IMG/VR virus record: IMGVR_UViG_2917881069_000003
Span: 1-31,925 of that record
Reading direction: 5' to 3' (one strand)
DNA: 31,925 nt
Source of the DNA: a virus
Taxonomy: Duplodnaviria; Heunggongvirae; Uroviricota; Caudoviricetes
In this document: positions 1-31,925 of the stretch, piece by piece
Layout: each line of letters opens with the position of its first letter
Position numbering within the stretch: position 1 is the first letter of the stretch
The notes under the pieces: model-generated
What the model was told of the DNA's origin: nothing
The model's database searches: none
The model's input: the letters and a program-made list of their open reading frames with translations, nothing else
Position numbers and translations under genes: made by a program

Positions 1-231
1 CATGGCCACCACCATCCAGATAACCATGTCCCCCGGTAAACGACGGCGGCGAACGGTCGCATGCGCAGAAAGCGTCAGACAGTGCTGTATCCACTCGACG
101 GGAAGGTGCTCTGCAAACAGTTGTGCAGAGGGCGGTGGCATAAGCGGATGGTCACTGAAATCGAGCAGATCATTTAGAAGTGGCATAAGAAAACGGCTCC
201 CTGTTGTGGAAGCCGTTATAGTGCCGCAGTT

Positions 232-257
232 TAAGGATCGGTCAACCGATCCTTAAC
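232..257. repeat. Perfect palindrome: 11-bp stem, 4-nt loop (ttaaggatcgg tcaa ccgatccttaa)
   Basis: Read directly from the sequence, just outside the ogr end of the prophage. No U-tract on either side, so not a classical intrinsic terminator. Confidence 0.5.
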
Positions 258-297
258 TGATCGGCATTACCTCGACTGAGGGGCTTTCTGTTTGTAA

Positions 298-516
298 TTA
301 CATCCACATAATTTGCTGCCCTGACGGCAACGGGTGCGGCCTTACGGCGTGGACTTCTCCCGGCTTCACGATGTATCTCTGCACCGACTCATAGGTGATG
401 AACGTGGCGCTGCAATTCACGTTCTGGCACTGGTGATAACGCTCTTTTGTCGTGTCAGTGATATAGCGGCTTGTACGCGCATGTGCGGCATGCTGGCATA
501 AAGGACAATGAAACAT
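298..516 (-). CDS. ogr: Ogr late-gene transcription activator (zinc-finger)
   Basis: 72-codon ORF from the ATG at 514-516 (minus). Product MFHCPLCQHAAH...CQNVNCSATF has the Cys4 zinc-finger pattern and matches P2 Ogr as I recall it. The ORF-track version (to 579) adds 21 aa from an upstream start. Confidence 0.88.
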   Translation of the reverse strand: MFHCPLCQHAAHARTSRYITDTTKERYHQCQNVNCSATFITYESVQRYIVKPGEVHAVRPHPLPSGQQIMWM

Positions 517-597
517 CGCGAGCACCTCTTCCGGTTTTGTTGATGGTGCCATTTTAGTTAATTTATCCTTATAAAACAAACAGATAAAATAAAAACA

Positions 598-1761
598 TCA
601 CTCATCATCTTCTGTTTCGTACTCCACATCAGAAAGCCTGACCTCAAGCTCTAAGGACGTCGTGAAGCCGCTATTATTCAGAAAATGTGTCACCTTAGTG
701 ATTGTCCAGTCCTGCTCGTCTATGACGCGCTTAAAGCCTGACACTCTGACCGGCGTTTCCGTGTAAATATCAGCCCGACCAGTGGCAAGGCTGATGGAGA
801 ACTCCGCAACGCCCCGTTGCAGTTTGTCCCACTTCGCCTGAGCGGCGCGCATTGCCTGCGCTTTCGTGGCATATACCGTGGTCAGGGCAAAAACGTTGTC
901 AGCCTCACCGGCCATGTATTCACCTTCGCGCGCTTCCGGTACTTTTGGTGCTTTCTTCTGCGTGACCGGTTTCGCTTTCGGGTGCTCCAGTGCGCGCAGG
1001 TGTTTCTCTTTCTTTTTGCGTTTCAGTTTTACCTTCTGCTTTTGCGGCTTCGGGTCTTTGGTGTGAAGCCACTTTGCCGTTACGCCGGTATAGGCTCCAC
1101 GGTCAGCAATCGCAAAATGATGACGGTCGCCGTCGCTGCGGGTGATGGTAATCTGCGGGATTTTTTTACCGCTGGCCGTCACCCCCTGCCCCGCTTTGAG
1201 AAACAACAGTTTTCCCATTTTTACCGACACCTCACCGCCGTTGCGTTCAGCAAGACGGGTCAGGAATTTCGCATCTGACTCCTGCGACTGGTCGATGTGC
1301 GGGATTTTAATTCCGGCCAGTGGCGGAGCGACACTGGCTTCCAGCCTGTTACGGGAGGCTATCGCTTCAACAATCGCACCGAGCGTGGTGTCATGCCAGG
1401 AGCCTTCACGGCGGGAATTGAGCGTCCCGCGAAAATCTGCACTCCGGGCGCGGATGGTAACCACATCCGGCGCGCCCCGGTGTTCAACCTCATCAACGGT
1501 AAATTTCCCTTTGCACACCAGGGCAAAACCTTTCCAGCCGATATACACCGTCAGGACAGCGCCACGAACCGGCAGCTCGACCTGCCCGTCGGCATCGTTC
1601 AGTTCAATATCAAGCTGGTCAGCCTCAAAGCCCCGGTTATCCGTCAGGGTCATGCTCATCAGACGGTCGCTGATATTGCCGGTAATATCCCTGCTGTCGA
1701 GCATCAGCATGTAATCCGGCGTCAGCGTACTGCCTGCATCAAATGTCAGCGTATCCAGCAT
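598..1761 (-). CDS. D: Tail protein D (387 aa, lysine-rich central segment)
   Basis: Length and sequence match P2 gpD; position between U and ogr as in P2. Confidence 0.9.
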   Translation of the reverse strand: MLDTLTFDAGSTLTPDYMLMLDSRDITGNISDRLMSMTLTDNRGFEADQLDIELNDADGQVELPVRGAVLTVYIGWKGFALVCKGKFTVDEVEHRGAPDVVTIRARSADFRGTLNSRREGSWHDTTLGAIVEAIASRNRLEASVAPPLAGIKIPHIDQSQESDAKFLTRLAERNGGEVSVKMGKLLFLKAGQGVTASGKKIPQITITRSDGDRHHFAIADRGAYTGVTAKWLHTKDPKPQKQKVKLKRKKKEKHLRALEHPKAKPVTQKKAPKVPEAREGEYMAGEADNVFALTTVYATKAQAMRAAQAKWDKLQRGVAEFSISLATGRADIYTETPVRVSGFKRVIDEQDWTITKVTHFLNNSGFTTSLELEVRLSDVEYETEDDE

Positions 1762-2240
1762 TATCCCGCCCCCGTCATACCCGTGAATCTGGTCGCCATA
1801 CTGCCAGCCTTACCGATGAGCGATTCCGCCTGTTTACCGATATCGCCATAAAGCGCGGCCAGTGATTCATCAACGCGGGTGAGCGACAGCGTAAAATCAA
1901 TTTTCCGGGGTGTGCCGTCTGCAAAGAAAATACTCCCTGTTTCACTCACCTTGCTGATGACATACATGCCGTAAATCATGCCAGTGCCATCCAGCAACGG
2001 CCACGCCCGGCCTTCATCTGCCATCAGCCTGAGCGTGGTCATCGTCAGCTTTCCGCCGGTCAGTTCGGGATAAAGCACACCGGCAAGCGTCATGTTTTCC
2101 TCACCCACACCGAGAAACTGGTAGGCATCCCGTTTACCGATACGGGAATTTGACGGCCAGCGATAATCTGATTCACGCTGCATGGTCTGGTGTGGCAGCG
2201 TCTGGCGCATAAAAACAAACATACCTAACGCGAGCATCAT
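1761..2240 (-). CDS. U: Tail protein U (159 aa)
   Basis: Length and order (T-U-D) as in P2; start overlaps the T stop region. Confidence 0.88.
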   Translation of the reverse strand: MMLALGMFVFMRQTLPHQTMQRESDYRWPSNSRIGKRDAYQFLGVGEENMTLAGVLYPELTGGKLTMTTLRLMADEGRAWPLLDGTGMIYGMYVISKVSETGSIFFADGTPRKIDFTLSLTRVDESLAALYGDIGKQAESLIGKAGSMATRFTGMTGAG

Positions 2241-2254
2241 TTTTCGTCACCTCC

Positions 2255-4702
2255 TTAACCGTCATGCATCATGCTGGCACGGGCGCGCGCACGTTTATCC
2301 CGCTCGTATTTTTCGAGCGCATCCTGTAACTGGCGGTCAAGCTGTGTCCCCGGCGCAGTACCCCCCGTCAGGCTGATGTGATATTCGTTTTTACTCTGGT
2401 CTACATAAGAGCGGCCAGCCGGTGCCGTGACCGGCTGATAAGCCTGATAACCTGCATAAGAGCTGGTCGCCGGAATATAACCACCGCTGCCATACGTGGC
2501 GGCTTGAGTTCTGGCGGCGGTCTGGTCAAGTGTGTCTGACTCTTTGTTGATGACACCGAGTTTTTCCAGTACCCAGTCAATACCGCTGCGCAGTTTGTTG
2601 AACGCATTAAGCGGCAGCATCAGCGCGTCAGCCAGTGCCTGCCCGAACATGACGCCCGTGTCACGGCAACGGTTCAGCGCGTCCTGAGTGGCTTTGACCG
2701 GGGCAATCAGGTTTTTAAACCACTGCCACGCGGCCTGTAACTTTTCGCCCAGCCAGTCAAACACCGGCTTAAGTGGCGTGAACAGTTCCCCCACCGGCGC
2801 AAATGCCGCTTTCAGCCCTTCCACCACACCGCCAAAGAATGCGCTGACAGGCTCCCAGTATTTACGGATAAGTAACGCCCCGGCGACAATGGCGGCCACC
2901 ACGGCCACAACCGGCCAGCTAATCGCCCCGATGGCCGTCATAACAGCACTGCCAACCGTCGTGAAGATTGCACCCATTGCGCCTGCTGCCGCGATGATGG
3001 CATTGATGCCGGTGATAACCGGCCAGGCTACGAGGCCAATGGCACCGATGACACCAATCAGTGCCAGTGCACCACCGACAATGATGCCGATGGTTGACGC
3101 CAGTGATTTGTTTTTCTGGATCCAGCCGTCGAGTTTTAACACATACTTTGTGGCCGTCTGCGTGAGCTTACGCAGTGCGCCTTCCTGCTGGTCAAACAGG
3201 TCAGTCCCCACAGACTCATAAGCGGACTGAAACTCCTTAAAGTCACCGCCGAGGTTGTCCTGCATGATTTTAACCAGCTCTGCGGTCTTTCCGTCTGAGG
3301 CTTTAAACGCAGCGGTCAGTTTGTCCAGCTTTCCGGTTGAGGCGGCAGTCATCAGCACGGCGGCGGCTGAACTGGCCTCCTCCCCGAAAATGGTTTTCAT
3401 ATATTCAGCCTGCTGGGCAGTACCGAGCCGGTTTTTCTCAAAACTGGCCTGCATTTCTTTCAGAATGGTAAATATTGGTCTGGTGTTTCCCTTACTGTCT
3501 GAGGTTTTCACACCAAGCTCTTTCAGTGCATCCCATGCTTTTCCCGTCGGTGCCTGCAGGCGGCTTAACACGGCACGGCTTCCCGTCCCCGCCATTGAAC
3601 CGGTAATTTTTGCATCATGCAGCGCCCCGACCATTGCGGCGGTTTCTTCAATGCTGACACCGGCATTTTTTGCCACAGGTGCGGCATAGGTCAGCGCATC
3701 GCTCATACCGTCAAAATCGGCGGCGGTTTTGTTCATCGTCATGGAGAGAACATCCCCGATATGAGCGACCTTATCGTTTGAAAGCTGAAAGGCGGATTTC
3801 ATCCCCATCAGCAGGGCGGCGTTTTCTTCCATCGTGCGACGGTTCGCCAGCGCCATATTCAGCGTGACCGGCGTTGCCGCCTGAATGGCATCAACATCCC
3901 CACCGGCTTTCGCAATAATAATCTGCGCACCGGCTGCATCATCCGCCGAGGCGGCGGTATTATCGCCGAGCTGGCGCGCCTGCTTGCGGAGCGCGGCCAT
4001 TTCGGCGGAGTCTTTTGCCACACCTAGCACGGCCTGCAATTCTGAGTTTTTCTGCGCAAACTCATAACCGGGCATCAGCAGCTTAACTCCGGCCATCGTT
4101 CCCGCAGCCGCAATCCCCACACCGGCAGCGCCAACTGAGGCCATATTTCCAGCCAGTTCCTTTCCGGCCTGATAACGCTGTTTGACTGCGTTAAGTTTTG
4201 CCTGTTGTGCACTGACACGCGCCAGCGCGTCACGCTGACGGTTAAGCTGTGCGGTGGTCTCACTGATACGGTTTTTCAGTCCCTGCTCATCATGTGCAAG
4301 ATTGCGGGTATTAATTCCCACAGCGGCCAGTTCCCGCTGCTGGCGCTTAACGGAATCCGTCAGGCGGTTATATTTCGCCTGTAAGTCCTCCGCCGCACGC
4401 TTTGCGGATTCCAGCACTTTCGCCTGAGCACGGGTCGGACGTTCGGTGTTTTTAAACTGTGTGGCAAGGGCTTCGGCTTCCTGCCGAGCCTTTTCAAGTG
4501 CATGACCAGTCACGGCGAGCTGTGCACTGGTCTTGCGGAATCCCTCAATACGGGATGCGTGACCGTTCAGCTCGCGCAGTGATTTTTGTGTTTCCCGGAT
4601 ATCCCCCGACAGCGACTTGCTCGCTGTGCGGATGGATTTAAACGGGCGGGATGCCTGGTCAACAGCCCTGAGCAATACCTGTAATTTTACATTGTTACTC
4701 AT
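2255..4702 (-). CDS. T: Tail tape measure protein (815 aa)
   Basis: 815 aa as in P2 gpT; long coiled-coil N-terminal part (Q/A/R/E-rich) and Gly/Ala-rich hydrophobic central segment typical of tape measure proteins. Confidence 0.9.
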   Translation of the reverse strand: MSNNVKLQVLLRAVDQASRPFKSIRTASKSLSGDIRETQKSLRELNGHASRIEGFRKTSAQLAVTGHALEKARQEAEALATQFKNTERPTRAQAKVLESAKRAAEDLQAKYNRLTDSVKRQQRELAAVGINTRNLAHDEQGLKNRISETTAQLNRQRDALARVSAQQAKLNAVKQRYQAGKELAGNMASVGAAGVGIAAAGTMAGVKLLMPGYEFAQKNSELQAVLGVAKDSAEMAALRKQARQLGDNTAASADDAAGAQIIIAKAGGDVDAIQAATPVTLNMALANRRTMEENAALLMGMKSAFQLSNDKVAHIGDVLSMTMNKTAADFDGMSDALTYAAPVAKNAGVSIEETAAMVGALHDAKITGSMAGTGSRAVLSRLQAPTGKAWDALKELGVKTSDSKGNTRPIFTILKEMQASFEKNRLGTAQQAEYMKTIFGEEASSAAAVLMTAASTGKLDKLTAAFKASDGKTAELVKIMQDNLGGDFKEFQSAYESVGTDLFDQQEGALRKLTQTATKYVLKLDGWIQKNKSLASTIGIIVGGALALIGVIGAIGLVAWPVITGINAIIAAAGAMGAIFTTVGSAVMTAIGAISWPVVAVVAAIVAGALLIRKYWEPVSAFFGGVVEGLKAAFAPVGELFTPLKPVFDWLGEKLQAAWQWFKNLIAPVKATQDALNRCRDTGVMFGQALADALMLPLNAFNKLRSGIDWVLEKLGVINKESDTLDQTAARTQAATYGSGGYIPATSSYAGYQAYQPVTAPAGRSYVDQSKNEYHISLTGGTAPGTQLDRQLQDALEKYERDKRARARASMMHDG

Positions 4703-5122
4703 TCGTGTTTCCGCTTCGCCGGAGCGCCTTTTCGCGCCATGTGATGAGTTCGGTCAGGCTCATGGGATACAGTTCTGATGGCGGCCAGTGAAATATCACT
4801 GCCACATCCGCCATCAGGTCATCGACCGACAGATTTTTCGGGAACGTCACTGCACCGAGTTCGGCGACAAAAAACCGACCACCTTACCGGCCAGCGCCAC
4901 AAGGTCAGGCAGTTCCAGCGCGGCGACTTCCTGCTCGGTCAGCATCGGTGCCGTCATGCGCGGCAGCACCTTAATCAGTGCATCGACTTCGGAGTTCGCG
5001 ACCGCTGCCAGACTGACACCGCGCAGCGTCCCGGCATTAGGTTTCATCAGCGTGACCTGTTCGATAACCTGCTCACCACGCTTGACCGGATTGTCCAGGG
5101 TAATCACATTTTCTTTGTTCAT
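4695..5122 (-). CDS. E': Tail assembly chaperone E+E' fusion made by programmed -1 frameshift (about 142 aa)
   Basis: After a -1 shift at the minus-strand TTTTTTG site (plus 4868-4874) the frame stays open to a TAA at 4695-4697, overlapping the T start. 428 nt + 1 = 143 codons, matching the known P2 E+E' product length. Confidence 0.7.
4847..5122 (-). CDS. E: Tail assembly chaperone E (91 aa)
   Basis: 91 aa, directly upstream of T, ending ...GKVVGFLSPNSVQ; a T6G slippery site sits near its 3' end. Confidence 0.88.
   Translation of the reverse strand: MNKENVITLDNPVKRGEQVIEQVTLMKPNAGTLRGVSLAAVANSEVDALIKVLPRMTAPMLTEQEVAALELPDLVALAGKVVGFLSPNSVQ
4868..4874 (-). other. Programmed -1 ribosomal frameshift slippery heptamer (TTTTTTG) for E/E'
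   Basis: Sequence read directly; same arrangement as the P2 E/E' and lambda G/GT tail chaperone frameshifts. Confidence 0.7.
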
Positions 5123-5178
5123 GGTTTTCTCACTTCTGAATCAGGGTTAACCGGTCAGCCAGGCTGACCGGATGAAAA

Positions 5179-5697
5179 TCACAGGCCGATATTGCGGCGG
5201 TGTTGCTCCAGCCGGTCGACGCCGTTCACCTTCTCAATCATGTTGATGGTGTCAATTTCGACCAGCTCCTTACCGTCCATCGTCAGCCGGAAATAGGTGC
5301 AGACCACGGAGATTTTCGACTCGGTGTCTTCTCCCTGTTTACCCTCGCCGGTGTCGATTTCTTTCTGACGGCCACGCATGACCACTTCGACGGCCACCGT
5401 TTCGCCGGTATCGTCACGCTGGTAAGAGCCTGCAAAACGAATCGGCACGGCATCCACACCGGTTGCGGCGTAAAGTTCCCAGATAACCGAATCCGGGAAG
5501 CCCCCGAGCGACCACTCCATTGACAGCGCATCGTCATCAAGGCCGAGGTCTACCGGTGCGCTGCCGTTCATCCCCGCACCGCGATAGTTTTCGAGCTTAC
5601 GGGTCAGTTTTGGCAGCGTGACGGACTTCGCGACGCCCTGATAGCTGTAGCCGTTCAGAAAGACGTTCATTAACTTGAGTTTGCGCGGCATTGCCAT
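5179..5697 (-). CDS. FII: Tail tube protein FII (172 aa)
   Basis: Length and position (FI-FII-E) as in P2. Confidence 0.9.
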   Translation of the reverse strand: MAMPRKLKLMNVFLNGYSYQGVAKSVTLPKLTRKLENYRGAGMNGSAPVDLGLDDDALSMEWSLGGFPDSVIWELYAATGVDAVPIRFAGSYQRDDTGETVAVEVVMRGRQKEIDTGEGKQGEDTESKISVVCTYFRLTMDGKELVEIDTINMIEKVNGVDRLEQHRRNIGL

Positions 5698-5709
5698 CGG
5701 TCAGGCTCC

Positions 5710-6900
5710 TTAATTGCTGTTAACCGAGGTGACCAGATTTGCCAGGTATTTATCGGTAATACGCTGGCGCAGGGTCAGGTTTTCAAGAGGAGGCACCGGG
5801 GTATAGTCGTAGTCGATATACAGTTTTCCGGCCTTGAGGGTTTCCGCATCGTTGGATTCTTCGCTGAACCAGCAGGTCGCATCCACGATATAGCCGTTTG
5901 TTTTCAGCTCACGGAATTTGGCATTGATACCGTCAACGATGTCGCGAATCAGCGTTGCGGTGATGGGCTTGTCCACCGCCCACATGTGCGCCTCAGCCAT
6001 CGTGTCGGCCAGCACCTGCGCGGTGCGGGTGTAGTTTTCAAAGAGGAACAGCGGGTCATCAGAGCAGGTACGGTTACCCCAGAATCGGAAACCGTCGCGG
6101 CGAATCAGCGTAGTGACGCCTGACTCGTTAAGCAGGTCAGCATCAGTGCCGGACTCCTGCAAATCCCAGAATACAGATGCGCTGATGCCGGTAACACCGT
6201 TTACCCCGACGTTGGACAGCGTTTTATGCCAGCCCTGCTCCTGGTCGATTTTAGCGCGCAGACCCAGCGCACGGGCGGTGGCATACGCGGTGGCGGTGGT
6301 GCTGGTGACCGTATCCCATGCGAGGAAATCCGGCCAGATGACCATCAGCTCACGCTGGCTGAAATTCTGGCGGTAGGCTTTCACCTCGGAAATGGTTTTA
6401 CAGCCCCATGCGCTGATATACCCGAAAGCGCGCAGCTTCTGACAGACAGATGCCAGTGCAACAGCCACCTCTTTGGTGTCCAGTCCCGGTACGCCGAGAA
6501 TACGCGGTTTAACACCGGTTACCGACTCCGCCGCCAGCAGGGCTTTCAGTCCGGTGTACTGACCGTTTTCGTCGGTGGTGCCGATGATATTGGAAACGGT
6601 CTGCGCGAGTTTCGTTTCCTCGTCGTCGCCGGTGCCGTCTTCCACACGCACGACAACGGTGACCGGTTTTGACTGGTCGGCGATGGCCTGCAACGATGCC
6701 GCCAGCGTGCCTTTTTTACCGGCCTTTGCAATTGCGCTCTGCACATTGGTAATCAGCACCGGTTTATTGAGGGGGAAGGTTTCCGCATCCGCATCGCTGG
6801 CCGTGCAGACCATGCCGACAATGGCAGTGGATACGGTGGAAATGACGCGGGTGCCGTCGTTAATCTCCAGCACCTGCACGCCGTGATGATAGTCACTCAT
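5710..6900 (-). CDS. FI: Contractile tail sheath protein FI (396 aa)
   Basis: Length and position as in P2 gpFI. Confidence 0.9.
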   Translation of the reverse strand: MSDYHHGVQVLEINDGTRVISTVSTAIVGMVCTASDADAETFPLNKPVLITNVQSAIAKAGKKGTLAASLQAIADQSKPVTVVVRVEDGTGDDEETKLAQTVSNIIGTTDENGQYTGLKALLAAESVTGVKPRILGVPGLDTKEVAVALASVCQKLRAFGYISAWGCKTISEVKAYRQNFSQRELMVIWPDFLAWDTVTSTTATAYATARALGLRAKIDQEQGWHKTLSNVGVNGVTGISASVFWDLQESGTDADLLNESGVTTLIRRDGFRFWGNRTCSDDPLFLFENYTRTAQVLADTMAEAHMWAVDKPITATLIRDIVDGINAKFRELKTNGYIVDATCWFSEESNDAETLKAGKLYIDYDYTPVPPLENLTLRQRITDKYLANLVTSVNSN

Positions 6901-7133
6901 CCGTTTAACTCCGTGGTTAATGGGTGCAACTATTTTCTGTTGTGCAAAGCATGAGACGCTATTTGACCTGGATGGTCAGTGTATGAAACAACAGATAAAG
7001 GAAAGGTGGGCAACTTGCCCGCCTCTATTTATTGCGGTATTCCCGGCCATTCAGGATTTGTCGCAGCTCATAATTACCTGCAAAGAAACAAAGAAAAGAT
7101 GAAAATACAAACTGTCTAGTACAAAGAAATCCA

Positions 7134-7358
7134 TCAGACTTCCAACACCCCATACACGTGCCCCCACCACGGTATGCTGCTCCGCTTCCCTTTGCGGATA
7201 TTTTCTATCCATCGACATTCAGTCAGGATATGCACGTGCGCGATGAAGAATGTACACACGACTATTGCCCTGTAAGCCCAGTTCCCGGTAAGAATAGCAA
7301 CCAGCATCTGCGCTGCTACAGCACAAAGCGAGTGTATATTTGGGGGAATATCCATCAT
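7134..7358 (-). CDS. Hypothetical small protein (74 aa) with hydrophobic segments, in the Z/fun-position island
   Basis: ORF with tandem ATG start and AAGAG-like RBS (short spacer); product has a long hydrophobic stretch (LCAVAAQMLVAILTGNWAYRAIVVCTFFIA). No recognisable family; could be non-coding. Confidence 0.25.
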   Translation of the reverse strand: MMDIPPNIHSLCAVAAQMLVAILTGNWAYRAIVVCTFFIAHVHILTECRWIENIRKGKRSSIPWWGHVYGVLEV

Positions 7359-7370
7359 AAACTCTTCGAC

Positions 7371-7395
7371 GAAACCACGCTGTGGTTTCTCTTGT
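7371..7395 (+). terminator. Candidate hairpin (8-bp stem gaaaccac/gtggtttc, 3-nt loop) followed by tctcttgtt
   Basis: Read directly from sequence; moderate U-tract only on the + strand. Confidence 0.3.
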
Positions 7396-7862
7396 TATCA
7401 AACCGAGCGGCATTATCACTAGGTTTACTAAATTGCCAGCTTCACTGTGAATGATATGCATGATAGAATCAGAGAATTAAATTATACAGAATTTAATCAA
7501 TTCCGCGTTTTATGCCCGTTGCTTCCACGGGCTCTTTTTAAAAAACCATCTATAATAAATAATTGCATTCACTTTTATTCCAATACAGAATAGAATATGA
7601 AATCATCAATTTGCACCATTAATTTTCAAATCTTCCCCGCTTTCGAGTAAATGCGGTTTTTTTATATGAGCACAACTTCACATTAACTATTTTTATACTT
7701 ATAATTTGCTTCGCTTAAAAATATTCAAAATGTACGCCAATAGATTTAATTATGTTGAACTTGTCACCAGCGAAACAATCACCACGCAAACAATCCCTCA
7801 TGTTAGTTATACTGTAATGCGTTGCAGTATGATGTACAGATGACTTCATTAAATCATGTCAC

Positions 7863-7911
7863 AATGTTCAGATATAATGCTTCATGTTATGAAGGTAGCG
7901 TTCTGAACATT
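7863..7911. promoter_or_regulatory. 10-bp inverted repeat (aatgttcaga ... tctgaacatt, arms about 29 bp apart) 30-80 bp upstream of the glycosyltransferase-like gene
   Basis: Read directly from sequence; sits in a roughly 480-bp very AT-rich leader (7460-7940). Possible operator or regulator-binding site. Confidence 0.3.
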
Positions 7912-7942
7912 CATAAACATTGTTAACGTTAGAGGTTGCATA

Positions 7943-9232
7943 ATGAAAACCGATATCACTGCCATGTCTGAAAATATAGTGGAATTCTTTGAACAAACAA
8001 CACTGCATGATTACATCAAAAAAACATGGCTATACAATGAAAATTGCTTCGTTATTGATTTCGAATACAAAGGCGTGAAATTTGCATTAGATTTCACAGC
8101 CAGCCAACCAGGTGTAAACGTGGATTTTGTTCTACGAAATAATTACTCTTTTTATACTATAAAAGGCAATACTAAAAAAGAAAACATTTCATCTTCTGCT
8201 ATTTTAACAGCAGCCCTGCAAGCTTCTCTTCTAAAAATCACAACGGTAATTAATGAAATTAATTCTATTTATCCCTTTGATGTCTCAGTTATTATTCCGG
8301 TTCACAACCGAGAAACCCTTATTCTCGAATGCATTAAATCTTTAAACAATCAGACTATAGATAAAAATTGTTTTGAAGTTATTTTCATTGATGACTGTTC
8401 CACTGACAGGAGCATTGCCGCCATTGAATATAACATTTCGAGAGAAATAAATTATCGTATTATCCGTAGAGAAGTTGGTTCAGGAAATGCATCAGCGCCG
8501 CGAAATGAGGGAATAAAATCCGCAAAAGGTCGTTATGTGTTTTTCTTAGATTCTGATGATTCCATTCACTCTGACTTACTGTCCGATGGCATTCAGATGG
8601 CTTATAAAAATAATAGTGACATTGTATATTTCAAGCAGGTTTCCTCTACAGGAAGAGGGGTTCCCGTACGCCCATTTAAGGCAGACACAAATAAAGCGGA
8701 CATTATAAAAAACCATCTTTTCAGATCATTAAAAATCTTCAAGCTCTTTAAAAAAGAGTTACTAATCAATAATAACATCTTATTTAACCCATCAATTTCA
8801 GTCTATGAGGACATGCTTTTTTCTTGCCAAGCTCTAACTGTAGCTAATACGATATCTATACTGGCAAGAAAAGGCTACTACTCTCTGAATCGCCATGAAG
8901 AACCACATCTATCTAAAACATCTTTCTCCATTAAACAAAGAGTCTTAGTATTACAAACAGGTTTGATTTATATCTTATCAAGTAATAAAAATGAAGCAGA
9001 AATAGTAAAAATGTTTAATGCGTGGTTGGTTATTTGCGTTGAACACCTGGCATCCATATTATCCAAAAAAAGTTTAACAACTAATGAGAAATCTCATATT
9101 TTCAACTTGATACATAAATCATTCTTACCATATACAGGGTTTGTAAATGAGCCCCAAATATATCCCGCACAAAGAGAGCTGGTCAGTTGTTTAATCTGTG
9201 GAGATTATTCTTCTTTTTGCGAAAAAATATAA
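7943..9232 (+). CDS. Family-2 (GT-A fold) glycosyltransferase-like protein with unrecognised N- and C-terminal domains (429 aa)
   Basis: ATG with AGAGG RBS 7 nt upstream. GT2 motifs seen in translation: VSVIIPVHN, FIDDCSTD, SAPRNEG, FFLDSDD (DXD at nt 8549-8560), YED. Visibly AT-rich relative to the phage backbone and on the opposite strand to both flanking late operons. Confidence 0.8.
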   Translation: MKTDITAMSENIVEFFEQTTLHDYIKKTWLYNENCFVIDFEYKGVKFALDFTASQPGVNVDFVLRNNYSFYTIKGNTKKENISSSAILTAALQASLLKITTVINEINSIYPFDVSVIIPVHNRETLILECIKSLNNQTIDKNCFEVIFIDDCSTDRSIAAIEYNISREINYRIIRREVGSGNASAPRNEGIKSAKGRYVFFLDSDDSIHSDLLSDGIQMAYKNNSDIVYFKQVSSTGRGVPVRPFKADTNKADIIKNHLFRSLKIFKLFKKELLINNNILFNPSISVYEDMLFSCQALTVANTISILARKGYYSLNRHEEPHLSKTSFSIKQRVLVLQTGLIYILSSNKNEAEIVKMFNAWLVICVEHLASILSKKSLTTNEKSHIFNLIHKSFLPYTGFVNEPQIYPAQRELVSCLICGDYSSFCEKI

Positions 9233-9278
9233 AGAACACTTAGCTACAGATACTCCTCACTTTGTATCTGACGCATTT

Positions 9279-9310
9279 ACCCCTCACTCTAAATTAAGGG
9301 GGAGGGGTTT
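9279..9310 (+). terminator. Weak candidate terminator hairpin downstream of the glycosyltransferase-like gene
   Basis: cccctc ... gagggg stem followed by gtttcat; imperfect, long loop. Confidence 0.25.
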
Positions 9311-9454
9311 CATAAAAATAATTATCTGATGTTATTTTTATGTGTCATCACGTCTTTTTTAACTCCAGTTGTTACGGGGAGGACAGTGACTCGTATCAAC
9401 TAAAGTTTGATCTGTAGATAACACTATTTTAAGCAGATACTCATTAAGGCTTGT

Positions 9455-9892
9455 TTATTCTGAAGTCTCCAACTTCATCAAACGACGATTTAAGTCAACA
9501 AAACGTTCCATTAACAAATCCACCTGGCTGACAACAGCACGTAGACACCACCAGAGAAGCTCCTCTTTCCGGAAGCGATAACGGCTTCCAGCTTCGGTTG
9601 CAGGGCGAACAAGAACCCTTTCCGCCTGTCGGGTAAGCACACGGGTTGTCCCGCTCAACAGCTCCCCTTCATCCGAATAAATCGCTGGCTGAACCGGAAT
9701 ATCTTCATACTCTTCCGGTATATCTTCGTACTGTGCCTCCTCCGCTTCCCACGAATCCAGACAAAATGCGCTGTATTTCCGCCAGTCCAGACCGTGTTTC
9801 TCCATCACGGCTATCGCGGCCTGGACTGTCGGCCCGGCGTGCAGACGCGCGTCCTCGCCCTCCTCCTCAATTCTCTGTAACCAGCGCCACAC
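9455..9892 (-). CDS. Hypothetical protein (up to 145 aa) directly downstream of tail fibre H; possible tail fibre assembly/chaperone of a non-P2-G type
   Basis: Occupies the position of P2 G but shows no resemblance to P2 gpG as I recall it; acidic, EE/EY-rich. The ORF-track start is a GTG with a poor RBS; the first ATG is 29 codons in (9805), so the start is uncertain. Confidence 0.45.
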   Translation of the reverse strand: MWRWLQRIEEEGEDARLHAGPTVQAAIAVMEKHGLDWRKYSAFCLDSWEAEEAQYEDIPEEYEDIPVQPAIYSDEGELLSGTTRVLTRQAERVLVRPATEAGSRYRFRKEELLWWCLRAVVSQVDLLMERFVDLNRRLMKLETSE

Positions 9893-9960
9893 CCCCGGAA
9901 GCCGTGCTATTTCTGCAAATGCCGCGTTTTCGGCTGCCGTCGCATCGCGCGGTGTATCCT

Positions 9961-12312
9961 TTACGTCGCATCCGACACAACGGTCGGCGAGTTGCAGAGA
10001 TACACGCTCCGGAACGCTTTGTTGGGCGCACCCAGGTCGCTGGTATTGTTAACCGATGGCCGGAATGCGCCGTTAATATCTGTATCCATCTGCATGAATG
10101 CAGTGCCGTCACTACGGGCTGCAATTACATAAGCGTCAGCAGAATCGTCATAAATACCCAGATTCCCGGCTGTTGATACCTGGAAAGCTCCCGCCTTCAG
10201 CGTGGTGCTGATGGCCATGCGCTTCTGGGTTTCGTCATCCGATTTAATATTCACGCCCTGCAGGTATGCCACATTCCAGCGATTTGGCGATGACCCCAGA
10301 TTCATTGCCTTGTCCTGGTCGGGATGAAATGACGGCGAGACCGGACTCAATAATACAGACCAGGTCTCACTGCCATCGGTACAATAAAGCCTTGTGCGTC
10401 CCGCCGACTGAGTATCGTTCATTGAGTAAAGGTTAATCCCGCCACCGCTCAACAAATCCACGTCAGCGCGTATTTCCAGACAATCGTGCACGGCGTTCAG
10501 GCGGTGTTTCCACTGAACGTAGCGGCCTGTGTATTCTCCGGTTCGGAACGCATCCCCGAACAAACGAAAAACAGCAGCAGAAGTGTCTGTATCCGGAGCC
10601 TCCTTTCTGACCTCAAATAACGGGCGATGCGAGCGCAGATTCTGCTCATAGGCTGCCACCTGGAAGTCTTCATTGGGTGACAGGGCTATATTTACAGCAT
10701 TAGGACTCAGAAAAAGGCTGGCATGGCTGTCAGGAAACGCCACGCCGGAGTCCACCAGATAGCCTGTGCCGTCGTAAGCCTCCACGGAAACCACAGCTTT
10801 GCTGCGTTTTGTCGCCACGCCACACGTATAAGACTTCGTGGCATCATATTTCGTTGCAGCCGCCGTTCCATATGCTGTAGGCGTCCAGTAAGATGGATTC
10901 ACCGGAGAACGGCCAGAAAAATTTGTTGCACGTGCTGCAAAGTATGCCCCCTCAAAAGAAACCACATCGGCTGTCTGACACCAGAAATCCATATCGAGCA
11001 GATACAGTTTTCCGTTATGGAGAGCCAGCCCTTCGGCTTCCTGCAAAACGGGATACCCCAGCTCTGCATTCCCCAGCATTTTCTGGCGACCATACCTGGC
11101 ACGAACGCCATCCACATTGAACTGTCTGACAACTTCGCCCGTTGACAGGTTATATACAACAATGCGGTGAGTCAGAAATACGCCTGTATAACCGTAATAA
11201 GCAAACAGATAATGACCATCGCTGGCCATCCCCTGAAATGCCTGCGACACCATTGGCTGGGTGGACAGATAAATCCGGTGTTTAAACGTCAGAGAGGCGC
11301 GATCGAAAACATAAACTGTGCGGCGATCATCCCTGTTGTAATGAAGATGGACGGCCTCATCACCTGACTGAACAATTAACAGGCTTCCGTCTGCCGACAA
11401 TGCCACCGTTATAATTTCATCCCCGGTAAAAAAGTCAGAGGTGAAAATCTCCGTACGGGTGACATCTGTCAGACTGGTGTCAGCCCCATTCCAGTTGATG
11501 ATATTCACACCCTTGCCGTCAGCGGTCGGGGTATACAGCATCACGCGACCGTCTTCACATACAGCCCCGATACTCTGGTGACCAATATCAGCGAAAACGG
11601 GAGAAAACGAAATGACCGTCGGGTTTTCGTTTTCTCCGTCAGGGTTAAATGTCGTTTCAACAATCCTTACGCCACCCGATACAGGCTGATGCAGAAACAT
11701 TCGGGTTCCCTGCGGCGTATCACAGATACAGAACCCCTGGCTCATCTTATCCGCGCCGTCAAAAATCCCGGCGTAGTCAATATCGTGGACAACTTTATGC
11801 TGAAGAACCACATCATCAATGACAGTACGATGAAGACTGGATATGGCTTTGTCGACGTAATCCTGCGTCGCCATCACTGTGCTGGCATCAATACTCAGCT
11901 CAACGGACGCCACGTTACTGACAATAATAACCATGCGGCAGGTCTGCGCACGTCCGGAACCTTCAGCCAGTTCAGGCTTATAGCTTTCCGCCATGTTGGC
12001 GACCGCAATCAGTGTTCCGGCATCGTCATACAGACCAAGCTCACGCATCCAGAAGCCGCCCACATCTGGCGGTACAACCAGTTCAGCCACAATATAGTTT
12101 TTATTCTTATTATCCACGCTGACTTTATTCAGGGCATGACGCCAGACCTCATGCACCAGCTTCGTCTGACCGGCATCCGGCACCGGCAATTTGCCATTAC
12201 CGTCACCCACGGCCATTGCAGACAGGTTTACTTTTTTCCCGCCGGGGACAGTGGCGGCTGCCAGCTTTGCGGCTCCGGCAGTAGTGATAACGGTTTTAAA
12301 TTTCGTGCTCAT
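9961..12312 (-). CDS. H: Tail fibre protein H (783 aa); conserved P2-like N-terminal part (about 160 aa) with a divergent distal region
   Basis: N-terminus MSTKFKTVITTAGAAKLAAAT... matches P2 gpH; the remainder is unrelated to the P2 gpH distal region as I recall it, and the protein is longer than P2's 669 aa. Confidence 0.85.
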   Translation of the reverse strand: MSTKFKTVITTAGAAKLAAATVPGGKKVNLSAMAVGDGNGKLPVPDAGQTKLVHEVWRHALNKVSVDNKNKNYIVAELVVPPDVGGFWMRELGLYDDAGTLIAVANMAESYKPELAEGSGRAQTCRMVIIVSNVASVELSIDASTVMATQDYVDKAISSLHRTVIDDVVLQHKVVHDIDYAGIFDGADKMSQGFCICDTPQGTRMFLHQPVSGGVRIVETTFNPDGENENPTVISFSPVFADIGHQSIGAVCEDGRVMLYTPTADGKGVNIINWNGADTSLTDVTRTEIFTSDFFTGDEIITVALSADGSLLIVQSGDEAVHLHYNRDDRRTVYVFDRASLTFKHRIYLSTQPMVSQAFQGMASDGHYLFAYYGYTGVFLTHRIVVYNLSTGEVVRQFNVDGVRARYGRQKMLGNAELGYPVLQEAEGLALHNGKLYLLDMDFWCQTADVVSFEGAYFAARATNFSGRSPVNPSYWTPTAYGTAAATKYDATKSYTCGVATKRSKAVVSVEAYDGTGYLVDSGVAFPDSHASLFLSPNAVNIALSPNEDFQVAAYEQNLRSHRPLFEVRKEAPDTDTSAAVFRLFGDAFRTGEYTGRYVQWKHRLNAVHDCLEIRADVDLLSGGGINLYSMNDTQSAGRTRLYCTDGSETWSVLLSPVSPSFHPDQDKAMNLGSSPNRWNVAYLQGVNIKSDDETQKRMAISTTLKAGAFQVSTAGNLGIYDDSADAYVIAARSDGTAFMQMDTDINGAFRPSVNNTSDLGAPNKAFRSVYLCNSPTVVSDAT

Positions 12313-12322
12313 TGTTTCTCAC

Positions 12323-12853
12323 TTATCCGGGATAAACAGTAATAACATCACCATCACAGACCACACCGCCTGTATACAGACAGCCGGGAATGTCCTGGAT
12401 AATGTTCAGACCGATAAGGTGGCGACTTGCGGGTTTGGCATCGGCAATAAGCCGTTCCATTTCCAGATACATCTCCTCCGTGATGCCGCTTTCCAGCACA
12501 CCGATATCAAGGCGAAAGGTTCCGGGCGGGTCGTTTGTCTCCCACCATTCCTTTACGTTAATGAGATAGCCGAGCGGCTCCACCACGCGTCGGATTGCGC
12601 CTATAGTGCCCTTATGACAGTGAATGAAATAGGCATCGCGGATAACGGCGCGTTTTGTCGCTTCCGGCCATTTTTCATCCCACCTGTCGACCGAAAACGC
12701 CCACGCCAGCCACGGCAGCAGATTTGCCGGGCAGGTGTCCGGGTTCCACAGTTCACGAATACTGACCGGCGTTTTTTCAATTTCCGCACAGGCTTTTGCG
12801 GCGGCGACTTCAAGCGGTGATGAGCCGGTCGGCAGCAGTCGCGAATCACTCAT
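12323..12853 (-). CDS. I: Baseplate protein I (176 aa)
   Basis: Length and position (J-I-H) as in P2. Confidence 0.88.
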   Translation of the reverse strand: MSDSRLLPTGSSPLEVAAAKACAEIEKTPVSIRELWNPDTCPANLLPWLAWAFSVDRWDEKWPEATKRAVIRDAYFIHCHKGTIGAIRRVVEPLGYLINVKEWWETNDPPGTFRLDIGVLESGITEEMYLEMERLIADAKPASRHLIGLNIIQDIPGCLYTGGVVCDGDVITVYPG

Positions 12854-13755
12854 CCGAGCCTCCGGTCACGACGCTGTATTCGGTGCAGAAAGACGCCTGC
12901 GTACTGTTGAGCACAATGTCGGCCAGTGGTGCGGCCAGCTCGACACGCTGCACGCCTTCCACATGCAAAGCGGCATAAATGGCAGACAGACGGATGTCAC
13001 GCCCCAGCCGGTGCTGTGCCGTGATGTACGCTTCCAGTTTTTTCACGGCAGCAGCGCGGATGGGTTCGCTTTCGGGACCAGGGTAAAGGTAAAGCGTGGC
13101 GTTTATCTGGTATTCAACAATGGCGGCAGACTGCACGGTCACGCGGTCGGCCACCGGCCTGACGTCCTCACCATTAAGGGCGTTGCGCACCACCGCCAGC
13201 AGGTCTTCGGATGCCACACCGTTATTTTCACGTGACAGCACGGAGATGGTGACACAGGCAGGAGACGGACTGGTGACAGAGATATCCGCGACACGCCCGT
13301 CGGCACTGCGACCATGATACTGATAGGCTCCCACCGACCCGGCGACGCTTAAACCTTCAAACGCCTGCTGAATACGCAGACGATAATCGGTGTCAGACTC
13401 CATCACTGCCGGTGTCGGCGGGGATGGTCGAATCATCTGCCGGGGTGATAGTCAGGCGCGTGGTGTTGTAATTGGCACCAATCACATCAAGGTCATTACC
13501 GGCGGCACAGGCCAGCATCACCGCCCGTGCGGCCTCATTCACACGCTGACGCCAGATAAGCTCACGATAAGCATTTTCCTCCAGCAGTTTGACGAGAGGC
13601 TCAGATTCCAGCGTCAGGGTACGGGCGACCGCCTCCTGCTGGTCTTCCGGGTAAAGGGAAATCAGTGTCGCCTTGCGTTCGGCAAGAATGGTTTCAAAGT
13701 CCAGCTCCTCGACCACATCCGGTGCGGGTAGCTGGTTCAGGTCGATAATCGGCAT
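12846..13755 (-). pseudogene. J: Baseplate wedge protein J, interrupted by a 1-nt insertion in a G/C run
   Basis: Two overlapping ORFs in different frames (13393-13755 and 12846-13436) together cover the P2 gpJ sequence. 910 nt is one base more than 303 codons (P2 J is 302 aa). The break is at gggg 13420-13423, where the recalled P2 sequence DDSTIPPTPAVMESD needs one fewer G/C. Confidence 0.7.
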
Positions 13756-13759
13756 GGTT

Positions 13760-14107
13760 TCAACTCACAGGGATGGTTAACGAAAGTGGCTGGCCGGTGT
13801 CGTTGTGCTGGCCGGTTAACGTAACTGTCATTCGCCCGTCAAAGCTGCGCGCCGTGGTGACGGATGACAGGGTGACGCGGGGTTCCCATTTCAGCACCGC
13901 CATGTAACAGGCGACCTTAATCTGCAACTCAAGCGCCGGGGTCTGCGGCTGGTCAATCATTGATGCCAGCAACGAGCCGTAATCACGACGCATCACCCGT
14001 GAGCCGACCGGTGTGCGCAGGATATCGCCGATACTCTGGCTGATATGCTCAAGGTCAGTGACAGTCAGGCCATCACTGCGATTCATTCCGAGATAACGCG
14101 CTGTCAT
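13760..14107 (-). CDS. W: Baseplate protein W (115 aa, gp25/lysozyme-like family)
   Basis: Length and position as in P2; ATGA overlap with V. Confidence 0.88.
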   Translation of the reverse strand: MTARYLGMNRSDGLTVTDLEHISQSIGDILRTPVGSRVMRRDYGSLLASMIDQPQTPALELQIKVACYMAVLKWEPRVTLSSVTTARSFDGRMTVTLTGQHNDTGQPLSLTIPVS

Positions 14108-14745
14108 TTTGTCCCCTGTGTCCAGTTGTCTCCTGACTTAACACCACCGTGACCGTGGTCATCCACCTGAACGCCGTTAGACGTGAATTTCCCGTCGGTA
14201 TGCTCGATGTTGCCGTGCATCTTCCCGCCCTTCTGCACTTCCAGCGTGCCGGTAGTCAGTTTGTTAGTGCAGACCACTTCCGGTGTGTCCAGGGTGATGC
14301 GGGTTGACGCTTTCACCATGACCACCGGCACCGTGGCAGTAACAGAATCAGAAGCCGTCACGCTGGCCGTTTTAATTCCGCTTACCGTGAGTGCACTGGT
14401 TTCGGGTTCATATTCAATCACCGCCCCGTCAGGGAAACGGATATGCAGGGCATCCGCCGACGCAGACGGCGCGGGGTTATCACCGGAATAAATCCCCGGC
14501 AGAACGAACGCCGTGTCGAGTTCACCGCCCACGGCCAGAATCAGCACCTGTTCCCCCACGGAAGGTGCCCACCACGTGCGCGAACGCCCGGCGCGACAGG
14601 TCAGCCACTGAAGCCAGTCGGTGCACATGCCGCCGGTCTGCACACGGCAGCGACCGGCGTTAAGGTCGGTTTCGACGACAAGGCCGGTACGAATCATGTT
14701 GCGCAGTACGCGCGCGAGTTCCTGAATATTTGCGAGAGTGTTCAT
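14104..14745 (-). CDS. V: Baseplate spike/assembly protein V (213 aa)
   Basis: Length close to P2 gpV (211 aa) and position as in P2. Confidence 0.88.
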   Translation of the reverse strand: MNTLANIQELARVLRNMIRTGLVVETDLNAGRCRVQTGGMCTDWLQWLTCRAGRSRTWWAPSVGEQVLILAVGGELDTAFVLPGIYSGDNPAPSASADALHIRFPDGAVIEYEPETSALTVSGIKTASVTASDSVTATVPVVMVKASTRITLDTPEVVCTNKLTTGTLEVQKGGKMHGNIEHTDGKFTSNGVQVDDHGHGGVKSGDNWTQGTK

Positions 14746-14811
14746 AACGGGAAGGATGCCGCCGGGTCATACCGGCGGCAATGTGACGATGAGGTGTCGG
14801 GAATGGCACAA

Positions 14812-15264
14812 CTAACGGTCGAGGTGAGCCAGGATAATCTCTTCAATCATCTGCACATCCTCACCGGTAAAGCCGAGCAGAGGACGCGCCGGATAATCAA
14901 TTTTCTTACCGTCTTTCCGGGTTTCTTCCGACAGACCGAACTGATGCACACTGGCGATTTTCGGCGACTTCCCGCCGTAAAATTCCATTGATGCCTGCTC
15001 CGGGCTGGCGCGGATATGCAAAAAACGACTGGTGATAAGTTTCGCAAACATTTTTCGCTTAACGCGACCGGTCTTTTTTCTGGCGCTCTGCTGCTGGCGT
15101 GGCGCATAGGGTGTGCCGTCCGGGGCTTTCTGTGTCATCACCCGACGCTGCTGACTCTGCCGCAGGCGTTTCGCCAGTTCGGCACTCAGTCGCCGACGCC
15201 CTGACGGTGACAGCGACTCAATAAGTCCGGTCAGCCGGTCTTCAAAACGCTTAAACTCATTCAT
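14812..15264 (-). CDS. S: Tail completion protein S (150 aa)
   Basis: Length and position as in P2. Confidence 0.88.
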   Translation of the reverse strand: MNEFKRFEDRLTGLIESLSPSGRRRLSAELAKRLRQSQQRRVMTQKAPDGTPYAPRQQQSARKKTGRVKRKMFAKLITSRFLHIRASPEQASMEFYGGKSPKIASVHQFGLSEETRKDGKKIDYPARPLLGFTGEDVQMIEEIILAHLDR

Positions 15265-15724
15265 CCCACTTGCTCACCAGTTCGCCATTGATATACAGCT
15301 CCATCGGGCGGGTAACCGGCTCCGGCGGCGGAGGTTCCGGGATATTCTTCACATGCAGCGCGCCGTCCACCTCACTGACCAGCGTGCGCTCGGTCAGCAT
15401 CAGGCTGATGCTGATATCAAAGCTGCTGTCATTGTTGATGTCTGCATAAAACGTGAAGCCCTTTTTCTGGCCTGCGTCGGTGGTCATGATGTCGGGCTGA
15501 TTTTCCCGCAGCCACGCCAGCACCGGCACGATGAGCAGGTCAAAATCACCGGTAAAGTCGGTCACAATGACATTGAGCGTGTAACGCTTTTCGAATGACA
15601 ACGACGCCGCCAGTGTGGAGGCAATACTCCCGTCATCCACGAATATCCGCAGCATCTCGGGACTGGTTTTCAGCACCGTGACGGCATCAGTCAGCGCCCT
15701 GCGCAGGCTGTCGGGTTTGAGCAT
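15257..15724 (-). CDS. R: Tail completion protein R (155 aa)
   Basis: Length and position as in P2. Confidence 0.88.
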   Translation of the reverse strand: MLKPDSLRRALTDAVTVLKTSPEMLRIFVDDGSIASTLAASLSFEKRYTLNVIVTDFTGDFDLLIVPVLAWLRENQPDIMTTDAGQKKGFTFYADINNDSSFDISISLMLTERTLVSEVDGALHVKNIPEPPPPEPVTRPMELYINGELVSKWDE

Positions 15725-15977
15725 CGTTTTCGTCCTGACAGTGTTTAATCATTTTTACCTGGCTGGCACAGCGTGCCAGCGCGTTCTCAAGCTGCCGGAT
15801 ATCGGCACTTAAATCACCGTTCGTCTCCGGGTCACTGCCCGGCATCGGGCAAAGGCTCACTTTCGGGCAGGCGTTGTGGACAATCACTGGCGTCGGTGCA
15901 GGCCGGGCGCTGGTGCAACCGGCGCACAGCATCAGGCAGGCCAGCGCCGTACCAGCGGCGAAAATCTTCGTTTTCAT
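15687..15977 (-). CDS. lysC: LysC, Rz1-like outer-membrane lipoprotein spanin (96 aa), nested in the lysB 3' region in another frame
   Basis: Internal ATG at 15975-15977 (minus) gives MKTKIFAAGTALACLMLCAGC..., a lipoprotein signal peptide with lipobox LCAGC, followed by a Pro-rich region. 96 aa as in P2 LysC. Confidence 0.7.
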   Translation of the reverse strand: MKTKIFAAGTALACLMLCAGCTSARPAPTPVIVHNACPKVSLCPMPGSDPETNGDLSADIRQLENALARCASQVKMIKHCQDENDAQTRQPAQGAD

Positions 15978-16257
15978 TGAGTAACCTCGTGATGGTTTTC
16001 TCGCGCTGTGCTTCACGCTTCGCGGCGTTCTCCAGCTCCTGACGCAGTGCAACCTGCGCCAGCTCGTTTTTGTCTGCCCTGGTGAGCGCAACATGAAGCT
16101 GGTTTCTCAGCATGGTGATGGTCGTCTGCTGCCCGCTGGCGACATTGTTTGCCCTGTCCAGTGAGGTGCGCAGGCTGGCGTTTTTATGCTTCGCCAGAAA
16201 CAGACCCGCCACCGCCAGCGATAACAACACAACCATCACAATCATCAGCTTTGACAT
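15832..16257 (-). CDS. lysB: LysB, Rz-like inner-membrane spanin (141 aa)
   Basis: N-terminal TM helix followed by a coiled-coil, charged periplasmic domain; position after lysA as in P2. Confidence 0.85.
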   Translation of the reverse strand: MSKLMIVMVVLLSLAVAGLFLAKHKNASLRTSLDRANNVASGQQTTITMLRNQLHVALTRADKNELAQVALRQELENAAKREAQREKTITRLLNENEDFRRWYGAGLPDAVRRLHQRPACTDASDCPQRLPESEPLPDAGQ

Positions 16258-16670
16258 GGTTCCCGCCCCTCAAGACGCTGACGGCAGGCCGTATGTATCA
16301 GCCGGAAAAACAGCGACGCCACGAGATAAATCAGCGCGGTAAAAATCCACCCGGCAGCGACCAGCGAGATAAATGTCGCCACCATCACCACCAGAGCTAC
16401 TGCCCGTCTGCGCCACGGCACCGGCTGCAAAAACAGCGACGTGACAATCTTCACGGCCAGTGATTCCGGCGGCAGCTCCCGCCTGTAGCGTTCCAGCACA
16501 TACGCAGTGGCATACACGCCGACACCACCGGCAACCACACAGATAACCGTCGCCAGAATCGCCCAGGCAGCGACAAAATTGACGGCCACGCTCTGCGGGT
16601 AAATCAGGGACAGTGCCAGCATCAGCGCCAGCGACACGTTCAGCATCAGTAAAAGGGATAATTTCTTCAT
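16245..16670 (-). CDS. lysA: LysA lysis-timing membrane protein (141 aa)
   Basis: Multi-TM hydrophobic protein of P2 LysA length and position. Confidence 0.82.
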   Translation of the reverse strand: MKKLSLLLMLNVSLALMLALSLIYPQSVAVNFVAAWAILATVICVVAGGVGVYATAYVLERYRRELPPESLAVKIVTSLFLQPVPWRRRAVALVVMVATFISLVAAGWIFTALIYLVASLFFRLIHTACRQRLEGREPCQS

Positions 16671-16684
16671 GGTGTTTACTCCGT

Positions 16685-17182
16685 TTAAGCCGGTACGCCG
16701 CCAGCGGTACGCCAGACGGTGACCAGTTTTTCCAGTGAATGCTCACGCTGACCGTAACCGGCACCCGGCAGGGACGCCCAGATATTGCGACAGCGTGAAA
16801 TGGCGCGCTCAATGCGTCCCGCCCGGATGTCATCCAGTGCACCGCGTTCGCGGATCAACTGAATGGCGAGTCTGTCCTGTGACAACGGACTGAAATCAGG
16901 CAGGGCAAGCTGTTTGCGGTAATGCGGCCAGAACAGGTAAAGCTGCTGATAGCGACCGGAGGCCGTGGATTTTTCACCGCGACGGTTAAACACCTTCGCC
17001 GGTCGGCCATGGGCGAACGGGTGGTCACTGTAGTCGGTGAAAATTTCCGGCTTTCCGTCCAGTCCGGTGACTATCACGTCATAGCCCCGGTTTTTCGTCA
17101 GCGGATGATTCGCCGTCCCTTCGGACACCGCCAGCATGTCGAGAAAGGCCGCGATATTCTGATGCGTGTTAATTACCGGCAT
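16685..17182 (-). CDS. K: Endolysin K (165 aa)
   Basis: Length and sequence match P2 gpK; position between Y and lysA. Confidence 0.9.
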   Translation of the reverse strand: MPVINTHQNIAAFLDMLAVSEGTANHPLTKNRGYDVIVTGLDGKPEIFTDYSDHPFAHGRPAKVFNRRGEKSTASGRYQQLYLFWPHYRKQLALPDFSPLSQDRLAIQLIRERGALDDIRAGRIERAISRCRNIWASLPGAGYGQREHSLEKLVTVWRTAGGVPA

Positions 17183-17463
17183 TACTGTTTCCCCCTGCCC
17201 TTAAAACGGCGCTGAATGGCAATCTCAATCACCTGATAACCGGCGATACCCAGCATGGAGCCGATGCCGCACACTGCAGGCAGTGACAGGTCAGGAAACT
17301 GCACCAGAACAACACCGGCAACCATCGAGACAAAACCACCGAGCAACATGCGCCCGATAAACAGACGCGGGGTGATGGGTTCACCACCGGCAAGCACCTT
17401 GCCGACAACAATCAGCACCCCAATCATGAAAAGCGACAGGACGCTTTTTTCTTCTGCTGTCAT
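17182..17463 (-). CDS. Y: Holin Y (93 aa)
   Basis: 93-aa hydrophobic protein with charged C-terminus; position as in P2. Confidence 0.85.
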   Translation of the reverse strand: MTAEEKSVLSLFMIGVLIVVGKVLAGGEPITPRLFIGRMLLGGFVSMVAGVVLVQFPDLSLPAVCGIGSMLGIAGYQVIEIAIQRRFKGRGKQ

Positions 17464-17466
17464 GCG

Positions 17467-17670
17467 TTACTCCCACAGATTGACAGTTTCAGCCACGGGC
17501 GCGGTCTGAACGTCGGGCAGTTCGACGGCGGTGCCGTGTGGCAGCACCGCACCCAGTTCAGCCAGTCCCGGATTTGCGGCGAGCACGGTCTCAACCACGC
17601 CCTCAGTGCGCCCGTAATACCGGACACAAATGGCGTCAAGCGTGTCGCCCTGTAGCGCAAAGGTCTTCAT
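17467..17670 (-). CDS. X: Tail protein X (67 aa)
   Basis: Internal ATG at 17668-17670 gives the 67-aa MKTFALQGDTLDAICVRYYGRTEG... product matching P2 gpX; the ORF-track version is N-terminally over-extended. Confidence 0.85.
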   Translation of the reverse strand: MKTFALQGDTLDAICVRYYGRTEGVVETVLAANPGLAELGAVLPHGTAVELPDVQTAPVAETVNLWE

Positions 17671-18179
17671 CAGATTTGACTCACGATGCAGCGCGGCTTG
17701 TCCTGGATGCGCGCCACTGCCCAGCGCATATCCCGCCACAGTTCATCAATGGTGCTGTCAATGCTGTCGGCCTTCTTGTCGCCTTTCGCACTGGCATCCA
17801 CGCCGCGATAACGCTCATAAAGCGACGCGGTCGCCATCGCACACACGGCACGCTCGTAGTAAAAAACTTTGATGCTTTCACCGTCGATGTCGTCCGCCGG
17901 GACGTCCACCAGACGCGTAAAACCGGCAGCAATTTTCTGTTCGCGGTACTCGTACAGCTCCGCATTCGTTTCAGCCATGCCTGACTTGATGGCCTCTCGC
18001 AGACGGGCGGGGGCGACGGTCTGCTCAAGGCGCATACGTTCCCGGACGCGCTTCGGGTCGATATCGGGAAAAAAGAACGTGTTTTTAATCACCGGCTCGT
18101 CGCCTGCCGGTTGCGGGATGACCACCGTACCCTCACCGGACACGGGAGCCTCCTTTCGCGGAATAATCAGCGTCATCAT
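17670..18179 (-). CDS. L: Capsid completion protein L (169 aa)
   Basis: Start at MMTLIIPRKEAP... (ATG 18177-18179) gives 169 aa as in P2 gpL; the ORF-track version is over-extended by 20 aa. Confidence 0.88.
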   Translation of the reverse strand: MMTLIIPRKEAPVSGEGTVVIPQPAGDEPVIKNTFFFPDIDPKRVRERMRLEQTVAPARLREAIKSGMAETNAELYEYREQKIAAGFTRLVDVPADDIDGESIKVFYYERAVCAMATASLYERYRGVDASAKGDKKADSIDSTIDELWRDMRWAVARIQDKPRCIVSQI

Positions 18180-18278
18180 GACTACCTCTGAAAAGTCGGG
18201 CGGTGGACGCCGGTGCAGTGTCAGGTGATTCACCCTCACTGACCGGCGTGCCGCCCTGGCGCGGGGCGCATTCGGTTG

Positions 18279-19022
18279 TTAACTGGCTTTCTTTTTCGGG
18301 CGTCCACGTTTTGCCGGTGTCACGCTCCGGGTCTTACGCGGGGTACGGGTGGCCGCTTTGGGCTGCGGCTCCGGCTTCGGTTTCAGCTCCCGCTCCAGTC
18401 GTTCAATCTCTTTTTTGACGCCTGCCTGACAGTCGAGCTGTGTCGCACGTTGCAGGTGCGCCAGCGCACCGGCGGCATCACCACCGTCACGCAGAAACAG
18501 ACCGGTGATTTTGTGCAGCTTTGCGCGTACTTCATCAGGCATGTCAGCCGTGGCGGTCAGTTCGAGGGTGTCCGTCAGCAGGCGGGTATCCACAGACTCA
18601 CCGGCAGCGTGAGCGCGCATGGCCGCGAGCGCCACCTCCTCGGTGAACATGTACGGCGGGGTGCGGCGGTGTTTACCCGGCATGGTCAGACCGTACTTCA
18701 GGGCATAACGGGCAATCTCCAGCGCACCGGCAATATCGCCGGTATCCAGACGCCACAGCATGACCGTCATCAGAATGTCATCCTGTGCGCCTTTGCCCTG
18801 CTCCAGCACGCCGTTCACCCACGGCAACCAGAACGGCAGCAGTTCGCGTTTTTTTGCGGCCTTCAGCTCTTTTGAATAAATCGCTTTCAGTGTGCGCTGG
18901 TCTGCGGCCAGCTTGACCAGCATCTGCTCATAGACAGTTGCATGTCGCAGCGGGGCGGCTTCCCGCTGCGCGGTCATCGCTGCCGAGACCCGCATCATGT
19001 GGCGCTGTGCGGGACTCGTCAT
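18279..19022 (-). CDS. M: Terminase small (endonuclease) subunit M (247 aa)
   Basis: Length and position as in P2; basic C-terminal tail. Confidence 0.88.
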   Translation of the reverse strand: MTSPAQRHMMRVSAAMTAQREAAPLRHATVYEQMLVKLAADQRTLKAIYSKELKAAKKRELLPFWLPWVNGVLEQGKGAQDDILMTVMLWRLDTGDIAGALEIARYALKYGLTMPGKHRRTPPYMFTEEVALAAMRAHAAGESVDTRLLTDTLELTATADMPDEVRAKLHKITGLFLRDGGDAAGALAHLQRATQLDCQAGVKKEIERLERELKPKPEPQPKAATRTPRKTRSVTPAKRGRPKKKAS

Positions 19023-19025
19023 CGG

Positions 19026-20099
19026 TTACGCTCCCGGCTCTGCGGTCGCCTTAGCCGGTGTGGAAAAATCACCGACCTTAATTTTTTCCACCAGACAACC
19101 GGCGGCGTAGTCTTCCACCACGTAATCAATGTTCATTGACTCGTAGTTCTCCACGCGGTCGAGTTTCGGGTTTTTCACAATCACGCGGCGATGGCTGTCA
19201 TCCATGTAGTAGATGGACAGGTTTTCCAGCTTCGTGATGAGCATCGCATCTGCCGGGAAGTACGGGACGCGCACCGCCGGCAGGTTACCGATGCGTTTCT
19301 GGCTGATGATGACGTCAGCGGCCAGCATTTCGCTGTTGTCCTGCTCCTTGTTGACGATGGGGAAATACTTGTCCGCCAGTAGCTGACGCCCCACAATCAC
19401 CACAAGGTCAGGGTCTTCCTGATACCACGGTTCAATCAGGTTATTGGTCGCATCCATCACCAGTGCATCAAGGCTGGCATAATCACCGCCCTTACCCACG
19501 CGGATGACCTCAGAGGTCGTGTGACCTTCCTCGTCAGTGACCTTGCTCATCACGCGCGCCGGTGCTTCATTGCGGTATTTCTGCAGCCAGCCGACCGCCA
19601 CATCCTGCAACATCGGATTGCTGCTGCGGTCAGAGGTTTCGGCACGCTTCACGCCGTTAAAACCGGCCATGATGAAATCAAGGGACTGGCGTTTGATAAT
19701 GGCGTTACGGATACGGAGCTGGAAATCCTGATAACGCGCCCACAGGTCAAGCGTTTTGTAGCGGATATAAAAATCGAAGTTAATCTGGTCGCATTCGTAC
19801 TTGTTTGACGCCAGCTTCGAGAAGTCCTTCGGCTGACGCTCGGTGCCACCGGCGGTATCGGTGGTGCTGGCGATGGAGCCGGTGACACCGATGCCAATTT
19901 TTTCCCCTTTCATTTCGCTGACCGGCACAATGTTGATGCGGGTCAGGAAATCAGAGGACTCCTGCATGGTGTTCATCAGGGTCTGGGTGACCGACGGTTC
20001 AACGGTGAATTTTTTCGACACATCACCGGCGTCGATGCCGTTCAGTTCGGCAACACGGGACAGGTAGGCATTAAATTTAAAGCGGGTTTCCTGGCGCAT
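19026..20099 (-). CDS. N: Major capsid protein N (357 aa)
   Basis: Length and position as in P2 gpN. Confidence 0.9.
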   Translation of the reverse strand: MRQETRFKFNAYLSRVAELNGIDAGDVSKKFTVEPSVTQTLMNTMQESSDFLTRINIVPVSEMKGEKIGIGVTGSIASTTDTAGGTERQPKDFSKLASNKYECDQINFDFYIRYKTLDLWARYQDFQLRIRNAIIKRQSLDFIMAGFNGVKRAETSDRSSNPMLQDVAVGWLQKYRNEAPARVMSKVTDEEGHTTSEVIRVGKGGDYASLDALVMDATNNLIEPWYQEDPDLVVIVGRQLLADKYFPIVNKEQDNSEMLAADVIISQKRIGNLPAVRVPYFPADAMLITKLENLSIYYMDDSHRRVIVKNPKLDRVENYESMNIDYVVEDYAAGCLVEKIKVGDFSTPAKATAEPGA

Positions 20100-20157
20100 A
20101 GTTTTTCCTGAAATTAAGGGTTAATCGTGAAGGTTTTCCCGGACTGACTGACGCCGG

Positions 20158-21012
20158 TCAGCAGTTCGTCATCAGGGCGTCACCGCCACCGCCGGTGGCC
20201 TTGCTGCGGCGCTGCTGGGTCAGACTTTCGGTGCTGTCGAGACTGTTTTTCAGGCGGGTGAATGCCTGGCTGGTTTCATCTGCCCTGTCAGTCACCTCCT
20301 GCTTAAGAGCGGAAAAGGCAGTTTCCATCTCAGCGAGGCGCTGCTCAGTGGCGCTCAGTTTTTCCTGCACATGTTCAGCAACAGCGGTCACCGCTTCATG
20401 CACGTCATTCAGACGGGCGTCATCGCTGGCCTGTTTGCGGCCAAAAATGGATTTCACCTTTTCGGTCAGGGCGGTGAACACGGTTTCAGGCAGGTCTTCA
20501 AATTCCAGCTCAACAGGCGTTGCCACTGAAATCAGGTTTTCAGGGCTTAATTTGAAGCGGTTCAGGGGGTTGTGTTTTGCCGTGCGGCAGAATTCCAGGT
20601 ATTCCGTACCGAGGCTTGCCGGGTCATCGGTGACGGCCAGACCCACCAGATAACATTTGCCGGTGTTGGCAAAGTTCGGCTGAATTTCCATTGAGGTATA
20701 GACCTTCTGCGCGGCCTTGTTCATCGCGATAAGGTCATCGGTCGGGGTGATTTTCGCAAACAGCGCCCATTTGCCTTTCAGCGCCGAATCGTCGTCAATC
20801 TTTTCGGCCTTCAGTTCGACCACATCGCCATAACGTTTAAAAATACCGTCAGGCAGGATGCCGCGCAGATGTTCCAGGTTAATGCGGCAACCGTAGACAC
20901 GCGGGTCAAAGGTTTCGGCCATTTCCTGAATATCCTGCGCACTGATGACACGCCCGTCACAGGTGTCACCCTCAACGCCGATACGAAAGAATTTTGAGAC
21001 TTTTTTTGCCAT
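20158..21012 (-). CDS. O: Capsid scaffold protein O (284 aa)
   Basis: Start at MAKKVSKFFRIGVEGD... (ATG 21010-21012) gives 284 aa as in P2 gpO; the ORF-track version is over-extended by 22 aa. Confidence 0.88.
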   Translation of the reverse strand: MAKKVSKFFRIGVEGDTCDGRVISAQDIQEMAETFDPRVYGCRINLEHLRGILPDGIFKRYGDVVELKAEKIDDDSALKGKWALFAKITPTDDLIAMNKAAQKVYTSMEIQPNFANTGKCYLVGLAVTDDPASLGTEYLEFCRTAKHNPLNRFKLSPENLISVATPVELEFEDLPETVFTALTEKVKSIFGRKQASDDARLNDVHEAVTAVAEHVQEKLSATEQRLAEMETAFSALKQEVTDRADETSQAFTRLKNSLDSTESLTQQRRSKATGGGGDALMTNC

Positions 21013-21185
21013 TGTCAGGAGTCCTGAATAGTGATTAGAGGAGTCACATGTCGGCATCAGTTTCCCGACGATGCGCATCCTCCGCCATCAGTCCCGGATG
21101 GCTTATCACTGACACAACAGCACCTTAGCGAATCGCGGGGCGCGACTCAGTAGCCTTGCCGTGTATTCATCACGGCGAGGTATTC

Positions 21186-22958
21186 ATGACCATCACCACA
21201 GACACCACTCTTTTACACGACCCGCGTCGTCAGGCGGCGCTGCTGTACTGGCAGGGATTTTCCGTGCCGCAGATTGCCGCCATGTTGCAGATGAAACGCC
21301 CGACGGTGCAGAGCTGGAAACAGCGCGACGGCTGGGACAGCGTTGCCCCCATCAGCCGTGTCGAAATGAGTCTGGAAGCGCGGCTGACCCAGCTCATCAT
21401 CAAACCGCAGAAAACCGGCGGTGACTTCAAGGAAATTGACCTGCTGGGACGCCAGATTGAACGACTGGCACGGGTAAACCGTTACAGTCAGACCGGCAAC
21501 GAGGCAGACCTTAATCCGAACGTTGCTAACCGCAACAAAGGCGGGCGCCGCAAACCGAAAAAGAATTTTTTCAGTGACGAGGCCATCGAAAAGCTGGAGC
21601 AGATTTTCTTTGAGCAGTCTTTTGAATATCAGTTGCACTGGTATCGCGCCGGGCTTGAGCACCGCATCCGCGATATTCTGAAATCCCGCCAGATTGGCGC
21701 AACGTTTTATTTTTCCCGCGAGGCGCTGCTGCGCGCCCTGAAAACCGGTCATAACCAGATTTTTCTGTCGGCCAGTAAAACGCAGGCGTATGTGTTCCGC
21801 GAATACATCATCGCCTTTGCCCGTCTGGTTGACGTTGACCTTACCGGTGACCCGATTGTCCTGGGCAATAACGGCGCAAAACTGATTTTTCTCGGCACCA
21901 ACTCCAACACCGCACAGAGCCATAACGGCGACCTGTACGTCGACGAGATTTTCTGGATCCCGAATTTTCAGGTACTGCGTAAGGTGGCATCAGGTATGGC
22001 CTCACAGAGTCACCTGCGCTCGACCTATTTCTCCACCCCGTCCACGCTGGCGCACGACGCCTACCCGTTCTGGTCTGGTGAACTGTTCAACCGGGGACGC
22101 GCCAGCGCCGCCGAACGTGTGGAAATCGACGTCAGTCATAACGCCCTAGCCGGTGGGCTTCTCTGTGCGGACGGTCAGTGGCGGCAGATTGTCACCATTG
22201 AGGATGCCCTGAAAGGTGGCTGCACACTGTTCGACATTGAGCAGCTCAAACGCGAAAACAGCGCCGACGATTTTAAAAACCTGTTCATGTGTGAATTTGT
22301 TGACGACAAGGCGTCGGTGTTCCCGTTCGAGGAGCTGCAACGCTGCATGGTCGACACGCTGGAAGAATGGGAAGACTATGCGCCGTTTGCCGCGAATCCG
22401 TTCGGCTCCCGCCCGGTATGGATTGGTTACGACCCGTCACACCGTGGCGACAGCGCCGGATGCGTGGTACTGGCACCGCCGGTGGTGGCCGGTGGCAAAT
22501 TCAGAATACTTGAGCGTCACCAGTGGAAAGGCATGGACTTTGCCACTCAGGCGGAATCCATCCGCAAACTCACCGAAAAATACAACGTCGAATACATCGG
22601 TATTGATGCCACCGGCCTCGGTGTCGGCGTGTTCCAGCTCGTGCGCTCGTTCTATCCCGCCGCGCGCGATATCCGCTACACACCGGAAATGAAAACCGCA
22701 ATGGTGCTCAAGGCAAAAGACGTTATCCGCCGTGGCTGTCTGGAATATGACGTCAGCGCCACCGACATCACCAGCTCGTTTATGGCTATCCGCAAGACCA
22801 TGACCAGCAGCGGACGCAGCGCCACCTATGAGGCCAGTCGCAGCGAGGAAGCCAGCCACGCCGACCTCGCCTGGGCGACCATGCACGCCCTGTTAAATGA
22901 GCCACTCACCGCCGGTATCAGCACCCCGCTGACATCCACCATTCTGGAGTTTTACTGA
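21186..22958 (+). CDS. P: Terminase large (ATPase) subunit P (590 aa)
   Basis: ATG at 21186 with GAGG RBS gives MTITTDTTLLHDP..., 590 aa as in P2 gpP; divergent from O as in P2. Confidence 0.9.
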   Translation: MTITTDTTLLHDPRRQAALLYWQGFSVPQIAAMLQMKRPTVQSWKQRDGWDSVAPISRVEMSLEARLTQLIIKPQKTGGDFKEIDLLGRQIERLARVNRYSQTGNEADLNPNVANRNKGGRRKPKKNFFSDEAIEKLEQIFFEQSFEYQLHWYRAGLEHRIRDILKSRQIGATFYFSREALLRALKTGHNQIFLSASKTQAYVFREYIIAFARLVDVDLTGDPIVLGNNGAKLIFLGTNSNTAQSHNGDLYVDEIFWIPNFQVLRKVASGMASQSHLRSTYFSTPSTLAHDAYPFWSGELFNRGRASAAERVEIDVSHNALAGGLLCADGQWRQIVTIEDALKGGCTLFDIEQLKRENSADDFKNLFMCEFVDDKASVFPFEELQRCMVDTLEEWEDYAPFAANPFGSRPVWIGYDPSHRGDSAGCVVLAPPVVAGGKFRILERHQWKGMDFATQAESIRKLTEKYNVEYIGIDATGLGVGVFQLVRSFYPAARDIRYTPEMKTAMVLKAKDVIRRGCLEYDVSATDITSSFMAIRKTMTSSGRSATYEASRSEEASHADLAWATMHALLNEPLTAGISTPLTSTILEFY

Positions 22959-23992
22959 TGAGCAAGAAAAAAGGGAAAACACCGCAACCTGCGGCAAAAA
23001 AAATGACCGCCAGCGCCCCGAAAATGGAGGCATTCACCTTTGGTGAGCCGGTGCCGGTACTCGACCGCCGTGACATTCTGGATTACGTCGAGTGCATCAG
23101 TAACGGCAGATGGTATGAGCCGCCGGTCAGCTTTACCGGTCTGGCAAAAAGCCTGCGTGCTGCCGTGCATCACAGCTCACCGATTTACGTCAAACGTAAT
23201 ATTCTGGCCTCGACATTTATCCCGCACCCGTGGCTGTCCCAGCAGGATTTCAGCCGCTTTGTGCTGGATTTTCTGGTGTTCGGTAATGCGTTTCTGGAAA
23301 AGCGTTACAGCACCACCGGTAAGGTCATCAGACTGGAAACCTCACCGGCAAAATATACCCGCCGTGGTGTGGAAGAGGATGTTTACTGGTGGGTGCCGTC
23401 CTTCAACGAGCCGACAGCCTTCGCGCCCGGTTCCGTGTTTCACCTGCTGGAGCCGGATATTAATCAGGAGCTGTACGGCCTGCCGGAATATCTCAGCGCC
23501 CTTAACTCTGCCTGGCTGAATGAGTCGGCCACGCTGTTCCGCCGCAAGTATTACGAAAACGGCGCTCATGCCGGATACATCATGTACGTCACCGATGCCG
23601 TGCAGGATCGCAACGATATCGAAATGCTTCGCGAAAACATGATCAAGTCGAAAGGCCGCAACAACTTTAAAAACCTGTTTCTCTATGCCCCGCAGGGAAA
23701 AGCCGACGGCATTAAAATTATCCCGCTCAGTGAAGTGGCAACGAAGGACGATTTTTTTAATATCAAAAAAGCCAGCGCCGCTGACCTGCTGGACGCGCAC
23801 CGCATCCCCTTTCAGTTGATGGGTGGCAAGCCGGAAAACGTCGGGTCTCTGGGTGATATTGAGAAAGTGGCAAAGGTCTTTGTCCGCAATGAGCTTATCC
23901 CGCTACAGGACAGGATTCGGGAAATAAACGGCTGGCTCGGTCAGGAGGTCATCCGCTTTAAAAACTACTCACTGGACACTGACAACGGCTGA
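22958..23992 (+). CDS. Q: Portal protein Q (344 aa)
   Basis: 344 aa as in P2 gpQ; ATGA overlap with the P stop. Confidence 0.9.
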   Translation: MSKKKGKTPQPAAKKMTASAPKMEAFTFGEPVPVLDRRDILDYVECISNGRWYEPPVSFTGLAKSLRAAVHHSSPIYVKRNILASTFIPHPWLSQQDFSRFVLDFLVFGNAFLEKRYSTTGKVIRLETSPAKYTRRGVEEDVYWWVPSFNEPTAFAPGSVFHLLEPDINQELYGLPEYLSALNSAWLNESATLFRRKYYENGAHAGYIMYVTDAVQDRNDIEMLRENMIKSKGRNNFKNLFLYAPQGKADGIKIIPLSEVATKDDFFNIKKASAADLLDAHRIPFQLMGGKPENVGSLGDIEKVAKVFVRNELIPLQDRIREINGWLGQEVIRFKNYSLDTDNG

Positions 23993-23997
23993 ACATC

Positions 23998-24019
23998 GCC
24001 GCCTGCGGGCGGCTTTTTT
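23998..24019 (+). terminator. Rho-independent terminator after Q (gccgcc tgcg ggcggc + tttttt)
   Basis: 6-bp GC stem, 4-nt loop and T6 tract read directly, 6 nt after the Q stop. Confidence 0.65.
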
Positions 24020-24161
24020 ACACCCCGTCATCACGCCCTCACACGCTCACCACCGCACAAAACACCCCGCAGACACACCAACGCCTCAACGGGCAGACTA
24101 AGCGCCTTCACGACGCGCTCAGACACTGAAAAAATAAAATCAGCACCACCGCCAGCGCGCA

Positions 24162-24180
24162 GTGCTTTCCCCGCCTCGCC
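24162..24180 (-). other. cos: cos cohesive-end site: 19-nt sequence GGCGAGGCGGGGAAAGCAC on the minus strand
   Basis: Plus strand gtgctttccccgcctcgcc is the exact reverse complement of the P2 19-nt cohesive end as I recall it. It lies about 170 bp beyond Q, as in P2, with a CA-rich stretch between the Q terminator and cos. Confidence 0.75.
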
Positions 24181-24370
24181 CGCCCGCTTCATGGGGCTGT
24201 TTTGATGCAGATGCATTATGTCTCCCTCCCCAGTGCTGCGTTGCAGTCGGAACACAAAAACCGTTATCAAAATCACATGCAAATAGACGCAGTCAAATGC
24301 GCTGCCGCCCCTCGCAATACCTTCAATTTCATGATAAAAAAACACAATCCCTTAAAAGAGCATTATCCTC

Positions 24371-25237
24371 ATGAAAAAAGTATATGAACTAACCAGTGAA
24401 GAAGCACTGTCATATTTTCTTCGCCATGATTCCTACACAACCTTAGAATTGCCAGCATATATTAATTTCGCTACGTTATTAAATAATATTAATTCGTCTA
24501 TCCATAACAAAAAAATTAAAATTGAACCAACCGCCAAAGACCTGATGGGTAAAAATATCAATTATGAGGTGCTTGTCAGTAAAGATGGACTATATAGCTG
24601 GCGCAGGATAACACTTATCAATCCTCTTTATTATGTCTACTTCTGTAGAAAAATCACAGCACCAACAACTTGGGAAATCATAACAGAAAAATTCAAATCT
24701 TTTGAATCAAACGACCTTTTTACATGTTCAAGCATCCCCGTCAGGAAAGACGACTCATCAAACATTGCGGCGTCAGTAATGAATTGGTGGGGAGATTTTG
24801 AACAAAAAAGCCTTGCCCTTGCTCTTGAATATGAATTCATGTTCAGCACTGATATCTCAAACTTCTACCCATCAATATATACTCATAGTTTTGAATGGGT
24901 ATTCATATCAAAAGAAGAGGCAAAGAAGAAAAAAGACAAAAACAACCCTGGCCGATTAATTGACAACCACATTCAAATGATGATGAACAATCAGACAAAT
25001 GGTATTCCACTCGGCAGCACATTGATGGATACTTTTGCTGAGCTTATCCTGGGTAAAATCGATATAGAATTAAGAAAAAAAACTAACGAATTCAAGATTA
25101 CAAACTACAAGGTTGTACGTTACCGTGATGATTACCGGATTTTTTCTAATAGTAAAGATGATTTAGACATAATATCCAAATGTTTAGTCAACGTGTTAGG
25201 TGATTTTGGTTTAGATCTAAAACTCAAAAAAAACTGA
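24371..25237 (+). CDS. Reverse transcriptase domain ORF of an Abi-P2/AbiK-like RT (288 aa as sequenced; N-terminal part of a roughly 515-codon gene)
   Basis: RT catalytic motifs in the translation: STDISNFYPSI (motif A, nt 24845-24877), GIPLGSTLMDTFAELIL (motif B, 25001-25051), VRYRDDYRIF (YxDD motif C, 25115-25144). The ORF ends at a TGA immediately after an A8 run. Confidence 0.75.
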   Translation: MKKVYELTSEEALSYFLRHDSYTTLELPAYINFATLLNNINSSIHNKKIKIEPTAKDLMGKNINYEVLVSKDGLYSWRRITLINPLYYVYFCRKITAPTTWEIITEKFKSFESNDLFTCSSIPVRKDDSSNIAASVMNWWGDFEQKSLALALEYEFMFSTDISNFYPSIYTHSFEWVFISKEEAKKKKDKNNPGRLIDNHIQMMMNNQTNGIPLGSTLMDTFAELILGKIDIELRKKTNEFKITNYKVVRYRDDYRIFSNSKDDLDIISKCLVNVLGDFGLDLKLKKN

Positions 25238-25253
25238 GCTATATGAAGATATT

Positions 25254-25919
25254 GTGCTTCACTCCTTGAAACAAGCCAAAAAAGACTATATCAAAGAAAA
25301 AAGACACAAGTCACTCCAGAAAATGCTCTACTCAATATATTTACTCTCACTAAAACATCCAAACTCGAAAACAATCGTTAGATATCTCAATGATTTTCTT
25401 AGAAAATTATTTAGAATGAATACAATTACAGATAACGGTCACCAAATAGATGCCATGCTTGGTATTATTTCAAGCATCATGGCAAAAAACCCTACAACGT
25501 ACCCAGCAGGAACTGCCATTTTCTCAAAACTCCTCAGTTTTCTTTATACTGACGACACATATCCTAAATTCAAAAAACTAGAACAACTCCATAAAAAACT
25601 TGCTAAGCAACCCAATACAGAAATGCTTGATATATGGTTTCAGCGAATTCAAGCAAAAATAAACCCAGAGTGGGAAAGCTCTTATAAGTCAGCTCTATGC
25701 GTCCGTGTAAATGATGAACTCACGAAAAAGAAAACAGTTTCTGAAAATAATTTATGGAATATTGACTGGATTCCAGGAAAAGAAACGAACAGAAACAAAG
25801 CCCAAATATTATCATTACTAACGAAAACAAAAATTGTTGATGCAGAAAAATTTGAGAAAATGGATAATGACATAATACCCGAAGAAGTTGATTTATTCTT
25901 TAAAGAATACAGCAATTAA
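25254..25919 (+). CDS. C-terminal alpha-helical domain ORF of the same RT (221 aa as sequenced, in another frame; ORF-track start is a GTG)
   Basis: The frame is open from 25221. Removing one A from the A8 run at 25226-25233 joins it to the upstream ORF as ...LDLKLKKTELYEDIVLHSLKQ... Lys/Leu-rich helical composition typical of the C-terminal domains of Abi-type RTs. Confidence 0.6.
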   Translation: MLHSLKQAKKDYIKEKRHKSLQKMLYSIYLLSLKHPNSKTIVRYLNDFLRKLFRMNTITDNGHQIDAMLGIISSIMAKNPTTYPAGTAIFSKLLSFLYTDDTYPKFKKLEQLHKKLAKQPNTEMLDIWFQRIQAKINPEWESSYKSALCVRVNDELTKKKTVSENNLWNIDWIPGKETNRNKAQILSLLTKTKIVDAEKFEKMDNDIIPEEVDLFFKEYSN

Positions 25920-25926
25920 TATCCCA

Positions 25927-25958
25927 AAGCCATGCTAGTAACATAACATGGCTTTTCA
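25927..25958. terminator. Candidate terminator hairpin between convergent RT and A genes
   Basis: aagccatg ... catggctt inverted repeat followed by tttcaaa on the + strand. Confidence 0.35.
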
Positions 25959-26022
25959 AATCATCCATTAAGCAGTTATCAAGAGCGAACACAATATTCT
26001 ATTCTGATGAGTTAAATTATCA

Positions 26023-28308
26023 TTAGCTCCACTTAATATCTGTTATATCCTCCGGCCACTCATCAGCGACCGGATACGTAAATTTTTCCCCACAATAGCT
26101 TACCGTTGCCCCACGCGCCAGCACCTCAAGCTCCCATCGCTGCGGCCTGATACCGTTCTGAGCAAGGTCAACGCGGATACGGGTAATTTGCATTCGTTCC
26201 GACCGGGTCAGTCTGGCCGATGGTGCAATTTCATGCGGTTTTAACGGGCTTCCGTTTCTTTGCTGACGATTTGGCGTTCTCAGCCCGTGTTTTAATGCGC
26301 CCCTGAGCGCCTTCACGACCTCCGGGTCATTCCATTCGATAACACCGTCATCAACCAGATTAAGCACTGCTGCGGCGTGCTCAGAAGGTGTGGGAGCCGG
26401 TAACGAAGTATCACCACCGGTGACCTTTCCACAGTTATTGACAGGACTCCGAGGCGCGGCGATGCCGCTTTTTAAAGTCAAAGGCTCAACGACCGGAACT
26501 TTCGGCACAATGCGCCAGTCCGTCGTTCTGGTGATATGAATATGACGCGCGCCGAGATGCGGCGCGTAAATGCCGACCACTCTCTCGACTTCTTCCTCGT
26601 ACTCGTTAACGTCATCCGACGGGCTACGGGCGACCCTGACAGTCTGACAATCGCGCGGGACATTTGCCCCGCCCTGCGCGCTGATATACAACGCAAAATC
26701 ACCACTGTCTGCAGCGGCGCGTGCAGCCTCGACGCGCTCGTCAAACTCATCAGCAATGCTGACGCCGCGAGGCAATTTGCGTAGTTCACGGTAAGCCCCC
26801 ATTGTCGGCAGACCAACCGTTTTAAATTGCGGAATGCGCCACGTTGACGCCCATGCGGTAACAGCCGCAGCTGTGTCTTTCAGCGGCCTACCGGTATCAT
26901 TATCGAGCTGACCATCCAGTGCATAGCCGTCGATGTTTTTTGAGATGTATTTCGCGATATATCCCGCAGCACCGCCCCGGTTAAGGTGTTTTGCCTGAAA
27001 ACGGTTTCGCGCGGCTCCTCTTTCGTCGCCATCCTCTTTGAGCGCATAGCGACGCATGATTTCAATAATCTGGTTACGCTGGCGTGGATTACAAAAAAGC
27101 ATCATATGCCAGTGCGGCGTTCCGTCGTGGTGTGGTTCAACAACACGCAAACCGTAGGCCTGTAAATCATTATCCTTGAATGCCGTGCGCATCAGGCTCC
27201 AGATACGGCAGAGATAACGCTGCGCATCCTTTGGATTAAATGCCTCATCATTCCAGCCGTGATTTAGCTGGACGGTTTTACTTTCGCCTTTTCTGACCTG
27301 ACGTGTCGGGTGATACTTTGACGGCGCGGTCAGCGTGATAAACATCCCCACATCACCCTCTGCGGCAGCGTAACGCTCAATACCGGCGATGGTGTTCATC
27401 AGCTCCATCCGGCGAATTTCTGGATTAGAAATACTGCCCATCACCTTACTGATAAGGTCGATGCGCTCGCCGGTTTCCCTGTTTTCAAGGTCACACGATT
27501 TAAGAAATTCCAGATTTGCCTGGCGGCGCGCACGCACATCACGAATGGCATGTTTACTGGCATAAGGAGAACGGTCTTTATTGACCTCCCCGACAGCAAT
27601 CAGTAACGCCTCATGCCAGCGCATACGCTGGCCTTTAAGCTGATGAGTCCACCATTCATCGTTAAACAGACGGGCAATGGCAGAATATGCCTGCCTCGTG
27701 GTCATCTGCCCTTTACGGTATTTTTTCCAGTAGAGCGGGGAAATATTGAAAGCACGTGCAGCGCCAGCAACATGACCATACAGGTGAGCCTGCGCCTCAT
27801 CCGTAAACAGCGATTCTTTCTCGCCATGCGCATCCACCCAGGCATCGCAGAGTTCCTCATACATTATGAAAAGCTGCGATGAGATACGGGCGGCAAACTT
27901 TTTCAGCTCCTTGTCATTCATTCCAGGCAGGCGCGCATAGTGGTCACGCTCTGCCAGAAACAGCAACGACGCGTCGGTGTTCATTTCATGGCGCTGATTA
28001 ACGCGCTCAATGCGCGGCCATAAACGACGCTGAAAAGTGGATGTGAGGAAATAAAACCCGTGCACCGGGCTTTTATTGCGCCGGATGTAGTCATAGCGTG
28101 AAGTAAACAGCGAGCGCAAAAAGTAAGGCAGGCGATTAATCGTGGATAAAACACCTTGCACCTGACGCATCTCGTCACGTGTAAGGGGTCTTTCGCGCCC
28201 GACGGCCTCGCGTGGCGCGTTCCATGCATAAGCACCGGTAAACGCCTTACCGGTGCCTACGGCAAATGCTGACGGAGGGACAAAACGCCCGGAGGCTTTA
28301 ACGGCCAT
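26023..28308 (-). CDS. A: Replication initiation protein A (rolling-circle endonuclease, 761 aa)
   Basis: Start at MAVKASGRFVPPSAF... (ATG 28306-28308) gives 761 aa as in P2 gpA; the ORF-track version is 14 aa longer. Confidence 0.9.
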   Translation of the reverse strand: MAVKASGRFVPPSAFAVGTGKAFTGAYAWNAPREAVGRERPLTRDEMRQVQGVLSTINRLPYFLRSLFTSRYDYIRRNKSPVHGFYFLTSTFQRRLWPRIERVNQRHEMNTDASLLFLAERDHYARLPGMNDKELKKFAARISSQLFIMYEELCDAWVDAHGEKESLFTDEAQAHLYGHVAGAARAFNISPLYWKKYRKGQMTTRQAYSAIARLFNDEWWTHQLKGQRMRWHEALLIAVGEVNKDRSPYASKHAIRDVRARRQANLEFLKSCDLENRETGERIDLISKVMGSISNPEIRRMELMNTIAGIERYAAAEGDVGMFITLTAPSKYHPTRQVRKGESKTVQLNHGWNDEAFNPKDAQRYLCRIWSLMRTAFKDNDLQAYGLRVVEPHHDGTPHWHMMLFCNPRQRNQIIEIMRRYALKEDGDERGAARNRFQAKHLNRGGAAGYIAKYISKNIDGYALDGQLDNDTGRPLKDTAAAVTAWASTWRIPQFKTVGLPTMGAYRELRKLPRGVSIADEFDERVEAARAAADSGDFALYISAQGGANVPRDCQTVRVARSPSDDVNEYEEEVERVVGIYAPHLGARHIHITRTTDWRIVPKVPVVEPLTLKSGIAAPRSPVNNCGKVTGGDTSLPAPTPSEHAAAVLNLVDDGVIEWNDPEVVKALRGALKHGLRTPNRQQRNGSPLKPHEIAPSARLTRSERMQITRIRVDLAQNGIRPQRWELEVLARGATVSYCGEKFTYPVADEWPEDITDIKWS

Positions 28309-28573
28309 ATGAGCCAAAAGCCTCTGAACAACGCCTGCTGAGTTGCTCAACCTGCGCGTTTAAATCAGCAAAAGACTTTGCGCTTCCGGTCAGAATATCG
28401 TGATGCATCAGGCCGGAAACGAGCTGGCTTAATTTCGGGTAATAACCAACCACCGACAGCCATTCCTGACCGGCGTTTTTACCGCTTTCCGCTCTCTTTT
28501 TCTCGTGGAGAATAAACTGAAAGCTGTCACTGGTAACGACATAACGTTCGCCAATTTCAATACGAATACTCAT
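28298..28573 (-). CDS. Hypothetical early-operon protein (91 aa), overlapping the A start
   Basis: ORF in the P2 early operon position immediately upstream of A; function unknown. Confidence 0.55.
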   Translation of the reverse strand: MSIRIEIGERYVVTSDSFQFILHEKKRAESGKNAGQEWLSVVGYYPKLSQLVSGLMHHDILTGSAKSFADLNAQVEQLSRRCSEAFGSYGR

Positions 28574-28794
28574 GCCGTTCTCCGGTAATGTTTGTTTTTT
28601 GCTTCAAAGACTGACTGACAGGAAACACAACGCGTGGCTGACGGATAAGCCGCACGACGGGCAGCAGGTATTGGCGCATCACACTCTTCGCAAACCAGCG
28701 AAGAAACACCGCAATGTTTTACCCTTGCCGCGTTAATCTGGCGCTCCAGTAATTCAGCCTGTTGTTCCTGAATAAAATCTACGTTGTCCGGCAT
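28570..28794 (-). CDS. TraR/DksA-family C4 zinc-finger protein (74 aa)
   Basis: CEECDAPIP ... RCVSCQ four-cysteine motif in a small early-operon ORF. Confidence 0.65.
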   Translation of the reverse strand: MPDNVDFIQEQQAELLERQINAARVKHCGVSSLVCEECDAPIPAARRAAYPSATRCVSCQSVFEAKNKHYRRTA

Positions 28795-29099
28795 TACCAG
28801 CTCCTTTTGTCGTTCAGCTTCTTAAATTCATCAGCGCAATAGCTGGCGATTTCTGTCGTTAATTTTGTCAGTTCATCCACGGATGAAATTTGCTTATGAA
28901 ATACAGCGCGTTTAACAAGTAAATTGACCACATCAGACAGGAGGTTTAATTCATTCTGATAAATCGCGATAACAGATTCAGTTATGTCGCGTTTTTCTTT
29001 ATCAAGACAAAGTTGAATAAGAGACAAATCACCATTTTCCATAACGGCGATTTTTAAGGCGTTATTCAGTAATACAACTGAATGAGAACAGGACATCAA
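28794..29099 (-). CDS. Hypothetical early-operon protein (101 aa; true start may be internal)
   Basis: ORF in the early operon between B and the zinc-finger gene; no recognisable motif. Confidence 0.45.
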
Positions 29100-29320
29100 A
29101 GTACCTCCCCGCGAGACAATCCGATATTGTGAAATTTTTCCGACTCCTGACTGAGCAGCTCGACTATCTCCACGCGGGATAACTCCGCCTTTGTGATGTG
29201 GCGAATCATGGCGTCAAGATGAGAAGAAAAGCGCGTCGCAGCGTCAGCCTGTGCTTCGGTTCTGGCCTGTTGCAGCAGTAATGCGTATTTACCGCACTGA
29301 TTTTCAGAAACTGTATGCAT
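29096..29320 (-). CDS. Hypothetical early-operon protein (74 aa)
   Basis: Small ORF immediately downstream of B with stop/start coupling to the next ORF. Confidence 0.45.
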
Positions 29321-29383
29321 AACTTTCTCCAGGCAAAAAGAAGCCCCGCACGATTAAGTGCGTTTAAAACTCTGGTTAATTAT

Positions 29384-29884
29384 TTAATGCAGATATTGCT
29401 CTGGTTTTACCGACGTCAGAATTGTCGGTGCATACTCAAACAGGCTGAATAATTCACGTAATGCACGGAATAAAGCATCACGCCAGTAACATGACTCTTC
29501 ATTAATTCGCCAGTATGGCTGGTTGAATTCTTTTTCAGTCAATCCGGCATGCATAAATAAAGTACGACGCTGACTGACTGTTAAAAAACTAATATATGCA
29601 TACTCACTTGCGCCAACCTGACGGCGTTTTGAGAATGCCCCACGCAATTCATCAATTGCACAAACCAGCCGTTCACGTTCGACGTCGTTCATTTCTTCAA
29701 AACGCATCGTTGCATGACGTTGTTTTAACTGCGCATGAAAGCAAACCGTTAGCCGTTCGCGTTCCATCATCTGATTATAATAATCACATGTATCCTGCCA
29801 GCGAGGGACGGCCAGATGCTTACCAATTATCCGGCGCATAGCTGCTGGCTGTTTTTCAACGAGATTAAGCGTCATCACTGTCAT
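29384..29884 (-). CDS. B: Replication protein B (helicase loader, 166 aa)
   Basis: 166 aa beginning MTVMTLNLVEKQPAAMRRIIGKHLAVPRWQ..., matching P2 gpB length and sequence as I recall it. Confidence 0.85.
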   Translation of the reverse strand: MTVMTLNLVEKQPAAMRRIIGKHLAVPRWQDTCDYYNQMMERERLTVCFHAQLKQRHATMRFEEMNDVERERLVCAIDELRGAFSKRRQVGASEYAYISFLTVSQRRTLFMHAGLTEKEFNQPYWRINEESCYWRDALFRALRELFSLFEYAPTILTSVKPEQYLH

Positions 29885-30051
29885 TTCCAGACCCTCCGGC
29901 TTTTCAGAAAGGTCAGAGCCTTCTTTAACGGACTCTGTTTTTTGGTGCGGATAATGATTCCCTTGCGTCCCTTCCCGTGGGTGATGGTGAAGTCAATCGC
30001 CCTGGGGCTTTCGTTACGCAATAACTGAGCAATACAACGCGGCTCCTTCAT
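29881..30051 (-). CDS. Hypothetical small early protein (about 56 aa from the internal start with the best RBS)
   Basis: ATG at 30049-30051 (minus) is preceded by AGGTGGAAAGG; the longer ORF-track version (to 30138) would overlap the cox-like gene by 77 nt. Confidence 0.4.
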   Translation of the reverse strand: MKEPRCIAQLLRNESPRAIDFTITHGKGRKGIIIRTKKQSPLKKALTFLKSRRVWK

Positions 30052-30061
30052 CCTTTCCACC

Positions 30062-30391
30062 TTAAGCCGCACGGCCATGTCTTGATTTGCTATAACTAAT
30101 GCGATTTTTCCAGTCGTGCCATTCTGATGGAGCTTCATCGACTAGCTGTGCTGCGTACTTGTCCCACTCACGACGATTAATCCATAACTCAGCATGACCT
30201 CCCGGCTTTAATGGGTCTGCCATGTAAAAGGCAGGCAGCTTGCCTGCTTTCGCCATTTCAGCTACAGCGCGAGGCGTCTTACCGATGTAAAGAGCAAAAC
30301 CCTCTTTCGAGAGTAGATCCGACGGTGCGGCAGCGAGCTTGATGTCACATTTTTTTACTTTTTGTGAGATCAGATACTTTTTCTCCAACAT
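30062..30391 (-). CDS. cox: Cox-like excisionase/early repressor (HTH DNA-binding, 109 aa as ORF)
   Basis: First gene of the leftward early operon, divergent from C; contains ...GKTPRAVAEMAKAGKLP..., resembling the P2 Cox helix-turn-helix region. Start not verified. Confidence 0.5.
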   Translation of the reverse strand: MLEKKYLISQKVKKCDIKLAAAPSDLLSKEGFALYIGKTPRAVAEMAKAGKLPAFYMADPLKPGGHAELWINRREWDKYAAQLVDEAPSEWHDWKNRISYSKSRHGRAA

Positions 30392-30523
30392 CGTTATTCA
30401 TTTCTGATCCAATACTCATTTTGATATCCTCAACTTTGGTGCCATTCAACCAGAGCTATTTGAAGCCGCTCTGCGTTGTTCTGGCTTGTCGCATGCAACA
30501 TAAATTACGAGATACGACAATTC
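30392..30523. promoter_or_regulatory. Immunity switch region: divergent early (Pe) and repressor (Pc) promoters and operators expected here
   Basis: Intergenic region between the divergent cox-like and C genes, by analogy with the P2 Pe/Pc arrangement; individual -10/-35 and operator repeats not resolved by eye. Confidence 0.4.
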
Positions 30524-30835
30524 ATGTCAAATACACAAATCAAATCTCAAGCAGAGAAACTCGCACTTATTAGGGAGTCAGAAAGGATGACAAGGAAGCA
30601 AGTCGCTGAATTAACTGGGATTAACTACAACACCTATGCTGGATATGAGCAGGGAAAAGTAAAGATGTCTTTTGACGCAGGTATGAAATTTTTCAAGCCA
30701 GAAAGATTTCGCAAGTACCGTGACTGGTTCATGTTTGATGAAACTGATCCCGCTGGCGGACAAATAGCCCCGGCGCTCGCGCACATTGGGCAAGACTCAA
30801 CAACCTTGCACCACTCAGACCAAAAGACTGGCTGA
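30524..30835 (+). CDS. C: Immunity repressor C (103 aa), P2 C-like but divergent
   Basis: ATG at 30524 gives MSNTQIKSQAEKLALIRESERMTRKQVAELTGINYNTYAGYEQGK... with an HTH; the C-terminal ...GGQIAPALAHIGQDSTTLHHSDQKTG resembles the P2 C C-terminus as I recall it. Confidence 0.72.
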   Translation: MSNTQIKSQAEKLALIRESERMTRKQVAELTGINYNTYAGYEQGKVKMSFDAGMKFFKPERFRKYRDWFMFDETDPAGGQIAPALAHIGQDSTTLHHSDQKTG

Positions 30836-30928
30836 CGATTTATTCAGCATATGTGTGCAGTAAATGTACGAAAGAAAATTGCATTAATTTTCAAGTAGTA
30901 GAAGTAAACAGCGTCATCGGAGGGCTTT

Positions 30929-31925
30929 ATGTCTATTAAAAAGCTCGATGATGGTCGTTATGAAGTGGACGTCAGACCGCAGGGTGCAGATGGAAAACGT
31001 ATCAGGCGGAAATTTAAAACTAAGGGTGAAGCTCAAGCATTCGAACGTCATGTCCTGGTTAACTACCACAACAAAGAGTGGTTGGAGAAGCCAGCCGACC
31101 GCCGAACTCTTACAGAGTTGTTAGGCAGATGGTGGATATATCACGGAAAATCACATGAGCGTGGAGATATTGAACGGGGGGCGTTTGACGACAATAATCG
31201 CCAAATTTGCAGAAATGGGAGTGTCCAGAGCTGACCAGCTAACAAAGAAAACGATAACTGATTATCGCGTTGTAATGATGAACGATGGTCTTAAACCAGC
31301 CAGCGTAAATCGGCATCTGGCAATAATGAGCGGGATGTTCACCAAGTTAATTGACGCCGGTGAATACCACTCTCACAACCCGTTCCGTGAGGTTAAGCGG
31401 TTACGTGAAGCTGTTACGGAAATGGCTTTTTTGTCCAGTGAAGAGATTACGCGGCTGTTATCCATGCTTGATGGTGATGAATTAAATGCAACTCTGGTCT
31501 GCCTTTCTACTGGTGGACGCTGGAGTGAAGTGTCAAATTTAAAAGCTGAACACATCATTAACCAGATGGTTACGTTTATGAAAACTAAAAACGGAAAGCG
31601 CAGGACAATTCCCGTGTCGCAGGACCTGATTAAACGGATCAAGACCAAAAATTCAGGCAGGCTTTTTAATGCCAGTTACTACAAAGTGCGCAACGCTCTC
31701 AGGGAAGTAAAACCCGATTTACCTGACGGACAGGCAGTGCATGTTTTGAGGCATACATTTGCCACACATTTTATAATGAATGGAGGTAACATAATCACAT
31801 TGCAGCGCATCCTGGGTCATTCTAACATTCAGCAAACTATGACCTACGCACACTTTGCACCGGATTTCTTACAAGATGCAGTGACTCTTAACCCGGTGTC
31901 AGGAATGTCCATAATGCGTCCATAA
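30929..31925 (+). pseudogene. int: Tyrosine integrase (P2 Int family), interrupted by a 1-nt indel in a G6 run
   Basis: Two ORFs in different frames (30929-31234 and 31155-31925). N-terminus MSIKKLDDGRYEVDVRPQG...; C-terminal catalytic region with HVLRHTFATH...LGHSNIQQTMTYAHF (R, H-x-x-R, Y). Removing one G from gggggg at 31176-31181 restores a single reading frame of about 331 aa. Confidence 0.75.

What the first reader, a model, noticed from the sequence alone, without database searches (positions are those of the whole stretch)
6901..9454. Orphan GT2 glycosyltransferase-like gene with two unrecognised flanking domains in the P2 Z/fun cargo hotspot
Between the FI start (6900) and the gene downstream of the tail fibre (9455), where P2 carries Z/fun, there is about 2.5 kb of visibly AT-rich DNA unlike the phage backbone. 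It holds one long + strand gene (7943-9232, good RBS) transcribed against both flanking late operons, behind a roughly 480-bp AT-rich leader. Residues about 113-300 carry the GT-A family-2 signature (VSVIIPVHN, FIDDCSTD, SAPRNEG, FFLDSDD, YED). The 110-aa N-terminal and 130-aa C-terminal domains match nothing I recognise, and there is no GtrA/GtrC-type partner or obvious membrane anchor. This locus is a known hypervariable hotspot for anti-phage and lysogenic-conversion cargo in P2-like prophages. I cannot assign this gene to a described defence or conversion system, so it is a candidate novel function: modification of a surface glycan used as a phage receptor, or glycosylation of an invading phage component.
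Basis: partly seen in the sequence, partly recalled or inferred. Interest (0 to 1): 0.82.

Follow-up and report, generated by a model that had tools for sequence, protein, structure and literature searches.

The report
Prophage TarS-like capsule glycosyltransferase gene
A P2-like prophage of an Escherichia strain carries a cargo gene for a sugar-adding enzyme of the type that decorates teichoic acids in Staphylococcus, most likely to re-coat a ribitol-phosphate capsule, and in E. coli relatives (including E. coli B) the same gene is switched on and off by a hypervariable 4-base repeat that this copy lacks.

Summary

In four taxa, non-phage homologues lie inside ABC-transporter capsule loci beside CDP-ribitol synthase and TagF-like genes. 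E. coli B has exactly that capsule module but no such transferase; its P2 prophage supplies one. Divergent alleles fill the gtrABC/neuO slot of P22-like prophages.

In E. coli the gene carries a (CAGC)n tract at codon 52 (n = 5-70), is full-length only when n is a multiple of 3, and varies among E. coli B sublines. The window has CAGCCAGCCAAC and so is fixed ON.

Best reading: lysogenic conversion of a teichoic-acid-like capsule. No chemistry was tested, and one carrier lineage has a different capsule locus.

The parts
6901..7024 (.). P2 backbone upstream of the sheath gene FI; left edge of the cargo
   Evidence: This is the only part of 6901-9454 conserved in P2-like phage records, at 92-94% identity in 57 records. 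It contains a bidirectional hairpin at 7004-7024.
7025..9454 (.). Cargo island (moron) between the sheath gene and the tail-fibre gene
   Evidence: GC 0.354 against 0.530 for the rest of the window. It is absent from all 50,697 phage records. It is present whole in 29 of 5426 complete E. coli genomes, always in P2-like prophages.
7134..7358 (-). Small 74-aa ORF (phrog_1443, function unknown, hydrophobic core) that travels with the transferase gene
   Evidence: phrog_1443 at E 3e-21. Homology between the window and the P22-like locus L017 runs from 7127 to 8098. No Pfam or PADLOC match.
7514..7532 (+). Terminator-like hairpin plus T-run, insulating the transferase promoter from upstream transcription
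   Evidence: Found by the terminator scan. Conserved in the P2-type, P22-like (CUVM3) and kps-borne copies.
7635..7663 (+). Second hairpin plus T-run (CCCCGC...GCGG TTTTTTT); the stem is weaker here than in relatives
   Evidence: Read from the sequence. Relatives have CCCCGC...GCGGGG followed by a T-run. The scan did not call it in this window.
7677..7705 (+). Sigma-70-like promoter TTCACA-17-TATAAT (11 of 12 consensus positions)
   Evidence: Best promoter-like site in the region. The -10 hexamer is invariant and the -35 nearly so across P2-type, P22-like and kps-borne copies. Function is inferred, not shown.
7931..7935 (+). Ribosome-binding site AGAGG, 8 nt before the ATG
   Evidence: Read from the sequence. 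TAGAG is invariant in all six aligned leaders.
7943..9232 (+). Glycosyltransferase gene, 429 aa, intact
   Evidence: ORF. Identical to WP_240782738.1 of Escherichia sp. E2661. dN/dS against the E. coli B allele is 0.157 (370 codons after the tract site) and 0.079 (51 codons before it).
7943..8275 (+). N-terminal accessory alpha/beta domain (residues 1-111): two helices, a five-stranded sheet and a long linker helix
   Evidence: AF2 model with pLDDT about 80-96. No Pfam match. Homologous to the C-terminal domain of the Campylobacter/Psychrobacter proteins: hhalign probability 97.8%, E 8e-13, 78 columns.
8097..8108 (+). Unexpanded repeat site CAGCCAGCCAAC (codons 52-56, loop between strands 45-53 and 58-64). 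E. coli alleles carry (CAGC)5-70 here.
   Evidence: Window n = 2 perfect units plus CAAC, in frame. Loop position from the model. The tract sits at the identical site in 17 P2-type and 2 P22-like alleles and in 4 IMG/VR contigs.
8276..9229 (+). TarS/TarP/RmlT-type module (residues 112-429): GT-A catalytic subdomain plus helical subdomain
9455..12312 (-). Adjacent, convergent tail-fibre gene (tail-collar N-terminus, unassigned centre, S74 chaperone C-terminus), frameshifted in this window
   Evidence: 98.3% identical to the 952-aa E. coli B fibre with one 1-nt gap. PF12571 and PF13884 match. Every phage-borne copy of the transferase sits convergent to a receptor-binding protein with an S74 chaperone end.

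Best explanation
The gene is a lysogenic-conversion moron. It encodes a soluble, cytoplasmic, inverting GT-A glycosyltransferase of the TarS/TarP/RmlT type.

Expression would come from its own sigma-70-type promoter in the lysogen (inferred). The enzyme would use a nucleotide sugar (identity unknown) and the DxD-bound metal to add a sugar to a ribitol hydroxyl of a teichoic-acid-like, ribitol-phosphate-containing group 2 (ABC-transporter-dependent) capsule polymer. This would happen on the cytoplasmic face, before KpsMT export, in the way TarS and TarP decorate wall teichoic acid before TarGH export.

The expected result is a changed K antigen. That would alter recognition by capsule-targeting phages, plausibly including the prophage's own neighbouring tail fibre, and by antibodies.

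The N-terminal 110-aa domain is an accessory, possibly oligomerisation or polymer-binding, domain. Its hairpin loop at residues 54-57 is where E. coli alleles carry (CAGC)n. There, slipped-strand changes in n switch the full-length enzyme ON (n a multiple of 3, inserting SQPA repeats in the loop) or OFF. The window's allele has only CAGCCAGCCAAC and is therefore constitutively in frame.

Shown here: fold, catalytic residues, genomic contexts, tract polymorphism and its frame logic, and purifying selection.

Inferred: acceptor, donor, expression, phenotype, and the capsule type of the window's own host.
For: **Enzyme class**
- TarS E 8e-40 over residues 114-353; TarP 1e-31; RmlT 8e-20.
- The AF2 model is confident: pLDDT 93.7, pTM 0.90.
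- The DxD motif and the Glu-Asp catalytic pair are invariant. Their roles in TarS and RmlT are described in PMC5156392 and PMC11697029.
- No transmembrane segment is predicted.

**Acceptor, by gene association**
- In C. coli, Psychrobacter immobilis, a metagenomic contig and E. coli kps loci, the homologue sits next to a fused IspD+SDR CDP-ribitol synthase and TagF-like transferases, inside capsule-export clusters.
- E. coli B kps region 2 encodes orthologues of that module at 37-79% amino-acid identity but no transferase of this family. Its P2 prophage carries one.
- Of the 29 complete E. coli genomes with the P2-borne gene, 18 are among the 51 of 5426 with B-type region 2: Fisher p 4e-31, or 2e-16 without the B lineage.
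- Three of the 4 genomes with the P22-like allele also have B-type region 2.

**Conversion role**
- The gene is always convergent to the phage receptor-binding protein, in three phage types.
- In P22-like prophages at argW it occupies the intS-tailspike slot of gtrABC/neuO.
- The promoter and insulating terminators are conserved.
- dN/dS is 0.08-0.16.

**Phase variation in relatives**
- n = 7 to 66 in 17 P2-type alleles. The six full-length ORFs are the five with uninterrupted tracts where n mod 3 = 0 and DETEC-P881, whose tract is interrupted.
- E. coli B sublines differ: 7, 10, 21, 34, 35, 45.
- n = 47 and 70 in P22-like alleles.
- Short-read contigs break at the tract.
Against: - No biochemical or phenotypic evidence exists for this or any family member that I could find.
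- The window has no host flanks, so the capsule type of Escherichia sp. E2661 is unknown.
- The ON fraction (6 of 17) is what neutral drift of n would give.
- The association test is not corrected for phylogeny.
- In capsule loci, the homologue could be a backbone-forming rather than a decorating transferase.
- TarS phosphate-binding residues H253 and R258 could not be mapped. The family consensus basic motif VERxR is VEHLA in the window protein.
- The window's prophage looks partly decayed: the fibre gene is frameshifted and AbiP2 is split.
Confidence: 0.6

Rival explanations
1. The enzyme is a lysogenic-conversion transferase, but its acceptor is not the capsule. It would decorate another cytoplasmically assembled glycan, such as an Und-PP-linked O-antigen unit (some E. 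coli O antigens contain ribitol or glycerol phosphate) or the LPS core.
For: At least one carrier lineage has a non-ribitol capsule locus yet keeps the gene, sometimes ON. Secondary PHROG matches are labelled 'GtrB-like O-antigen conversion' (phrog_22739, E 1e-32). P22-like phages classically convert O antigen at this slot.
Against: The closest structures are all poly-RboP polymer transferases, and they share the helical acceptor subdomain. All five non-phage contexts are ABC-transporter capsule loci with CDP-ribitol synthase, and none is an O-antigen cluster. Co-occurrence with B-type kps region 2 is strong.
Confidence: 0.2
2. The gene is a passenger with no current function in this prophage: a capsule-locus gene captured by recombination next to the fibre gene and now drifting.
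For: The window's prophage has a frameshifted fibre gene and a split AbiP2. kps loci and phage fibre fragments are visibly mixed: there is a tail-fibre-assembly remnant beside the gene in the AF16 kps locus and a phage-RBD-like gene in the E. coli B kps locus. The ON fraction is about one third.
Against: The ORF is intact and all catalytic residues are kept. dN/dS is 0.08-0.16 on both sides of the tract site. The promoter, terminators and RBS are conserved across three genomic contexts. The gene recurs in three phage types.
Confidence: 0.1
3. The enzyme glycosylates the phage's own virion, for example the adjacent tail fibre, rather than a host polymer.
For: It is always next to the receptor-binding protein gene. 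Virion glycosylation exists in some phages (own knowledge).
Against: It is transcribed in the opposite direction to the late operon, from a sigma-70-type promoter behind terminators. Homologues in chromosomal capsule loci have no phage context. TarS-type enzymes act on polyol-phosphate polymers.
Confidence: 0.05
4. It is an anti-phage defence gene that glycosylates an invading phage component or DNA, as suggested by its position in the P2 defence hotspot.
For: The Z/fun locus often holds defence cargo (own knowledge). The other hotspot of this same prophage holds AbiP2.
Against: No PADLOC model matches any ORF of the island. The fold and the gene associations point to a polysaccharide acceptor. 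There is no nuclease, sensor or partner gene.
Confidence: 0.03

Closest known systems
TarP and TarS of Staphylococcus aureus (and RmlT of Listeria monocytogenes): wall-teichoic-acid glycosyltransferases
   Same: - Same DxD motif and Glu-Asp catalytic pair.
- Soluble and cytoplasmic.
- Genomic partnership with CDP-ribitol synthase and TagF-family polymerases.
- TarP, like this gene, is carried by prophages (own knowledge; Gerlach et al. 2018 is not held in the library).
   Different: - The host is Gram-negative, and the presumed acceptor is a lipid-anchored group 2 capsule, not peptidoglycan-linked teichoic acid.
- It lacks the TarS C-terminal trimerisation domains and the RmlT oligomerisation domain. 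Instead it has a 110-aa accessory domain at the N-terminus, which is C-terminal in Campylobacter and Psychrobacter homologues.
- Donor sugar and linkage position are unknown.
- E. coli alleles are phase-variable through an intragenic repeat, which TarS and TarP are not.
[quoted passage not shown]
   Same: - A prophage-borne enzyme that modifies a group 2 capsule polymer in the cytoplasm.
- It lies in the integrase-tailspike slot of P22-like prophages; the tailspikes beside this family end in an endosialidase-type S74 chaperone. That the CUS-3 spike is an endosialidase is own knowledge.
[quoted passage not shown] The NeuO copy number ranges from 2 to 93 (PMC3046976). The range seen here is 2 to 70.
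   Different: - NeuO is a left-handed beta-helix acetyltransferase acting on polysialic acid. This protein is a GT2 glycosyltransferase.
- The repeat unit is 7 nt (AAGACTC) directly after the start codon in neuO. Here it is 4 nt (CAGC) at codon 52, inside a domain loop.
- This gene also occurs in P2-like prophages and in kps loci.
- The window's allele has no expanded tract.
GtrABC O-antigen glucosylation operons of P22-like and other temperate phages
   Same: Lysogenic-conversion cargo in the same prophage slot, in L015 at argW next to intS. Weak PHROG similarity to GtrB-like families. Changes a surface glycan used as a phage receptor.
   Different: Gtr works in the periplasm through a lipid-linked sugar and needs three membrane proteins: the flippase GtrA, membrane-bound GtrB and serotype-specific GtrC. 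Here there is a single soluble enzyme with no transmembrane segment and no partner genes. Salmonella gtr phase variation is epigenetic (own knowledge), not repeat-based.
Tetranucleotide-repeat contingency loci of Haemophilus influenzae and Neisseria (e.g. lic2A, lgtC, and modA with AGCC repeats) - recalled from own knowledge
   Same: An intragenic tetranucleotide tract near the 5' end of a surface-glycan transferase gene. ON/OFF state follows frame. Tract length differs between closely related isolates. (CAGC)n is a cyclic permutation of (AGCC)n.
   Different: It is found in Escherichia, where such loci are regarded as rare, and on prophages. Switching rates have not been measured. It does not apply to the window's own allele.

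Membership tests
Glycosyltransferase family 2 (GT-A fold, inverting) | Pfam PF00535 match above the gathering score | tested here: met
   101.8 bits against a cut-off of 23.3, residues 115-247.
Glycosyltransferase family 2 (GT-A fold, inverting) | DxD metal/nucleotide-sugar motif and a catalytic acidic residue | tested here: met
   D203-S-D205-D206 and E289-D290 are invariant in 78 homologues. They align with TarS D91/D93/D94 and E177/D178.
TarS/TarP/RmlT-type polyol-phosphate polymer glycosyltransferases | Catalytic GT-A subdomain followed by the shared helical subdomain | tested here: met
   [not shown]
TarS/TarP/RmlT-type polyol-phosphate polymer glycosyltransferases | Genomic partnership with ribitol-phosphate polymer synthesis genes (CDP-ribitol synthase TarI/TarJ, TagF/TarL-family transferase) | tested here: met
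   [not shown]
TarS/TarP/RmlT-type polyol-phosphate polymer glycosyltransferases | Transfers a sugar to ribitol hydroxyls of poly-ribitol-phosphate | not testable with these tools
   Requires an enzyme assay or polymer chemistry. The phosphate-binding residues TarS H253/R258 could not be mapped without a structural superposition.
TarS/TarP/RmlT-type polyol-phosphate polymer glycosyltransferases | C-terminal oligomerisation domain (the TarS tandem domains after residue 349; the RmlT oligomerisation and turret subdomains) | tested here: not met
   The protein ends with the helical subdomain. The match to full-length TarS covers only about half of the target (TMt 0.49). A different 110-aa accessory domain is present at the N-terminus.
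GtrABC O-antigen glucosylation system | Three membrane proteins: GtrA flippase, membrane-anchored GtrB, and GtrC | tested here: not met
   There is a single gene in the island and no other ORF with a family match except phrog_1443. No transmembrane segment is predicted. The best GtrB-like PHROG reaches only E 1e-32, against 1e-250 for its own family.
Repeat-driven phase-variable (contingency) gene, NeuO-like | Expanded intragenic simple-sequence tract whose length varies between close relatives and sets the reading frame | tested here: not met
   The window has only 2 perfect CAGC units plus CAAC, in frame. The feature is met in E. coli alleles: n = 5-70, full-length only when n mod 3 = 0, and differing among E. 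coli B sublines.
Known anti-phage defence systems (PADLOC-DB 2.0) | Match of any island protein to a defence-system model | tested here: not met
   Zero families for the transferase and for three small ORFs.
P2 Z/fun hotspot cargo (moron between tail-fibre genes and FI) | Non-backbone DNA of deviant composition between the conserved FI upstream region and the fibre genes of a P2-like prophage | tested here: met
   The backbone ends at 7024. P2 gene order in the window is ogr-D-U-T-E-FII-FI / cargo / fibre-I-J-W-V. GC is 0.35 against 0.53.

The most novel reading that the evidence does not exclude
This gene family is a previously undescribed, prophage-borne capsule-conversion system of Escherichia, the Gram-negative counterpart of staphylococcal TarP. 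In E. coli it has become a true tetranucleotide contingency locus: (CAGC)n at codon 52, with n up to 70, changing even among laboratory sublines of E. coli B. On this reading, temperate phages of three morphotypes carry it next to their receptor-binding protein to switch glycosylation of a teichoic-acid-like K antigen stochastically, and so switch susceptibility to capsule-targeting phages and antibodies. The window's allele would be the unexpanded, always-ON form.
Probability: 0.4. Interest if true: 0.72.

Novelty: new member of a known kind. Interest (0 to 1): 0.5.

Why it matters
If the reading is right, four things follow.

- **Serotype genetics.** Part of E. coli K-antigen structure would be encoded outside the kps locus on mobile prophages, as with NeuO for K1. 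A recent in-silico K-typing study notes that genes differentiating some serotypes must lie outside the capsule cluster, and its text never mentions prophages (PMC13171606).
- **Cross-kingdom parallel.** The TarP principle, in which a prophage re-glycosylates a ribitol-phosphate polymer to change immune and phage recognition, would extend from Gram-positive cell walls to Gram-negative capsules.
- **Phage therapy and vaccines.** It would help explain heterogeneous susceptibility to capsule-dependent phages, which bears on phage therapy and on glycoconjugate vaccine antigens.
- **A contingency locus in a workhorse strain.** The E. coli alleles would give an easily testable tetranucleotide contingency locus in a species thought to have very few, one that is present in the standard strain E. 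coli B.

There is also a practical annotation point. The tract breaks short-read assemblies, so databases hold mostly "partial" 370-379-aa versions of the protein.

Tried and rejected
- **Single-sequence AF2 model.** pLDDT was 40, so it was unusable. It was replaced by a model built on a 78-sequence alignment.
- **Phage record search.** No INPHARED record contains the island.
- **Defence-system and RNA scans.** PADLOC gave nothing. Rfam gave nothing credible: one snoRNA match at E 0.12. Tandem-repeat search in the window itself found no tract.
- **AF16-type kps region 2 in carriers.** I tested whether hosts of the P2-borne gene share it. Only 2 genomes have it, so this was rejected. The B-type region 2 was the relevant one.
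- **Polyol-phosphate capsule in the other 11 carriers.** I tested whether the carriers without B-type region 2 have another such capsule. The two I could locate by synteny do not. This stays as evidence against a strict coupling.
- **Shared receptor-binding domain next to the transferase.** The P2-type fibre and the P22-like spikes share only the S74 chaperone end, at about 30% identity. Their centres match a beta-propeller receptor-binding domain only weakly: Pfam E 0.035 for the window fibre and no hit for two spikes. I treat this as a lead, not a result.
- **TarS phosphate-binding residues H253/R258.** The HMMER alignment ends at TarS residue 241, so no claim is made.
- **Literature.** I found no paper on this gene, on a (CAGC)n tract in E. 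coli, or on a glycosyltransferase in the P2 hotspot. The TarP paper (Nature 2018) is not held in the library.
- **Rejected functions.** A GtrB-like function was rejected because there is no membrane anchor and no partners. Anti-phage defence and virion glycosylation were rejected as primary readings, for the reasons given under the rival explanations.


Full report
**1. The observation**

The window is almost a complete P2-like prophage. It matches contig PDIG01000018.1 of GCA_004745185.1, Escherichia sp. E2661.

The sheath gene FI is 5710-6900 on the minus strand, and the tail-fibre gene ends at 9455. Between them the GC content falls from 0.52-0.59 to 0.29-0.38. The cargo 7025-9454 has GC 0.354, against 0.530 for the rest of the window.

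Only 6901-7024 is shared with P2-like phage genomes.

The island holds one long ORF, 7943-9232 on the plus strand, encoding 429 aa. It has an AGAGG ribosome-binding site.

Two details need correcting:
- The ORF at 9455-9892 is the S74-chaperone end of the fibre gene itself. In this window the fibre gene is split by a 1-nt deletion relative to the 952-aa E. coli B fibre.
- The best promoter-like site lies about 240 nt upstream of the ATG, not 480 nt.

**2. What the protein is**

It is not an orphan. A database search gave 1857 homologues, and it has its own PHROG family (phrog_22088, E 1e-250).

By sequence, the closest solved structures are:

| Structure | E-value | Notes |
|---|---|---|
| S. 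aureus TarS | 8e-40 | residues 114-353 |
| S. aureus TarP | 1e-31 | |
| L. monocytogenes RmlT | 8e-20 | |

These three enzymes glycosylate the poly-ribitol-phosphate chain of wall teichoic acid (PMC5156392 and PMC11697029).

An AlphaFold model built on a 78-sequence alignment is confident (pLDDT 93.7, pTM 0.90).
- In Foldseek, the top 44 PDB hits are all TarS, TarP or RmlT.

So the "unrecognised" C-terminal 130 aa is the helical subdomain that TarS, TarP and RmlT share.

D203/D205/D206 align with TarS D91/D93/D94. E289-D290 align with the TarS E177-D178 pair, in which D178 is the proposed catalytic base. All of these are invariant in the family.

There is no transmembrane segment and no PADLOC match.

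The N-terminal 110 aa folds as two helices, a five-stranded sheet and a long linker helix. It has no Pfam match, but it is conserved in 23 homologues. In the Campylobacter and Psychrobacter branch the same domain sits at the C-terminus instead (hhalign probability 97.8%, E 8e-13). It is therefore a movable accessory domain of the family. Its role is unknown; oligomerisation or polymer binding are guesses.

**3. Where the family lives**

Non-phage homologues sit inside ABC-transporter (group 2-like) capsule loci. They lie next to a fused IspD+SDR enzyme (a CDP-ribitol synthase of the TarI/TarJ type) and TagF-like transferases. This is seen in:
- Campylobacter coli
- Psychrobacter immobilis
- a metagenomic contig
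- E. coli kps region 2

E. coli B REL606 has the orthologous capsule module. It consists of a TagF-like gene, tarI-[IS1]-tarJ and a second TagF-related gene, at 37-79% amino-acid identity to the genes flanking the transferase in those four loci. It has no transferase of this family in its kps locus. Its P2-like prophage carries one, at 93% nucleotide identity to the window.

Across 5426 complete E. coli genomes:
- 29 carry the P2-borne island.
- 51 carry the B-type region 2.
- 18 genomes have both. Fisher p is 4e-31, or 2e-16 with the B lineage removed. Neither is corrected for phylogeny.

This is the main basis for proposing a ribitol-phosphate capsule as the acceptor.

**4. The phage contexts**

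Divergent alleles (54-64% identity) sit in P22-like prophages between intS and the tailspike. In one case this is at argW, which is the slot used by gtrABC and by neuO of CUS-3.

A Leclercia prophage of a third type has a homologue at its end, again next to a spike.

In every phage context the gene is convergent to a receptor-binding protein with an endosialidase-type S74 chaperone end.

The leader is conserved across P2-type, P22-like and kps-borne copies. It comprises two terminator-like hairpins, a TTCACA-17-TATAAT promoter with an invariant -10 hexamer, and the ribosome-binding site. This fits a lysogen-expressed moron.

dN/dS between the window and the E. coli B allele is 0.157 after the repeat site and 0.079 before it.

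**5.

In E. coli, codon 52 is followed by a perfect (CAGC)n tract.

Sixteen of the 17 P2-type alleles from complete genomes have an uninterrupted tract, with n = 7, 7, 10, 11, 11, 13, 15, 19, 20, 21, 34, 35, 45, 59, 60 and 66. The seventeenth, DETEC-P881, has an interrupted tract.

The ORF is full-length (450-540 aa) in six alleles: the five uninterrupted tracts with n divisible by 3, plus DETEC-P881.

Assemblies of sublines of the single laboratory strain E. coli B differ in n:

| Subline | n | State |
|---|---|---|
| REL606 | 7 | OFF |
| AS19 | 10 | OFF |
| ATCC 11303 | 21 | ON |
| B-RalR | 34 | OFF |
| B | 35 | OFF |
| B-DolR | 45 | ON |

All length differences are multiples of 4 nt.

The P22-like alleles have n = 47 and 70 at the same site. 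IMG/VR contigs have n = 5, 5, 19 and at least 23. Short-read contigs break exactly there, which explains the many "partial" 370-379-aa database entries.

In frame, the tract encodes SQPA repeats. The model places them in the hairpin loop between strands 45-53 and 58-64.

The first 51 codons are nearly identical between P2-type and P22-like alleles (dN 0.033), although the rest of the gene has diverged (dN 0.37). This suggests a shared 5' cassette.

The window has CAGCCAGCCAAC, which is two perfect units and one degenerate unit, in frame. It is therefore a fixed-ON or unexpanded allele. The kps-borne copy has ACCGCCAACCAG.

[quoted passage not shown] It has a heptanucleotide repeat of 2-93 copies in the 5' coding region that switches K1 capsule O-acetylation (PMC3046976).

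I found no paper describing this transferase or its tract.

**6. Most likely mechanism**

I commit to the following at confidence 0.6. The gene is a lysogenic-conversion enzyme that adds a sugar to the ribitol of a teichoic-acid-like K capsule in the cytoplasm before export. It thereby changes the receptor seen by capsule-targeting phages, plausibly including the prophage's own fibre, and by antibodies.

- **Shown:** enzyme class, catalytic residues, gene associations, promoter conservation, purifying selection, and repeat polymorphism with its frame logic.
- **Inferred:** acceptor, donor sugar, expression and phenotype.

A broader statement is considerably safer, at roughly 0.8: this is a surface-polysaccharide-modifying conversion gene.

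The rivals are:
- another glycan acceptor, such as O antigen or LPS core (0.2)
- a drifting passenger gene (0.1)
- virion glycosylation (0.05)
- anti-phage defence (0.03)

**7. Comparison and novelty**

The gene works like TarP: a prophage-borne GT2 that re-decorates a ribitol-phosphate polymer. In E. coli it is regulated like NeuO.

It meets the fold and catalytic criteria of the TarS/TarP group. It lacks their oligomerisation domains, and its acceptor is untested. I therefore file it as a new member of a known kind, prophage-encoded surface-polymer glycosyltransferases, and not as a new system.

The more novel element is the tetranucleotide contingency tract in Escherichia prophages, including E. 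coli B. That tract lies outside the window's own allele.

Interest 0.5. For a specialist, the window's gene is a well-explained moron of a recognisable family. The family-level story is unexpected and directly testable.

Noticed in passing
window 9455-12312 (-): The tail-fibre gene carries a 1-nt deletion relative to the 952-aa E. coli B fibre (98.3% identity, one gap). It reads as 783-aa and 145-aa ORFs. The prophage may be defective, or the assembly may carry an error.
   Followed up: partly
window 24371-25237 and 25254-25919 (+): The second P2 cargo hotspot holds an AbiP2-type defence reverse transcriptase (PADLOC DRT; E 3e-110 and 7e-41). It is split into two ORFs covering profile positions 4-286 and 296-487 of 489, so it is probably interrupted.
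   Followed up: partly
L001-L008 and L033-L041 (E. coli P2-type alleles, tract starting 154 nt after the ATG); L015 4810-4997; L016 4718-4997: A perfect (CAGC)n tract lies inside the transferase gene, with n = 5-70. The ORF is full-length only when n is a multiple of 3. n differs among sublines of E. coli B (7, 10, 21, 34, 35, 45). One strain (CP029371) has two such genes, with n = 59 and 47.
   Followed up: yes
L024 20551-21510 (E. coli B REL606 kps region 2, ECB_RS14905): A 319-aa protein with a signal peptide, encoded inside the capsule locus, matches the phage five-bladed beta-propeller receptor-binding domain (PF21311, E 2e-15) and the tail fibre of S. aureus phage P68 (E 1e-4). It is weakly similar to the central parts of all the fibres and spikes that sit beside the transferase. 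This hints at exchange between capsule loci and phage receptor-binding genes.
   Followed up: partly
L018 3918-4019 and L019 3914-4042 (E. coli kps region 2): A remnant of a phage tail-fibre-assembly gene lies directly upstream of the kps-borne copy of the transferase. In L030/L031, IS fragments lie upstream instead. The gene seems to have moved between phages and the capsule locus.
   Followed up: partly
window 7943-8095 compared with L015 4656-4808: The first 51 codons (and about 30 nt upstream) are nearly identical between P2-type and P22-like alleles (dN 0.033), while the rest of the gene is only 54% identical (dN 0.37). The 5' end together with the repeat site behaves as a shared cassette.
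   Followed up: partly
window 7134-7358 (-): A small hydrophobic 74-aa ORF (phrog_1443, unknown function) accompanies the transferase in P2-type loci and in one P22-like locus (homology 7127-8098 with L017). It has no Pfam or PADLOC match.
   Followed up: partly
L009-L014 (contig ends): More than 20 short-read E. coli assemblies end within a few bases of the repeat site. As a result, public databases list the protein mostly as 'partial' or as a 370-379-aa product that starts after the tract.
   Followed up: yes
L017 3630-4858: In strains CUVM3 and CPww7, an IS3-family element has replaced the 5' end of the P22-like copy of the transferase. The same genomes keep a P2-borne copy, which is ON with n = 15 in CUVM3.
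   Followed up: no

What the first reader, a model, noticed from the sequence alone, without database searches (positions are those of the whole stretch)
9455..12312. Host-range module swap: tail fibre H with a replaced distal region and a non-G-type downstream gene
The first 160 or so residues of H match P2 gpH, after which the sequence diverges completely and the protein is longer than P2's 669 aa. The divergent part is rich in Gly, Asp, Thr and aromatic residues and lacks the repeats I recall from P2. The downstream gene (9455-9892) is an acidic protein with no resemblance to P2 gpG. This is a mosaic breakpoint inside H, so the receptor specificity and assembly chaperone differ from P2.
Basis: partly seen in the sequence, partly recalled or inferred. 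Interest (0 to 1): 0.5.

Follow-up and report, generated by a model that had tools for sequence, protein, structure and literature searches.

The report
One frameshifted tailspike gene, not two
The "tail fibre plus odd downstream gene" is a single, already catalogued mosaic prophage tailspike gene (P2-type anchor, beta-propeller receptor-binding part, built-in self-cleaving folding chaperone) that a one-base deletion cuts in two in this sequence, so it is ordinary.

Summary
Both ORFs exist as described: 9961..12312(-) at 783 aa and 9455..9892(-) at 145 aa. Residues 1-158 are 82% identical to P2 gpH, and nothing beyond them resembles P2 H or G.

The downstream ORF is not a gene. It is the out-of-frame C-terminal part of the same tailspike gene. 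In 87 complete E. coli genomes (including REL606), and in phage Pollock's homologous spike, the region is one CDS of about 950 aa. It ends in a Peptidase_S74 intramolecular chaperone. The window lacks one T (ACG TTA AAG becomes ACG TAA), which places a stop 3 codons after the conserved self-cleavage serine, S780. Adding the T back restores a 952-aa ORF.

The source assembly (GCA_004745185.1, probably Escherichia sp. E2661) carries many homopolymer indel errors. Even so, the H deletion is reproduced in a second, cleaner assembly. It is therefore probably a real inactivating mutation (about 0.7) rather than an artefact (about 0.2).

The mosaic reading holds; the "non-G-type downstream gene" does not. 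This is a known kind of gene and of low interest. A hypervariable (CCAG)n tract in the adjacent glycosyltransferase gene is the more interesting thing nearby.

The parts
11851..12312 (-). Codons 1-154 of the tailspike gene: the P2 gpH-type N-terminal baseplate-attachment domain
   Evidence: PF12571 matches residues 1-151 at E 6e-58. Nucleotide identity to P2 is 90% and to other P2-like phages 97-98%, ending at 11852. Protein identity to P2 gpH 1-158 is 82%.
11821..11850 (-). Module junction (codons 155-164), where unrelated N-terminal anchors join the shared distal module
   Evidence: In the alignment of homologues, the P2-H, PF18668, T7-fibre (PF03906) and PF12219 anchors all give way to the shared 'IDD..LQHKVVHD' module at this point. 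Pollock homology starts at residue 161.
10738..11820 (-). Codons ~165-525: predicted five-bladed beta-propeller, the presumed receptor-binding (possibly enzymatic) domain
9976..10737 (-). Codons 526-779: beta-rich C-terminal stalk that ends at the predicted maturation site (V779|S780)
   Evidence: The stretch is conserved with Pollock gp75 and other homologues. The monomer model has low to medium confidence here, as expected for an interdigitated trimer.
9961..9975 (-). S780-D-A-T followed by the premature TAA (9961-9963). One T is missing between 9963 and 9964.
   Evidence: The window reads GACG-TAAAGG where CFSAN061763, REL606 and CP163843 read GACGTTAAAGG. None of 87 complete E. coli genomes shares the deletion. 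S780 aligns with the scissile Ser1264 of T5 pb1, which is Ala in 4uw8. PF13884 starts at residue 780 in the intact relative.
9455..9961 (-). Remainder of the Peptidase_S74 intramolecular chaperone (intact-protein residues 785-952), now out of frame.
   Evidence: This frame translates as ..VKDTPRDATAAENAAFAEIARLPGVWRWLQ.., which matches intact P0055. PHROG 19921 positions 808-952 match, as does PF13884. PDB matches are 7y5s at E 8.5e-13 and 4uw8 at E 2e-10. Re-inserting one T gives a 952-aa ORF that differs at 6 residues from P0055.
7029..7060 (-). Relic of the last 32 nt of P2 gene G, marking the other end of the replaced cassette
   Evidence: The stretch is 94% identical to P2 15243-15274, the 3' end of G.
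7061..9454 (.). Low-GC (about 33%) moron island between the spike gene and FI, in the P2 G/Z-fun position. It carries a family-2 glycosyltransferase gene at 7943..9232(+).
   Evidence: GC content is 0.33-0.34 against ~0.55 in the flanks. The gene matches PF00535 at E 5e-29 and PHROG 'GtrB-like O-antigen conversion'. The island accompanies the spike gene in all four related prophages inspected.

Best explanation
The region holds one gene, not two. It is a modular tailspike gene of a P2-like prophage in GenBank assembly GCA_004745185.1, probably Escherichia sp. E2661.

The intact 952-aa protein has four parts:
- residues 1-154: a P2 gpH-type domain that plugs the trimer into the baseplate;
- residues ~165-525: a five-bladed beta-propeller that recognises, and perhaps cleaves, a surface polysaccharide;
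- residues 526-779: a beta-rich stalk;
- residues 780-952: a Peptidase_S74 intramolecular chaperone.

The chaperone drives trimer folding and then removes itself by autoproteolysis at V779|S780, using a Ser780/Lys785 dyad. This built-in chaperone replaces P2's separate gpG, whose gene was deleted in the swap apart from its last 32 nt.

In this window one T is missing (ACG TTA AAG becomes ACG TAA). The reading frame therefore stops after residue 783, and the rest of the chaperone is left as an out-of-frame, start-less ORF. The most likely reading is a real, recent inactivating mutation. The 783-aa product lacks its folding chaperone and should fail to form functional spikes.

Shown here: the gene structure, the homologies, the indel and its position. 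Inferred: the fold (from a model), the cleavage chemistry (by homology with T5 pb1 and K1F endoNF), the loss of function, and the polysaccharide receptor.
For: One gene:
- PHROG 19921 spans both ORFs.
- The region is a single 2859-nt CDS in CFSAN061763 and REL606.
- All 87 complete E. coli genomes that match the 121-nt junction carry the extra T.
- Pollock gp75 (946 aa, from an isolated lytic phage) is 77% identical and colinear over residues 161-949.
- Putting the T back gives a 952-aa ORF with 6 substitutions relative to P0055.

Chaperone identity:
- PF13884 covers residues 780-842 of the intact protein.
- PDB sequence hits are 7y5s, 4uw8, 9vvr, 3gud, 6eu4 and 3gw6.
- S780 and K785 align with T5 pb1 Ser1264 and Lys1269 (PMC4690869).

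No independent downstream gene:
- There is no in-frame start before the GTG at 9892, which has no spaced Shine-Dalgarno sequence.
- Elsewhere the 145-aa product arises only from IS disruption of the gene or at contig ends.

Mosaic structure.

Fold.

Deletion probably real:
- The Logan assembly of SRR6148326 (L005) is identical to the window over 5.6 kb, including the H deletion.
- That same contig does not carry the neighbouring J homopolymer insertion.
- The split products of cox and AbiP2 are also not on record in that assembly.
Against: - The GenBank assembly behind the window is indel-prone. It has 1-nt homopolymer indels in J, cox, int and AbiP2. Host genes dmsA and ycaD in the flank are also affected. 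An artefact therefore cannot be excluded without the reads.
- I could not establish whether SRR6148326 is an independent data set.
- The stop falls within 4 codons of the maturation site. Post hoc that is roughly a 1% coincidence, and I cannot explain it.
- Folding failure without the chaperone is inferred from other S74 proteins, not tested here.
- The structure is a monomer model from a shallow alignment (mean pLDDT 71; below 50 after model residue ~500).
Confidence: 0.7

Rival explanations
1. The architecture is the same single gene, but the missing T is a sequencing or assembly error. The strain's real gene would then be intact and the prophage's tailspike functional.
For: The window and its host flank carry at least seven uncompensated 1-nt indels. 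Most are in homopolymers:
- J, C3 to C4 at 13423;
- cox, T6 to T7 at 30350;
- int, G5 to G6 at 31176;
- AbiP2, at the A8 run 25226-25233;
- host dmsA;
- host ycaD, T5 to T6.

The J insertion is contradicted by a second assembly. None of 87 E. coli genomes has the H deletion. The out-of-frame part shows almost no decay, with 1 substitution in ~170 codons.
Against: - The H deletion is present in the Logan assembly of SRR6148326, on the very contig where the J error is absent.
- TT to T is not a long-homopolymer context, unlike the other indels.
- The same split int product also occurs in unrelated samples, so not every indel in the window is an error.
Confidence: 0.22
2. One reading: H is a complete 783-aa fibre, and 9455..9892 is an independent, non-G-type assembly chaperone gene acquired together with it.
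For: The ORF is open for 145 codons. It does belong to a chaperone family, with PF13884 at 23.6 bits against a cut-off of 22. gpG is absent.
Against: - The ORF is in a different frame, with no ATG and no spaced RBS. The mechanical GTG corresponds to V808 in the middle of the domain.
- The frame stays open upstream and reads through intact-protein residues 785-807.
- In 87 of 87 E. coli genomes and in Pollock the region is fused in one CDS.
- A single-base repair restores the fusion.
- The scissile Ser lies in ORF1 and the catalytic Lys in the other frame.
Confidence: 0.03
3. A functional split or recoding. Either the stop, lying 3 codons past the cleavage site, yields a 'pre-matured' spike whose folding is helped in trans by a re-initiated chaperone fragment, or ribosomes shift frame (-1 or +2) to make some full-length protein.
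For: The stop lies strikingly close to the natural maturation site (S780; stop after T783). The downstream frame is undamaged.
Against: - There is no slippery heptamer and no A or T run at GCG ACG TAA AGG.
- The nearest in-frame start is 69 nt downstream, lacks an RBS, and would omit residues 780-807, including Lys785.
- The variant is private to one strain among more than 87.
- In the solved T5 pb1 structure the chaperone is a contiguous part of the same polypeptide until it is cleaved off (PMC4690869). That S74 chaperones cannot work in trans is my recollection of the endosialidase literature; I did not verify it here.
Confidence: 0.03

Closest known systems
Intact orthologue in P2-like prophages of E. 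coli (e.g. REL606 ECB_RS10545 / WP_000104717.1; CFSAN061763 WP_116319195.1; PHROG 19921 'tail spike protein')
   Same: It shares 98% nucleotide identity over the whole gene. The neighbours are the same (I upstream, GT2 island and FI downstream), and so is the domain order PF12571 ... PF13884.
   Different: Those copies are one 952-aa CDS. The window copy lacks one T and is split into 783 aa plus an out-of-frame remainder.
Tail spike gp75 of N4-like podophage Pollock (AIX12434.1, 946 aa)
   Same: It is 77% identical at the amino-acid level over residues 161-949 (85% at the nucleotide level over 1.17 kb). This covers the propeller, the stalk and the S74 chaperone in one polypeptide.
   Different: Its N-terminal anchor is PF18668 (TSP1/Gp66 type) rather than the P2 gpH type. 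It belongs to a virulent podovirus rather than a temperate myovirus, and it has no adjacent glycosyltransferase.
Phage P2 gpH + gpG (tail fibre and separate Tfa-type assembly chaperone)
   Same: The first ~158 residues (82% identical) and the gene position after V-W-J-I are shared.
   Different: The whole distal fibre is replaced. gpG is deleted apart from 32 nt, and the chaperone function is supplied in cis by an S74 domain.
Peptidase_S74 intramolecular-chaperone proteins (K1F endosialidase 3gw6; T5 L-shaped fibre pb1 4uw8; Klebsiella phage Kp7 fibre 7y5s; phi29 gp12 3gud)
   Same: The C-terminal domain is homologous (E 8.5e-13 to 0.5). It has the conserved Ser and a Lys five residues later at the domain start.
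   Different: The upstream receptor-binding domains are unrelated. Here the domain is disconnected from the spike by the frameshift.
Staphylococcal phage receptor-binding proteins phi11 Gp45 (5efv), 80alpha RBP (6v8i) and P68 fibre (6iab)
   Different: Sequence identity is only 10-13% and no sequence-level match is detectable. The hosts are Gram-positive with teichoic-acid receptors, and these proteins have no S74 chaperone.

Membership tests
P2 gpH-type tail fibre | N-terminal tail-collar fibre domain (PF12571) and gene position after V-W-J-I | tested here: met
   PF12571 scores 195 bits against a cut-off of 23 over residues 1-151. Identity to P2 gpH 1-158 is 82%. Gene I (PF09684) lies immediately upstream.
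P2 gpH-type tail fibre | Distal fibre region homologous to P2 H | tested here: not met
   BLASTP of residues >158 against P2 gpH gives E >= 0.2. Nucleotide homology ends at 11852.
P2 gpH-type tail fibre | Separate gpG/Tfa assembly chaperone gene directly downstream | tested here: not met
   tblastn of gpG against the whole window gives a best E of 0.12. Only a 32-nt relic of the 3' end of G remains, at 7029-7060.
Peptidase_S74 intramolecular-chaperone (self-cleaving) tailspikes and fibres | C-terminal S74 domain recognisable by sequence | tested here: met
   PF13884 scores 38 bits (cut-off 22) over residues 780-842 of the intact relative and 23.6 bits on the window fragment. PDB hits include 7y5s at E 8.5e-13 and 4uw8 at E 2e-10.
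Peptidase_S74 intramolecular-chaperone (self-cleaving) tailspikes and fibres | Scissile Ser at the domain start with the activating Lys five residues later | tested here: met
   The motif VV-S780-DATL-K785 aligns with T5 pb1 S1264 (Ala in 4uw8) and K1269. In the window, K785 lies beyond the frameshift.
Peptidase_S74 intramolecular-chaperone (self-cleaving) tailspikes and fibres | Chaperone domain translated in cis with the spike it folds | tested here: not met
   In the window a TAA follows codon 783 and the rest of the domain is in another frame. The feature is met in 87 of 87 E. coli relatives and in Pollock.
Peptidase_S74 intramolecular-chaperone (self-cleaving) tailspikes and fibres | Trimerisation-dependent autoproteolytic release of the domain | not testable with these tools
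   This needs expression of the repaired and S780A proteins.
Five-bladed beta-propeller receptor-binding proteins (phi11 Gp45-like) | Five-bladed propeller platform in a trimeric RBP | tested here: met
Five-bladed beta-propeller receptor-binding proteins (phi11 Gp45-like) | Detectable sequence homology to Gp45 | tested here: not met
   phmmer against all PDB sequences finds no hit at E <= 1. Identity within the structural alignments is 10-13%.
   The only start is a GTG at 9892, directly abutting GGGG with no spacer. The ORF is separate elsewhere only after IS insertion (CP163843.1) or at contig ends.

The most novel reading that the evidence does not exclude
The stop lies 3 codons past the self-cleavage serine. 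The most novel reading is that this is not an accident but a natural 'pre-matured' tailspike: the 783-aa product would correspond almost exactly to the mature spike, and a re-initiated or trans-acting fragment of the S74 domain (or a host factor) would fold it. That would amount to an intramolecular chaperone caught turning into a separate gene.
Probability: 0.03. Interest if true: 0.5.

Novelty: already known. Interest (0 to 1): 0.12.

Why it matters
The result corrects an annotation-level misreading. What looked like a new fibre/chaperone gene pair is a catalogued tailspike with a built-in chaperone, broken by one base.

It also gives a clean example of host-range cassette exchange. The same propeller-stalk-chaperone module sits behind P2-type, T7-type, TSP1/Gp66-type (PF18668, as in N4-like Pollock) and other anchors, and it joins them at one conserved junction.

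Practically, it warns that this source assembly carries many homopolymer indels, so split genes in it should not be over-interpreted.

The propeller family has no Pfam model and no solved structure. That is a modest gap, not a surprise.

Tried and rejected
- Single-sequence AlphaFold of the 783-aa ORF was useless (pLDDT 33). It was replaced by a run on a 13-sequence alignment.
- A sequence search of the 783-aa ORF against the PDB found nothing.
- NCBIfam has no model for the spike.
- A second word-indexed homologue search with a trimmed profile added only two proteins. The exhaustive representative search gave 137 clusters, and the ten sampled were mostly without Pfam domains.
- The 'P2' record OU784746 turned out to carry a non-canonical 919-aa H, so canonical AF063097 was used for breakpoint mapping instead.
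- Programmed frameshifting and transcriptional slippage were considered and rejected. The site has no slippery heptamer or long homopolymer.
- No intrinsic terminator was found directly after the spike gene.
- Literature searches found no description of this prophage spike in E. coli B or of the (CCAG)n tract. The one candidate paper did not contain the motif in its text.
- The Moo19/B2 esterase-spike paper mentions Pollock only for phylogeny.
- I could not confirm whether SRR6148326 is the read set of E2661, and I could not retrieve its contigs for int, cox or AbiP2.
Full report
**What is at the coordinates**

The window holds two minus-strand ORFs, 9961..12312 (783 aa, ATG) and 9455..9892 (145 aa, GTG). 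They lie after gene I (PF09684) and before a low-GC island (GC about 0.33 against about 0.55 in the flanks).

- Residues 1-151 match the P2 tail-collar fibre N-terminal family PF12571 (E 6e-58).
- Residues 1-158 are 82% identical to P2 gpH, and nothing after that aligns with it (E >= 0.2).
- Nucleotide homology to canonical P2 and to about 40 P2-like phages ends at window 11852, which is codon ~154.
- The 145-aa ORF is acidic (net charge -10) and unlike gpG.
- No gpG homologue exists anywhere in the window.

**The downstream ORF is part of the same gene**

Several independent lines show this.
- PHROG 19921, a 952-position 'tail spike protein' profile, matches the 783-aa ORF at positions 1-783 and the 145-aa ORF at positions 808-952.
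- The 145-aa ORF hits Pfam Peptidase_S74, the endosialidase-type intramolecular chaperone.
- Eighty-three complete E. coli genomes carry the whole region at about 98% identity. In CFSAN061763 and in E. coli B REL606 it is annotated as one 2859-nt CDS.
- Alignment shows the window lacks a single T. Relatives read ACG TTA AAG GAT (T-L-K-D) where the window reads ACG TAA.
- A 121-nt probe across the site matches 87 complete genomes. Every one has the extra base (best identity 121/122).
- The other reading frame continues upstream of the mechanical GTG and spells ..KDTPRDATAAENAAFAEIARLPGVWRWLQ.., exactly as in the intact protein.
- Re-inserting one T gives a 952-aa ORF with one terminal stop and only 6 substitutions relative to an E. 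coli protein (P0055).
- The tail spike gp75 of the isolated N4-like podophage Pollock is 77% identical and colinear from residue 161 to 949 as a single polypeptide.
- The GTG at 9892 has no spaced Shine-Dalgarno sequence.
- The same 145-aa product appears elsewhere only where the gene is interrupted by IS elements (CP163843.1) or truncated by a contig end.

**Architecture and likely mechanism**

In the intact relative, PF12571 covers residues 1-151 and PF13884 covers 780-842, starting exactly at Ser780.

The reconstituted C-terminal 178 residues match solved S74-domain proteins by sequence: Kp7 fibre 7y5s (E 8.5e-13), T5 pb1 4uw8 (E 2e-10), and 9vvr, 3gud, 6eu4 and 3gw6.

Ser780 aligns with the position mutated to Ala in 4uw8, and Lys785 sits five residues later. 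In T5 pb1, Ser1264 is the scissile residue, the Thr1263-Ser1264 bond is cut, and Lys1269 activates the serine (PMC4690869). By homology, the mature spike would be residues 1-779, with the chaperone (780-952) released after trimer folding.

**The swap**

The shared module starts at a conserved junction (..IDD..LQHKVVHD..) behind quite different anchors:
- P2-H type, in this prophage and in a 1114-aa protein from an HP1/P2-like contig;
- T7 tail-fibre N-terminus, in the gp17 position of 40-kb T7-like contigs;
- TSP1/Gp66 type (PF18668), as in Pollock;
- PF12219.

An exhaustive search finds 137 50%-identity clusters containing the propeller (86 at E <= 1e-10). The ten sampled were 517-948-aa proteins, mostly without any Pfam domain.

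On the far side, a 32-nt relic of the 3' end of P2 gene G survives at 7029-7060. The replaced cassette is therefore about 7061-11851. It comprises the distal spike, the in-cis chaperone, and a low-GC island with a family-2 glycosyltransferase (PHROG 'GtrB-like O-antigen conversion').

A receptor-modifying enzyme beside a polysaccharide-directed spike is the classic lysogenic-conversion arrangement. I infer, but have not shown, that it protects lysogens from superinfection by modifying the spike's receptor.

**Is the deletion real?**

The window is 100% identical to GenBank contig PDIG01000018.1 of assembly GCA_004745185.1. The 145-aa product is named as a protein of Escherichia sp. E2661, so this strain is the probable source.

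That assembly is indel-prone. Compared with close relatives, the window has uncompensated 1-nt homopolymer changes at several sites:
- J (C3 to C4 at 13423), which splits J into 120 + 196 aa;
- cox (T6 to T7 at 30350);
- int (G5 to G6 at 31176);
- the AbiP2 reverse-transcriptase defence gene, split next to an A8 run.

In the 8.5-kb host flank, dmsA and ycaD are frameshifted as well. This raises the prior for an artefact.

Against that, a Logan assembly of run SRR6148326 is identical to the window over 5,597 nt and contains the H deletion. Both the 783-aa and the 145-aa products are called there. The same contig has an intact 302-aa J. The split cox and AbiP2 products are on record only for the GenBank contig.

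The H change is also TT to T, not a long-homopolymer change. I therefore put about 0.7 on a genuine recent mutation that makes this spike gene a pseudogene, and about 0.2 on an error. Either way the region is one gene.

The stop lies only 3 codons past the cleavage serine, which is a curious coincidence. There is no slippery site, no usable restart codon, and no second strain with this variant, so I give a functional split about 3%.

**Verdict**

- There is a real module swap inside H and a chaperone strategy different from P2's.
- The 'non-G-type downstream gene' is an artefact of a one-base frameshift in a tailspike gene that is common in E. coli prophages (83 of 5,426 complete genomes, including E. 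coli B) and already catalogued.
- Fibre and spike module exchange among unrelated phages is long established for P2 (my own knowledge of the P2 tail-fibre literature; not checked here).
- The finding is therefore ordinary and of low interest.

**Side observation**

The adjacent glycosyltransferase gene deserves a look of its own. It carries a (CCAG)n tract with a widely varying copy number:
- 2 copies in the window;
- 7 in REL606 and CFSAN061763;
- 52 in CP163843.1.

The spans across 29 complete genomes imply roughly 4 to 80 more units than in the window. The tract length differs even among laboratory derivatives of one E. coli B stock. The copy number also changes the reading frame of the gene's 5' end. 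This looks like slipped-strand phase variation of a prophage surface-modification gene. I found no description of it in the literature searched.

Noticed in passing
window ~8097-8111 (within GT2 gene 7943..9232 +); L002, L001/L003, L006, L008; hits H110-H138: A (CCAG)n tetranucleotide tract sits at codons ~52-57 of the prophage glycosyltransferase gene and is hypervariable. It has 2 copies here, 7 in REL606 and CFSAN061763, at least 7 in a Logan contig, and 52 in CP163843.1. A 400-nt probe spans 416 to 733 nt across 29 complete E. coli genomes. The span differs even among lab derivatives of one E. coli B stock (524, 528 and 568 nt). Copy number changes the frame of the 5' end: one 429-aa ORF here, against a small upstream ORF plus a 318-370-aa GT elsewhere. 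This looks like slipped-strand phase variation. I found no description of it in the papers searched.
   Followed up: partly
window 13423 (gene J, ORFs 13393..13755 and 12846..13436, minus strand): Baseplate gene J is split into 120 + 196 aa by a 1-nt insertion (C3 to C4) relative to two relatives. The Logan assembly of SRR6148326 is otherwise identical over 5.6 kb and has an intact 302-aa J, so this insertion is probably an assembly error.
   Followed up: yes
window 31176 (int, ORFs 30929..31234 and 31155..31925 +) and 30350 (cox, 30062..30391 -): The integrase is split into 101 + 256 aa by G5 to G6, and cox is N-terminally truncated by T6 to T7. The same 256-aa int fragment is also called in three unrelated Logan samples, so that variant may be real. 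The 109-aa cox product is on record only for this GenBank contig.
   Followed up: partly
window 24371..25237 and 25254..25919 (+), low-GC island between Q/cos and gene A: Two adjacent ORFs match the two halves of the AbiP2 defence reverse transcriptase (PADLOC DRT profile positions 4-286 and 296-487). They are one gene split by a frameshift next to an A8 run (25226-25233). Relatives at 91% identity carry a single 'RNA-directed DNA polymerase' CDS. This is the P2 old/tin moron hotspot; other relatives carry a PD-(D/E)XK nuclease or DprA cargo there instead.
   Followed up: partly
L020 1-8500 (host flank of the same GenBank contig, outside the window): Host genes dmsA and ycaD are each split by uncompensated 1-nt insertions relative to E. 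coli; the ycaD insertion is T5 to T6. The indel rate is similar to that inside the prophage. The assembly as a whole is therefore indel-prone, and split genes in it need read-level confirmation.
   Followed up: yes
window 7029..7060: A 32-nt relic of the 3' end of P2 gene G (94% identical) marks the right-hand junction of the replaced host-range cassette. A GC-rich hairpin lies next to it at 7004-7024.
   Followed up: yes
L006 (CP163843.1), L003 (CFSAN061763), L002 (REL606): Relatives of this prophage are often defective in other ways. IS3-family and IS21 elements sit inside the same tailspike gene in CP163843.1. ISEc12 sits in the tape-measure gene of CFSAN061763. REL606 has large deletions, with partial portal, tube and D genes.
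   Followed up: no
window 10070..11238 versus phage Pollock KM236242 54951-57791 (L017): A temperate P2-like myovirus prophage and a virulent N4-like podophage share 85% nucleotide identity over 1.17 kb of the spike gene. The identity within the gene is patchy. This points to fairly recent exchange of the receptor-binding module across phage families.
   Followed up: partly

Follow-up and report, generated by a model that had tools for sequence, protein, structure and literature searches.

Frameshifts in J, the reverse transcriptase gene and int of a P2-like prophage in Escherichia cryptic clade II strain E2661 are very probably homopolymer errors of an Ion Torrent draft

The stretch of DNA analysed here (the window, 31,925 nt) corresponds to bases 3-31927 of contig PDIG01000018.1 (GCA_004745185.1) from Escherichia cryptic clade II strain E2661. 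Its open reading frame (ORF) map and Pfam families identify a P2-like (Peduovirus) prophage with structural, lysis, replication and lysogeny modules in the P2 gene order, ogr-D-U-T-E-FII-FI-cargo-H-I-J-W-V-S-R-lysis-X-L-M-N-O-P-Q-cargo-A-B-cox-C-int. Positions 270-7024 align to phage D8 free of gaps, and no tRNA genes were found in the window. The programmed E/E' frameshift is intact, as the original prediction had stated, and its slippery site TTTTTTG is the only one at which the out-of-frame arrangement of a programmed frameshift is conserved. The genes and runs discussed below are listed in Table 1.

Table 1. Interrupted genes, their altered runs and other features discussed (positions within the window).
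Feature	Position	Strand	Description
E/E' programmed frameshift slippery site TTTTTTG	4868-4874	-	intact
H, tail-collar fibre	9455-12312	-	783-aa body and 145-aa ORF with Peptidase_S74 intramolecular chaperone domain
H deletion	9962/9963	-	TT to T on coding strand
J	12846-13755	-	910 nt vs 909 nt in relatives; split into 120-aa and 196-aa ORFs (13393-13755 and 12846-13436)
J run with extra G	13420-13423	+ strand letters	G4 vs G3 in relatives and second assembly
RT, AbiP2-type defence	24371-25919	+	split into 288-aa and 221-aa ORFs (24371-25237 and 25254-25919); the latter 217 aa in GenBank annotation
RT run with extra A	25219-25222	+	A4 vs A3 in intact references
cox	30062-30419	-	fourth frameshift, overlooked in the original prediction; annotated ORF 109 aa
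cox run with extra base	30350-30356	+ strand letters	T7 vs T6 in relatives
int, tyrosine integrase	30929-31925	+	997 nt vs 996 nt in relatives; 101-aa and 256-aa ORFs (30929-31234 and 31155-31925)
int run with extra G	31176-31181	+	G6 vs G5 in relatives and second assembly

Three genes, J, RT and int, had been described as broken by changes in mononucleotide runs, and all three breaks are present, each a 1-base change in run length compared to close intact relatives. The G4 and G6 runs were correctly named, but the A8 run given for RT was not the site: this run (25226-25233) lies beside the break and keeps the same length in the two intact references, and the motif ...DLNSKKTE... of intact RT proteins is restored solely by dropping an A from the A4 run. 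Removal of one base likewise returns J to 302 aa and int to 331 aa, with 100% protein identity to WP_001121498.1 and WP_000023391.1, respectively. As these proteins are identical despite DNA differences from the intact homologues at 11 positions in J and three in int, all of the differences are synonymous and show no sign of decay. Neither amino-acid changes nor further lesions, the marks of relaxed selection, were seen in corrected J and int.

The remaining genes were assumed to be intact, which does not hold. An extra base in a T7 run also shifts cox, where the break is masked by a fortuitous out-of-frame ATG that starts the annotated ORF, and H is cut from its S74 domain by a 1-base deletion. 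The same type of lesion extends into the host. In the adjoining 8.9 kb of host DNA the conserved genes ycaD and dmsA are each split by a +1 homopolymer insertion (A6 versus A5 in ycaD, an extra base at a T7 run in dmsA). The excess of homopolymer frameshifts elsewhere on the contig that the original prediction had proposed to look for was thus found in cox, ycaD and dmsA, giving six +1 events in 40.8 kb. All six are insertions, and the resulting runs are 4 to 7 bases long. A random single-base insertion in the window would leave a run of at least 4 with a probability of 0.056, so that three out of three would be expected with p ~2e-4.

Pseudogenes receive no protein product in the GenBank annotation. 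No match was obtained when the truncated J fragment was looked up as an exact product. For the two RT fragments (288 aa and 217 aa), Cox (109 aa), the C repressor (103 aa) and an ORF of 104 aa, the sole match was the GenBank contig; by themselves such look-ups say little about a second assembly.

The E2661 data (PDIG00000000) are Ion Torrent alone, single-end, with reads of 35-400 bp at 40x, and the draft of 95 contigs was built with MIRA plus SPAdes (PMC6639607). The draft hence comes from an artefact-prone platform without orthogonal polishing. Long-read or pyrosequencing data had been guessed as the source; the platform is not a long-read one, while the suspected weakness was the right one, as Ion Torrent is flow-based and shares the homopolymer weakness of pyrosequencing.

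A second assembly was available in the Logan contigs of run SRR6148326, which were built independently and cover window positions 6846-9359, 9427-15024, 21101-25081 and 25369-31925 together with 4.4 kb of flanking host DNA; the sites in RT and dmsA lie outside these contigs. Compared to PDIG01000018.1 they show 0 substitutions in 23,033 bp and exactly four 1-base gaps. These gaps are the extra homopolymer bases of the deposited contig in J, int, cox and ycaD, all sites that Logan covers, and all four genes are open in the Logan contigs: J reads through with 302 aa (contig L013), int with 331 aa and Cox with 118 aa (both L020), and YcaD with 382 aa. For Cox, run length is the sole difference. 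Based on the 100% identity over 23 kb, SRR6148326 is probably the E2661 read set or that of a clonal isolate. Should both assemblies go back to one read set, the comparison would probe the assembler rather than the reads. Across the 23 kb of Logan contigs, H is the single broken gene.

Complete genomes point in the same direction. At a threshold of at least 99% identity, the 86-nt segments of the window around the altered runs had no counterpart among matching complete E. coli records for J (0 of 1,182) and int (0 of 395) or among the 19 matching complete E. coli genomes for cox, none of which carries the window allele. For J, this means that the window allele with identical flanks occurs in none of the 1,182 records.

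Taken together, we consider it very likely that the frameshifts in J, RT and int are consensus errors of the draft and not mutations of the strain, and that the same applies to cox, ycaD and dmsA; the break in dmsA, too, was probably caused by a consensus error. For J, RT and int, an error is almost certain because a second, otherwise identical assembly shows J and int intact. The original preference for homopolymer error over biology is thereby borne out by the Ion Torrent-only source and by the intact J and int of the Logan contigs. On Ion Torrent a homopolymer is recorded as a single analogue signal, and its length is frequently miscounted. The MIRA/SPAdes-based pipeline then probably locked in the over-called (+1) length at some runs, and each extra base shifts the frame and makes an intact gene resemble a pseudogene. 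If so, J, RT (AbiP2), cox and int would all be working genes, and the 1-base deletion in H would be the sole read-supported defect of the prophage. Among the points against this explanation, G3 and A3 are short for flow-sequencing errors, and the frameshift in RT is not directly contradicted, its site lying outside the SRR6148326 contigs. Not every homopolymer difference from relatives can be counted as an error, a broader view that was rejected, as an intergenic A7 run (24336-24342) is backed by two independent contigs.

The lesion in H stands apart from the others. On the coding strand, one T of a TT pair is lost (ACGTAAAGG with the deletion compared to ACGTTAAAGG without it), and H ends four codons past the predicted S74 autocleavage serine (...VVSDAT*), so that the chaperone domain is left on an ORF of its own further downstream. 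The H region is matched in two frames by a single 952-aa protein from E. coli strain 4069, and the C-terminal ORF matches Peptidase_S74. The ORF at 9455-9892 occupies the place of G in P2, but it is the Peptidase_S74 part of this long fibre type, and its assignment as the P2 G tail-fibre assembly gene was discarded. The deletion is common to the deposited contig and Logan L013, and it alone is reproduced in independent data, while the breaks in J and int are not. We lean slightly towards a real deletion, which would make the prophage truly defective for infectious virions: it is seen in both assemblies, it is a deletion in a 2-base run, unlike the six +1 run errors, and the Logan contigs are otherwise free of broken genes. 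On the other hand, both assemblies may share Ion Torrent reads, in which case a systematic under-call at H would show in both, and none of 87 matching complete genomes carries the deletion allele. Domestication may apply to the H tail fibre, a gene that the original prediction had not flagged.

A wider reading, which we hold to be unlikely, would take the H deletion as the mark of a grounded prophage or as the beginning of a chaperone that works in trans rather than within its own chain and, separately, would see the G6 run of int as a slippage hot spot. The G6 allele also occurs in three unrelated run assemblies and is spread over two int lineages, so that real, repeated slippage at this site is conceivable. 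However, contig L015 has a second homopolymer indel, in gene A, and the runs carrying G6 may therefore merely be error-prone.

Another alternative is that J and int are artefacts while the RT frameshift is real and inactivates a costly abortive-infection gene. Toxic defence genes are commonly inactivated, and among J, RT and int only the RT site lies outside the second assembly. The break is located within 25082-25368, the stretch between contigs L023 (to 25081) and L020 (from 25369), which were reached via the neighbouring genes Q and A. Against a real mutation, the break belongs to the same +1 type as the four insertions that the second assembly lacks. Furthermore, the Logan contigs halt on both sides of the A-rich RT stretch, L023 within another A8 run, which suggests that run lengths in the reads were ambiguous. 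Corrected RT (515 aa) is identical to a 515-aa protein (P0122) of run SRR5149961, and the corresponding contig of 2,063 bp differs from the window only by the missing extra A and one SNP that is synonymous in RT, so the gene otherwise equals an intact allele. We therefore doubt that the RT mutation is real, and the frameshift is probably an artefact like those in J and int, with the SRR6148326 contigs stopping short of the site. A natural two-gene RT system was also considered and dropped, as the relatives found mostly have single ORFs of ~515 aa and the AbiP2 profile spans the junction. This PADLOC profile matches the corrected protein with E = 1.5e-160 (residues 1-513 to profile positions 4-487 of 489). 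With RVT_1 at residues 144-292, a stand-alone length of ~500 aa and an N-terminal RT domain, it would qualify as AbiP2 (UG/Abi class 1). Its identity is 90-91% to the nearest E. coli alleles and 75% to the putative phage RT UniRef Q2P9X0 (P0009).

Heterogeneity or phase variation, with both run lengths present in the culture (e.g. G5 and G6 in int) and the assemblers choosing differently, is highly improbable. Homopolymers are indeed the sole differences between the assemblies, and int G6 turns up in further runs, spread over two int lineages, but this would require four loci, ycaD of the host among them, to be variable simultaneously, the int, cox and J segments fall below 99% identity in every matching complete genome, and the G6 runs may be error-prone, as L015 indicates. 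Runs of 3 to 6 bases are also short for efficient phase variation. Relatives have in-frame run lengths and single ORFs, unlike a programmed frameshift or a phase-variable tract.

Early domestication through three real mutations in E2661 that disable excision, virion assembly and the RT defence, the fallback of the original prediction, is hardly credible. In its favour, homopolymer runs are hot spots of natural slippage too, one read-supported lesion is present in H, and int G6 recurs in three other run assemblies, but the otherwise identical independent contigs carry unbroken J and int, leaving the idea without support for these two genes, while the conserved host genes ycaD and dmsA bear the same error class, corrected J and int have no amino-acid changes, and the data are Ion Torrent only.

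With draft errors as the preferred explanation for J, RT and int, the main value of these observations lies in quality control, as what looks like domestication would stem from an Ion Torrent assembly that had not been polished. At a rate of about one false frameshift per 7 kb, by extrapolation, several hundred spurious pseudogenes could be present in the 4.96-Mb genome, and, by the same kind of extrapolation, the other 15 genomes of the project, obtained with the same platform and pipeline, may be affected likewise. Pseudogene counts, defence inventories (here a split AbiP2) and calls of prophage intactness should not be accepted for these genomes without further checks, and run-level assemblies such as Logan offer a quick check of deposited consensus sequences. 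If the H deletion is true, E2661 would harbour a grounded P2-like prophage that still carries lysis, AbiP2 and glycosyltransferase cargo genes or, on a more speculative view, would show how a chaperone built into a fibre can naturally pass to working in trans. If int G6 is true, it could mark a site of frequent slippage by which such prophages become locked in the chromosome.

In comparison to its Peduovirus relatives (phage D8 and prophages beside pflA or yegQ), the prophage shows 96-97% DNA identity and matching product lengths, and differs by a fibre of the 952-aa type, to which the S74 chaperone is fused, by the lack of a separate G gene, by a Cox of the 118-aa type, and by a cargo of a GT2 glycosyltransferase and AbiP2. 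In published work, AbiP2 of E. coli P2 prophages is located in a hypervariable region, and resistance to phage T5 is reported for it (PMC9226505). The RT described here resembles AbiP2 of P2-like prophages by its full-length profile match and its position in the hypervariable Q-A locus, while it looks split in the deposited sequence. The resemblance to cryptic prophages, in which int and structural genes are broken but lysis and cargo genes remain open, is superficial, as the breaks here are not reproduced in independent contigs, no other decay is seen and housekeeping genes of the host bear lesions of the same kind. Among the closest known cases are the false pseudogenes of Ion Torrent and 454 assemblies. 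Hundreds of false homopolymer frameshift pseudogenes have been documented in Ion Torrent assemblies, with >400 in one genome, of which 64 were left after curation (PMC3917457). The platform, the single-base run changes, their loss in a second assembly and their spread across phage and host genes, with one in about 7 kb, all agree with these cases. A difference is that all six changes in E2661 are insertions, two of them in 3-base runs, which points to a consensus bias of the pipeline and not to random miscalls.

In the deposited sequence, J, int and RT (an AbiP2-type defence reverse transcriptase) were each aligned to an intact relative to locate the break, and a single extra base was found behind every one. 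Without this base, J encodes a 302-aa protein with 100% identity to WP_001121498.1 and int a 331-aa protein with 100% identity to WP_000023391.1; the underlying DNA differs at 11 and 3 positions, respectively, all of which must be synonymous given the identity of the proteins. RT becomes a 515-aa protein collinear with intact RTs. As the computed probability of a run of at least 4 after a random 1-base insertion is 0.056, the confinement of the breaks to homopolymers is not a matter of chance. The original prediction of three homopolymer frameshifts thus describes the deposited sequence correctly, although it misnamed the run in RT and overlooked two more broken genes. It had placed the RT break in an A8 run, but 25226-25233 is also A8 in both intact references, and the conserved DLNSKKTE stretch is restored only by deleting an A from a nearby A4 run.

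The two additional breaks in the prophage, in cox and in the tail-collar fibre gene H, came to light when reference ORFs were compared with the window in a frame-aware manner, and the prophage is thus not otherwise intact as had been proposed. All other structural genes aligned in a single frame, and the programmed E/E' frameshift is indeed preserved, with its slippery site TTTTTTG present. In cox, the true ATG at 30419 reaches a stop just past the T7 run, and the 109-aa Cox of the annotation is read from a fortuitous ATG in another frame. A search for excess homopolymer frameshifts elsewhere on the contig, suggested with the original prediction, was also positive: within 8.9 kb of host sequence inspected to the right of int, the conserved genes ycaD and dmsA are split and were skipped by the annotation. 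The ycaD split reflects A6 vs. A5, and in dmsA the additional base sits at a T7 run when E. coli SC487 is the reference.

Positions of frameshifted genes and other features (window numbering unless a contig is named; L005 carries the E2661 host flank, and L015, L016 and L017 are Logan contigs of other runs)
Feature	Position	Run or change	Comparison or context
J	split at 13393-13436	G4 at 13420-13423	relatives G3
RT	split at 25237-25254	A4 at 25219-25222	relatives A3
int	split at 31155-31234	G6 at 31176-31181	relatives G5
cox	30062-30419	T7 at 30350-30356, hidden +1 frameshift	T6
H	9455-12312	1-base deletion at 9962/9963	cuts off C-terminal Peptidase_S74 chaperone domain
ycaD, dmsA splits	L005 13950-15099 and 17569-20014 (about 34470-40540)	each +1 at homopolymer run	
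int G6 allele	L015 6001-6771, L016 1616-2386, L017 139-909		unrelated runs SRR31021686, SRR25724311, ERR14114762
IS4-family transposase gene, N-terminal end	1-186 (minus strand)		opens contig
Family 2 glycosyltransferase gene	7943-9232		FI/H interval; 429 aa, low GC (34%)

A second assembly was available in the Logan contigs of SRA run SRR6148326 containing window proteins, which cover 6846-9359, 9427-15024, 21101-25081 and 25369-31925 as well as the host flank to about 36,300 in window numbering. Across an alignment of 23,033 bases, they show no substitutions relative to the deposited sequence and exactly four 1-base gaps, namely the extra bases of J, cox, int and ycaD, which therefore belong to the deposited consensus. 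Accordingly, gene calls on these contigs gave intact J (302 aa), int (331 aa), Cox (118 aa) and YcaD (382 aa). The perfect identity leads us to infer that SRR6148326 represents either the E2661 reads or those of a clonal isolate. Not all homopolymer differences in the contig are errors, however, since an intergenic A7 run upstream of RT (24336-24342), which is A6 in 91%-identical relatives, was confirmed by the independent contigs L010 and L023.

By exact-product look-up, the window corresponds to positions 3-31927 of PDIG01000018.1 (70,013 bp), a contig of GCA_004745185.1, and one protein cluster gave the organism name Escherichia sp. E2661. This strain of Escherichia cryptic clade II was sequenced with Ion Torrent single-end reads (35-400 bp, 40x coverage) and assembled with MIRA plus SPAdes into 95 contigs without a second technology (PMC6639607). 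In Ion Torrent assemblies, frameshifts at homopolymers are known to produce spurious pseudogenes in the hundreds (PMC3917457). Early domestication, offered as the alternative to a sequencing artefact, is unsupported for J, RT and int, and J and int are intact in the SRR6148326 contigs. The artefact reading is directly supported for these two genes and strongly inferred for RT.

For RT, the SRR6148326 contigs break off within an A8 run at 25081 and resume at 25369, leaving the site at 25219 in the gap; such contig ends flanking the A-rich stretch suggest that run lengths may be ambiguous in the reads. In run SRR5149961, a 2,063-bp contig lacks the extra A and otherwise departs from the window at a single synonymous SNP; its product is exactly the corrected 515-aa RT, and this protein aligns with the AbiP2 defence RT profile over the full length (E = 1.5e-160). 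The RT break is very probably an artefact as well.

The deletion in H, which lies outside the region covered by the original prediction, is the only lesion surviving the second assembly, being common to the deposited sequence and the SRR6148326 contig. The 783-aa H ORF and the downstream 145-aa ORF together make up a single 952-aa tail-collar fibre, read in two frames, and the H stop falls four codons past the predicted autocleavage serine (VVSDAT, then stop). Assignment of the 145-aa ORF to gene G was rejected, as it represents the Peptidase_S74 intramolecular chaperone domain. If the deletion is an error, the site would read ACGTTAAAGG, and if real, ACGTAAAGG; we lean slightly towards a real mutation.

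When 86-87-nt segments around each site were searched against 5,426 complete E. coli genomes, matching records were obtained for int (395), H (87), cox (19) and J (1,182), none of them at 99% identity or more; all best hits had the in-frame length, and the H deletion occurred in none. The 256-aa C-terminal int product, which requires G6, is also found in three further Logan run assemblies as well as in two int lineages, and gene A on L015 has an additional indel (C4 vs. C5). It may reflect recurrent sequencing error in error-prone runs; alternatively, G5 could be a genuine hot spot of slippage. The recurrence leaves the verdict on E2661 unchanged. The biological interest of the frameshifts is low; their practical value lies in a caution against relying on this Ion Torrent genome set when judging pseudogenes, prophage integrity and defence systems.

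The host region adjoining this att site differs among strains: compared with E. coli SC487, the E2661 interval from pflA to ycaM is missing ycaK and ycaN (L005 12231-12310 vs. L006 1029-2710), and in E. coli HM50 pflA is directly followed by ycaD. At the opposite end, homology of P2-like relatives to the window starts only at 270, and a repeated IS4-family element probably accounts for the contig break and the absent right prophage flank.

The ORF map identifies the window as a P2-like prophage whose genes run ogr-D-U-T-E-FII-FI, cargo, H-I-J-W-V-S-R, lysis genes, X-L-M-N-O, P-Q, cargo, A, small ORFs, B-cox and C-int; the cargo positions coincide with two low-GC islands, and the window holds no tRNA gene. 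Its identity to phage D8 and other Peduovirus phages, as well as to a large number of E. coli prophages, is 96-97%. The family 2 glycosyltransferase, which had no match in PADLOC, may serve surface polysaccharide modification, and its locus varies in relatives: the gene is split into two ORFs in FDAARGOS_1276, and the product of E. coli 4069 has 513 aa. AbiP2 is known from a hypervariable locus of P2 prophages, which fits the position of RT in the window (PMC9226505).

What the first reader, a model, noticed from the sequence alone, without database searches (positions are those of the whole stretch)
24181..26022. Abi-P2/AbiK-like reverse transcriptase occupying the cos-proximal (tin/old) cargo hotspot
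Between cos (24162-24180) and the 3' end of replication gene A (26023), where P2 carries tin and old, this genome has an AT-rich island encoding about 515 codons over two adjacent frames. The translation carries the canonical RT motifs: D-I-S-N-F-Y-P-S-I (motif A), G-I-P-L-G-S-T-L-x-x-x-F-A-E-L (motif B) and R-Y-R-D-D (YxDD box with the Ala replaced by Arg), followed by a roughly 250-aa Lys/Leu-rich helical C-terminal region. There is no intron-encoded-protein, retron msd/msr or Cas context. That architecture fits the abortive-infection RT group that includes AbiK, AbiA and the Abi-P2 RTs reported from the variable region of P2-like coliphages. The Arg in the YxDD box is worth a look as a possible subfamily signature.
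Basis: partly seen in the sequence, partly recalled or inferred. Interest (0 to 1): 0.78.

Follow-up and report, generated by a model that had tools for sequence, protein, structure and literature searches.

The report
Known Abi-P2 anti-phage polymerase gene
This is an ordinary copy of Abi-P2, a well-studied anti-phage reverse-transcriptase-like gene that sits in the known cargo slot of P2-type prophages, and the break in its reading frame is most likely an error in the deposited assembly.

Summary
Between an exact P2 cos site (24162-24180) and the stop of replication gene A (26023) lies a 1.8-kb AT-rich island. It carries one gene (24371-25919, + strand) read in two frames. The gene is an unambiguous Abi-P2: PADLOC AbiP2 E=1.5e-160 over the whole profile, and 90% amino-acid identity to P2-EC30 ORF570, the founding member with a crystal structure (PDB 7R08). 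It sits in the published gpQ-gpA defence hotspot. The priming Tyr (Y30), the catalytic D161 and D253/D254, and the helical C-terminal domain are all present. YRDD is invariant across the family and is already described in the literature.

Two corrections apply. The frameshift is an extra A in the A4 run at 25218-25221, not in the A8 run, which intact relatives also carry. It is also probably an assembly artefact. The window (Escherichia sp. E2661, GCA_004745185.1) has three other +1 homopolymer insertions; two break gene J and int. All three are absent from an otherwise identical independent assembly of run SRR6148326. An intact 515-aa protein identical to the repaired translation also exists in public data.

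The inferred mechanism is protein-primed, template-independent ssDNA synthesis by a trimer, causing abortive infection. It is already known, and interest is low.

The parts
22958..23992 (+). Portal gene Q, the left flank of the hotspot
   Evidence: 344-aa ORF. It is 99.7% identical to the portal of phage P2_2H1. Its exact sequence is WP_135519324.1 of Escherichia sp. E2661.
24162..24180 (.). cos, the 19-nt cohesive end
   Evidence: The reverse complement equals P2 cosL/cosR, GGCGAGGCGGGGAAAGCAC.
24210..24370 (+). 5' leader of abi-P2, the start of the cargo segment
   Evidence: Homology to P2 stops at 24209. The leader has no Rfam match and folds no better than shuffled sequence (z=+0.54). The best promoter candidate is only an extended -10, TGaTAAAAA, at 24332-24340; this is an inference. 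An SD-like AAGAG lies at 24356-24360. The A7 run at 24336-24342 is A6 in relatives. It puts the 'ORF570' N-terminal extension out of frame, and the independent assembly shows the same A7.
24371..25919 (+). abi-P2 coding sequence (515 codons plus stop, with one extra base at 25218-25221)
   Evidence: PADLOC AbiP2 E=1.5e-160 over profile positions 4-487 of 489. PDB 7R08 E=0. Deleting one A of the A4 run gives a protein identical to P0003, 515 aa.
24371..25217 (+). RT-like domain (fingers and palm, no thumb), codons 1-282
   Evidence: RVT_1 covers residues 142-287. The region aligns to 7R08 residues 32-313. Domain description is from PMC9508834.
24458..24460 (+). Tyr30 codon, the protein-priming tyrosine (Tyr61 of the 7R08 construct)
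   Evidence: The construct carries 31 extra N-terminal residues. Y61F abolishes DNA synthesis (PMC9508834). Y30 is invariant in 36 homologues.
24851..24853 (+). Asp161 codon, the catalytic Asp of motif A (TDISNFYPSI)
   Evidence: Invariant in alignment A1 and lies within the RVT_1 match.
24992..25051 (+). Motif B (RT4), QTNGIPLGSTLMDTFAELIL
   Evidence: Q208, T209, N210, G211, I212, P213, G215, L218, D220, E224 and L227 are invariant.
25121..25132 (+). Motif C, Y251-R252-D253-D254 (YRDD)
   Evidence: R250 through Y255 are invariant in 36 homologues down to 36% identity. The nearest solved relatives read RYVDD. YRDD is published as the Abi-P2 active site (PMC8632793).
25218..25221 (+). Frameshift site: an A4 run where all intact relatives have A3
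   Evidence: Alignment with P2-EC30 and two E. coli prophages. Removing one A reproduces P0003 exactly.
25226..25233 (+). A8 run. It is not the lesion and is the same length in intact genes
25222..25916 (+). C-terminal alpha-helical (solenoid) domain, codons 284-515
   Evidence: AbiP2 profile positions 296-487. The region aligns to 7R08 up to residue 541. According to PMC9508834 it holds the nascent ssDNA and makes the trimer contacts.
25926..25955 (.). Hairpin between the convergent abi-P2 and A genes, a likely two-way terminator
   Evidence: -11.9 kcal/mol (z=-4.5) on the + strand, followed by UUUU. -16.1 kcal/mol (z=-4.1) on the - strand.
26023..28308 (-). Replication gene A, the right flank of the hotspot
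   Evidence: 761-aa product with PF05840. It is 97.9% identical to P2_2H1 gpA. Homology to P2 resumes at 26052.

Best explanation
The island carries a single gene, abi-P2. This is the abortive-infection polymerase first found as ORF570 of prophage P2-EC30. Here it lies in a P2-like prophage of Escherichia sp. E2661, in the cos-proximal cargo slot between gpQ and gpA.

By close homology (an inference from 90% identity to the studied protein), the 515-aa product forms a trimer. Its thumbless RT-like palm/fingers domain attaches the first nucleotide to its own Tyr30. It then extends single-stranded DNA of random sequence without any template or non-coding RNA. The C-terminal helical domain takes the place of a template strand and forms the trimer interfaces.

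In the lysogen this activity excludes a superinfecting phage (T5 in the case of ORF570) by abortive infection. The trigger and the killing step are not known for Abi-P2. The nearest worked-out model is DRT4/DRT6, where a phage DNA-binding protein shields the ssDNA from host exonuclease and toxic ssDNA builds up.

The frame break in the window is one extra A at 25218-25221. It is most likely (about 0.8) an error of assembly GCA_004745185.1, so the real gene is probably intact.
For: Identity of the gene:
- PADLOC AbiP2 scores 533 bits (E=1.5e-160) over the whole profile; the next best is Drt6 at 154 bits.
- PDB 7R08, Abi-P2 of P2-EC30, matches with E=0. Protein identity to ORF570 is 90.1% by tblastn.
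- The island is 90.6% identical in DNA to AM157365.1, and about 90.5% identical to the same locus in 10 complete E. coli genomes.
- Y30, D161 and RYRDDY are invariant in 36 homologues.

Locus: the cos site is exact and the cargo boundaries are mapped. The hotspot is described in PMC9122126.

No RNA partner: there is no Rfam match and the leader is unstructured.

Mechanism (PMC9508834): trimer, template-independent synthesis, Y61F inactive, role of the helical domain. T5 exclusion and its loss on deleting the YRDD region are from PMC8632793.

Selection: dN/dS against ORF570 is 0.155 overall, 0.08 in the RT part and 0.215 in the helical part.

Frameshift as artefact:
- The repaired translation equals P0003, a 515-aa protein from an independent Logan assembly.
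- Over 15.4 kb, the window differs from the Logan contigs of SRR6148326 by exactly three changes and no substitutions. All three are +1 homopolymer insertions in the window. Two of them break gene J and int, which are intact (302 aa and 331 aa) in Logan.
Against: - The Logan contigs of SRR6148326 stop at 25081 and resume at 25369. The RT frameshift site itself is not covered by the independent assembly.
- I could not look up the run that yielded P0003, so it may come from a related strain.
- No activity was measured for this allele. It differs from ORF570 at 51 residues, mostly in the helical domain.
- No convincing sigma-70 promoter was found in the leader.
- The in vivo trigger and effector step are unknown for Abi-P2 and are borrowed here from DRT4.
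Confidence: 0.9

Rival explanations
1. The +1 A is real. In strain E2661, abi-P2 is a very recent pseudogene that yields a 288-aa RT domain without its helical domain and is therefore inactive.
For: - The sequence as deposited has the break, and NCBI annotates two proteins, WP_240782740.1 and WP_240782741.1.
- The site is not covered by the independent contigs.
- Costly abortive-infection genes are commonly lost (general knowledge).
- The helical domain is needed for trimer formation and DNA handling (PMC9508834), so a split would be expected to inactivate the protein.
Against: - Every other indel discrepancy found in this window is a +1 homopolymer insertion present only in the GenBank assembly.
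- The rest of the gene carries no other lesion.
- dN/dS is 0.155.
- An intact allele with an identical amino-acid sequence exists.
Confidence: 0.17
2. The break is real but is bypassed. RNA polymerase slippage or a +1 ribosomal slip on the A8 run 5 nt downstream restores the frame (...LKLKKTELYE...). This would give low-level or switchable expression of a toxic Abi protein. Alternatively, the two halves assemble as separate polypeptides.
For: - Deleting one A within A8 in the mRNA would restore the frame and change only N285K and S286L. The invariant K287 and T288 would be kept (my own reading of the sequence).
- Runs of A are known slippage sites (general knowledge).
Against: - The A8 run is present unchanged in intact genes, so it is not an adaptation to the break.
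- The orf544-type alleles interrupt the run (LNSRKT).
- No stimulatory structure lies downstream (z=-0.19).
- The truncated homologues in the database are fragments or truncated gene calls whose sequence continues normally across the frameshift site; none shows a recurrent frameshift here.
- The artefact explanation already accounts for the break.
Confidence: 0.03
3. It is a templated retroelement RT (retron, group II intron, DGR or CRISPR-associated) whose RNA or partner genes were overlooked.
For: Weak similarity of the palm region to group II intron and retron RTs.
Against: - All those NCBIfam matches fall far below their cut-offs: 39 bits against 300 for the group II maturase, and 30 against 235 for the retron RT.
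- There are no Rfam retron msr or intron hits at E<=1.
- The island holds one gene only.
- The closest homologue has been shown to synthesise DNA without a template (PMC9508834).
Confidence: 0.01

Closest known systems
Abi-P2 of prophage P2-EC30 (ORF570; AM157365.1 / CAJ43154.1; PDB 7R08)
   Same: - 90.1% protein identity and the same 515-aa core length.
- The same locus (cos to gene A), orientation, leader and terminator hairpin.
- The same priming Tyr, YRDD box and helical domain.
   Different: - 51 amino-acid differences, concentrated in the helical domain (dN 0.087 against 0.021 in the RT part).
- The leader has A7 instead of A6, so the 31-55-codon N-terminal extension annotated as ORF570 is out of frame. 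This supports MKKVYE as the true start, and those residues are invisible in 7R08.
- One extra A breaks the frame in the deposited sequence.
- The host is a cryptic-clade Escherichia rather than E. coli.
Abi-P2 of P2-EC58 (orf544) and phage pro147
   Same: Same family, same hotspot and same architecture, at about 75% identity.
   Different: A more distant allele group with an unrelated upstream extension. The A8 run is interrupted (LNSRKT).
AbiK of Lactococcus lactis (PDB 7R06 / 7Z0Z)
   Same: A thumbless RT-like domain plus a helical domain. It performs Tyr-primed, template-independent DNA synthesis and forms a trimer-based oligomer (PMC9508834). Its palm domain aligns at E about 4e-8.
   Different: - The PADLOC AbiK profile gives only 100 bits, against 533 for AbiP2.
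- The active site reads YVDD, not YRDD.
- The helical domains are not homologous, and AbiK forms a hexamer (PMC9508834).
DRT4 (UG15) and DRT6 single-gene defence RTs
   Same: They are the next-best profile matches after AbiP2 (Drt6 154 bits, Drt4 141 bits). DRT4 makes protein-primed random ssDNA as a dimer of trimers (PMC12783706).
   Different: - They are separate families; the NCBIfam Drt4 match scores 118 bits against a cut-off of 450.
- They have different C-terminal domains.
- Their phage trigger, the DNA-binding protein ORF55, has not been shown to act on Abi-P2.
P2 old/tin cargo at the same hotspot
   Same: It occupies the same gpA-to-cos slot, is transcribed away from cos, and is AT-rich lysogenic-conversion cargo (PMC9122126).
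   Different: The proteins are unrelated (OLD nuclease, Tin, Orf91). That cargo is 3.26 kb, against 1.84 kb here.

Membership tests
Abi-P2 (UG/Abi class of defence RTs) | Full-length match to the family profile that clearly beats sister families | tested here: met
   PADLOC AbiP2 E=1.5e-160, 533 bits, profile positions 4-487 of 489. The next best is Drt6 at 154 bits.
Abi-P2 (UG/Abi class of defence RTs) | Close similarity to the founding protein, P2-EC30 ORF570 (structure 7R08) | tested here: met
   90.1% identity over 515 aa with no gaps.
Abi-P2 (UG/Abi class of defence RTs) | RT palm motifs with a YRDD active site | tested here: met
   D161 and R250-Y255 (RYRDDY) are invariant in 36 homologues. 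YRDD is named as the Abi-P2 active site in PMC8632793.
Abi-P2 (UG/Abi class of defence RTs) | Priming tyrosine on the alpha2-alpha3 loop of the fingers (Tyr61 of the 7R08 construct) | tested here: met
   Y30 aligns with Tyr61 and is invariant. Its priming function was not assayed here.
Abi-P2 (UG/Abi class of defence RTs) | Family-specific C-terminal helical domain in place of a thumb | tested here: met
   The second ORF matches AbiP2 profile positions 296-487 at E=6.8e-41 and aligns to 7R08 up to residue 541.
Abi-P2 (UG/Abi class of defence RTs) | Single-gene system with no associated ncRNA or effector gene | tested here: met
   There is one gene in the 1.84-kb island. No Rfam family matches at E<=1, and the leader fold gives z=+0.54.
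Abi-P2 (UG/Abi class of defence RTs) | Uninterrupted reading frame | tested here: inconclusive
   The frame is broken in the window by +1 A at 25218-25221. Three other +1 homopolymer insertions in the same assembly are absent from an independent assembly of SRR6148326, and an intact identical protein exists. The site itself is not covered.
Abi-P2 (UG/Abi class of defence RTs) | Template-independent, protein-primed DNA synthesis and phage (T5) exclusion | not testable with these tools
   Shown for ORF570 (PMC9508834; Odegrip 2006 as cited in PMC8632793). Inferred here from 90% identity.
P2 gpQ-gpA (cos-proximal) defence hotspot cargo | Lies between the portal gene/cos and replication gene A of a P2-like prophage, with atypical composition | tested here: met
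   The cos is exact, and homology to P2 ends at 24209 and resumes at 26052. GC is 0.30-0.38 against about 0.55 in the flanks. The hotspot is defined in PMC9122126.
AbiK | Best match to the AbiK profile, and an AbiK-type helical domain | tested here: not met
   AbiK profiles score 94-100 bits, against 533 for AbiP2. Only the palm region aligns to 7R06/7Z0Z. The helical domains of the two families share no sequence homology (PMC9508834).
Retron RT / group II intron RT | Score above the family cut-off, with the cognate structured RNA next to the gene | tested here: not met
   The NCBIfam retron_St85_RT match is 30 bits (cut-off 235) and the group_II_RT_mat match is 39 bits (cut-off 300). There are no Rfam hits.
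DRT4 / DRT6 | Score above the curated equivalog cut-off | tested here: not met
   The NCBIfam Drt4 match is 118 bits against a cut-off of 450. The PADLOC Drt6 and Drt4 matches are 154 and 141 bits, against 533 for AbiP2.

The most novel reading that the evidence does not exclude
The extra A at 25218-25221 is real, and the gene is still expressed. RNA-polymerase slippage or a +1 ribosomal slip on the adjacent A8 run (25226-25233) occasionally restores the frame. A toxic abortive-infection polymerase would then be kept at a very low or stochastic level, as a homopolymer-controlled switch. Alternatively, the RT and helical domains work as two separate polypeptides.
Probability: 0.03. Interest if true: 0.45.

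Novelty: already known. Interest (0 to 1): 0.1.

Why it matters
It matters little beyond correct annotation. The gene family, its structure, its biochemistry, its YRDD box and its position in the P2 hotspot are all published.

There are two practical points:
- The two NCBI proteins, WP_240782740.1 and WP_240782741.1, are almost certainly halves of one 515-aa Abi-P2.
- Assembly GCA_004745185.1 carries +1 homopolymer insertion errors that create false pseudogenes (J, int, and probably abi-P2). Frameshifts in this assembly should not be read as biology.

The allele is a natural variant with 51 substitutions, concentrated in the helical domain. It could be useful for mapping which surface sets phage specificity.

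Tried and rejected
- Upstream structured RNA. There is no Rfam match at E<=1 in 23900-26200, and the fold of 24181-24370 is no better than shuffles (z=+0.54). Rejected.
- Frameshift in the A8 run. Rejected: intact relatives have the same A8, and the extra base is in the A3/A4 run just upstream. My first 'repair' removed the C after the run by mistake.
- Recurrent frameshifting or phase variation at this site in the family. The shortened homologues (P0073, P0075-P0078) read normally across the frameshift site and look like fragments or truncated gene calls, not frameshifts. Rejected.
- A frameshift-stimulating structure after the A8 run. None was found (z=-0.19).
- The long N-terminal extension (ORF570 / the 541-aa construct) as the true start. 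Rejected: it is out of frame here, unrelated in orf544, and invisible in the crystal. The family consensus starts at MKxIxEL.
- Look-ups of the broken J and int N-terminal ORFs found nothing on record. I used neighbouring genes instead.
- The original Odegrip 2006 paper (PMC1367236) is not held. Its results are cited through PMC9508834 and PMC8632793.
- The sigma-70 scan found no convincing promoter in the leader.
- A crystal structure at 90% identity makes them unnecessary.
Full report
**What is in the sequence**

Window 24162-24180 is the exact reverse complement of the P2 cohesive end, GGCGAGGCGGGGAAAGCAC. To its left the portal gene Q (22958-23992, +) runs towards cos. To its right the replication gene A (stop at 26023, minus strand) also runs towards cos. 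GC content drops from 0.50-0.60 in the flanks to 0.30-0.38 between them. Homology to phage P2 ends at 24209 and resumes at 26052. The foreign segment is therefore 24210-26051 (1.84 kb), where P2 has 3.26 kb carrying old, tin and orf91.

The segment holds two + strand ORFs in adjacent frames, 24371-25237 (288 aa) and 25254-25919 (221 aa). Nothing else in it is credible.

**What it is**

- The first ORF passes the Pfam RVT_1 threshold.
- The two ORFs match the PADLOC AbiP2 profile in order: positions 4-286 at E=2.6e-110 and positions 296-487 at E=6.8e-41.
- The joined protein scores 533 bits (E=1.5e-160) over the whole AbiP2 profile. Drt6 scores 154 bits, Drt4 141 and AbiK 100.
- Against solved structures the best hit is 7R08 at E=0. 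That entry is the crystal structure of Abi-P2 from prophage P2-EC30 (PMC9508834).
- The island is 90.6% identical in DNA to the P2-EC30 ORF570 record AM157365.1. It is about 90.5% identical to the same cos-to-A locus in 10 of 5,426 complete E. coli genomes.
- Protein identity to ORF570 is 90.1% without gaps.
- Matches to retron and group II intron RT models lie far below their cut-offs.
- No Rfam family matches the region at E<=1, and the 190-nt leader folds no better than shuffled sequence.

It is therefore a single-gene Abi-P2 system, not a retroelement.

**Residues that matter**

The 7R08 construct carries 31 extra N-terminal residues that are invisible in the crystal. Its priming Tyr61 is therefore Tyr30 here (codon 24458-24460), and its Tyr282 is Tyr251 of YRDD. 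In an alignment of 36 homologues down to 36% identity, Y30, D161 and the block R250-Y-R-D-D-Y255 are invariant.

The nearest solved relatives (AbiK, Drt3b and two UG-type RTs) all read RYVDD. The Arg is therefore a true Abi-P2 family signature, replacing Val rather than Ala. This is not new: a 2021 review describes Y(R/V)DD as the Abi active site. It also notes that deleting the YRDD-encoding part of ORF570 abolishes T5 resistance (PMC8632793).

**True start**

The ORF570 annotation (570 aa) and the 541-aa construct begin upstream of MKKVYE. In this window an A7 run (24336-24342; A6 in relatives) puts that extension out of frame. The independent read assembly shows the same A7. The extension is unrelated in the orf544 allele, and the family consensus begins at MKxIxEL. 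RefSeq also starts at MKKVYE. I therefore place the start at 24371, preceded by AAGAG at 24356-24360.

**The frameshift**

Alignment with P2-EC30 and two E. coli prophages shows only one indel inside the coding sequence. The window reads CTAAAACTC where the others read CTAAACTC, an extra A in the run at 25218-25221. Removing one A of the A4 run gives a 515-aa protein identical to P0003, a protein found in an independent Logan assembly.

dN/dS against ORF570 is 0.155 (0.08 in the RT part, 0.215 in the helical part). The lineage has therefore been under purifying selection, and the break is either very recent or not real.

**Is the break real?**

The window comes from Escherichia sp. E2661, GCA_004745185.1, contig PDIG01000018.1. 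A tblastn check of P2 core proteins showed that baseplate gene J and the integrase are also split between frames.

Three Logan contigs of run SRR6148326 carry the same prophage. They cover window 10103-15024, 21101-25081 and 25369-31925. Over those 15.4 kb they differ from the window by no substitutions and by exactly three indels:
- G4 in the window against G3 at 13420, which breaks J;
- T7 against T6 at 30350;
- G6 against G5 at 31176, which breaks int.

Each is a +1 homopolymer insertion in the window. In the Logan contigs J (302 aa) and int (331 aa, both Pfam domains) are intact.

The abi-P2 lesion is the same kind of event. Unfortunately the Logan contigs end at 25081 and restart at 25369, so the site itself is not covered, and I could not look up the contig encoding P0003. 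I put the probability that the break is an assembly artefact at about 0.8. A real, very recent pseudogene gets about 0.17, and a bypassed or switchable frameshift about 0.03.

**How it most likely works**

This is inferred from the 90%-identical studied protein. What has been shown for P2-EC30 Abi-P2 is as follows:
- It is a stable trimer.
- Each subunit has a palm/fingers RT-like domain without a thumb, plus an 11-helix solenoid.
- The enzyme makes DNA from dNTPs with no template or primer.
- Y61F abolishes synthesis.
- The helical domain lines the channel for the nascent single strand and forms the trimer contacts (PMC9508834).

The trigger and the lethal step have not been shown for Abi-P2. 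The closest worked-out case is DRT4/DRT6. There a phage DNA-binding protein protects the random ssDNA from host exonuclease, and the ssDNA accumulates to toxic levels (PMC12783706). I adopt that as the likeliest model, as an inference only.

If the break were real, the RT domain would be separated from the helical domain just after the palm, at codon 283. The protein should then be inactive.

**Other anatomy**

A hairpin at 25926-25955 lies between the convergent abi-P2 and A genes. It scores -11.9 kcal/mol with a U-tract on the + strand and -16.1 kcal/mol on the minus strand (z about -4), and it looks like a shared terminator. No good sigma-70 promoter was found. The best candidate is an extended -10, TGaTAAAAA, at 24332-24340.

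**Comparison and novelty**

The cos-proximal gpQ-gpA region is a published hotspot of anti-phage cargo in P2-like phages, with 1,650 gene arrangements reported in E. coli (PMC9122126). Abi-P2 was first found there. Among phage records only P2-EC30 (90%), P2-EC58 and pro147 (75%), and two Listeria phages (29%) carry relatives. In the protein database the family has more than 500 members.

This copy is simply another allele of the founding subgroup, in a cryptic-clade Escherichia. I rate it as already known, with low interest.

Noticed in passing
window 13420-13423, 30344-30350 and 31171-31176: The deposited assembly has +1 homopolymer insertions relative to an otherwise identical Logan assembly of SRR6148326 (G4 against G3, T7 against T6, G6 against G5). 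They split baseplate gene J and the integrase and alter the 5' end of cox. All three genes are intact in the Logan contigs.
   Followed up: yes
window ~7000-9600 (ORF 7943-9232, +): A second AT-rich island (GC 0.31-0.39) lies between tail sheath gene FI and the tail-fibre genes, at the position of the P2 Z/fun cargo slot. It encodes a 429-aa family-2 glycosyltransferase (PF00535, E=5e-29) with no PADLOC match. It may be a lysogenic-conversion or surface-modification gene.
   Followed up: partly
L003 (E. coli UPEC-245U, NZ_CP049845.1) 762-2650 and 3190-4737: This related prophage carries a retron Ec48 (RT plus membrane effector) between portal gene Q and cos, and Abi-P2 between cos and gene A. 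Cargo can therefore sit on both sides of cos, and two RT-based defences coexist in one hotspot.
   Followed up: no
L009 (NC_049386.1, phage P2_2H1), opposite window 22908: The reference phage's large terminase gene has a 36-bp insert, CCTGTCTCTTATACACATCTGACGCTGCCGACGACC, that is absent from the window. It looks like Nextera adapter sequence left in that public record.
   Followed up: no
window 24371-25919, compared with L001: Amino-acid changes relative to P2-EC30 ORF570 are concentrated in the helical domain (about 46 non-synonymous differences, dN 0.087) rather than the RT domain (14 differences, dN 0.021). This may reflect faster evolution of a phage-facing surface.
   Followed up: partly
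window 24031-24345 (-) and 24202-24387 (+): A 104-aa minus-strand ORF spans cos. A gene caller called it, but it has no family match and is probably spurious. The 61-aa + strand ORF is the out-of-frame remnant of the 'ORF570' N-terminal extension.
   Followed up: partly
window 25081-25369: Both Logan contigs of SRR6148326 end inside the abi-P2 gene. One ends within the A8 run at 25075-82 and the other resumes at 25369, leaving 287 bp, including the frameshift site, unassembled. This suggests low coverage or read heterogeneity in this AT-rich, homopolymer-rich stretch.
   Followed up: no

What the first reader, a model, noticed from the sequence alone, without database searches (positions are those of the whole stretch)
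25226..25233. Reverse transcriptase gene split by a one-base frameshift in an A8 homopolymer
The RT-domain ORF ends ...GLDLKLKKN-stop immediately after aaaaaaaa (25226-25233), and the C-terminal domain continues in another frame. Removing one A gives a continuous ...LDLKLKKTELYEDIVLHSLKQAKKDY... protein. This may be a sequencing error, an inactivating mutation of a costly defence gene, or a slippage-prone tract that switches the RT on and off (phase variation).
Basis: seen in the sequence. Interest (0 to 1): 0.5.

Follow-up and report, generated by a model that had tools for sequence, protein, structure and literature searches.

The report
Sequencing-error frameshift in Abi-P2 defence gene
The "split reverse transcriptase" is the well-known Abi-P2 anti-phage gene of a P2-like prophage, and the split is almost certainly an Ion Torrent sequencing error: one extra A in a short A-run just upstream of the A8 tract, not a change in the A8 tract itself.

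Summary
The A8 run (25226-25233), the TGA right after it and the frame change to the downstream ORF are all present. But the A8 is not where the frame breaks. Eleven homologous loci read directly carry the same A8 in frame (TCA AAA AAA ACT = S-K-K-T). One of them is 99.95% identical and intact. The only indel is an extra A in the run 4 nt upstream: A4 at 25219-25222 versus A3 elsewhere. Deleting it reproduces exactly a 515-aa database protein.

The gene is Abi-P2, the P2-EC30 orf570 type (PDB 7R08). It lies in the P2 variable region between cos/portal and replication gene A.

The window comes from Escherichia sp. E2661, an Ion Torrent-only 40x draft. The window holds four more ±1 homopolymer frameshifts, in tail fibre H, baseplate J, cox and integrase. 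Two host core genes on the same contig, ycaD and dmsA, are also frameshifted. No nonsense codons were seen.

The best explanation is a base-calling artefact. No homologue read shows A8 length variation, and no homologue is split into two ORFs, so phase variation and programmed slippage are unsupported.

Interest is low. Raw reads or Sanger resequencing would settle it.

The parts
24371..25919 (+). Abi-P2 (P2-EC30 orf570-type) reverse-transcriptase-like defence gene. It is 1549 nt as deposited and 1548 nt / 515 aa once the extra A is removed.
   Evidence: The repaired protein matches PADLOC AbiP2 at E=1.5e-160 over residues 1-513. It matches PDB 7R08 over residues 1-510 and Pfam RVT_1 over residues 144-292. 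It is 91% nt identical to AM157365 P2-EC30 'reverse transcriptase ORF570'.
24371..25237 (+). ORF1 as deposited: 288 aa holding the fingers and most of the palm, including YRDD at residue 251. It ends ...LDLKLKKN-TGA.
   Evidence: Annotated publicly as WP_240782740.1, found only in Escherichia sp. E2661.
25254..25919 (+). ORF2 as deposited, in the +1 frame: the end of the palm and the whole C-terminal helical domain. The public annotation starts it at TTG 25266 (217 aa, WP_240782741.1).
   Evidence: It aligns to the C-terminal part of 7R08.
25219..25222 (+). A4 run holding the one extra base that breaks the frame. All homologues have A3 here: CTA AAC = Leu-Asn of the conserved LDLNSKKT.
   Evidence: Alignments. 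Tract survey: 11 other loci have A3, and only this contig has A4.
25226..25233 (+). It has the wild-type length and is in frame in intact homologues (TCA AAA AAA ACT).
24162..24180 (-). P2 cos cohesive-end sequence GGCGAGGCGGGGAAAGCAC. It places the RT gene in the variable region next to cos.
   Evidence: Exact match, 0 expected in shuffles. The identity of this 19-mer as P2 cos is from my own memory.
22958..23992 (+). Portal protein gene (P2 Q), the left neighbour of the hotspot. It is followed by a terminator-like hairpin at 23996-24013.
26023..28350 (-). Replication endonuclease gene (P2 A), the right neighbour of the hotspot.
9963..9963 (-). Control site: tail-fibre gene H frameshifted. 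The window has a single A where the intact homologue has AA.
13420..13423 (-). Control site: baseplate gene J frameshifted. G4 where the intact homologue has G3.
30350..30356 (-). Control site: cox frameshifted. T7 on the + strand where the 99.6% identical reference has T6.
31176..31181 (+). Control site: integrase frameshifted. G6 where the reference has G5. Both halves are 100% aa identical to the intact reference.

Best explanation
The gene is an ordinary, most likely intact, Abi-P2 abortive-infection polymerase carried as a stand-alone cargo gene. It sits in the variable region of a P2-like prophage, between cos/portal gene Q and replication gene A.

The apparent split into 288-aa and 217/221-aa ORFs comes from one spurious extra A in a short A-run (A3 read as A4, 25219-25222). 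This run lies 4 nt upstream of a long A8 tract that is itself correct.

The extra base is most probably a flow-based (Ion Torrent) homopolymer over-call that survived into the consensus of a 40x single-end draft of Escherichia sp. E2661.

What is shown here:
- The position of the indel.
- An intact allele identical at all but one other base.
- The sequencing platform.
- The same error type in six other genes of the contig.

What is inferred:
- That this particular base is an error rather than a true mutation.
- That leakage of the large A8 flow signal into the neighbouring A flow (phasing) is the physical cause.

Function is taken from the literature on the 90% identical P2-EC30 protein. It has an RT-like palm and fingers plus a C-terminal helical domain, forms trimers, belongs to the Abi polymerases that perform protein-primed, template-independent DNA synthesis, and protects the lysogen against phage T5 (PMC9508834).
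For: 1. Position of the indel. Every homologue aligned has A3 + A8. The only gap against the window is in the A3/A4 run.

2. An intact near-identical allele exists. Logan contig SRR5149961_810 (L008) equals window 24160-26223 except for one synonymous G>A at 25051 and that one A. It encodes the intact 515-aa P0122, which is identical to my A4->A3 repair.

3. Platform. The window is GCA_004745185.1 contig PDIG01000018.1, Escherichia sp. E2661. The genome announcement states Ion Torrent, single-end 35-400 nt reads, 40x, MIRA/SPAdes (PMC6639607). A review reports that Ion Torrent over-calls short homopolymers and under-calls long ones (PMC10688829, citing Bragg 2013).

4. The same lesion type recurs in the window. 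Against intact E. coli P2-like prophages, H, J, cox and int each carry a single ±1 change in a 2-7-nt homopolymer. There are no stop codons in 9169 aligned aa. The two integrase halves are 100% aa identical to the reference.

5. It is not confined to the prophage. In 9 kb of host chromosome on the same contig, ycaD (A5->A6) and dmsA (next to a T7) are frameshifted. pflA, ycaC, dmsC and dmsB are intact.

6. The split protein WP_240782740.1 exists in this one assembly only.
Against: - No raw reads could be inspected, so the call at 25219-25222 is not directly verified.
- Real +1 insertions in short runs do occur.
- Abi-P2 genes are genuinely inactivated in nature, for example by the ISEc12 insertion in NZ_CM129876.
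- The near-identical intact allele comes from a different run with one SNP, so it is not proof for strain E2661 itself.
- A consensus error at 40x requires a systematic rather than a random miscall. That is inferred here, not shown.
Confidence: 0.87

Rival explanations
1. A genuine, recent inactivating mutation. A real +1 A insertion in codon 285 (Asn of LDLNSKKT) truncates Abi-P2 at residue 288. This removes the end of the palm and the whole helical domain needed for trimerisation and DNA synthesis, so a costly abortive-infection gene is switched off.
For: - The sequence as deposited has the frameshift.
- Both halves are otherwise undamaged, as expected for a recent event.
- Natural inactivation of this gene family occurs: an ISEc12 insertion in L004 and an A8->A7 truncation at another tract in two complete genomes of the sister clade.
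- The helical domain is required for oligomerisation and activity (PMC9508834).
Against: - Six other genes on the same contig carry the same kind of homopolymer ±1 change: essential phage genes J and H, int, cox, and the host core genes ycaD and dmsA. There is not a single nonsense codon.
- The platform is Ion Torrent.
- A gene-specific selective explanation is not needed, and it cannot explain the host genes.
Confidence: 0.1
2. A slippage-prone switch. The split is real, and the A8 tract lies inside the 14-nt overlap of the two frames (25221-25234). It would let RNA polymerase or ribosomes slip by one base (mRNA A7, or a +1 shift) and make some full-length protein (LDLKLKKTEL...). Alternatively the tract changes length in DNA and turns the gene on and off (phase variation).
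For: - The A8 lies exactly between the TAA of the downstream frame (25218-25220) and the TGA of the upstream frame (25235-25237).
- Loss of one A restores a 515-aa ORF that differs from the wild type by only N285K and S286L.
- From general knowledge, runs of 8 or more A are known slippage sites in bacteria.
Against: - No homologue has the two-ORF arrangement. All are single ORFs with A8 in frame.
- A pattern search that allowed A7-A9 in IMG/VR and metagenomes, plus the E. coli genomes, found only A8.
- The tract is not conserved in the 74% clade, which has AAC TCA AGA AAA ACA.
- A8 runs are expected from this gene's codon composition.
- The rescued protein would change the Asn of the LDLNSKKT stretch that is invariant in the close homologues.
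Confidence: 0.02
3. A naturally two-gene system: an RT-domain protein and a separately translated helical-domain protein.
For: ORF2 has possible GTG and TTG starts at 25254 and 25266, and the public annotation lists two proteins.
Against: - About 500 homologues at E<=1e-30 were found. Those of 68-90% identity that cover the whole query are single chains of 514-570 aa. The shorter ones read through LDLNS[KR]KTEL and look like contig-end fragments.
- The solved structure is a single chain.
- The 217-aa product occurs only in this assembly.
Confidence: 0.01

Closest known systems
Abi-P2 of prophage P2-EC30 (orf570; GenBank AM157365 / CAJ43154; PDB 7R08)
   Same: - 91% nt and 90% aa identity over the full length after repair.
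- The same genomic slot, between cos/portal Q and replication gene A of a P2-like prophage.
- A single-gene system with no Rfam RNA nearby.
- The same YRDD active-site motif and LDLNSKKT stretch, and the same in-frame A8 tract.
   Different: - About 10% aa divergence, mostly in the helical domain.
- The host is Escherichia cryptic clade II, not E. coli.
- The deposited sequence has one extra A (A4 for A3) that splits the ORF.
Ion Torrent / 454-type homopolymer indel artefacts in draft bacterial assemblies
   Same: - A flow-based platform.
- ±1 length errors confined to homopolymers, mostly over-calls of short runs: A3->4, G3->4, G5->6, T6->7, A5->6.
- The errors are spread over unrelated genes, including host core genes, with no nonsense mutations.
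   Different: The error sits in the short run next to a long homopolymer rather than in the long run itself. Raw flow data were not examined.
Transcriptional or translational slippage sites and homopolymeric contingency loci (examples from memory: dnaX A-rich heptamer, IS element A-runs, Shigella mxiE T9, Neisseria/Haemophilus phase-variable tracts)
   Same: An A8 run lies within the overlap of two reading frames in the deposited sequence.
   Different: - The two-frame arrangement is not conserved.
- The homologues read show no tract-length polymorphism.
- The tract is in frame in all intact relatives and absent from the sister clade.
AbiK / AbiA / DRT (UG) class 1 reverse-transcriptase defence proteins
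   Same: An RT-like palm and fingers followed by a helical C-terminal domain. PADLOC gives secondary matches to Drt6, RT_UG14, Drt4, Drt3b and AbiK at E = 1e-45 to 1e-27.
   Different: These scores are far weaker than the AbiP2 match (E=1.5e-160). According to PMC9508834 the helical domains of AbiK and Abi-P2 share no sequence homology.

Membership tests
Abi-P2 (UG/Abi reverse transcriptases, P2-EC30 orf570 type) | Full-length sequence similarity to the family profile and to the solved Abi-P2 chain | tested here: met
   PADLOC AbiP2 at E=1.5e-160, residues 1-513 on profile positions 4-487 of 489. PDB 7R08 at 1023 bits over residues 1-510. Both used the A4->A3 repaired translation, which is identical to database protein P0122.
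Abi-P2 (UG/Abi reverse transcriptases, P2-EC30 orf570 type) | RT-like palm with a YxDD catalytic motif | tested here: met
   Pfam RVT_1 at 43.3 bits against a cut-off of 29.6. YRDD at residues 251-254.
Abi-P2 (UG/Abi reverse transcriptases, P2-EC30 orf570 type) | C-terminal alpha-helical domain on the same chain, replacing the thumb | tested here: inconclusive
   The coding sequence for it is present and undamaged (25254-25919; it aligns to 7R08). In the deposited sequence it is in another frame. It is on the same chain only if the extra A is an error, which is the best-supported reading.
Abi-P2 (UG/Abi reverse transcriptases, P2-EC30 orf570 type) | Location in the variable region of a P2-like prophage, as a single-gene system | tested here: met
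   It lies between portal Q/cos (22958-23992; 24162-24180) and replication gene A (26023-28350). No Rfam RNA was found at E<=0.1.
Abi-P2 (UG/Abi reverse transcriptases, P2-EC30 orf570 type) | Trimer formation, template-independent protein-primed DNA synthesis, and exclusion of phage T5 | not testable with these tools
   Known for the P2-EC30 protein or for the Abi polymerase group (PMC9508834). It needs biochemistry and plaque assays.
Programmed frameshift / transcriptional slippage gene | The two-frame arrangement is conserved among homologues | tested here: not met
   All homologues are single ORFs: 10 of the 11 E. coli genomes of the 91% clade (the 11th is interrupted by ISEc12), P2-EC30, 5 complete IMG/VR or metagenome loci and Logan L008.
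Programmed frameshift / transcriptional slippage gene | A slippery tract within the overlap of the two frames | tested here: met
   The A8 at 25226-25233 lies inside the overlap 25221-25234. The same tract is in frame in intact genes, so this is not discriminating.
Homopolymeric phase-variable (contingency) locus | Tract-length polymorphism among close relatives | tested here: not met
   A pattern that allowed A7-A9 returned only A8 in the 11 other loci read. The 7 further E. coli genomes have the intact 1548-nt match length.
Flow-sequencing homopolymer artefact | The assembly was made from flow-based reads only | tested here: met
   PMC6639607 Table 1 and methods list E2661 as Ion Torrent, 40x. 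The contig identity was established.
Flow-sequencing homopolymer artefact | Similar ±1 homopolymer indels in unrelated genes, including conserved host genes, without other lesion types | tested here: met
   H, J, cox and int; ycaD and dmsA; 0 stop codons in the alignments.
Flow-sequencing homopolymer artefact | Read-level evidence of miscalling at the site | not testable with these tools

The most novel reading that the evidence does not exclude
The extra A is real in strain E2661, and the A8 tract immediately downstream, inside the 14-nt overlap of the two frames, lets RNA polymerase or the ribosome slip by one base at low frequency. A trickle of full-length Abi-P2 (N285K/S286L) would then be made. 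That would be a leaky, tunable expression state of a toxic abortive-infection polymerase, reached by a frameshift next to a slippery run.
Probability: 0.02. Interest if true: 0.45.

Novelty: not a real feature. Interest (0 to 1): 0.06.

Why it matters
It matters mainly as a caution. The gene is a known defence gene (Abi-P2) in a known prophage hotspot. The split that drew attention is best explained by the sequencing chemistry of this draft genome, in which roughly one gene in six over the stretches examined is broken the same way.

Anyone mining this assembly, and probably its 15 sister Ion Torrent assemblies of Escherichia clade II, for pseudogenes, phase-variable tracts or split defence genes would be misled. 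The public two-protein annotation (WP_240782740.1 and WP_240782741.1) should be read as one 515-aa protein.

If the frameshift were real, it would be one more example of loss of a costly Abi system. That would still be unsurprising.

Tried and rejected
- **Closer intact relatives in species-representative genomes.** The genome-contig scan gave only two distant loci, Entomohabitans and a record titled Martelella, at 69-71% identity. They were of no use for the tract.
- **Identity of the independent run.** A literature search for SRR5149961 found nothing, so the nature of that sample stays unknown.
- **Exact look-up of the 221-aa GTG-start ORF2.** It is not in the collection; the annotated product starts at TTG 25266.
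- **An associated non-coding RNA, as in retrons or DRT2.** Rfam gave nothing at E<=0.1 in 23900-26100, consistent with a single-protein system.
- **Promoter and terminator scan.** The number of promoter-like hits was not above the shuffles, so no promoter is claimed.
- **'Decaying prophage' as the cause of all five prophage frameshifts.** Rejected, because the adjacent host genes ycaD and dmsA show the same lesions.
- **Placing the indel inside the A8.** This needs four extra mismatches against every homologue, where a gap in the A3/A4 run needs none.
- **Unused resources.** Structure prediction and the large representative-protein search were not run, because a 90% identical solved structure exists.

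Full report
**1. What is in the sequence**

The window reads GAT CTA AAA CTC AAA AAA AAC TGA at 25214-25237. An A8 run lies at 25226-25233, and the RT ORF 24371..25237 (288 aa) stops at TGA 25235-25237.

The downstream part of the protein is open in the +1 frame as far back as a TAA at 25218-25220. The two frames therefore overlap only over 25221-25234. Deleting any one A of the A8 yields a 515-aa ORF.

**2. Where the frame actually breaks**

The gene has 11 close relatives (about 91% nt identity) among 5,426 complete E. coli genomes. Ten are single 1548-nt 'RNA-directed DNA polymerase' CDSs. The eleventh (NZ_CM129876) is interrupted by ISEc12. There is one relative in the phage collection, P2-EC30 'reverse transcriptase ORF570'.

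In the multiple alignment the only gap lies upstream of the A8. The homologues read GAT CTA AAC TCA AAA AAA ACT GAA (L-N-S-K-K-T-E). They have A3 where the window has A4 (25219-25222), and the same A8, in frame. Placing the gap inside the A8 instead would cost four mismatches.

The cluster of the 288-aa product contains a 515-aa protein, P0122, from a Logan assembly (SRR5149961). Its 2063-nt contig equals window 24160-26223 except for two things: one synonymous G>A at 25051, and the missing A in that same run. Its A8 is identical. P0122 is letter for letter my A4->A3 repair.

A pattern search allowing A3/A4 and A7-A9 in IMG/VR and in metagenomes found six more loci. All have A3 + A8. The five that contain the complete gene carry an intact 1548-nt ORF; the sixth is cut by a contig end.

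So A8 is the wild-type length, and the frameshift is a one-base excess in the neighbouring short run. LDLNS[KR]KTEL is invariant in the relatives I read, down to about 73% identity.

**3. Is the A8 remarkable?**

No.
- The gene is 33.5% GC (the window is 51.6%) and 11% lysine, with 50 AAA against 8 AAG codons.
- It has a second A8 at 25075-25082.
- Codon shuffles give on average 1.28 runs of A>=8 per gene, and two or more in 38% of shuffles.
- In the 74%-identity E. coli clade the homologous codons are AAC TCA AGA AAA ACA, so the run is not conserved.

**4. What the gene is**

The repaired protein matches:
- PADLOC AbiP2 at E=1.5e-160 over its whole length;
- the solved Abi-P2 structure 7R08 at 1023 bits over residues 1-510;
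- Pfam RVT_1 over residues 144-292. YRDD lies at residue 251.

It sits between the portal gene (22958-23992) with the cos sequence (24162-24180, exact match) and replication gene A (26023-28350). This is the slot that carries orf570 in P2-EC30. No Rfam RNA accompanies it.

Figiel et al. (PMC9508834) report that:
- Abi-P2 has RT-like palm and fingers plus a unique C-terminal helical domain;
- it forms trimers through that domain;
- it belongs to the Abi polymerases that make DNA without a template from a protein primer;
- orf570 confers resistance to phage T5.

A product truncated at residue 288 would lack the end of the palm and the whole helical domain. By inference it would be inactive.

**5. 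Why the split is most likely an artefact**

The 288-aa product occurs in one assembly only: GCA_004745185.1, contig PDIG01000018.1, Escherichia sp. E2661. [quoted passage not shown] Reads were single-end, 35-400 nt, at 40x for E2661, assembled with MIRA and SPAdes. Ion Torrent is reported to over-call short homopolymers and under-call long ones (PMC10688829, citing Bragg 2013).

I then used the rest of the window as a control. Against intact E. coli P2-like prophages, four more genes are frameshifted. Each has a single ±1 change in a homopolymer:

| Gene | Window | Intact reference | Position |
|---|---|---|---|
| Tail fibre H | A | AA | 9963 |
| Baseplate J | G4 | G3 | 13420-13423 |
| cox | T7 | T6 | 30350-30356 |
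| Integrase | G6 | G5 | 31176-31181 |

There is no stop codon in 9169 aligned residues. The two integrase halves are 100% identical in protein to the reference.

A decaying prophage could in principle explain this. I therefore fetched 9 kb of host chromosome from the same contig and compared it with E. coli. ycaD (A5->A6) and dmsA (next to a T7) are frameshifted too. pflA, ycaC, dmsC and dmsB are intact.

That is seven homopolymer frameshifts in about 34 kb of coding sequence, and five of them (A3->4, G3->4, G5->6, T6->7, A5->6) are clear over-calls of runs of 3-6 bases. Together with a flow-based platform, this is the signature of consensus errors, not of biology.

A plausible physical cause is phasing leakage of the eight-fold A signal into the neighbouring A flow. 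This is my inference and was not tested.

**6. Rivals**

- **A real inactivating insertion (about 0.10).** It cannot be excluded without reads. Abi-P2 genes are genuinely broken elsewhere: an ISEc12 insertion in NZ_CM129876, and an A8->A7 change in a different tract in two complete genomes of the sister clade.
- **Programmed slippage or phase variation at the A8 (about 0.02).** The tract does lie in the frame overlap. However, no homologue is split, none of those read varies in tract length, and the rescued protein would alter the Asn of the invariant LDLNSKKT stretch.
- **A natural two-gene system (about 0.01).** This is refuted by the homologue survey.

**7. Verdict**

The gene is a new allele of a known defence gene in a known hotspot, in a host (Escherichia cryptic clade II) where it had not been pointed out. 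The frameshift is best treated as not a real feature. Interest is low.

Noticed in passing
window 9963; 13420-13423; 30350-30356; 31176-31181: Four further ±1 homopolymer frameshifts relative to intact E. coli homologues, in tail-fibre H, baseplate J, cox and integrase. The genes are otherwise 98-100% identical in protein and contain no nonsense codons.
   Followed up: yes
L020 ~14665-14670 (ycaD) and ~19034 (dmsA); the same E2661 contig, host DNA beyond the window: Two host core genes are also frameshifted at homopolymers (A5->A6, and next to a T7). The public annotation has no protein call over these stretches or over the integrase.
   Followed up: yes
L010 (NZ_CP090611) and L011 (NZ_CM169489), against L012 positions ~1574-1581: In the 74%-identity Abi-P2 clade of E. 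coli, two complete genomes carry A8->A7 in a different A-tract (AAGGGAAAAAAAACATT). The annotated CDS is cut to 463 aa (WP_023569112.1 and WP_248691085.1). This could be a real recurrent truncation or a long-read homopolymer error.
   Followed up: partly
L004 (NZ_CM129876) 1-1690: The Abi-P2 homologue of strain PCP06022 is interrupted by an IS21-family ISEc12 element, with the first ~219 nt of the gene displaced. This is a genuine natural inactivation of the gene family.
   Followed up: no
L002 (NZ_CP049845) 573-4548: In UPEC-245U the same P2 hotspot holds a retron Ec48-family RT plus membrane effector next to Abi-P2, so two RT-based defence systems sit side by side between the portal gene and gene A.
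   Followed up: no
window 24160-24180; L008 position 1: The independent Logan contig (SRR5149961_810) begins 2 nt before the 19-nt cos sequence. This might mean the reads came from packaged linear phage DNA, or it may be only an assembly-graph break.
   Followed up: no
window ~7943-9229 (+): A glycosyltransferase-family-2 cargo gene lies between the tail-sheath and tail-fibre genes. In the window it is one 441-aa ORF that lacks about 80 residues (reference residues 58-136) present in the E. coli 4069 homologue. The deletion junction shows a ~15-nt overlap in the alignments.
   Followed up: no
window 24202-24387 (+) versus L001 78-170: The N-terminal extension that gave P2-EC30 its 'ORF570' (and the 546-aa construct used for the structure) is in a different frame from MKKVYEL in the window. 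Here only the 515-aa form starting at 24371 is possible, which agrees with the RefSeq 515-aa annotation of the E. coli homologues.
   Followed up: partly

What the first reader, a model, noticed from the sequence alone, without database searches (positions are those of the whole stretch)
31155..31234. Integrase interrupted by a one-base indel in a G6 run
int is split into 30929-31234 and 31155-31925 in different frames. Deleting one G from gggggg (31176-31181) yields a continuous integrase of about 331 aa whose catalytic C-terminal residues (R...HxxR...Y) are intact. If real, the prophage is locked in place, unable to excise or reintegrate.
Basis: partly seen in the sequence, partly recalled or inferred. 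Interest (0 to 1): 0.45.

Follow-up and report, generated by a model that had tools for sequence, protein, structure and literature searches.

The report
Integrase frameshift: likely Ion Torrent artefact
The one-base break in this prophage's integrase gene is really in the deposited sequence, but it is most probably an Ion Torrent homopolymer miscall rather than a mutation that locks the prophage in place.

Summary
A G6 run at 31176-31181 splits a P2-family integrase into ORFs 30929-31234 and 31155-31925. Removing one G gives a 331-aa protein identical to WP_000023391.1, with all catalytic residues present.

The biological reading is probably wrong. The window is contig PDIG01000018.1 (positions 3-31927) of Escherichia cryptic clade II strain E2661. 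That draft was made from 40x single-end Ion Torrent reads, a platform prone to homopolymer-length errors.

The same 40.4 kb of contig carries five more frameshifting one-base homopolymer changes:
- baseplate gene J (C3 to C4)
- tail fibre gene H (TT to T)
- the AbiP2 reverse transcriptase (A3 to A4)
- host genes ycaD (T5 to T6) and dmsA (A6 to A7), both intact in two reference genomes of the same clade

No G6 copy was found in 5,426 complete E. coli genomes or 50,697 phage records. The repaired gene shows no other decay.

Best estimate: about 85% sequencing artefact, about 11% real recent mutation. A few short-read assemblies of unknown platform also show G6 (and one G4) on other allele backgrounds, so a real slippage hotspot is not fully excluded. 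Interest is low.

The parts
30929..31925 (+). P2-family tyrosine integrase gene (int), interrupted as deposited. With one G removed it encodes 331 aa identical to WP_000023391.1.
31176..31181 (+). G6 homopolymer. All listed relatives have G5. The extra base shifts the frame at codon 84/85, inside the core-binding (Int_N) domain.
30929..31234 (+). N-terminal ORF as deposited (101 aa): 84 native residues (arm-binding region plus the start of the core-binding domain) followed by 17 out-of-frame residues.
31155..31925 (+). C-terminal ORF as deposited (256 aa): 8 out-of-frame residues (MSVEILNG) followed by native G84-P331. It holds most of Int_N and the whole catalytic domain. Only a weak GGA lies upstream of its ATG.
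31518..31847 (+). Span holding the catalytic residue codons: R197 (31518-31520), a lysine-rich beta-hairpin stretch around K220 (31587-31589), H271 (31740-31742), R274 (31749-31751), H297 (31818-31820) and the Y306 nucleophile (31845-31847).
30524..30835 (+). C-type immunity repressor (HTH) just upstream of int and in the same direction, as in P2.
30062..30391 (-). Cox-family excisionase/regulator, divergent from C-int.
13420..13423 (-). Second homopolymer frameshift in the window. Baseplate gene J has C4 on the coding strand where relatives have C3, which splits the 302-aa J into 13393-13755 and 12846-13436.
9961..9964 (-). Third frameshift. Tail-fibre gene H reads ACG TAA where relatives read ACG TTA AAG (TT to T). 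This truncates a 952-aa fibre at residue 783.
25219..25222 (+). Fourth frameshift. The window has A4 where the intact 515-aa reverse transcriptase has A3. This splits the AbiP2-type RT into 24371-25237 and 25254-25919.
1..268 (-). End of an IS4-family element, with the transposase N-terminus running off the window. This is where the draft contig starts, so the ogr-side attachment site is not visible.

Best explanation
The gene is an ordinary P2-family (Peduovirus) prophage integrase sitting next to the attachment site at the 5' end of pflA. The extra G that breaks it is most likely a base-calling error. Ion Torrent measures homopolymer length from signal amplitude, and a G5 run was probably over-called as G6. 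At 40x single-end coverage the error would have survived into the MIRA/SPAdes consensus. In the living strain the integrase is then expected to be intact, with G5, and the prophage no more locked than its several hundred relatives.

Shown: the indel, its position, the identity of the repaired protein, the source assembly and platform, and the contig-wide pattern of the same lesion type. Inferred: that this particular G6 is one of those errors.
For: 1. Source. The window is 100% identical over 17,555 nt to NCBI GCA_004745185.1 contig PDIG01000018.1. PDIG00000000 is Escherichia clade II strain E2661, sequenced with Ion Torrent single-end 35-400 nt reads at 40x and assembled with MIRA and SPAdes (PMC6639607).
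2. Platform. Ion Torrent homopolymer indels are a known cause of false frameshifts in assemblies. In one Illumina-versus-Ion-Torrent comparison the mean affected run length was 5.5 (PMC12046094).
3. Contig-wide pattern. Six frameshifting one-base homopolymer-length changes occur in 40.4 kb, and five of them are +1 insertions:
- int, G5 to G6
- J, C3 to C4; no 100% match to a 101-nt probe, and every listed row spans 100 bases, among 1,386 records with a match
- H, TT to T; likewise among 87 records
- AbiP2 RT, A3 to A4
- host ycaD, T5 to T6, and host dmsA, A6 to A7
4. Host control. ycaD and dmsA are intact, with T5 and A6, in references of the same clade: E. whittamii Sa2BVA5 and Escherichia sp. 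E1V33.
5. Rarity. A 50-nt probe that can only seed on G6 finds nothing in 5,426 complete E. coli genomes or 50,697 phage records. All listed relatives align 1126 query bases to 1125.
6. No secondary decay. The repaired Int is identical to WP_000023391.1, a protein seen on at least 1000 contigs. It differs from the nearest copy by three synonymous bases.
Against: No reads could be inspected, so the call is circumstantial.

G6 at the same site occurs in at least three other public short-read (Logan) assemblies on different SNP backgrounds: L004 and L005 share one background and L006 has another. A G4 variant also exists as protein P0017. Real length changes at this run therefore probably happen in nature, unless those runs are also from error-prone platforms, which could not be established.

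dmsA and ycaD are not essential genes, so real pseudogenes there are not formally excluded. One of the six lesions (TT to T) is in a very short run.
Confidence: 0.85

Rival explanations
1. The G6 is a real, very recent slipped-strand insertion. Strain E2661 then makes no full-length Int. It would make only an 84-residue arm-binding fragment with a 17-residue nonsense tail, and perhaps a poorly initiated 256-aa core-binding and catalytic fragment. The prophage could then neither excise nor reintegrate.
For: The deposited consensus has G6. NCBI's annotation calls no gene there, consistent with a pseudogene flag. G6 alleles are seen in other assemblies on other backgrounds, and one of them (L004) also has a frameshift in replication gene A that is not a homopolymer-length change. 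This suggests P2-like prophages do decay by frameshifts. Loss of integrase function is a commonly described route of prophage domestication (general knowledge, not tested here).
Against: The platform and the contig-wide excess of the same lesion type, including two host genes that are intact in references of the same clade. There are no amino-acid changes in the 331 codons. There is no G6 copy in 5,426 complete genomes or 50,697 phage records. If the lesion density on this contig were real and held genome-wide, it would imply several hundred fresh frameshifts per genome.
Confidence: 0.11
2. The G5 tract is a functional slippage site. Either it is a reversible on/off switch (phase variation) for integrase, or G6 alleles are decoded to full-length Int by +1 ribosomal slippage of tRNA-Gly on CGG-GGG-G or by transcriptional slippage. 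Under this reading the interruption is regulatory and does not inactivate the gene.
For: Length variants in both directions (G6 on at least three backgrounds, G4 once) exist in public assemblies. A +1 slip on GGG-G would restore exactly the native sequence ...ERGRLTT... (reading of the sequence).
Against: The tract is only 5-6 bases, shorter than the homopolymer lengths usually associated with phase variation (general knowledge). No G6 copy was found in the complete E. coli genomes or phage records, and every listed relative is in frame with G5. P2 Int itself has a different sequence at this position, so the tract is not conserved in the family. No stimulatory element was found or looked for. 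The variants are rare, about 3 contigs against at least 1000 for one intact allele.
Confidence: 0.04

Closest known systems
WP_000023391.1, 'phage integrase' of P2-like prophages inserted at pflA in E. coli and other Enterobacteriaceae
   Same: The repaired window protein is identical over all 331 residues. The gene order is the same (cox, C, int, then pflA). The insertion site is the same.
   Different: The deposited window sequence has one extra G (G6 against G5). It differs from the nearest copy by three synonymous bases.
Bacteriophage P2 integrase (PDB 5C6K core-binding plus catalytic domains; 5DOR catalytic domain)
   Same: Strong sequence match (E = 6e-88 over residues 46-325). The R...HxxR...H...Y motifs are shared. 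The domain order is the same, as is the genomic position after the C repressor.
   Different: A different Int type: about 52-60% identical to the 337-aa Int of a related prophage, with a different attachment site (pflA start). P2 Int has no G5 tract at the homologous position.
HP1 integrase (PDB 1AIH)
   Same: The catalytic domain is homologous (E = 1.6e-45, residues 163-325).
   Different: More distant. It comes from a Haemophilus phage, and only the catalytic domain is solved.
Ion Torrent homopolymer-length consensus errors in draft bacterial genomes
   Same: A +1 or -1 change in a mononucleotide run, private to one assembly, producing an apparent frameshift. Many such lesions sit on the same contig, including in conserved host genes.
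   Different: Not demonstrated at read level for this site.

Membership tests
Tyrosine recombinase / phage integrase, P2-Int type | Catalytic domain matches Pfam PF00589 above the gathering score | tested here: met
   67.9 bits against a cut-off of 27.1, residues 167-310 of the repaired protein
Tyrosine recombinase / phage integrase, P2-Int type | Core-binding domain (PF24624 Int_N) precedes the catalytic domain | tested here: met
   79.8 bits against a cut-off of 27, residues 57-159. The frameshift falls inside it, at residue 84/85
Tyrosine recombinase / phage integrase, P2-Int type | Catalytic residues R, HxxR, H and the Y nucleophile, plus a beta-hairpin lysine | tested here: met
   R197, H271, R274, H297 and Y306 align with the same residues of P2 Int 5c6k. 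The lysine-rich stretch MKTKNGKRRT aligns with VKTKTNKPRT. Which lysine is catalytic was not determined
Tyrosine recombinase / phage integrase, P2-Int type | N-terminal arm-type DNA-binding domain | tested here: inconclusive
   Only a sub-threshold Arm-DNA-bind_4 match (17.2 bits against 22.3) at residues 21-48
Tyrosine recombinase / phage integrase, P2-Int type | Single uninterrupted reading frame | tested here: not met
   Two overlapping ORFs in the deposited sequence
Tyrosine recombinase / phage integrase, P2-Int type | Recombination activity between attP and attB | not testable with these tools
   Needs an excision or integration assay
Ion Torrent homopolymer-length artefact | Assembly derived from a flow-based platform without polishing by another platform | tested here: met
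   PDIG00000000 is strain E2661: Ion Torrent single-end reads, 40x, MIRA and SPAdes
Ion Torrent homopolymer-length artefact | The lesion is a +1 or -1 change in a mononucleotide run | tested here: met
   G5 to G6
Ion Torrent homopolymer-length artefact | The same lesion type is spread over the assembly, including conserved host genes | tested here: met
   J, H, AbiP2, ycaD and dmsA. The two host genes are intact in references of the same clade
Ion Torrent homopolymer-length artefact | Reads or an independent platform show the shorter run | not testable with these tools
Genuine integrase pseudogene (locked prophage) | The disruption is specific to the element and not assembly-wide | tested here: not met
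   Two frameshifts in about 8.5 kb of flanking host DNA against four in 31.9 kb of window
Genuine integrase pseudogene (locked prophage) | Secondary decay (amino-acid changes, extra stops, deletions) | tested here: not met
   No amino-acid differences from the widespread intact allele
Phase-variable homopolymer (contingency) locus | A long tract and frequent length polymorphism among close relatives | tested here: not met
   The tract is 5-6 bases. No G6 copy in 5,426 complete E. coli genomes or 50,697 phage records. Only rare G4 and G6 variants in Logan contigs
Programmed ribosomal frameshift | The shifted two-frame architecture is conserved in homologues | tested here: not met
   Homologues encode Int in one frame

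The most novel reading that the evidence does not exclude
The G5 tract at codons 83-84 of this widespread integrase allele is a recurrent slippage hotspot. G6 is seen on at least three SNP backgrounds and G4 once in other assemblies. Slippage there would reversibly switch Int off and on, giving lineages in which a P2-like prophage is temporarily locked, possibly with low-level rescue by +1 ribosomal slippage on CGG-GGG-G.
Probability: 0.04. Interest if true: 0.4.

Novelty: not a real feature. Interest (0 to 1): 0.05.

Why it matters
If the indel were real it would be one more example of a prophage immobilised by loss of integrase, which is already a familiar route of prophage domestication.

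The practical lesson matters more. Apparent pseudogenes in this window and in this assembly cannot be taken at face value. At least six one-base homopolymer frameshifts occur in 40 kb, and that level of error would inflate any count of defective prophages, broken defence genes (AbiP2) or host pseudogenes drawn from Ion Torrent drafts. Claims about this prophage's competence need re-sequencing first.

Tried and rejected
- An exact 33-mer carrying G6 was searched in genome contigs, viral contigs and metagenome contigs. There were no hits.
- Exact look-ups of the 101-aa N-terminal ORF and of the 120-aa J fragment found nothing on record. Neither the NCBI annotation nor any Logan assembly calls these products, so no independent assembly of E2661 was found.
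- I tried to learn the sequencing platform of the Logan runs that carry G6 (SRR31021686, SRR25724311, ERR14114762). No paper mentions them.
- I first suspected that the one-base difference at the H/G tail-fibre junction was a fusion in the relative and not a lesion in the window. I rejected this because the 101-nt probe matched 87 E. coli records, none at 100%, and every listed row carries the extra base.
- I first read the IS4-family end at 1-268 as an insertion destroying the ogr-side attachment site. It is simply where the draft contig starts (window position 1 is contig position 3), so nothing can be said about that att site.
- I first read the reverse transcriptase at 24371-25237 as a retron. 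PADLOC identifies it as AbiP2, split by a frameshift.
- Programmed frameshifting and phase variation were considered and set aside (see the membership tests).
- Structure prediction and the large protein searches were not used, because identity to a known 331-aa protein made them unnecessary.

Full report
**Observation.** The window reads TTGAAC-GGGGGG-CGTTTG, with the G run at exactly 31176-31181. ORFs 30929-31234 (101 aa) and 31155-31925 (256 aa) overlap in different frames. A P2-type Int query aligns to the window in two pieces in two frames. Alignment with an intact chromosomal copy (E. coli ESBLEC_HM50) and a phage copy places the only indel inside the run, G6 against G5. Deleting one G gives a 331-aa protein. 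It is identical at every residue to the HM50 integrase WP_000023391.1 and differs from that gene by three synonymous bases.

**What the gene is.** The repaired protein has three regions:
- a weak arm-binding-like N-terminus
- a core-binding domain (Pfam Int_N, residues 57-159)
- a tyrosine-recombinase catalytic domain (PF00589, residues 167-310)

It matches the solved P2 integrase (5c6k, E = 6e-88) and the HP1 integrase (1aih). R197, H271-x-x-R274, H297 and Y306 are in place.

The window is a complete-looking P2-like (Peduovirus) prophage with the usual order: ogr, D, U, T, E, FII, FI, H, I, J, W, V, S, R, lysis genes, K, Y, X, L, M, N, O, P, Q, A, B, cox, C, int. The frameshift lies at codon 84/85, inside the core-binding domain. 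As deposited, neither fragment is a complete functional unit. The 101-aa product holds 84 native residues. The 256-aa ORF holds eight foreign residues followed by G84-P331, and only a weak GGA lies upstream of its ATG.

**How unusual G6 is.** The 1126-nt int region matched 440 E. coli records (405 of them over at least 80% of its length) and 20 phage records. Every listed row aligns 1126 query bases to 1125. A 101-nt probe matched 395 records, none at 100%. A 50-nt probe designed so that a 28-base seed can only form on G6 found nothing in 5,426 complete E. coli genomes or 50,697 phage records. One caveat is that BLAST's low-complexity filter is on. By my estimate of the DUST score, a six-base run should not be masked, but I did not run a positive control. 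The intact 331-aa protein is recorded on at least 1000 contigs, and the 256-aa split form on three.

**Where the window comes from.** A look-up of a rare protein from the window returned NCBI assembly GCA_004745185.1, contig PDIG01000018.1. That contig is 100% identical to the window over 17,555 nt, and window position 1 is contig position 3. No gene is called at int in that annotation. PDIG00000000 is Escherichia cryptic clade II strain E2661. It was sequenced on Ion Torrent with single-end 35-400 nt reads at 40x and assembled with MIRA and SPAdes (PMC6639607). Ion Torrent is known for homopolymer-length indels that produce frameshifts in assemblies. In one Illumina-versus-Ion-Torrent comparison the mean length of affected runs was 5.5 (PMC12046094).

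**The discriminating test.** The question was whether the lesion is specific to the prophage or typical of the assembly.

Within the window, three further genes carry one-base frameshifts that were not seen in any listed relative:

| Gene | Change | Window position | Relatives |
|---|---|---|---|
| Baseplate J | C3 to C4 | 13420-13423 | no 100% match among 1,386 records |
| Tail fibre H | TT to T | 9961-9964 | no 100% match among 87 records |
| AbiP2 reverse transcriptase | A3 to A4 | 25219-25222 | intact 515-aa protein in 11 E. coli genomes |

In about 8.5 kb of chromosomal DNA downstream on the same contig, dmsA and ycaD are both frameshifted and not called as genes. Two reference genomes of the same clade, E. 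whittamii Sa2BVA5 and Escherichia sp. E1V33, have identical flanking sequence but T5 in ycaD (E2661 has T6) and A6 in dmsA (E2661 has A7). Both genes are intact there.

In total there are six frameshifting homopolymer-length changes in 40.4 kb, about one per 6.7 kb, and five of them are +1 insertions. The stretch contains 208 runs of five or more bases. Three of these (int G5, ycaD T5, dmsA A6) are affected, roughly 1.5%. In the complete E. coli genomes no G6 copy of this run was found among roughly 400 copies. That comparison puts the odds at several to one in favour of an error.

**Best explanation.** The G6 is an Ion Torrent over-call of a G5 run that survived into the consensus (confidence about 0.85). 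On this reading the integrase in the real strain is expected to be intact, and the prophage is not locked by this lesion. The absence of any secondary decay in int fits either an error or a very recent event. It does not fit an old pseudogene.

**Rivals.**
- *A real, recent slipped-strand insertion (about 0.11).* This is kept alive because the exact 256-aa split product also occurs in Logan assemblies of three other runs, and all of them show G6. L004 and L005 share one SNP background, and L006 has another that differs from the window at 14 of 909 bases. A G4 variant (85-aa product ending ...ERGV) also exists. L004 also carries a frameshift in replication gene A that is not a simple homopolymer-length change. 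The platforms of those runs could not be established.
- *A regulatory slippage site, either phase variation or +1 recoding on CGG-GGG-G (about 0.04).* This is disfavoured for three reasons. The tract is short. No length variant was found in the complete genomes or phage records. P2 Int has different sequence at this position.

Even taken at face value, int would be only one of four broken prophage genes. The window also cannot show the ogr-side attachment site, because the contig starts inside an IS4-family element that abuts the ogr terminator. The int-side junction, just past the window, is intact. The core GTCAGTTATTGGT is shared by attP of a related phage, the empty site in E. whittamii and the E2661 junction.

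**Verdict.** The structural interpretation is correct. The biological interpretation is most likely an artefact of the sequencing platform. The gene itself is an already catalogued protein. Interest is low (0.05).

Noticed in passing
window 13420-13423 (gene J, 12846-13755, minus strand): Baseplate gene J is split by a +1 insertion (C3 to C4 on the coding strand). A 101-nt probe matched 1,386 E. coli records, none at 100%, and all listed rows are one base shorter. It is the same kind of lesion as in int.
   Followed up: yes
window 9961-9964 (tail fibre H, 9458-12312, minus strand): The tail-fibre gene is truncated at residue 783 of 952 by a one-base deletion (TT to T) that creates a TAA stop. 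A 101-nt probe matched 87 E. coli records, none at 100%, and all listed rows have the extra base.
   Followed up: yes
window 24371-25919 (+), between portal gene Q and replication gene A: An AbiP2-type defence reverse transcriptase (PADLOC DRT, E = 3e-110) is split into 288-aa and 221-aa ORFs by an A3-to-A4 insertion at 25219-25222. Eleven E. coli genomes carry an intact 515-aa version at about 91% identity. NCBI annotated the halves as two genes.
   Followed up: yes
L009 about 831-835 (dmsA) and about 5199 (ycaD); same contig, downstream of the window: Host genes dmsA (A6 to A7) and ycaD (T5 to T6) are frameshifted in E2661. Both are intact in E. whittamii Sa2BVA5 and Escherichia sp. E1V33. 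This indicates assembly-wide homopolymer errors.
   Followed up: yes
window 1-268: The end of an IS4-family element, about 97% identical to copies in E. coli, abuts the left arm of the ogr terminator. The roughly 85-nt attP arm seen in a related phage (L002 2730-2815) is absent here. The draft contig begins inside the IS, so the ogr-side attachment site cannot be seen.
   Followed up: partly
just past the window end (L008 17556-17700), L002 2700-2740, L012 3060-3090: This prophage type inserts at the first codons of pflA, with the shared core GTCAGTTATTGGT. The phage supplies a new start and a 20-residue N-terminal extension, so PflA becomes 265 aa where the empty site has the native ATG.
   Followed up: partly
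L004 10021-10026, L005, L006 160-165; protein P0017: Other public short-read (Logan) assemblies carry G6 at the same run on different SNP backgrounds, and one product implies G4. L004 also has a one-base deletion in replication gene A (GCTCCC to GCCCC). The platforms are unknown.
   Followed up: partly
window 7943-9232 (+), between tail sheath FI and tail fibre genes: A 429-aa ORF corresponds to a gene annotated 'glycosyltransferase family 2' in a related prophage, where it is 513 aa. The window copy lacks about 84 residues in frame. It has no PADLOC match.
   Followed up: no
window 30054-30900: The immunity region (cox, C and their intergenic control region) is much more divergent between relatives than int or the replication genes: about 88% DNA identity to L004, with many indels. 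This fits a different immunity type on a shared integrase.
   Followed up: no
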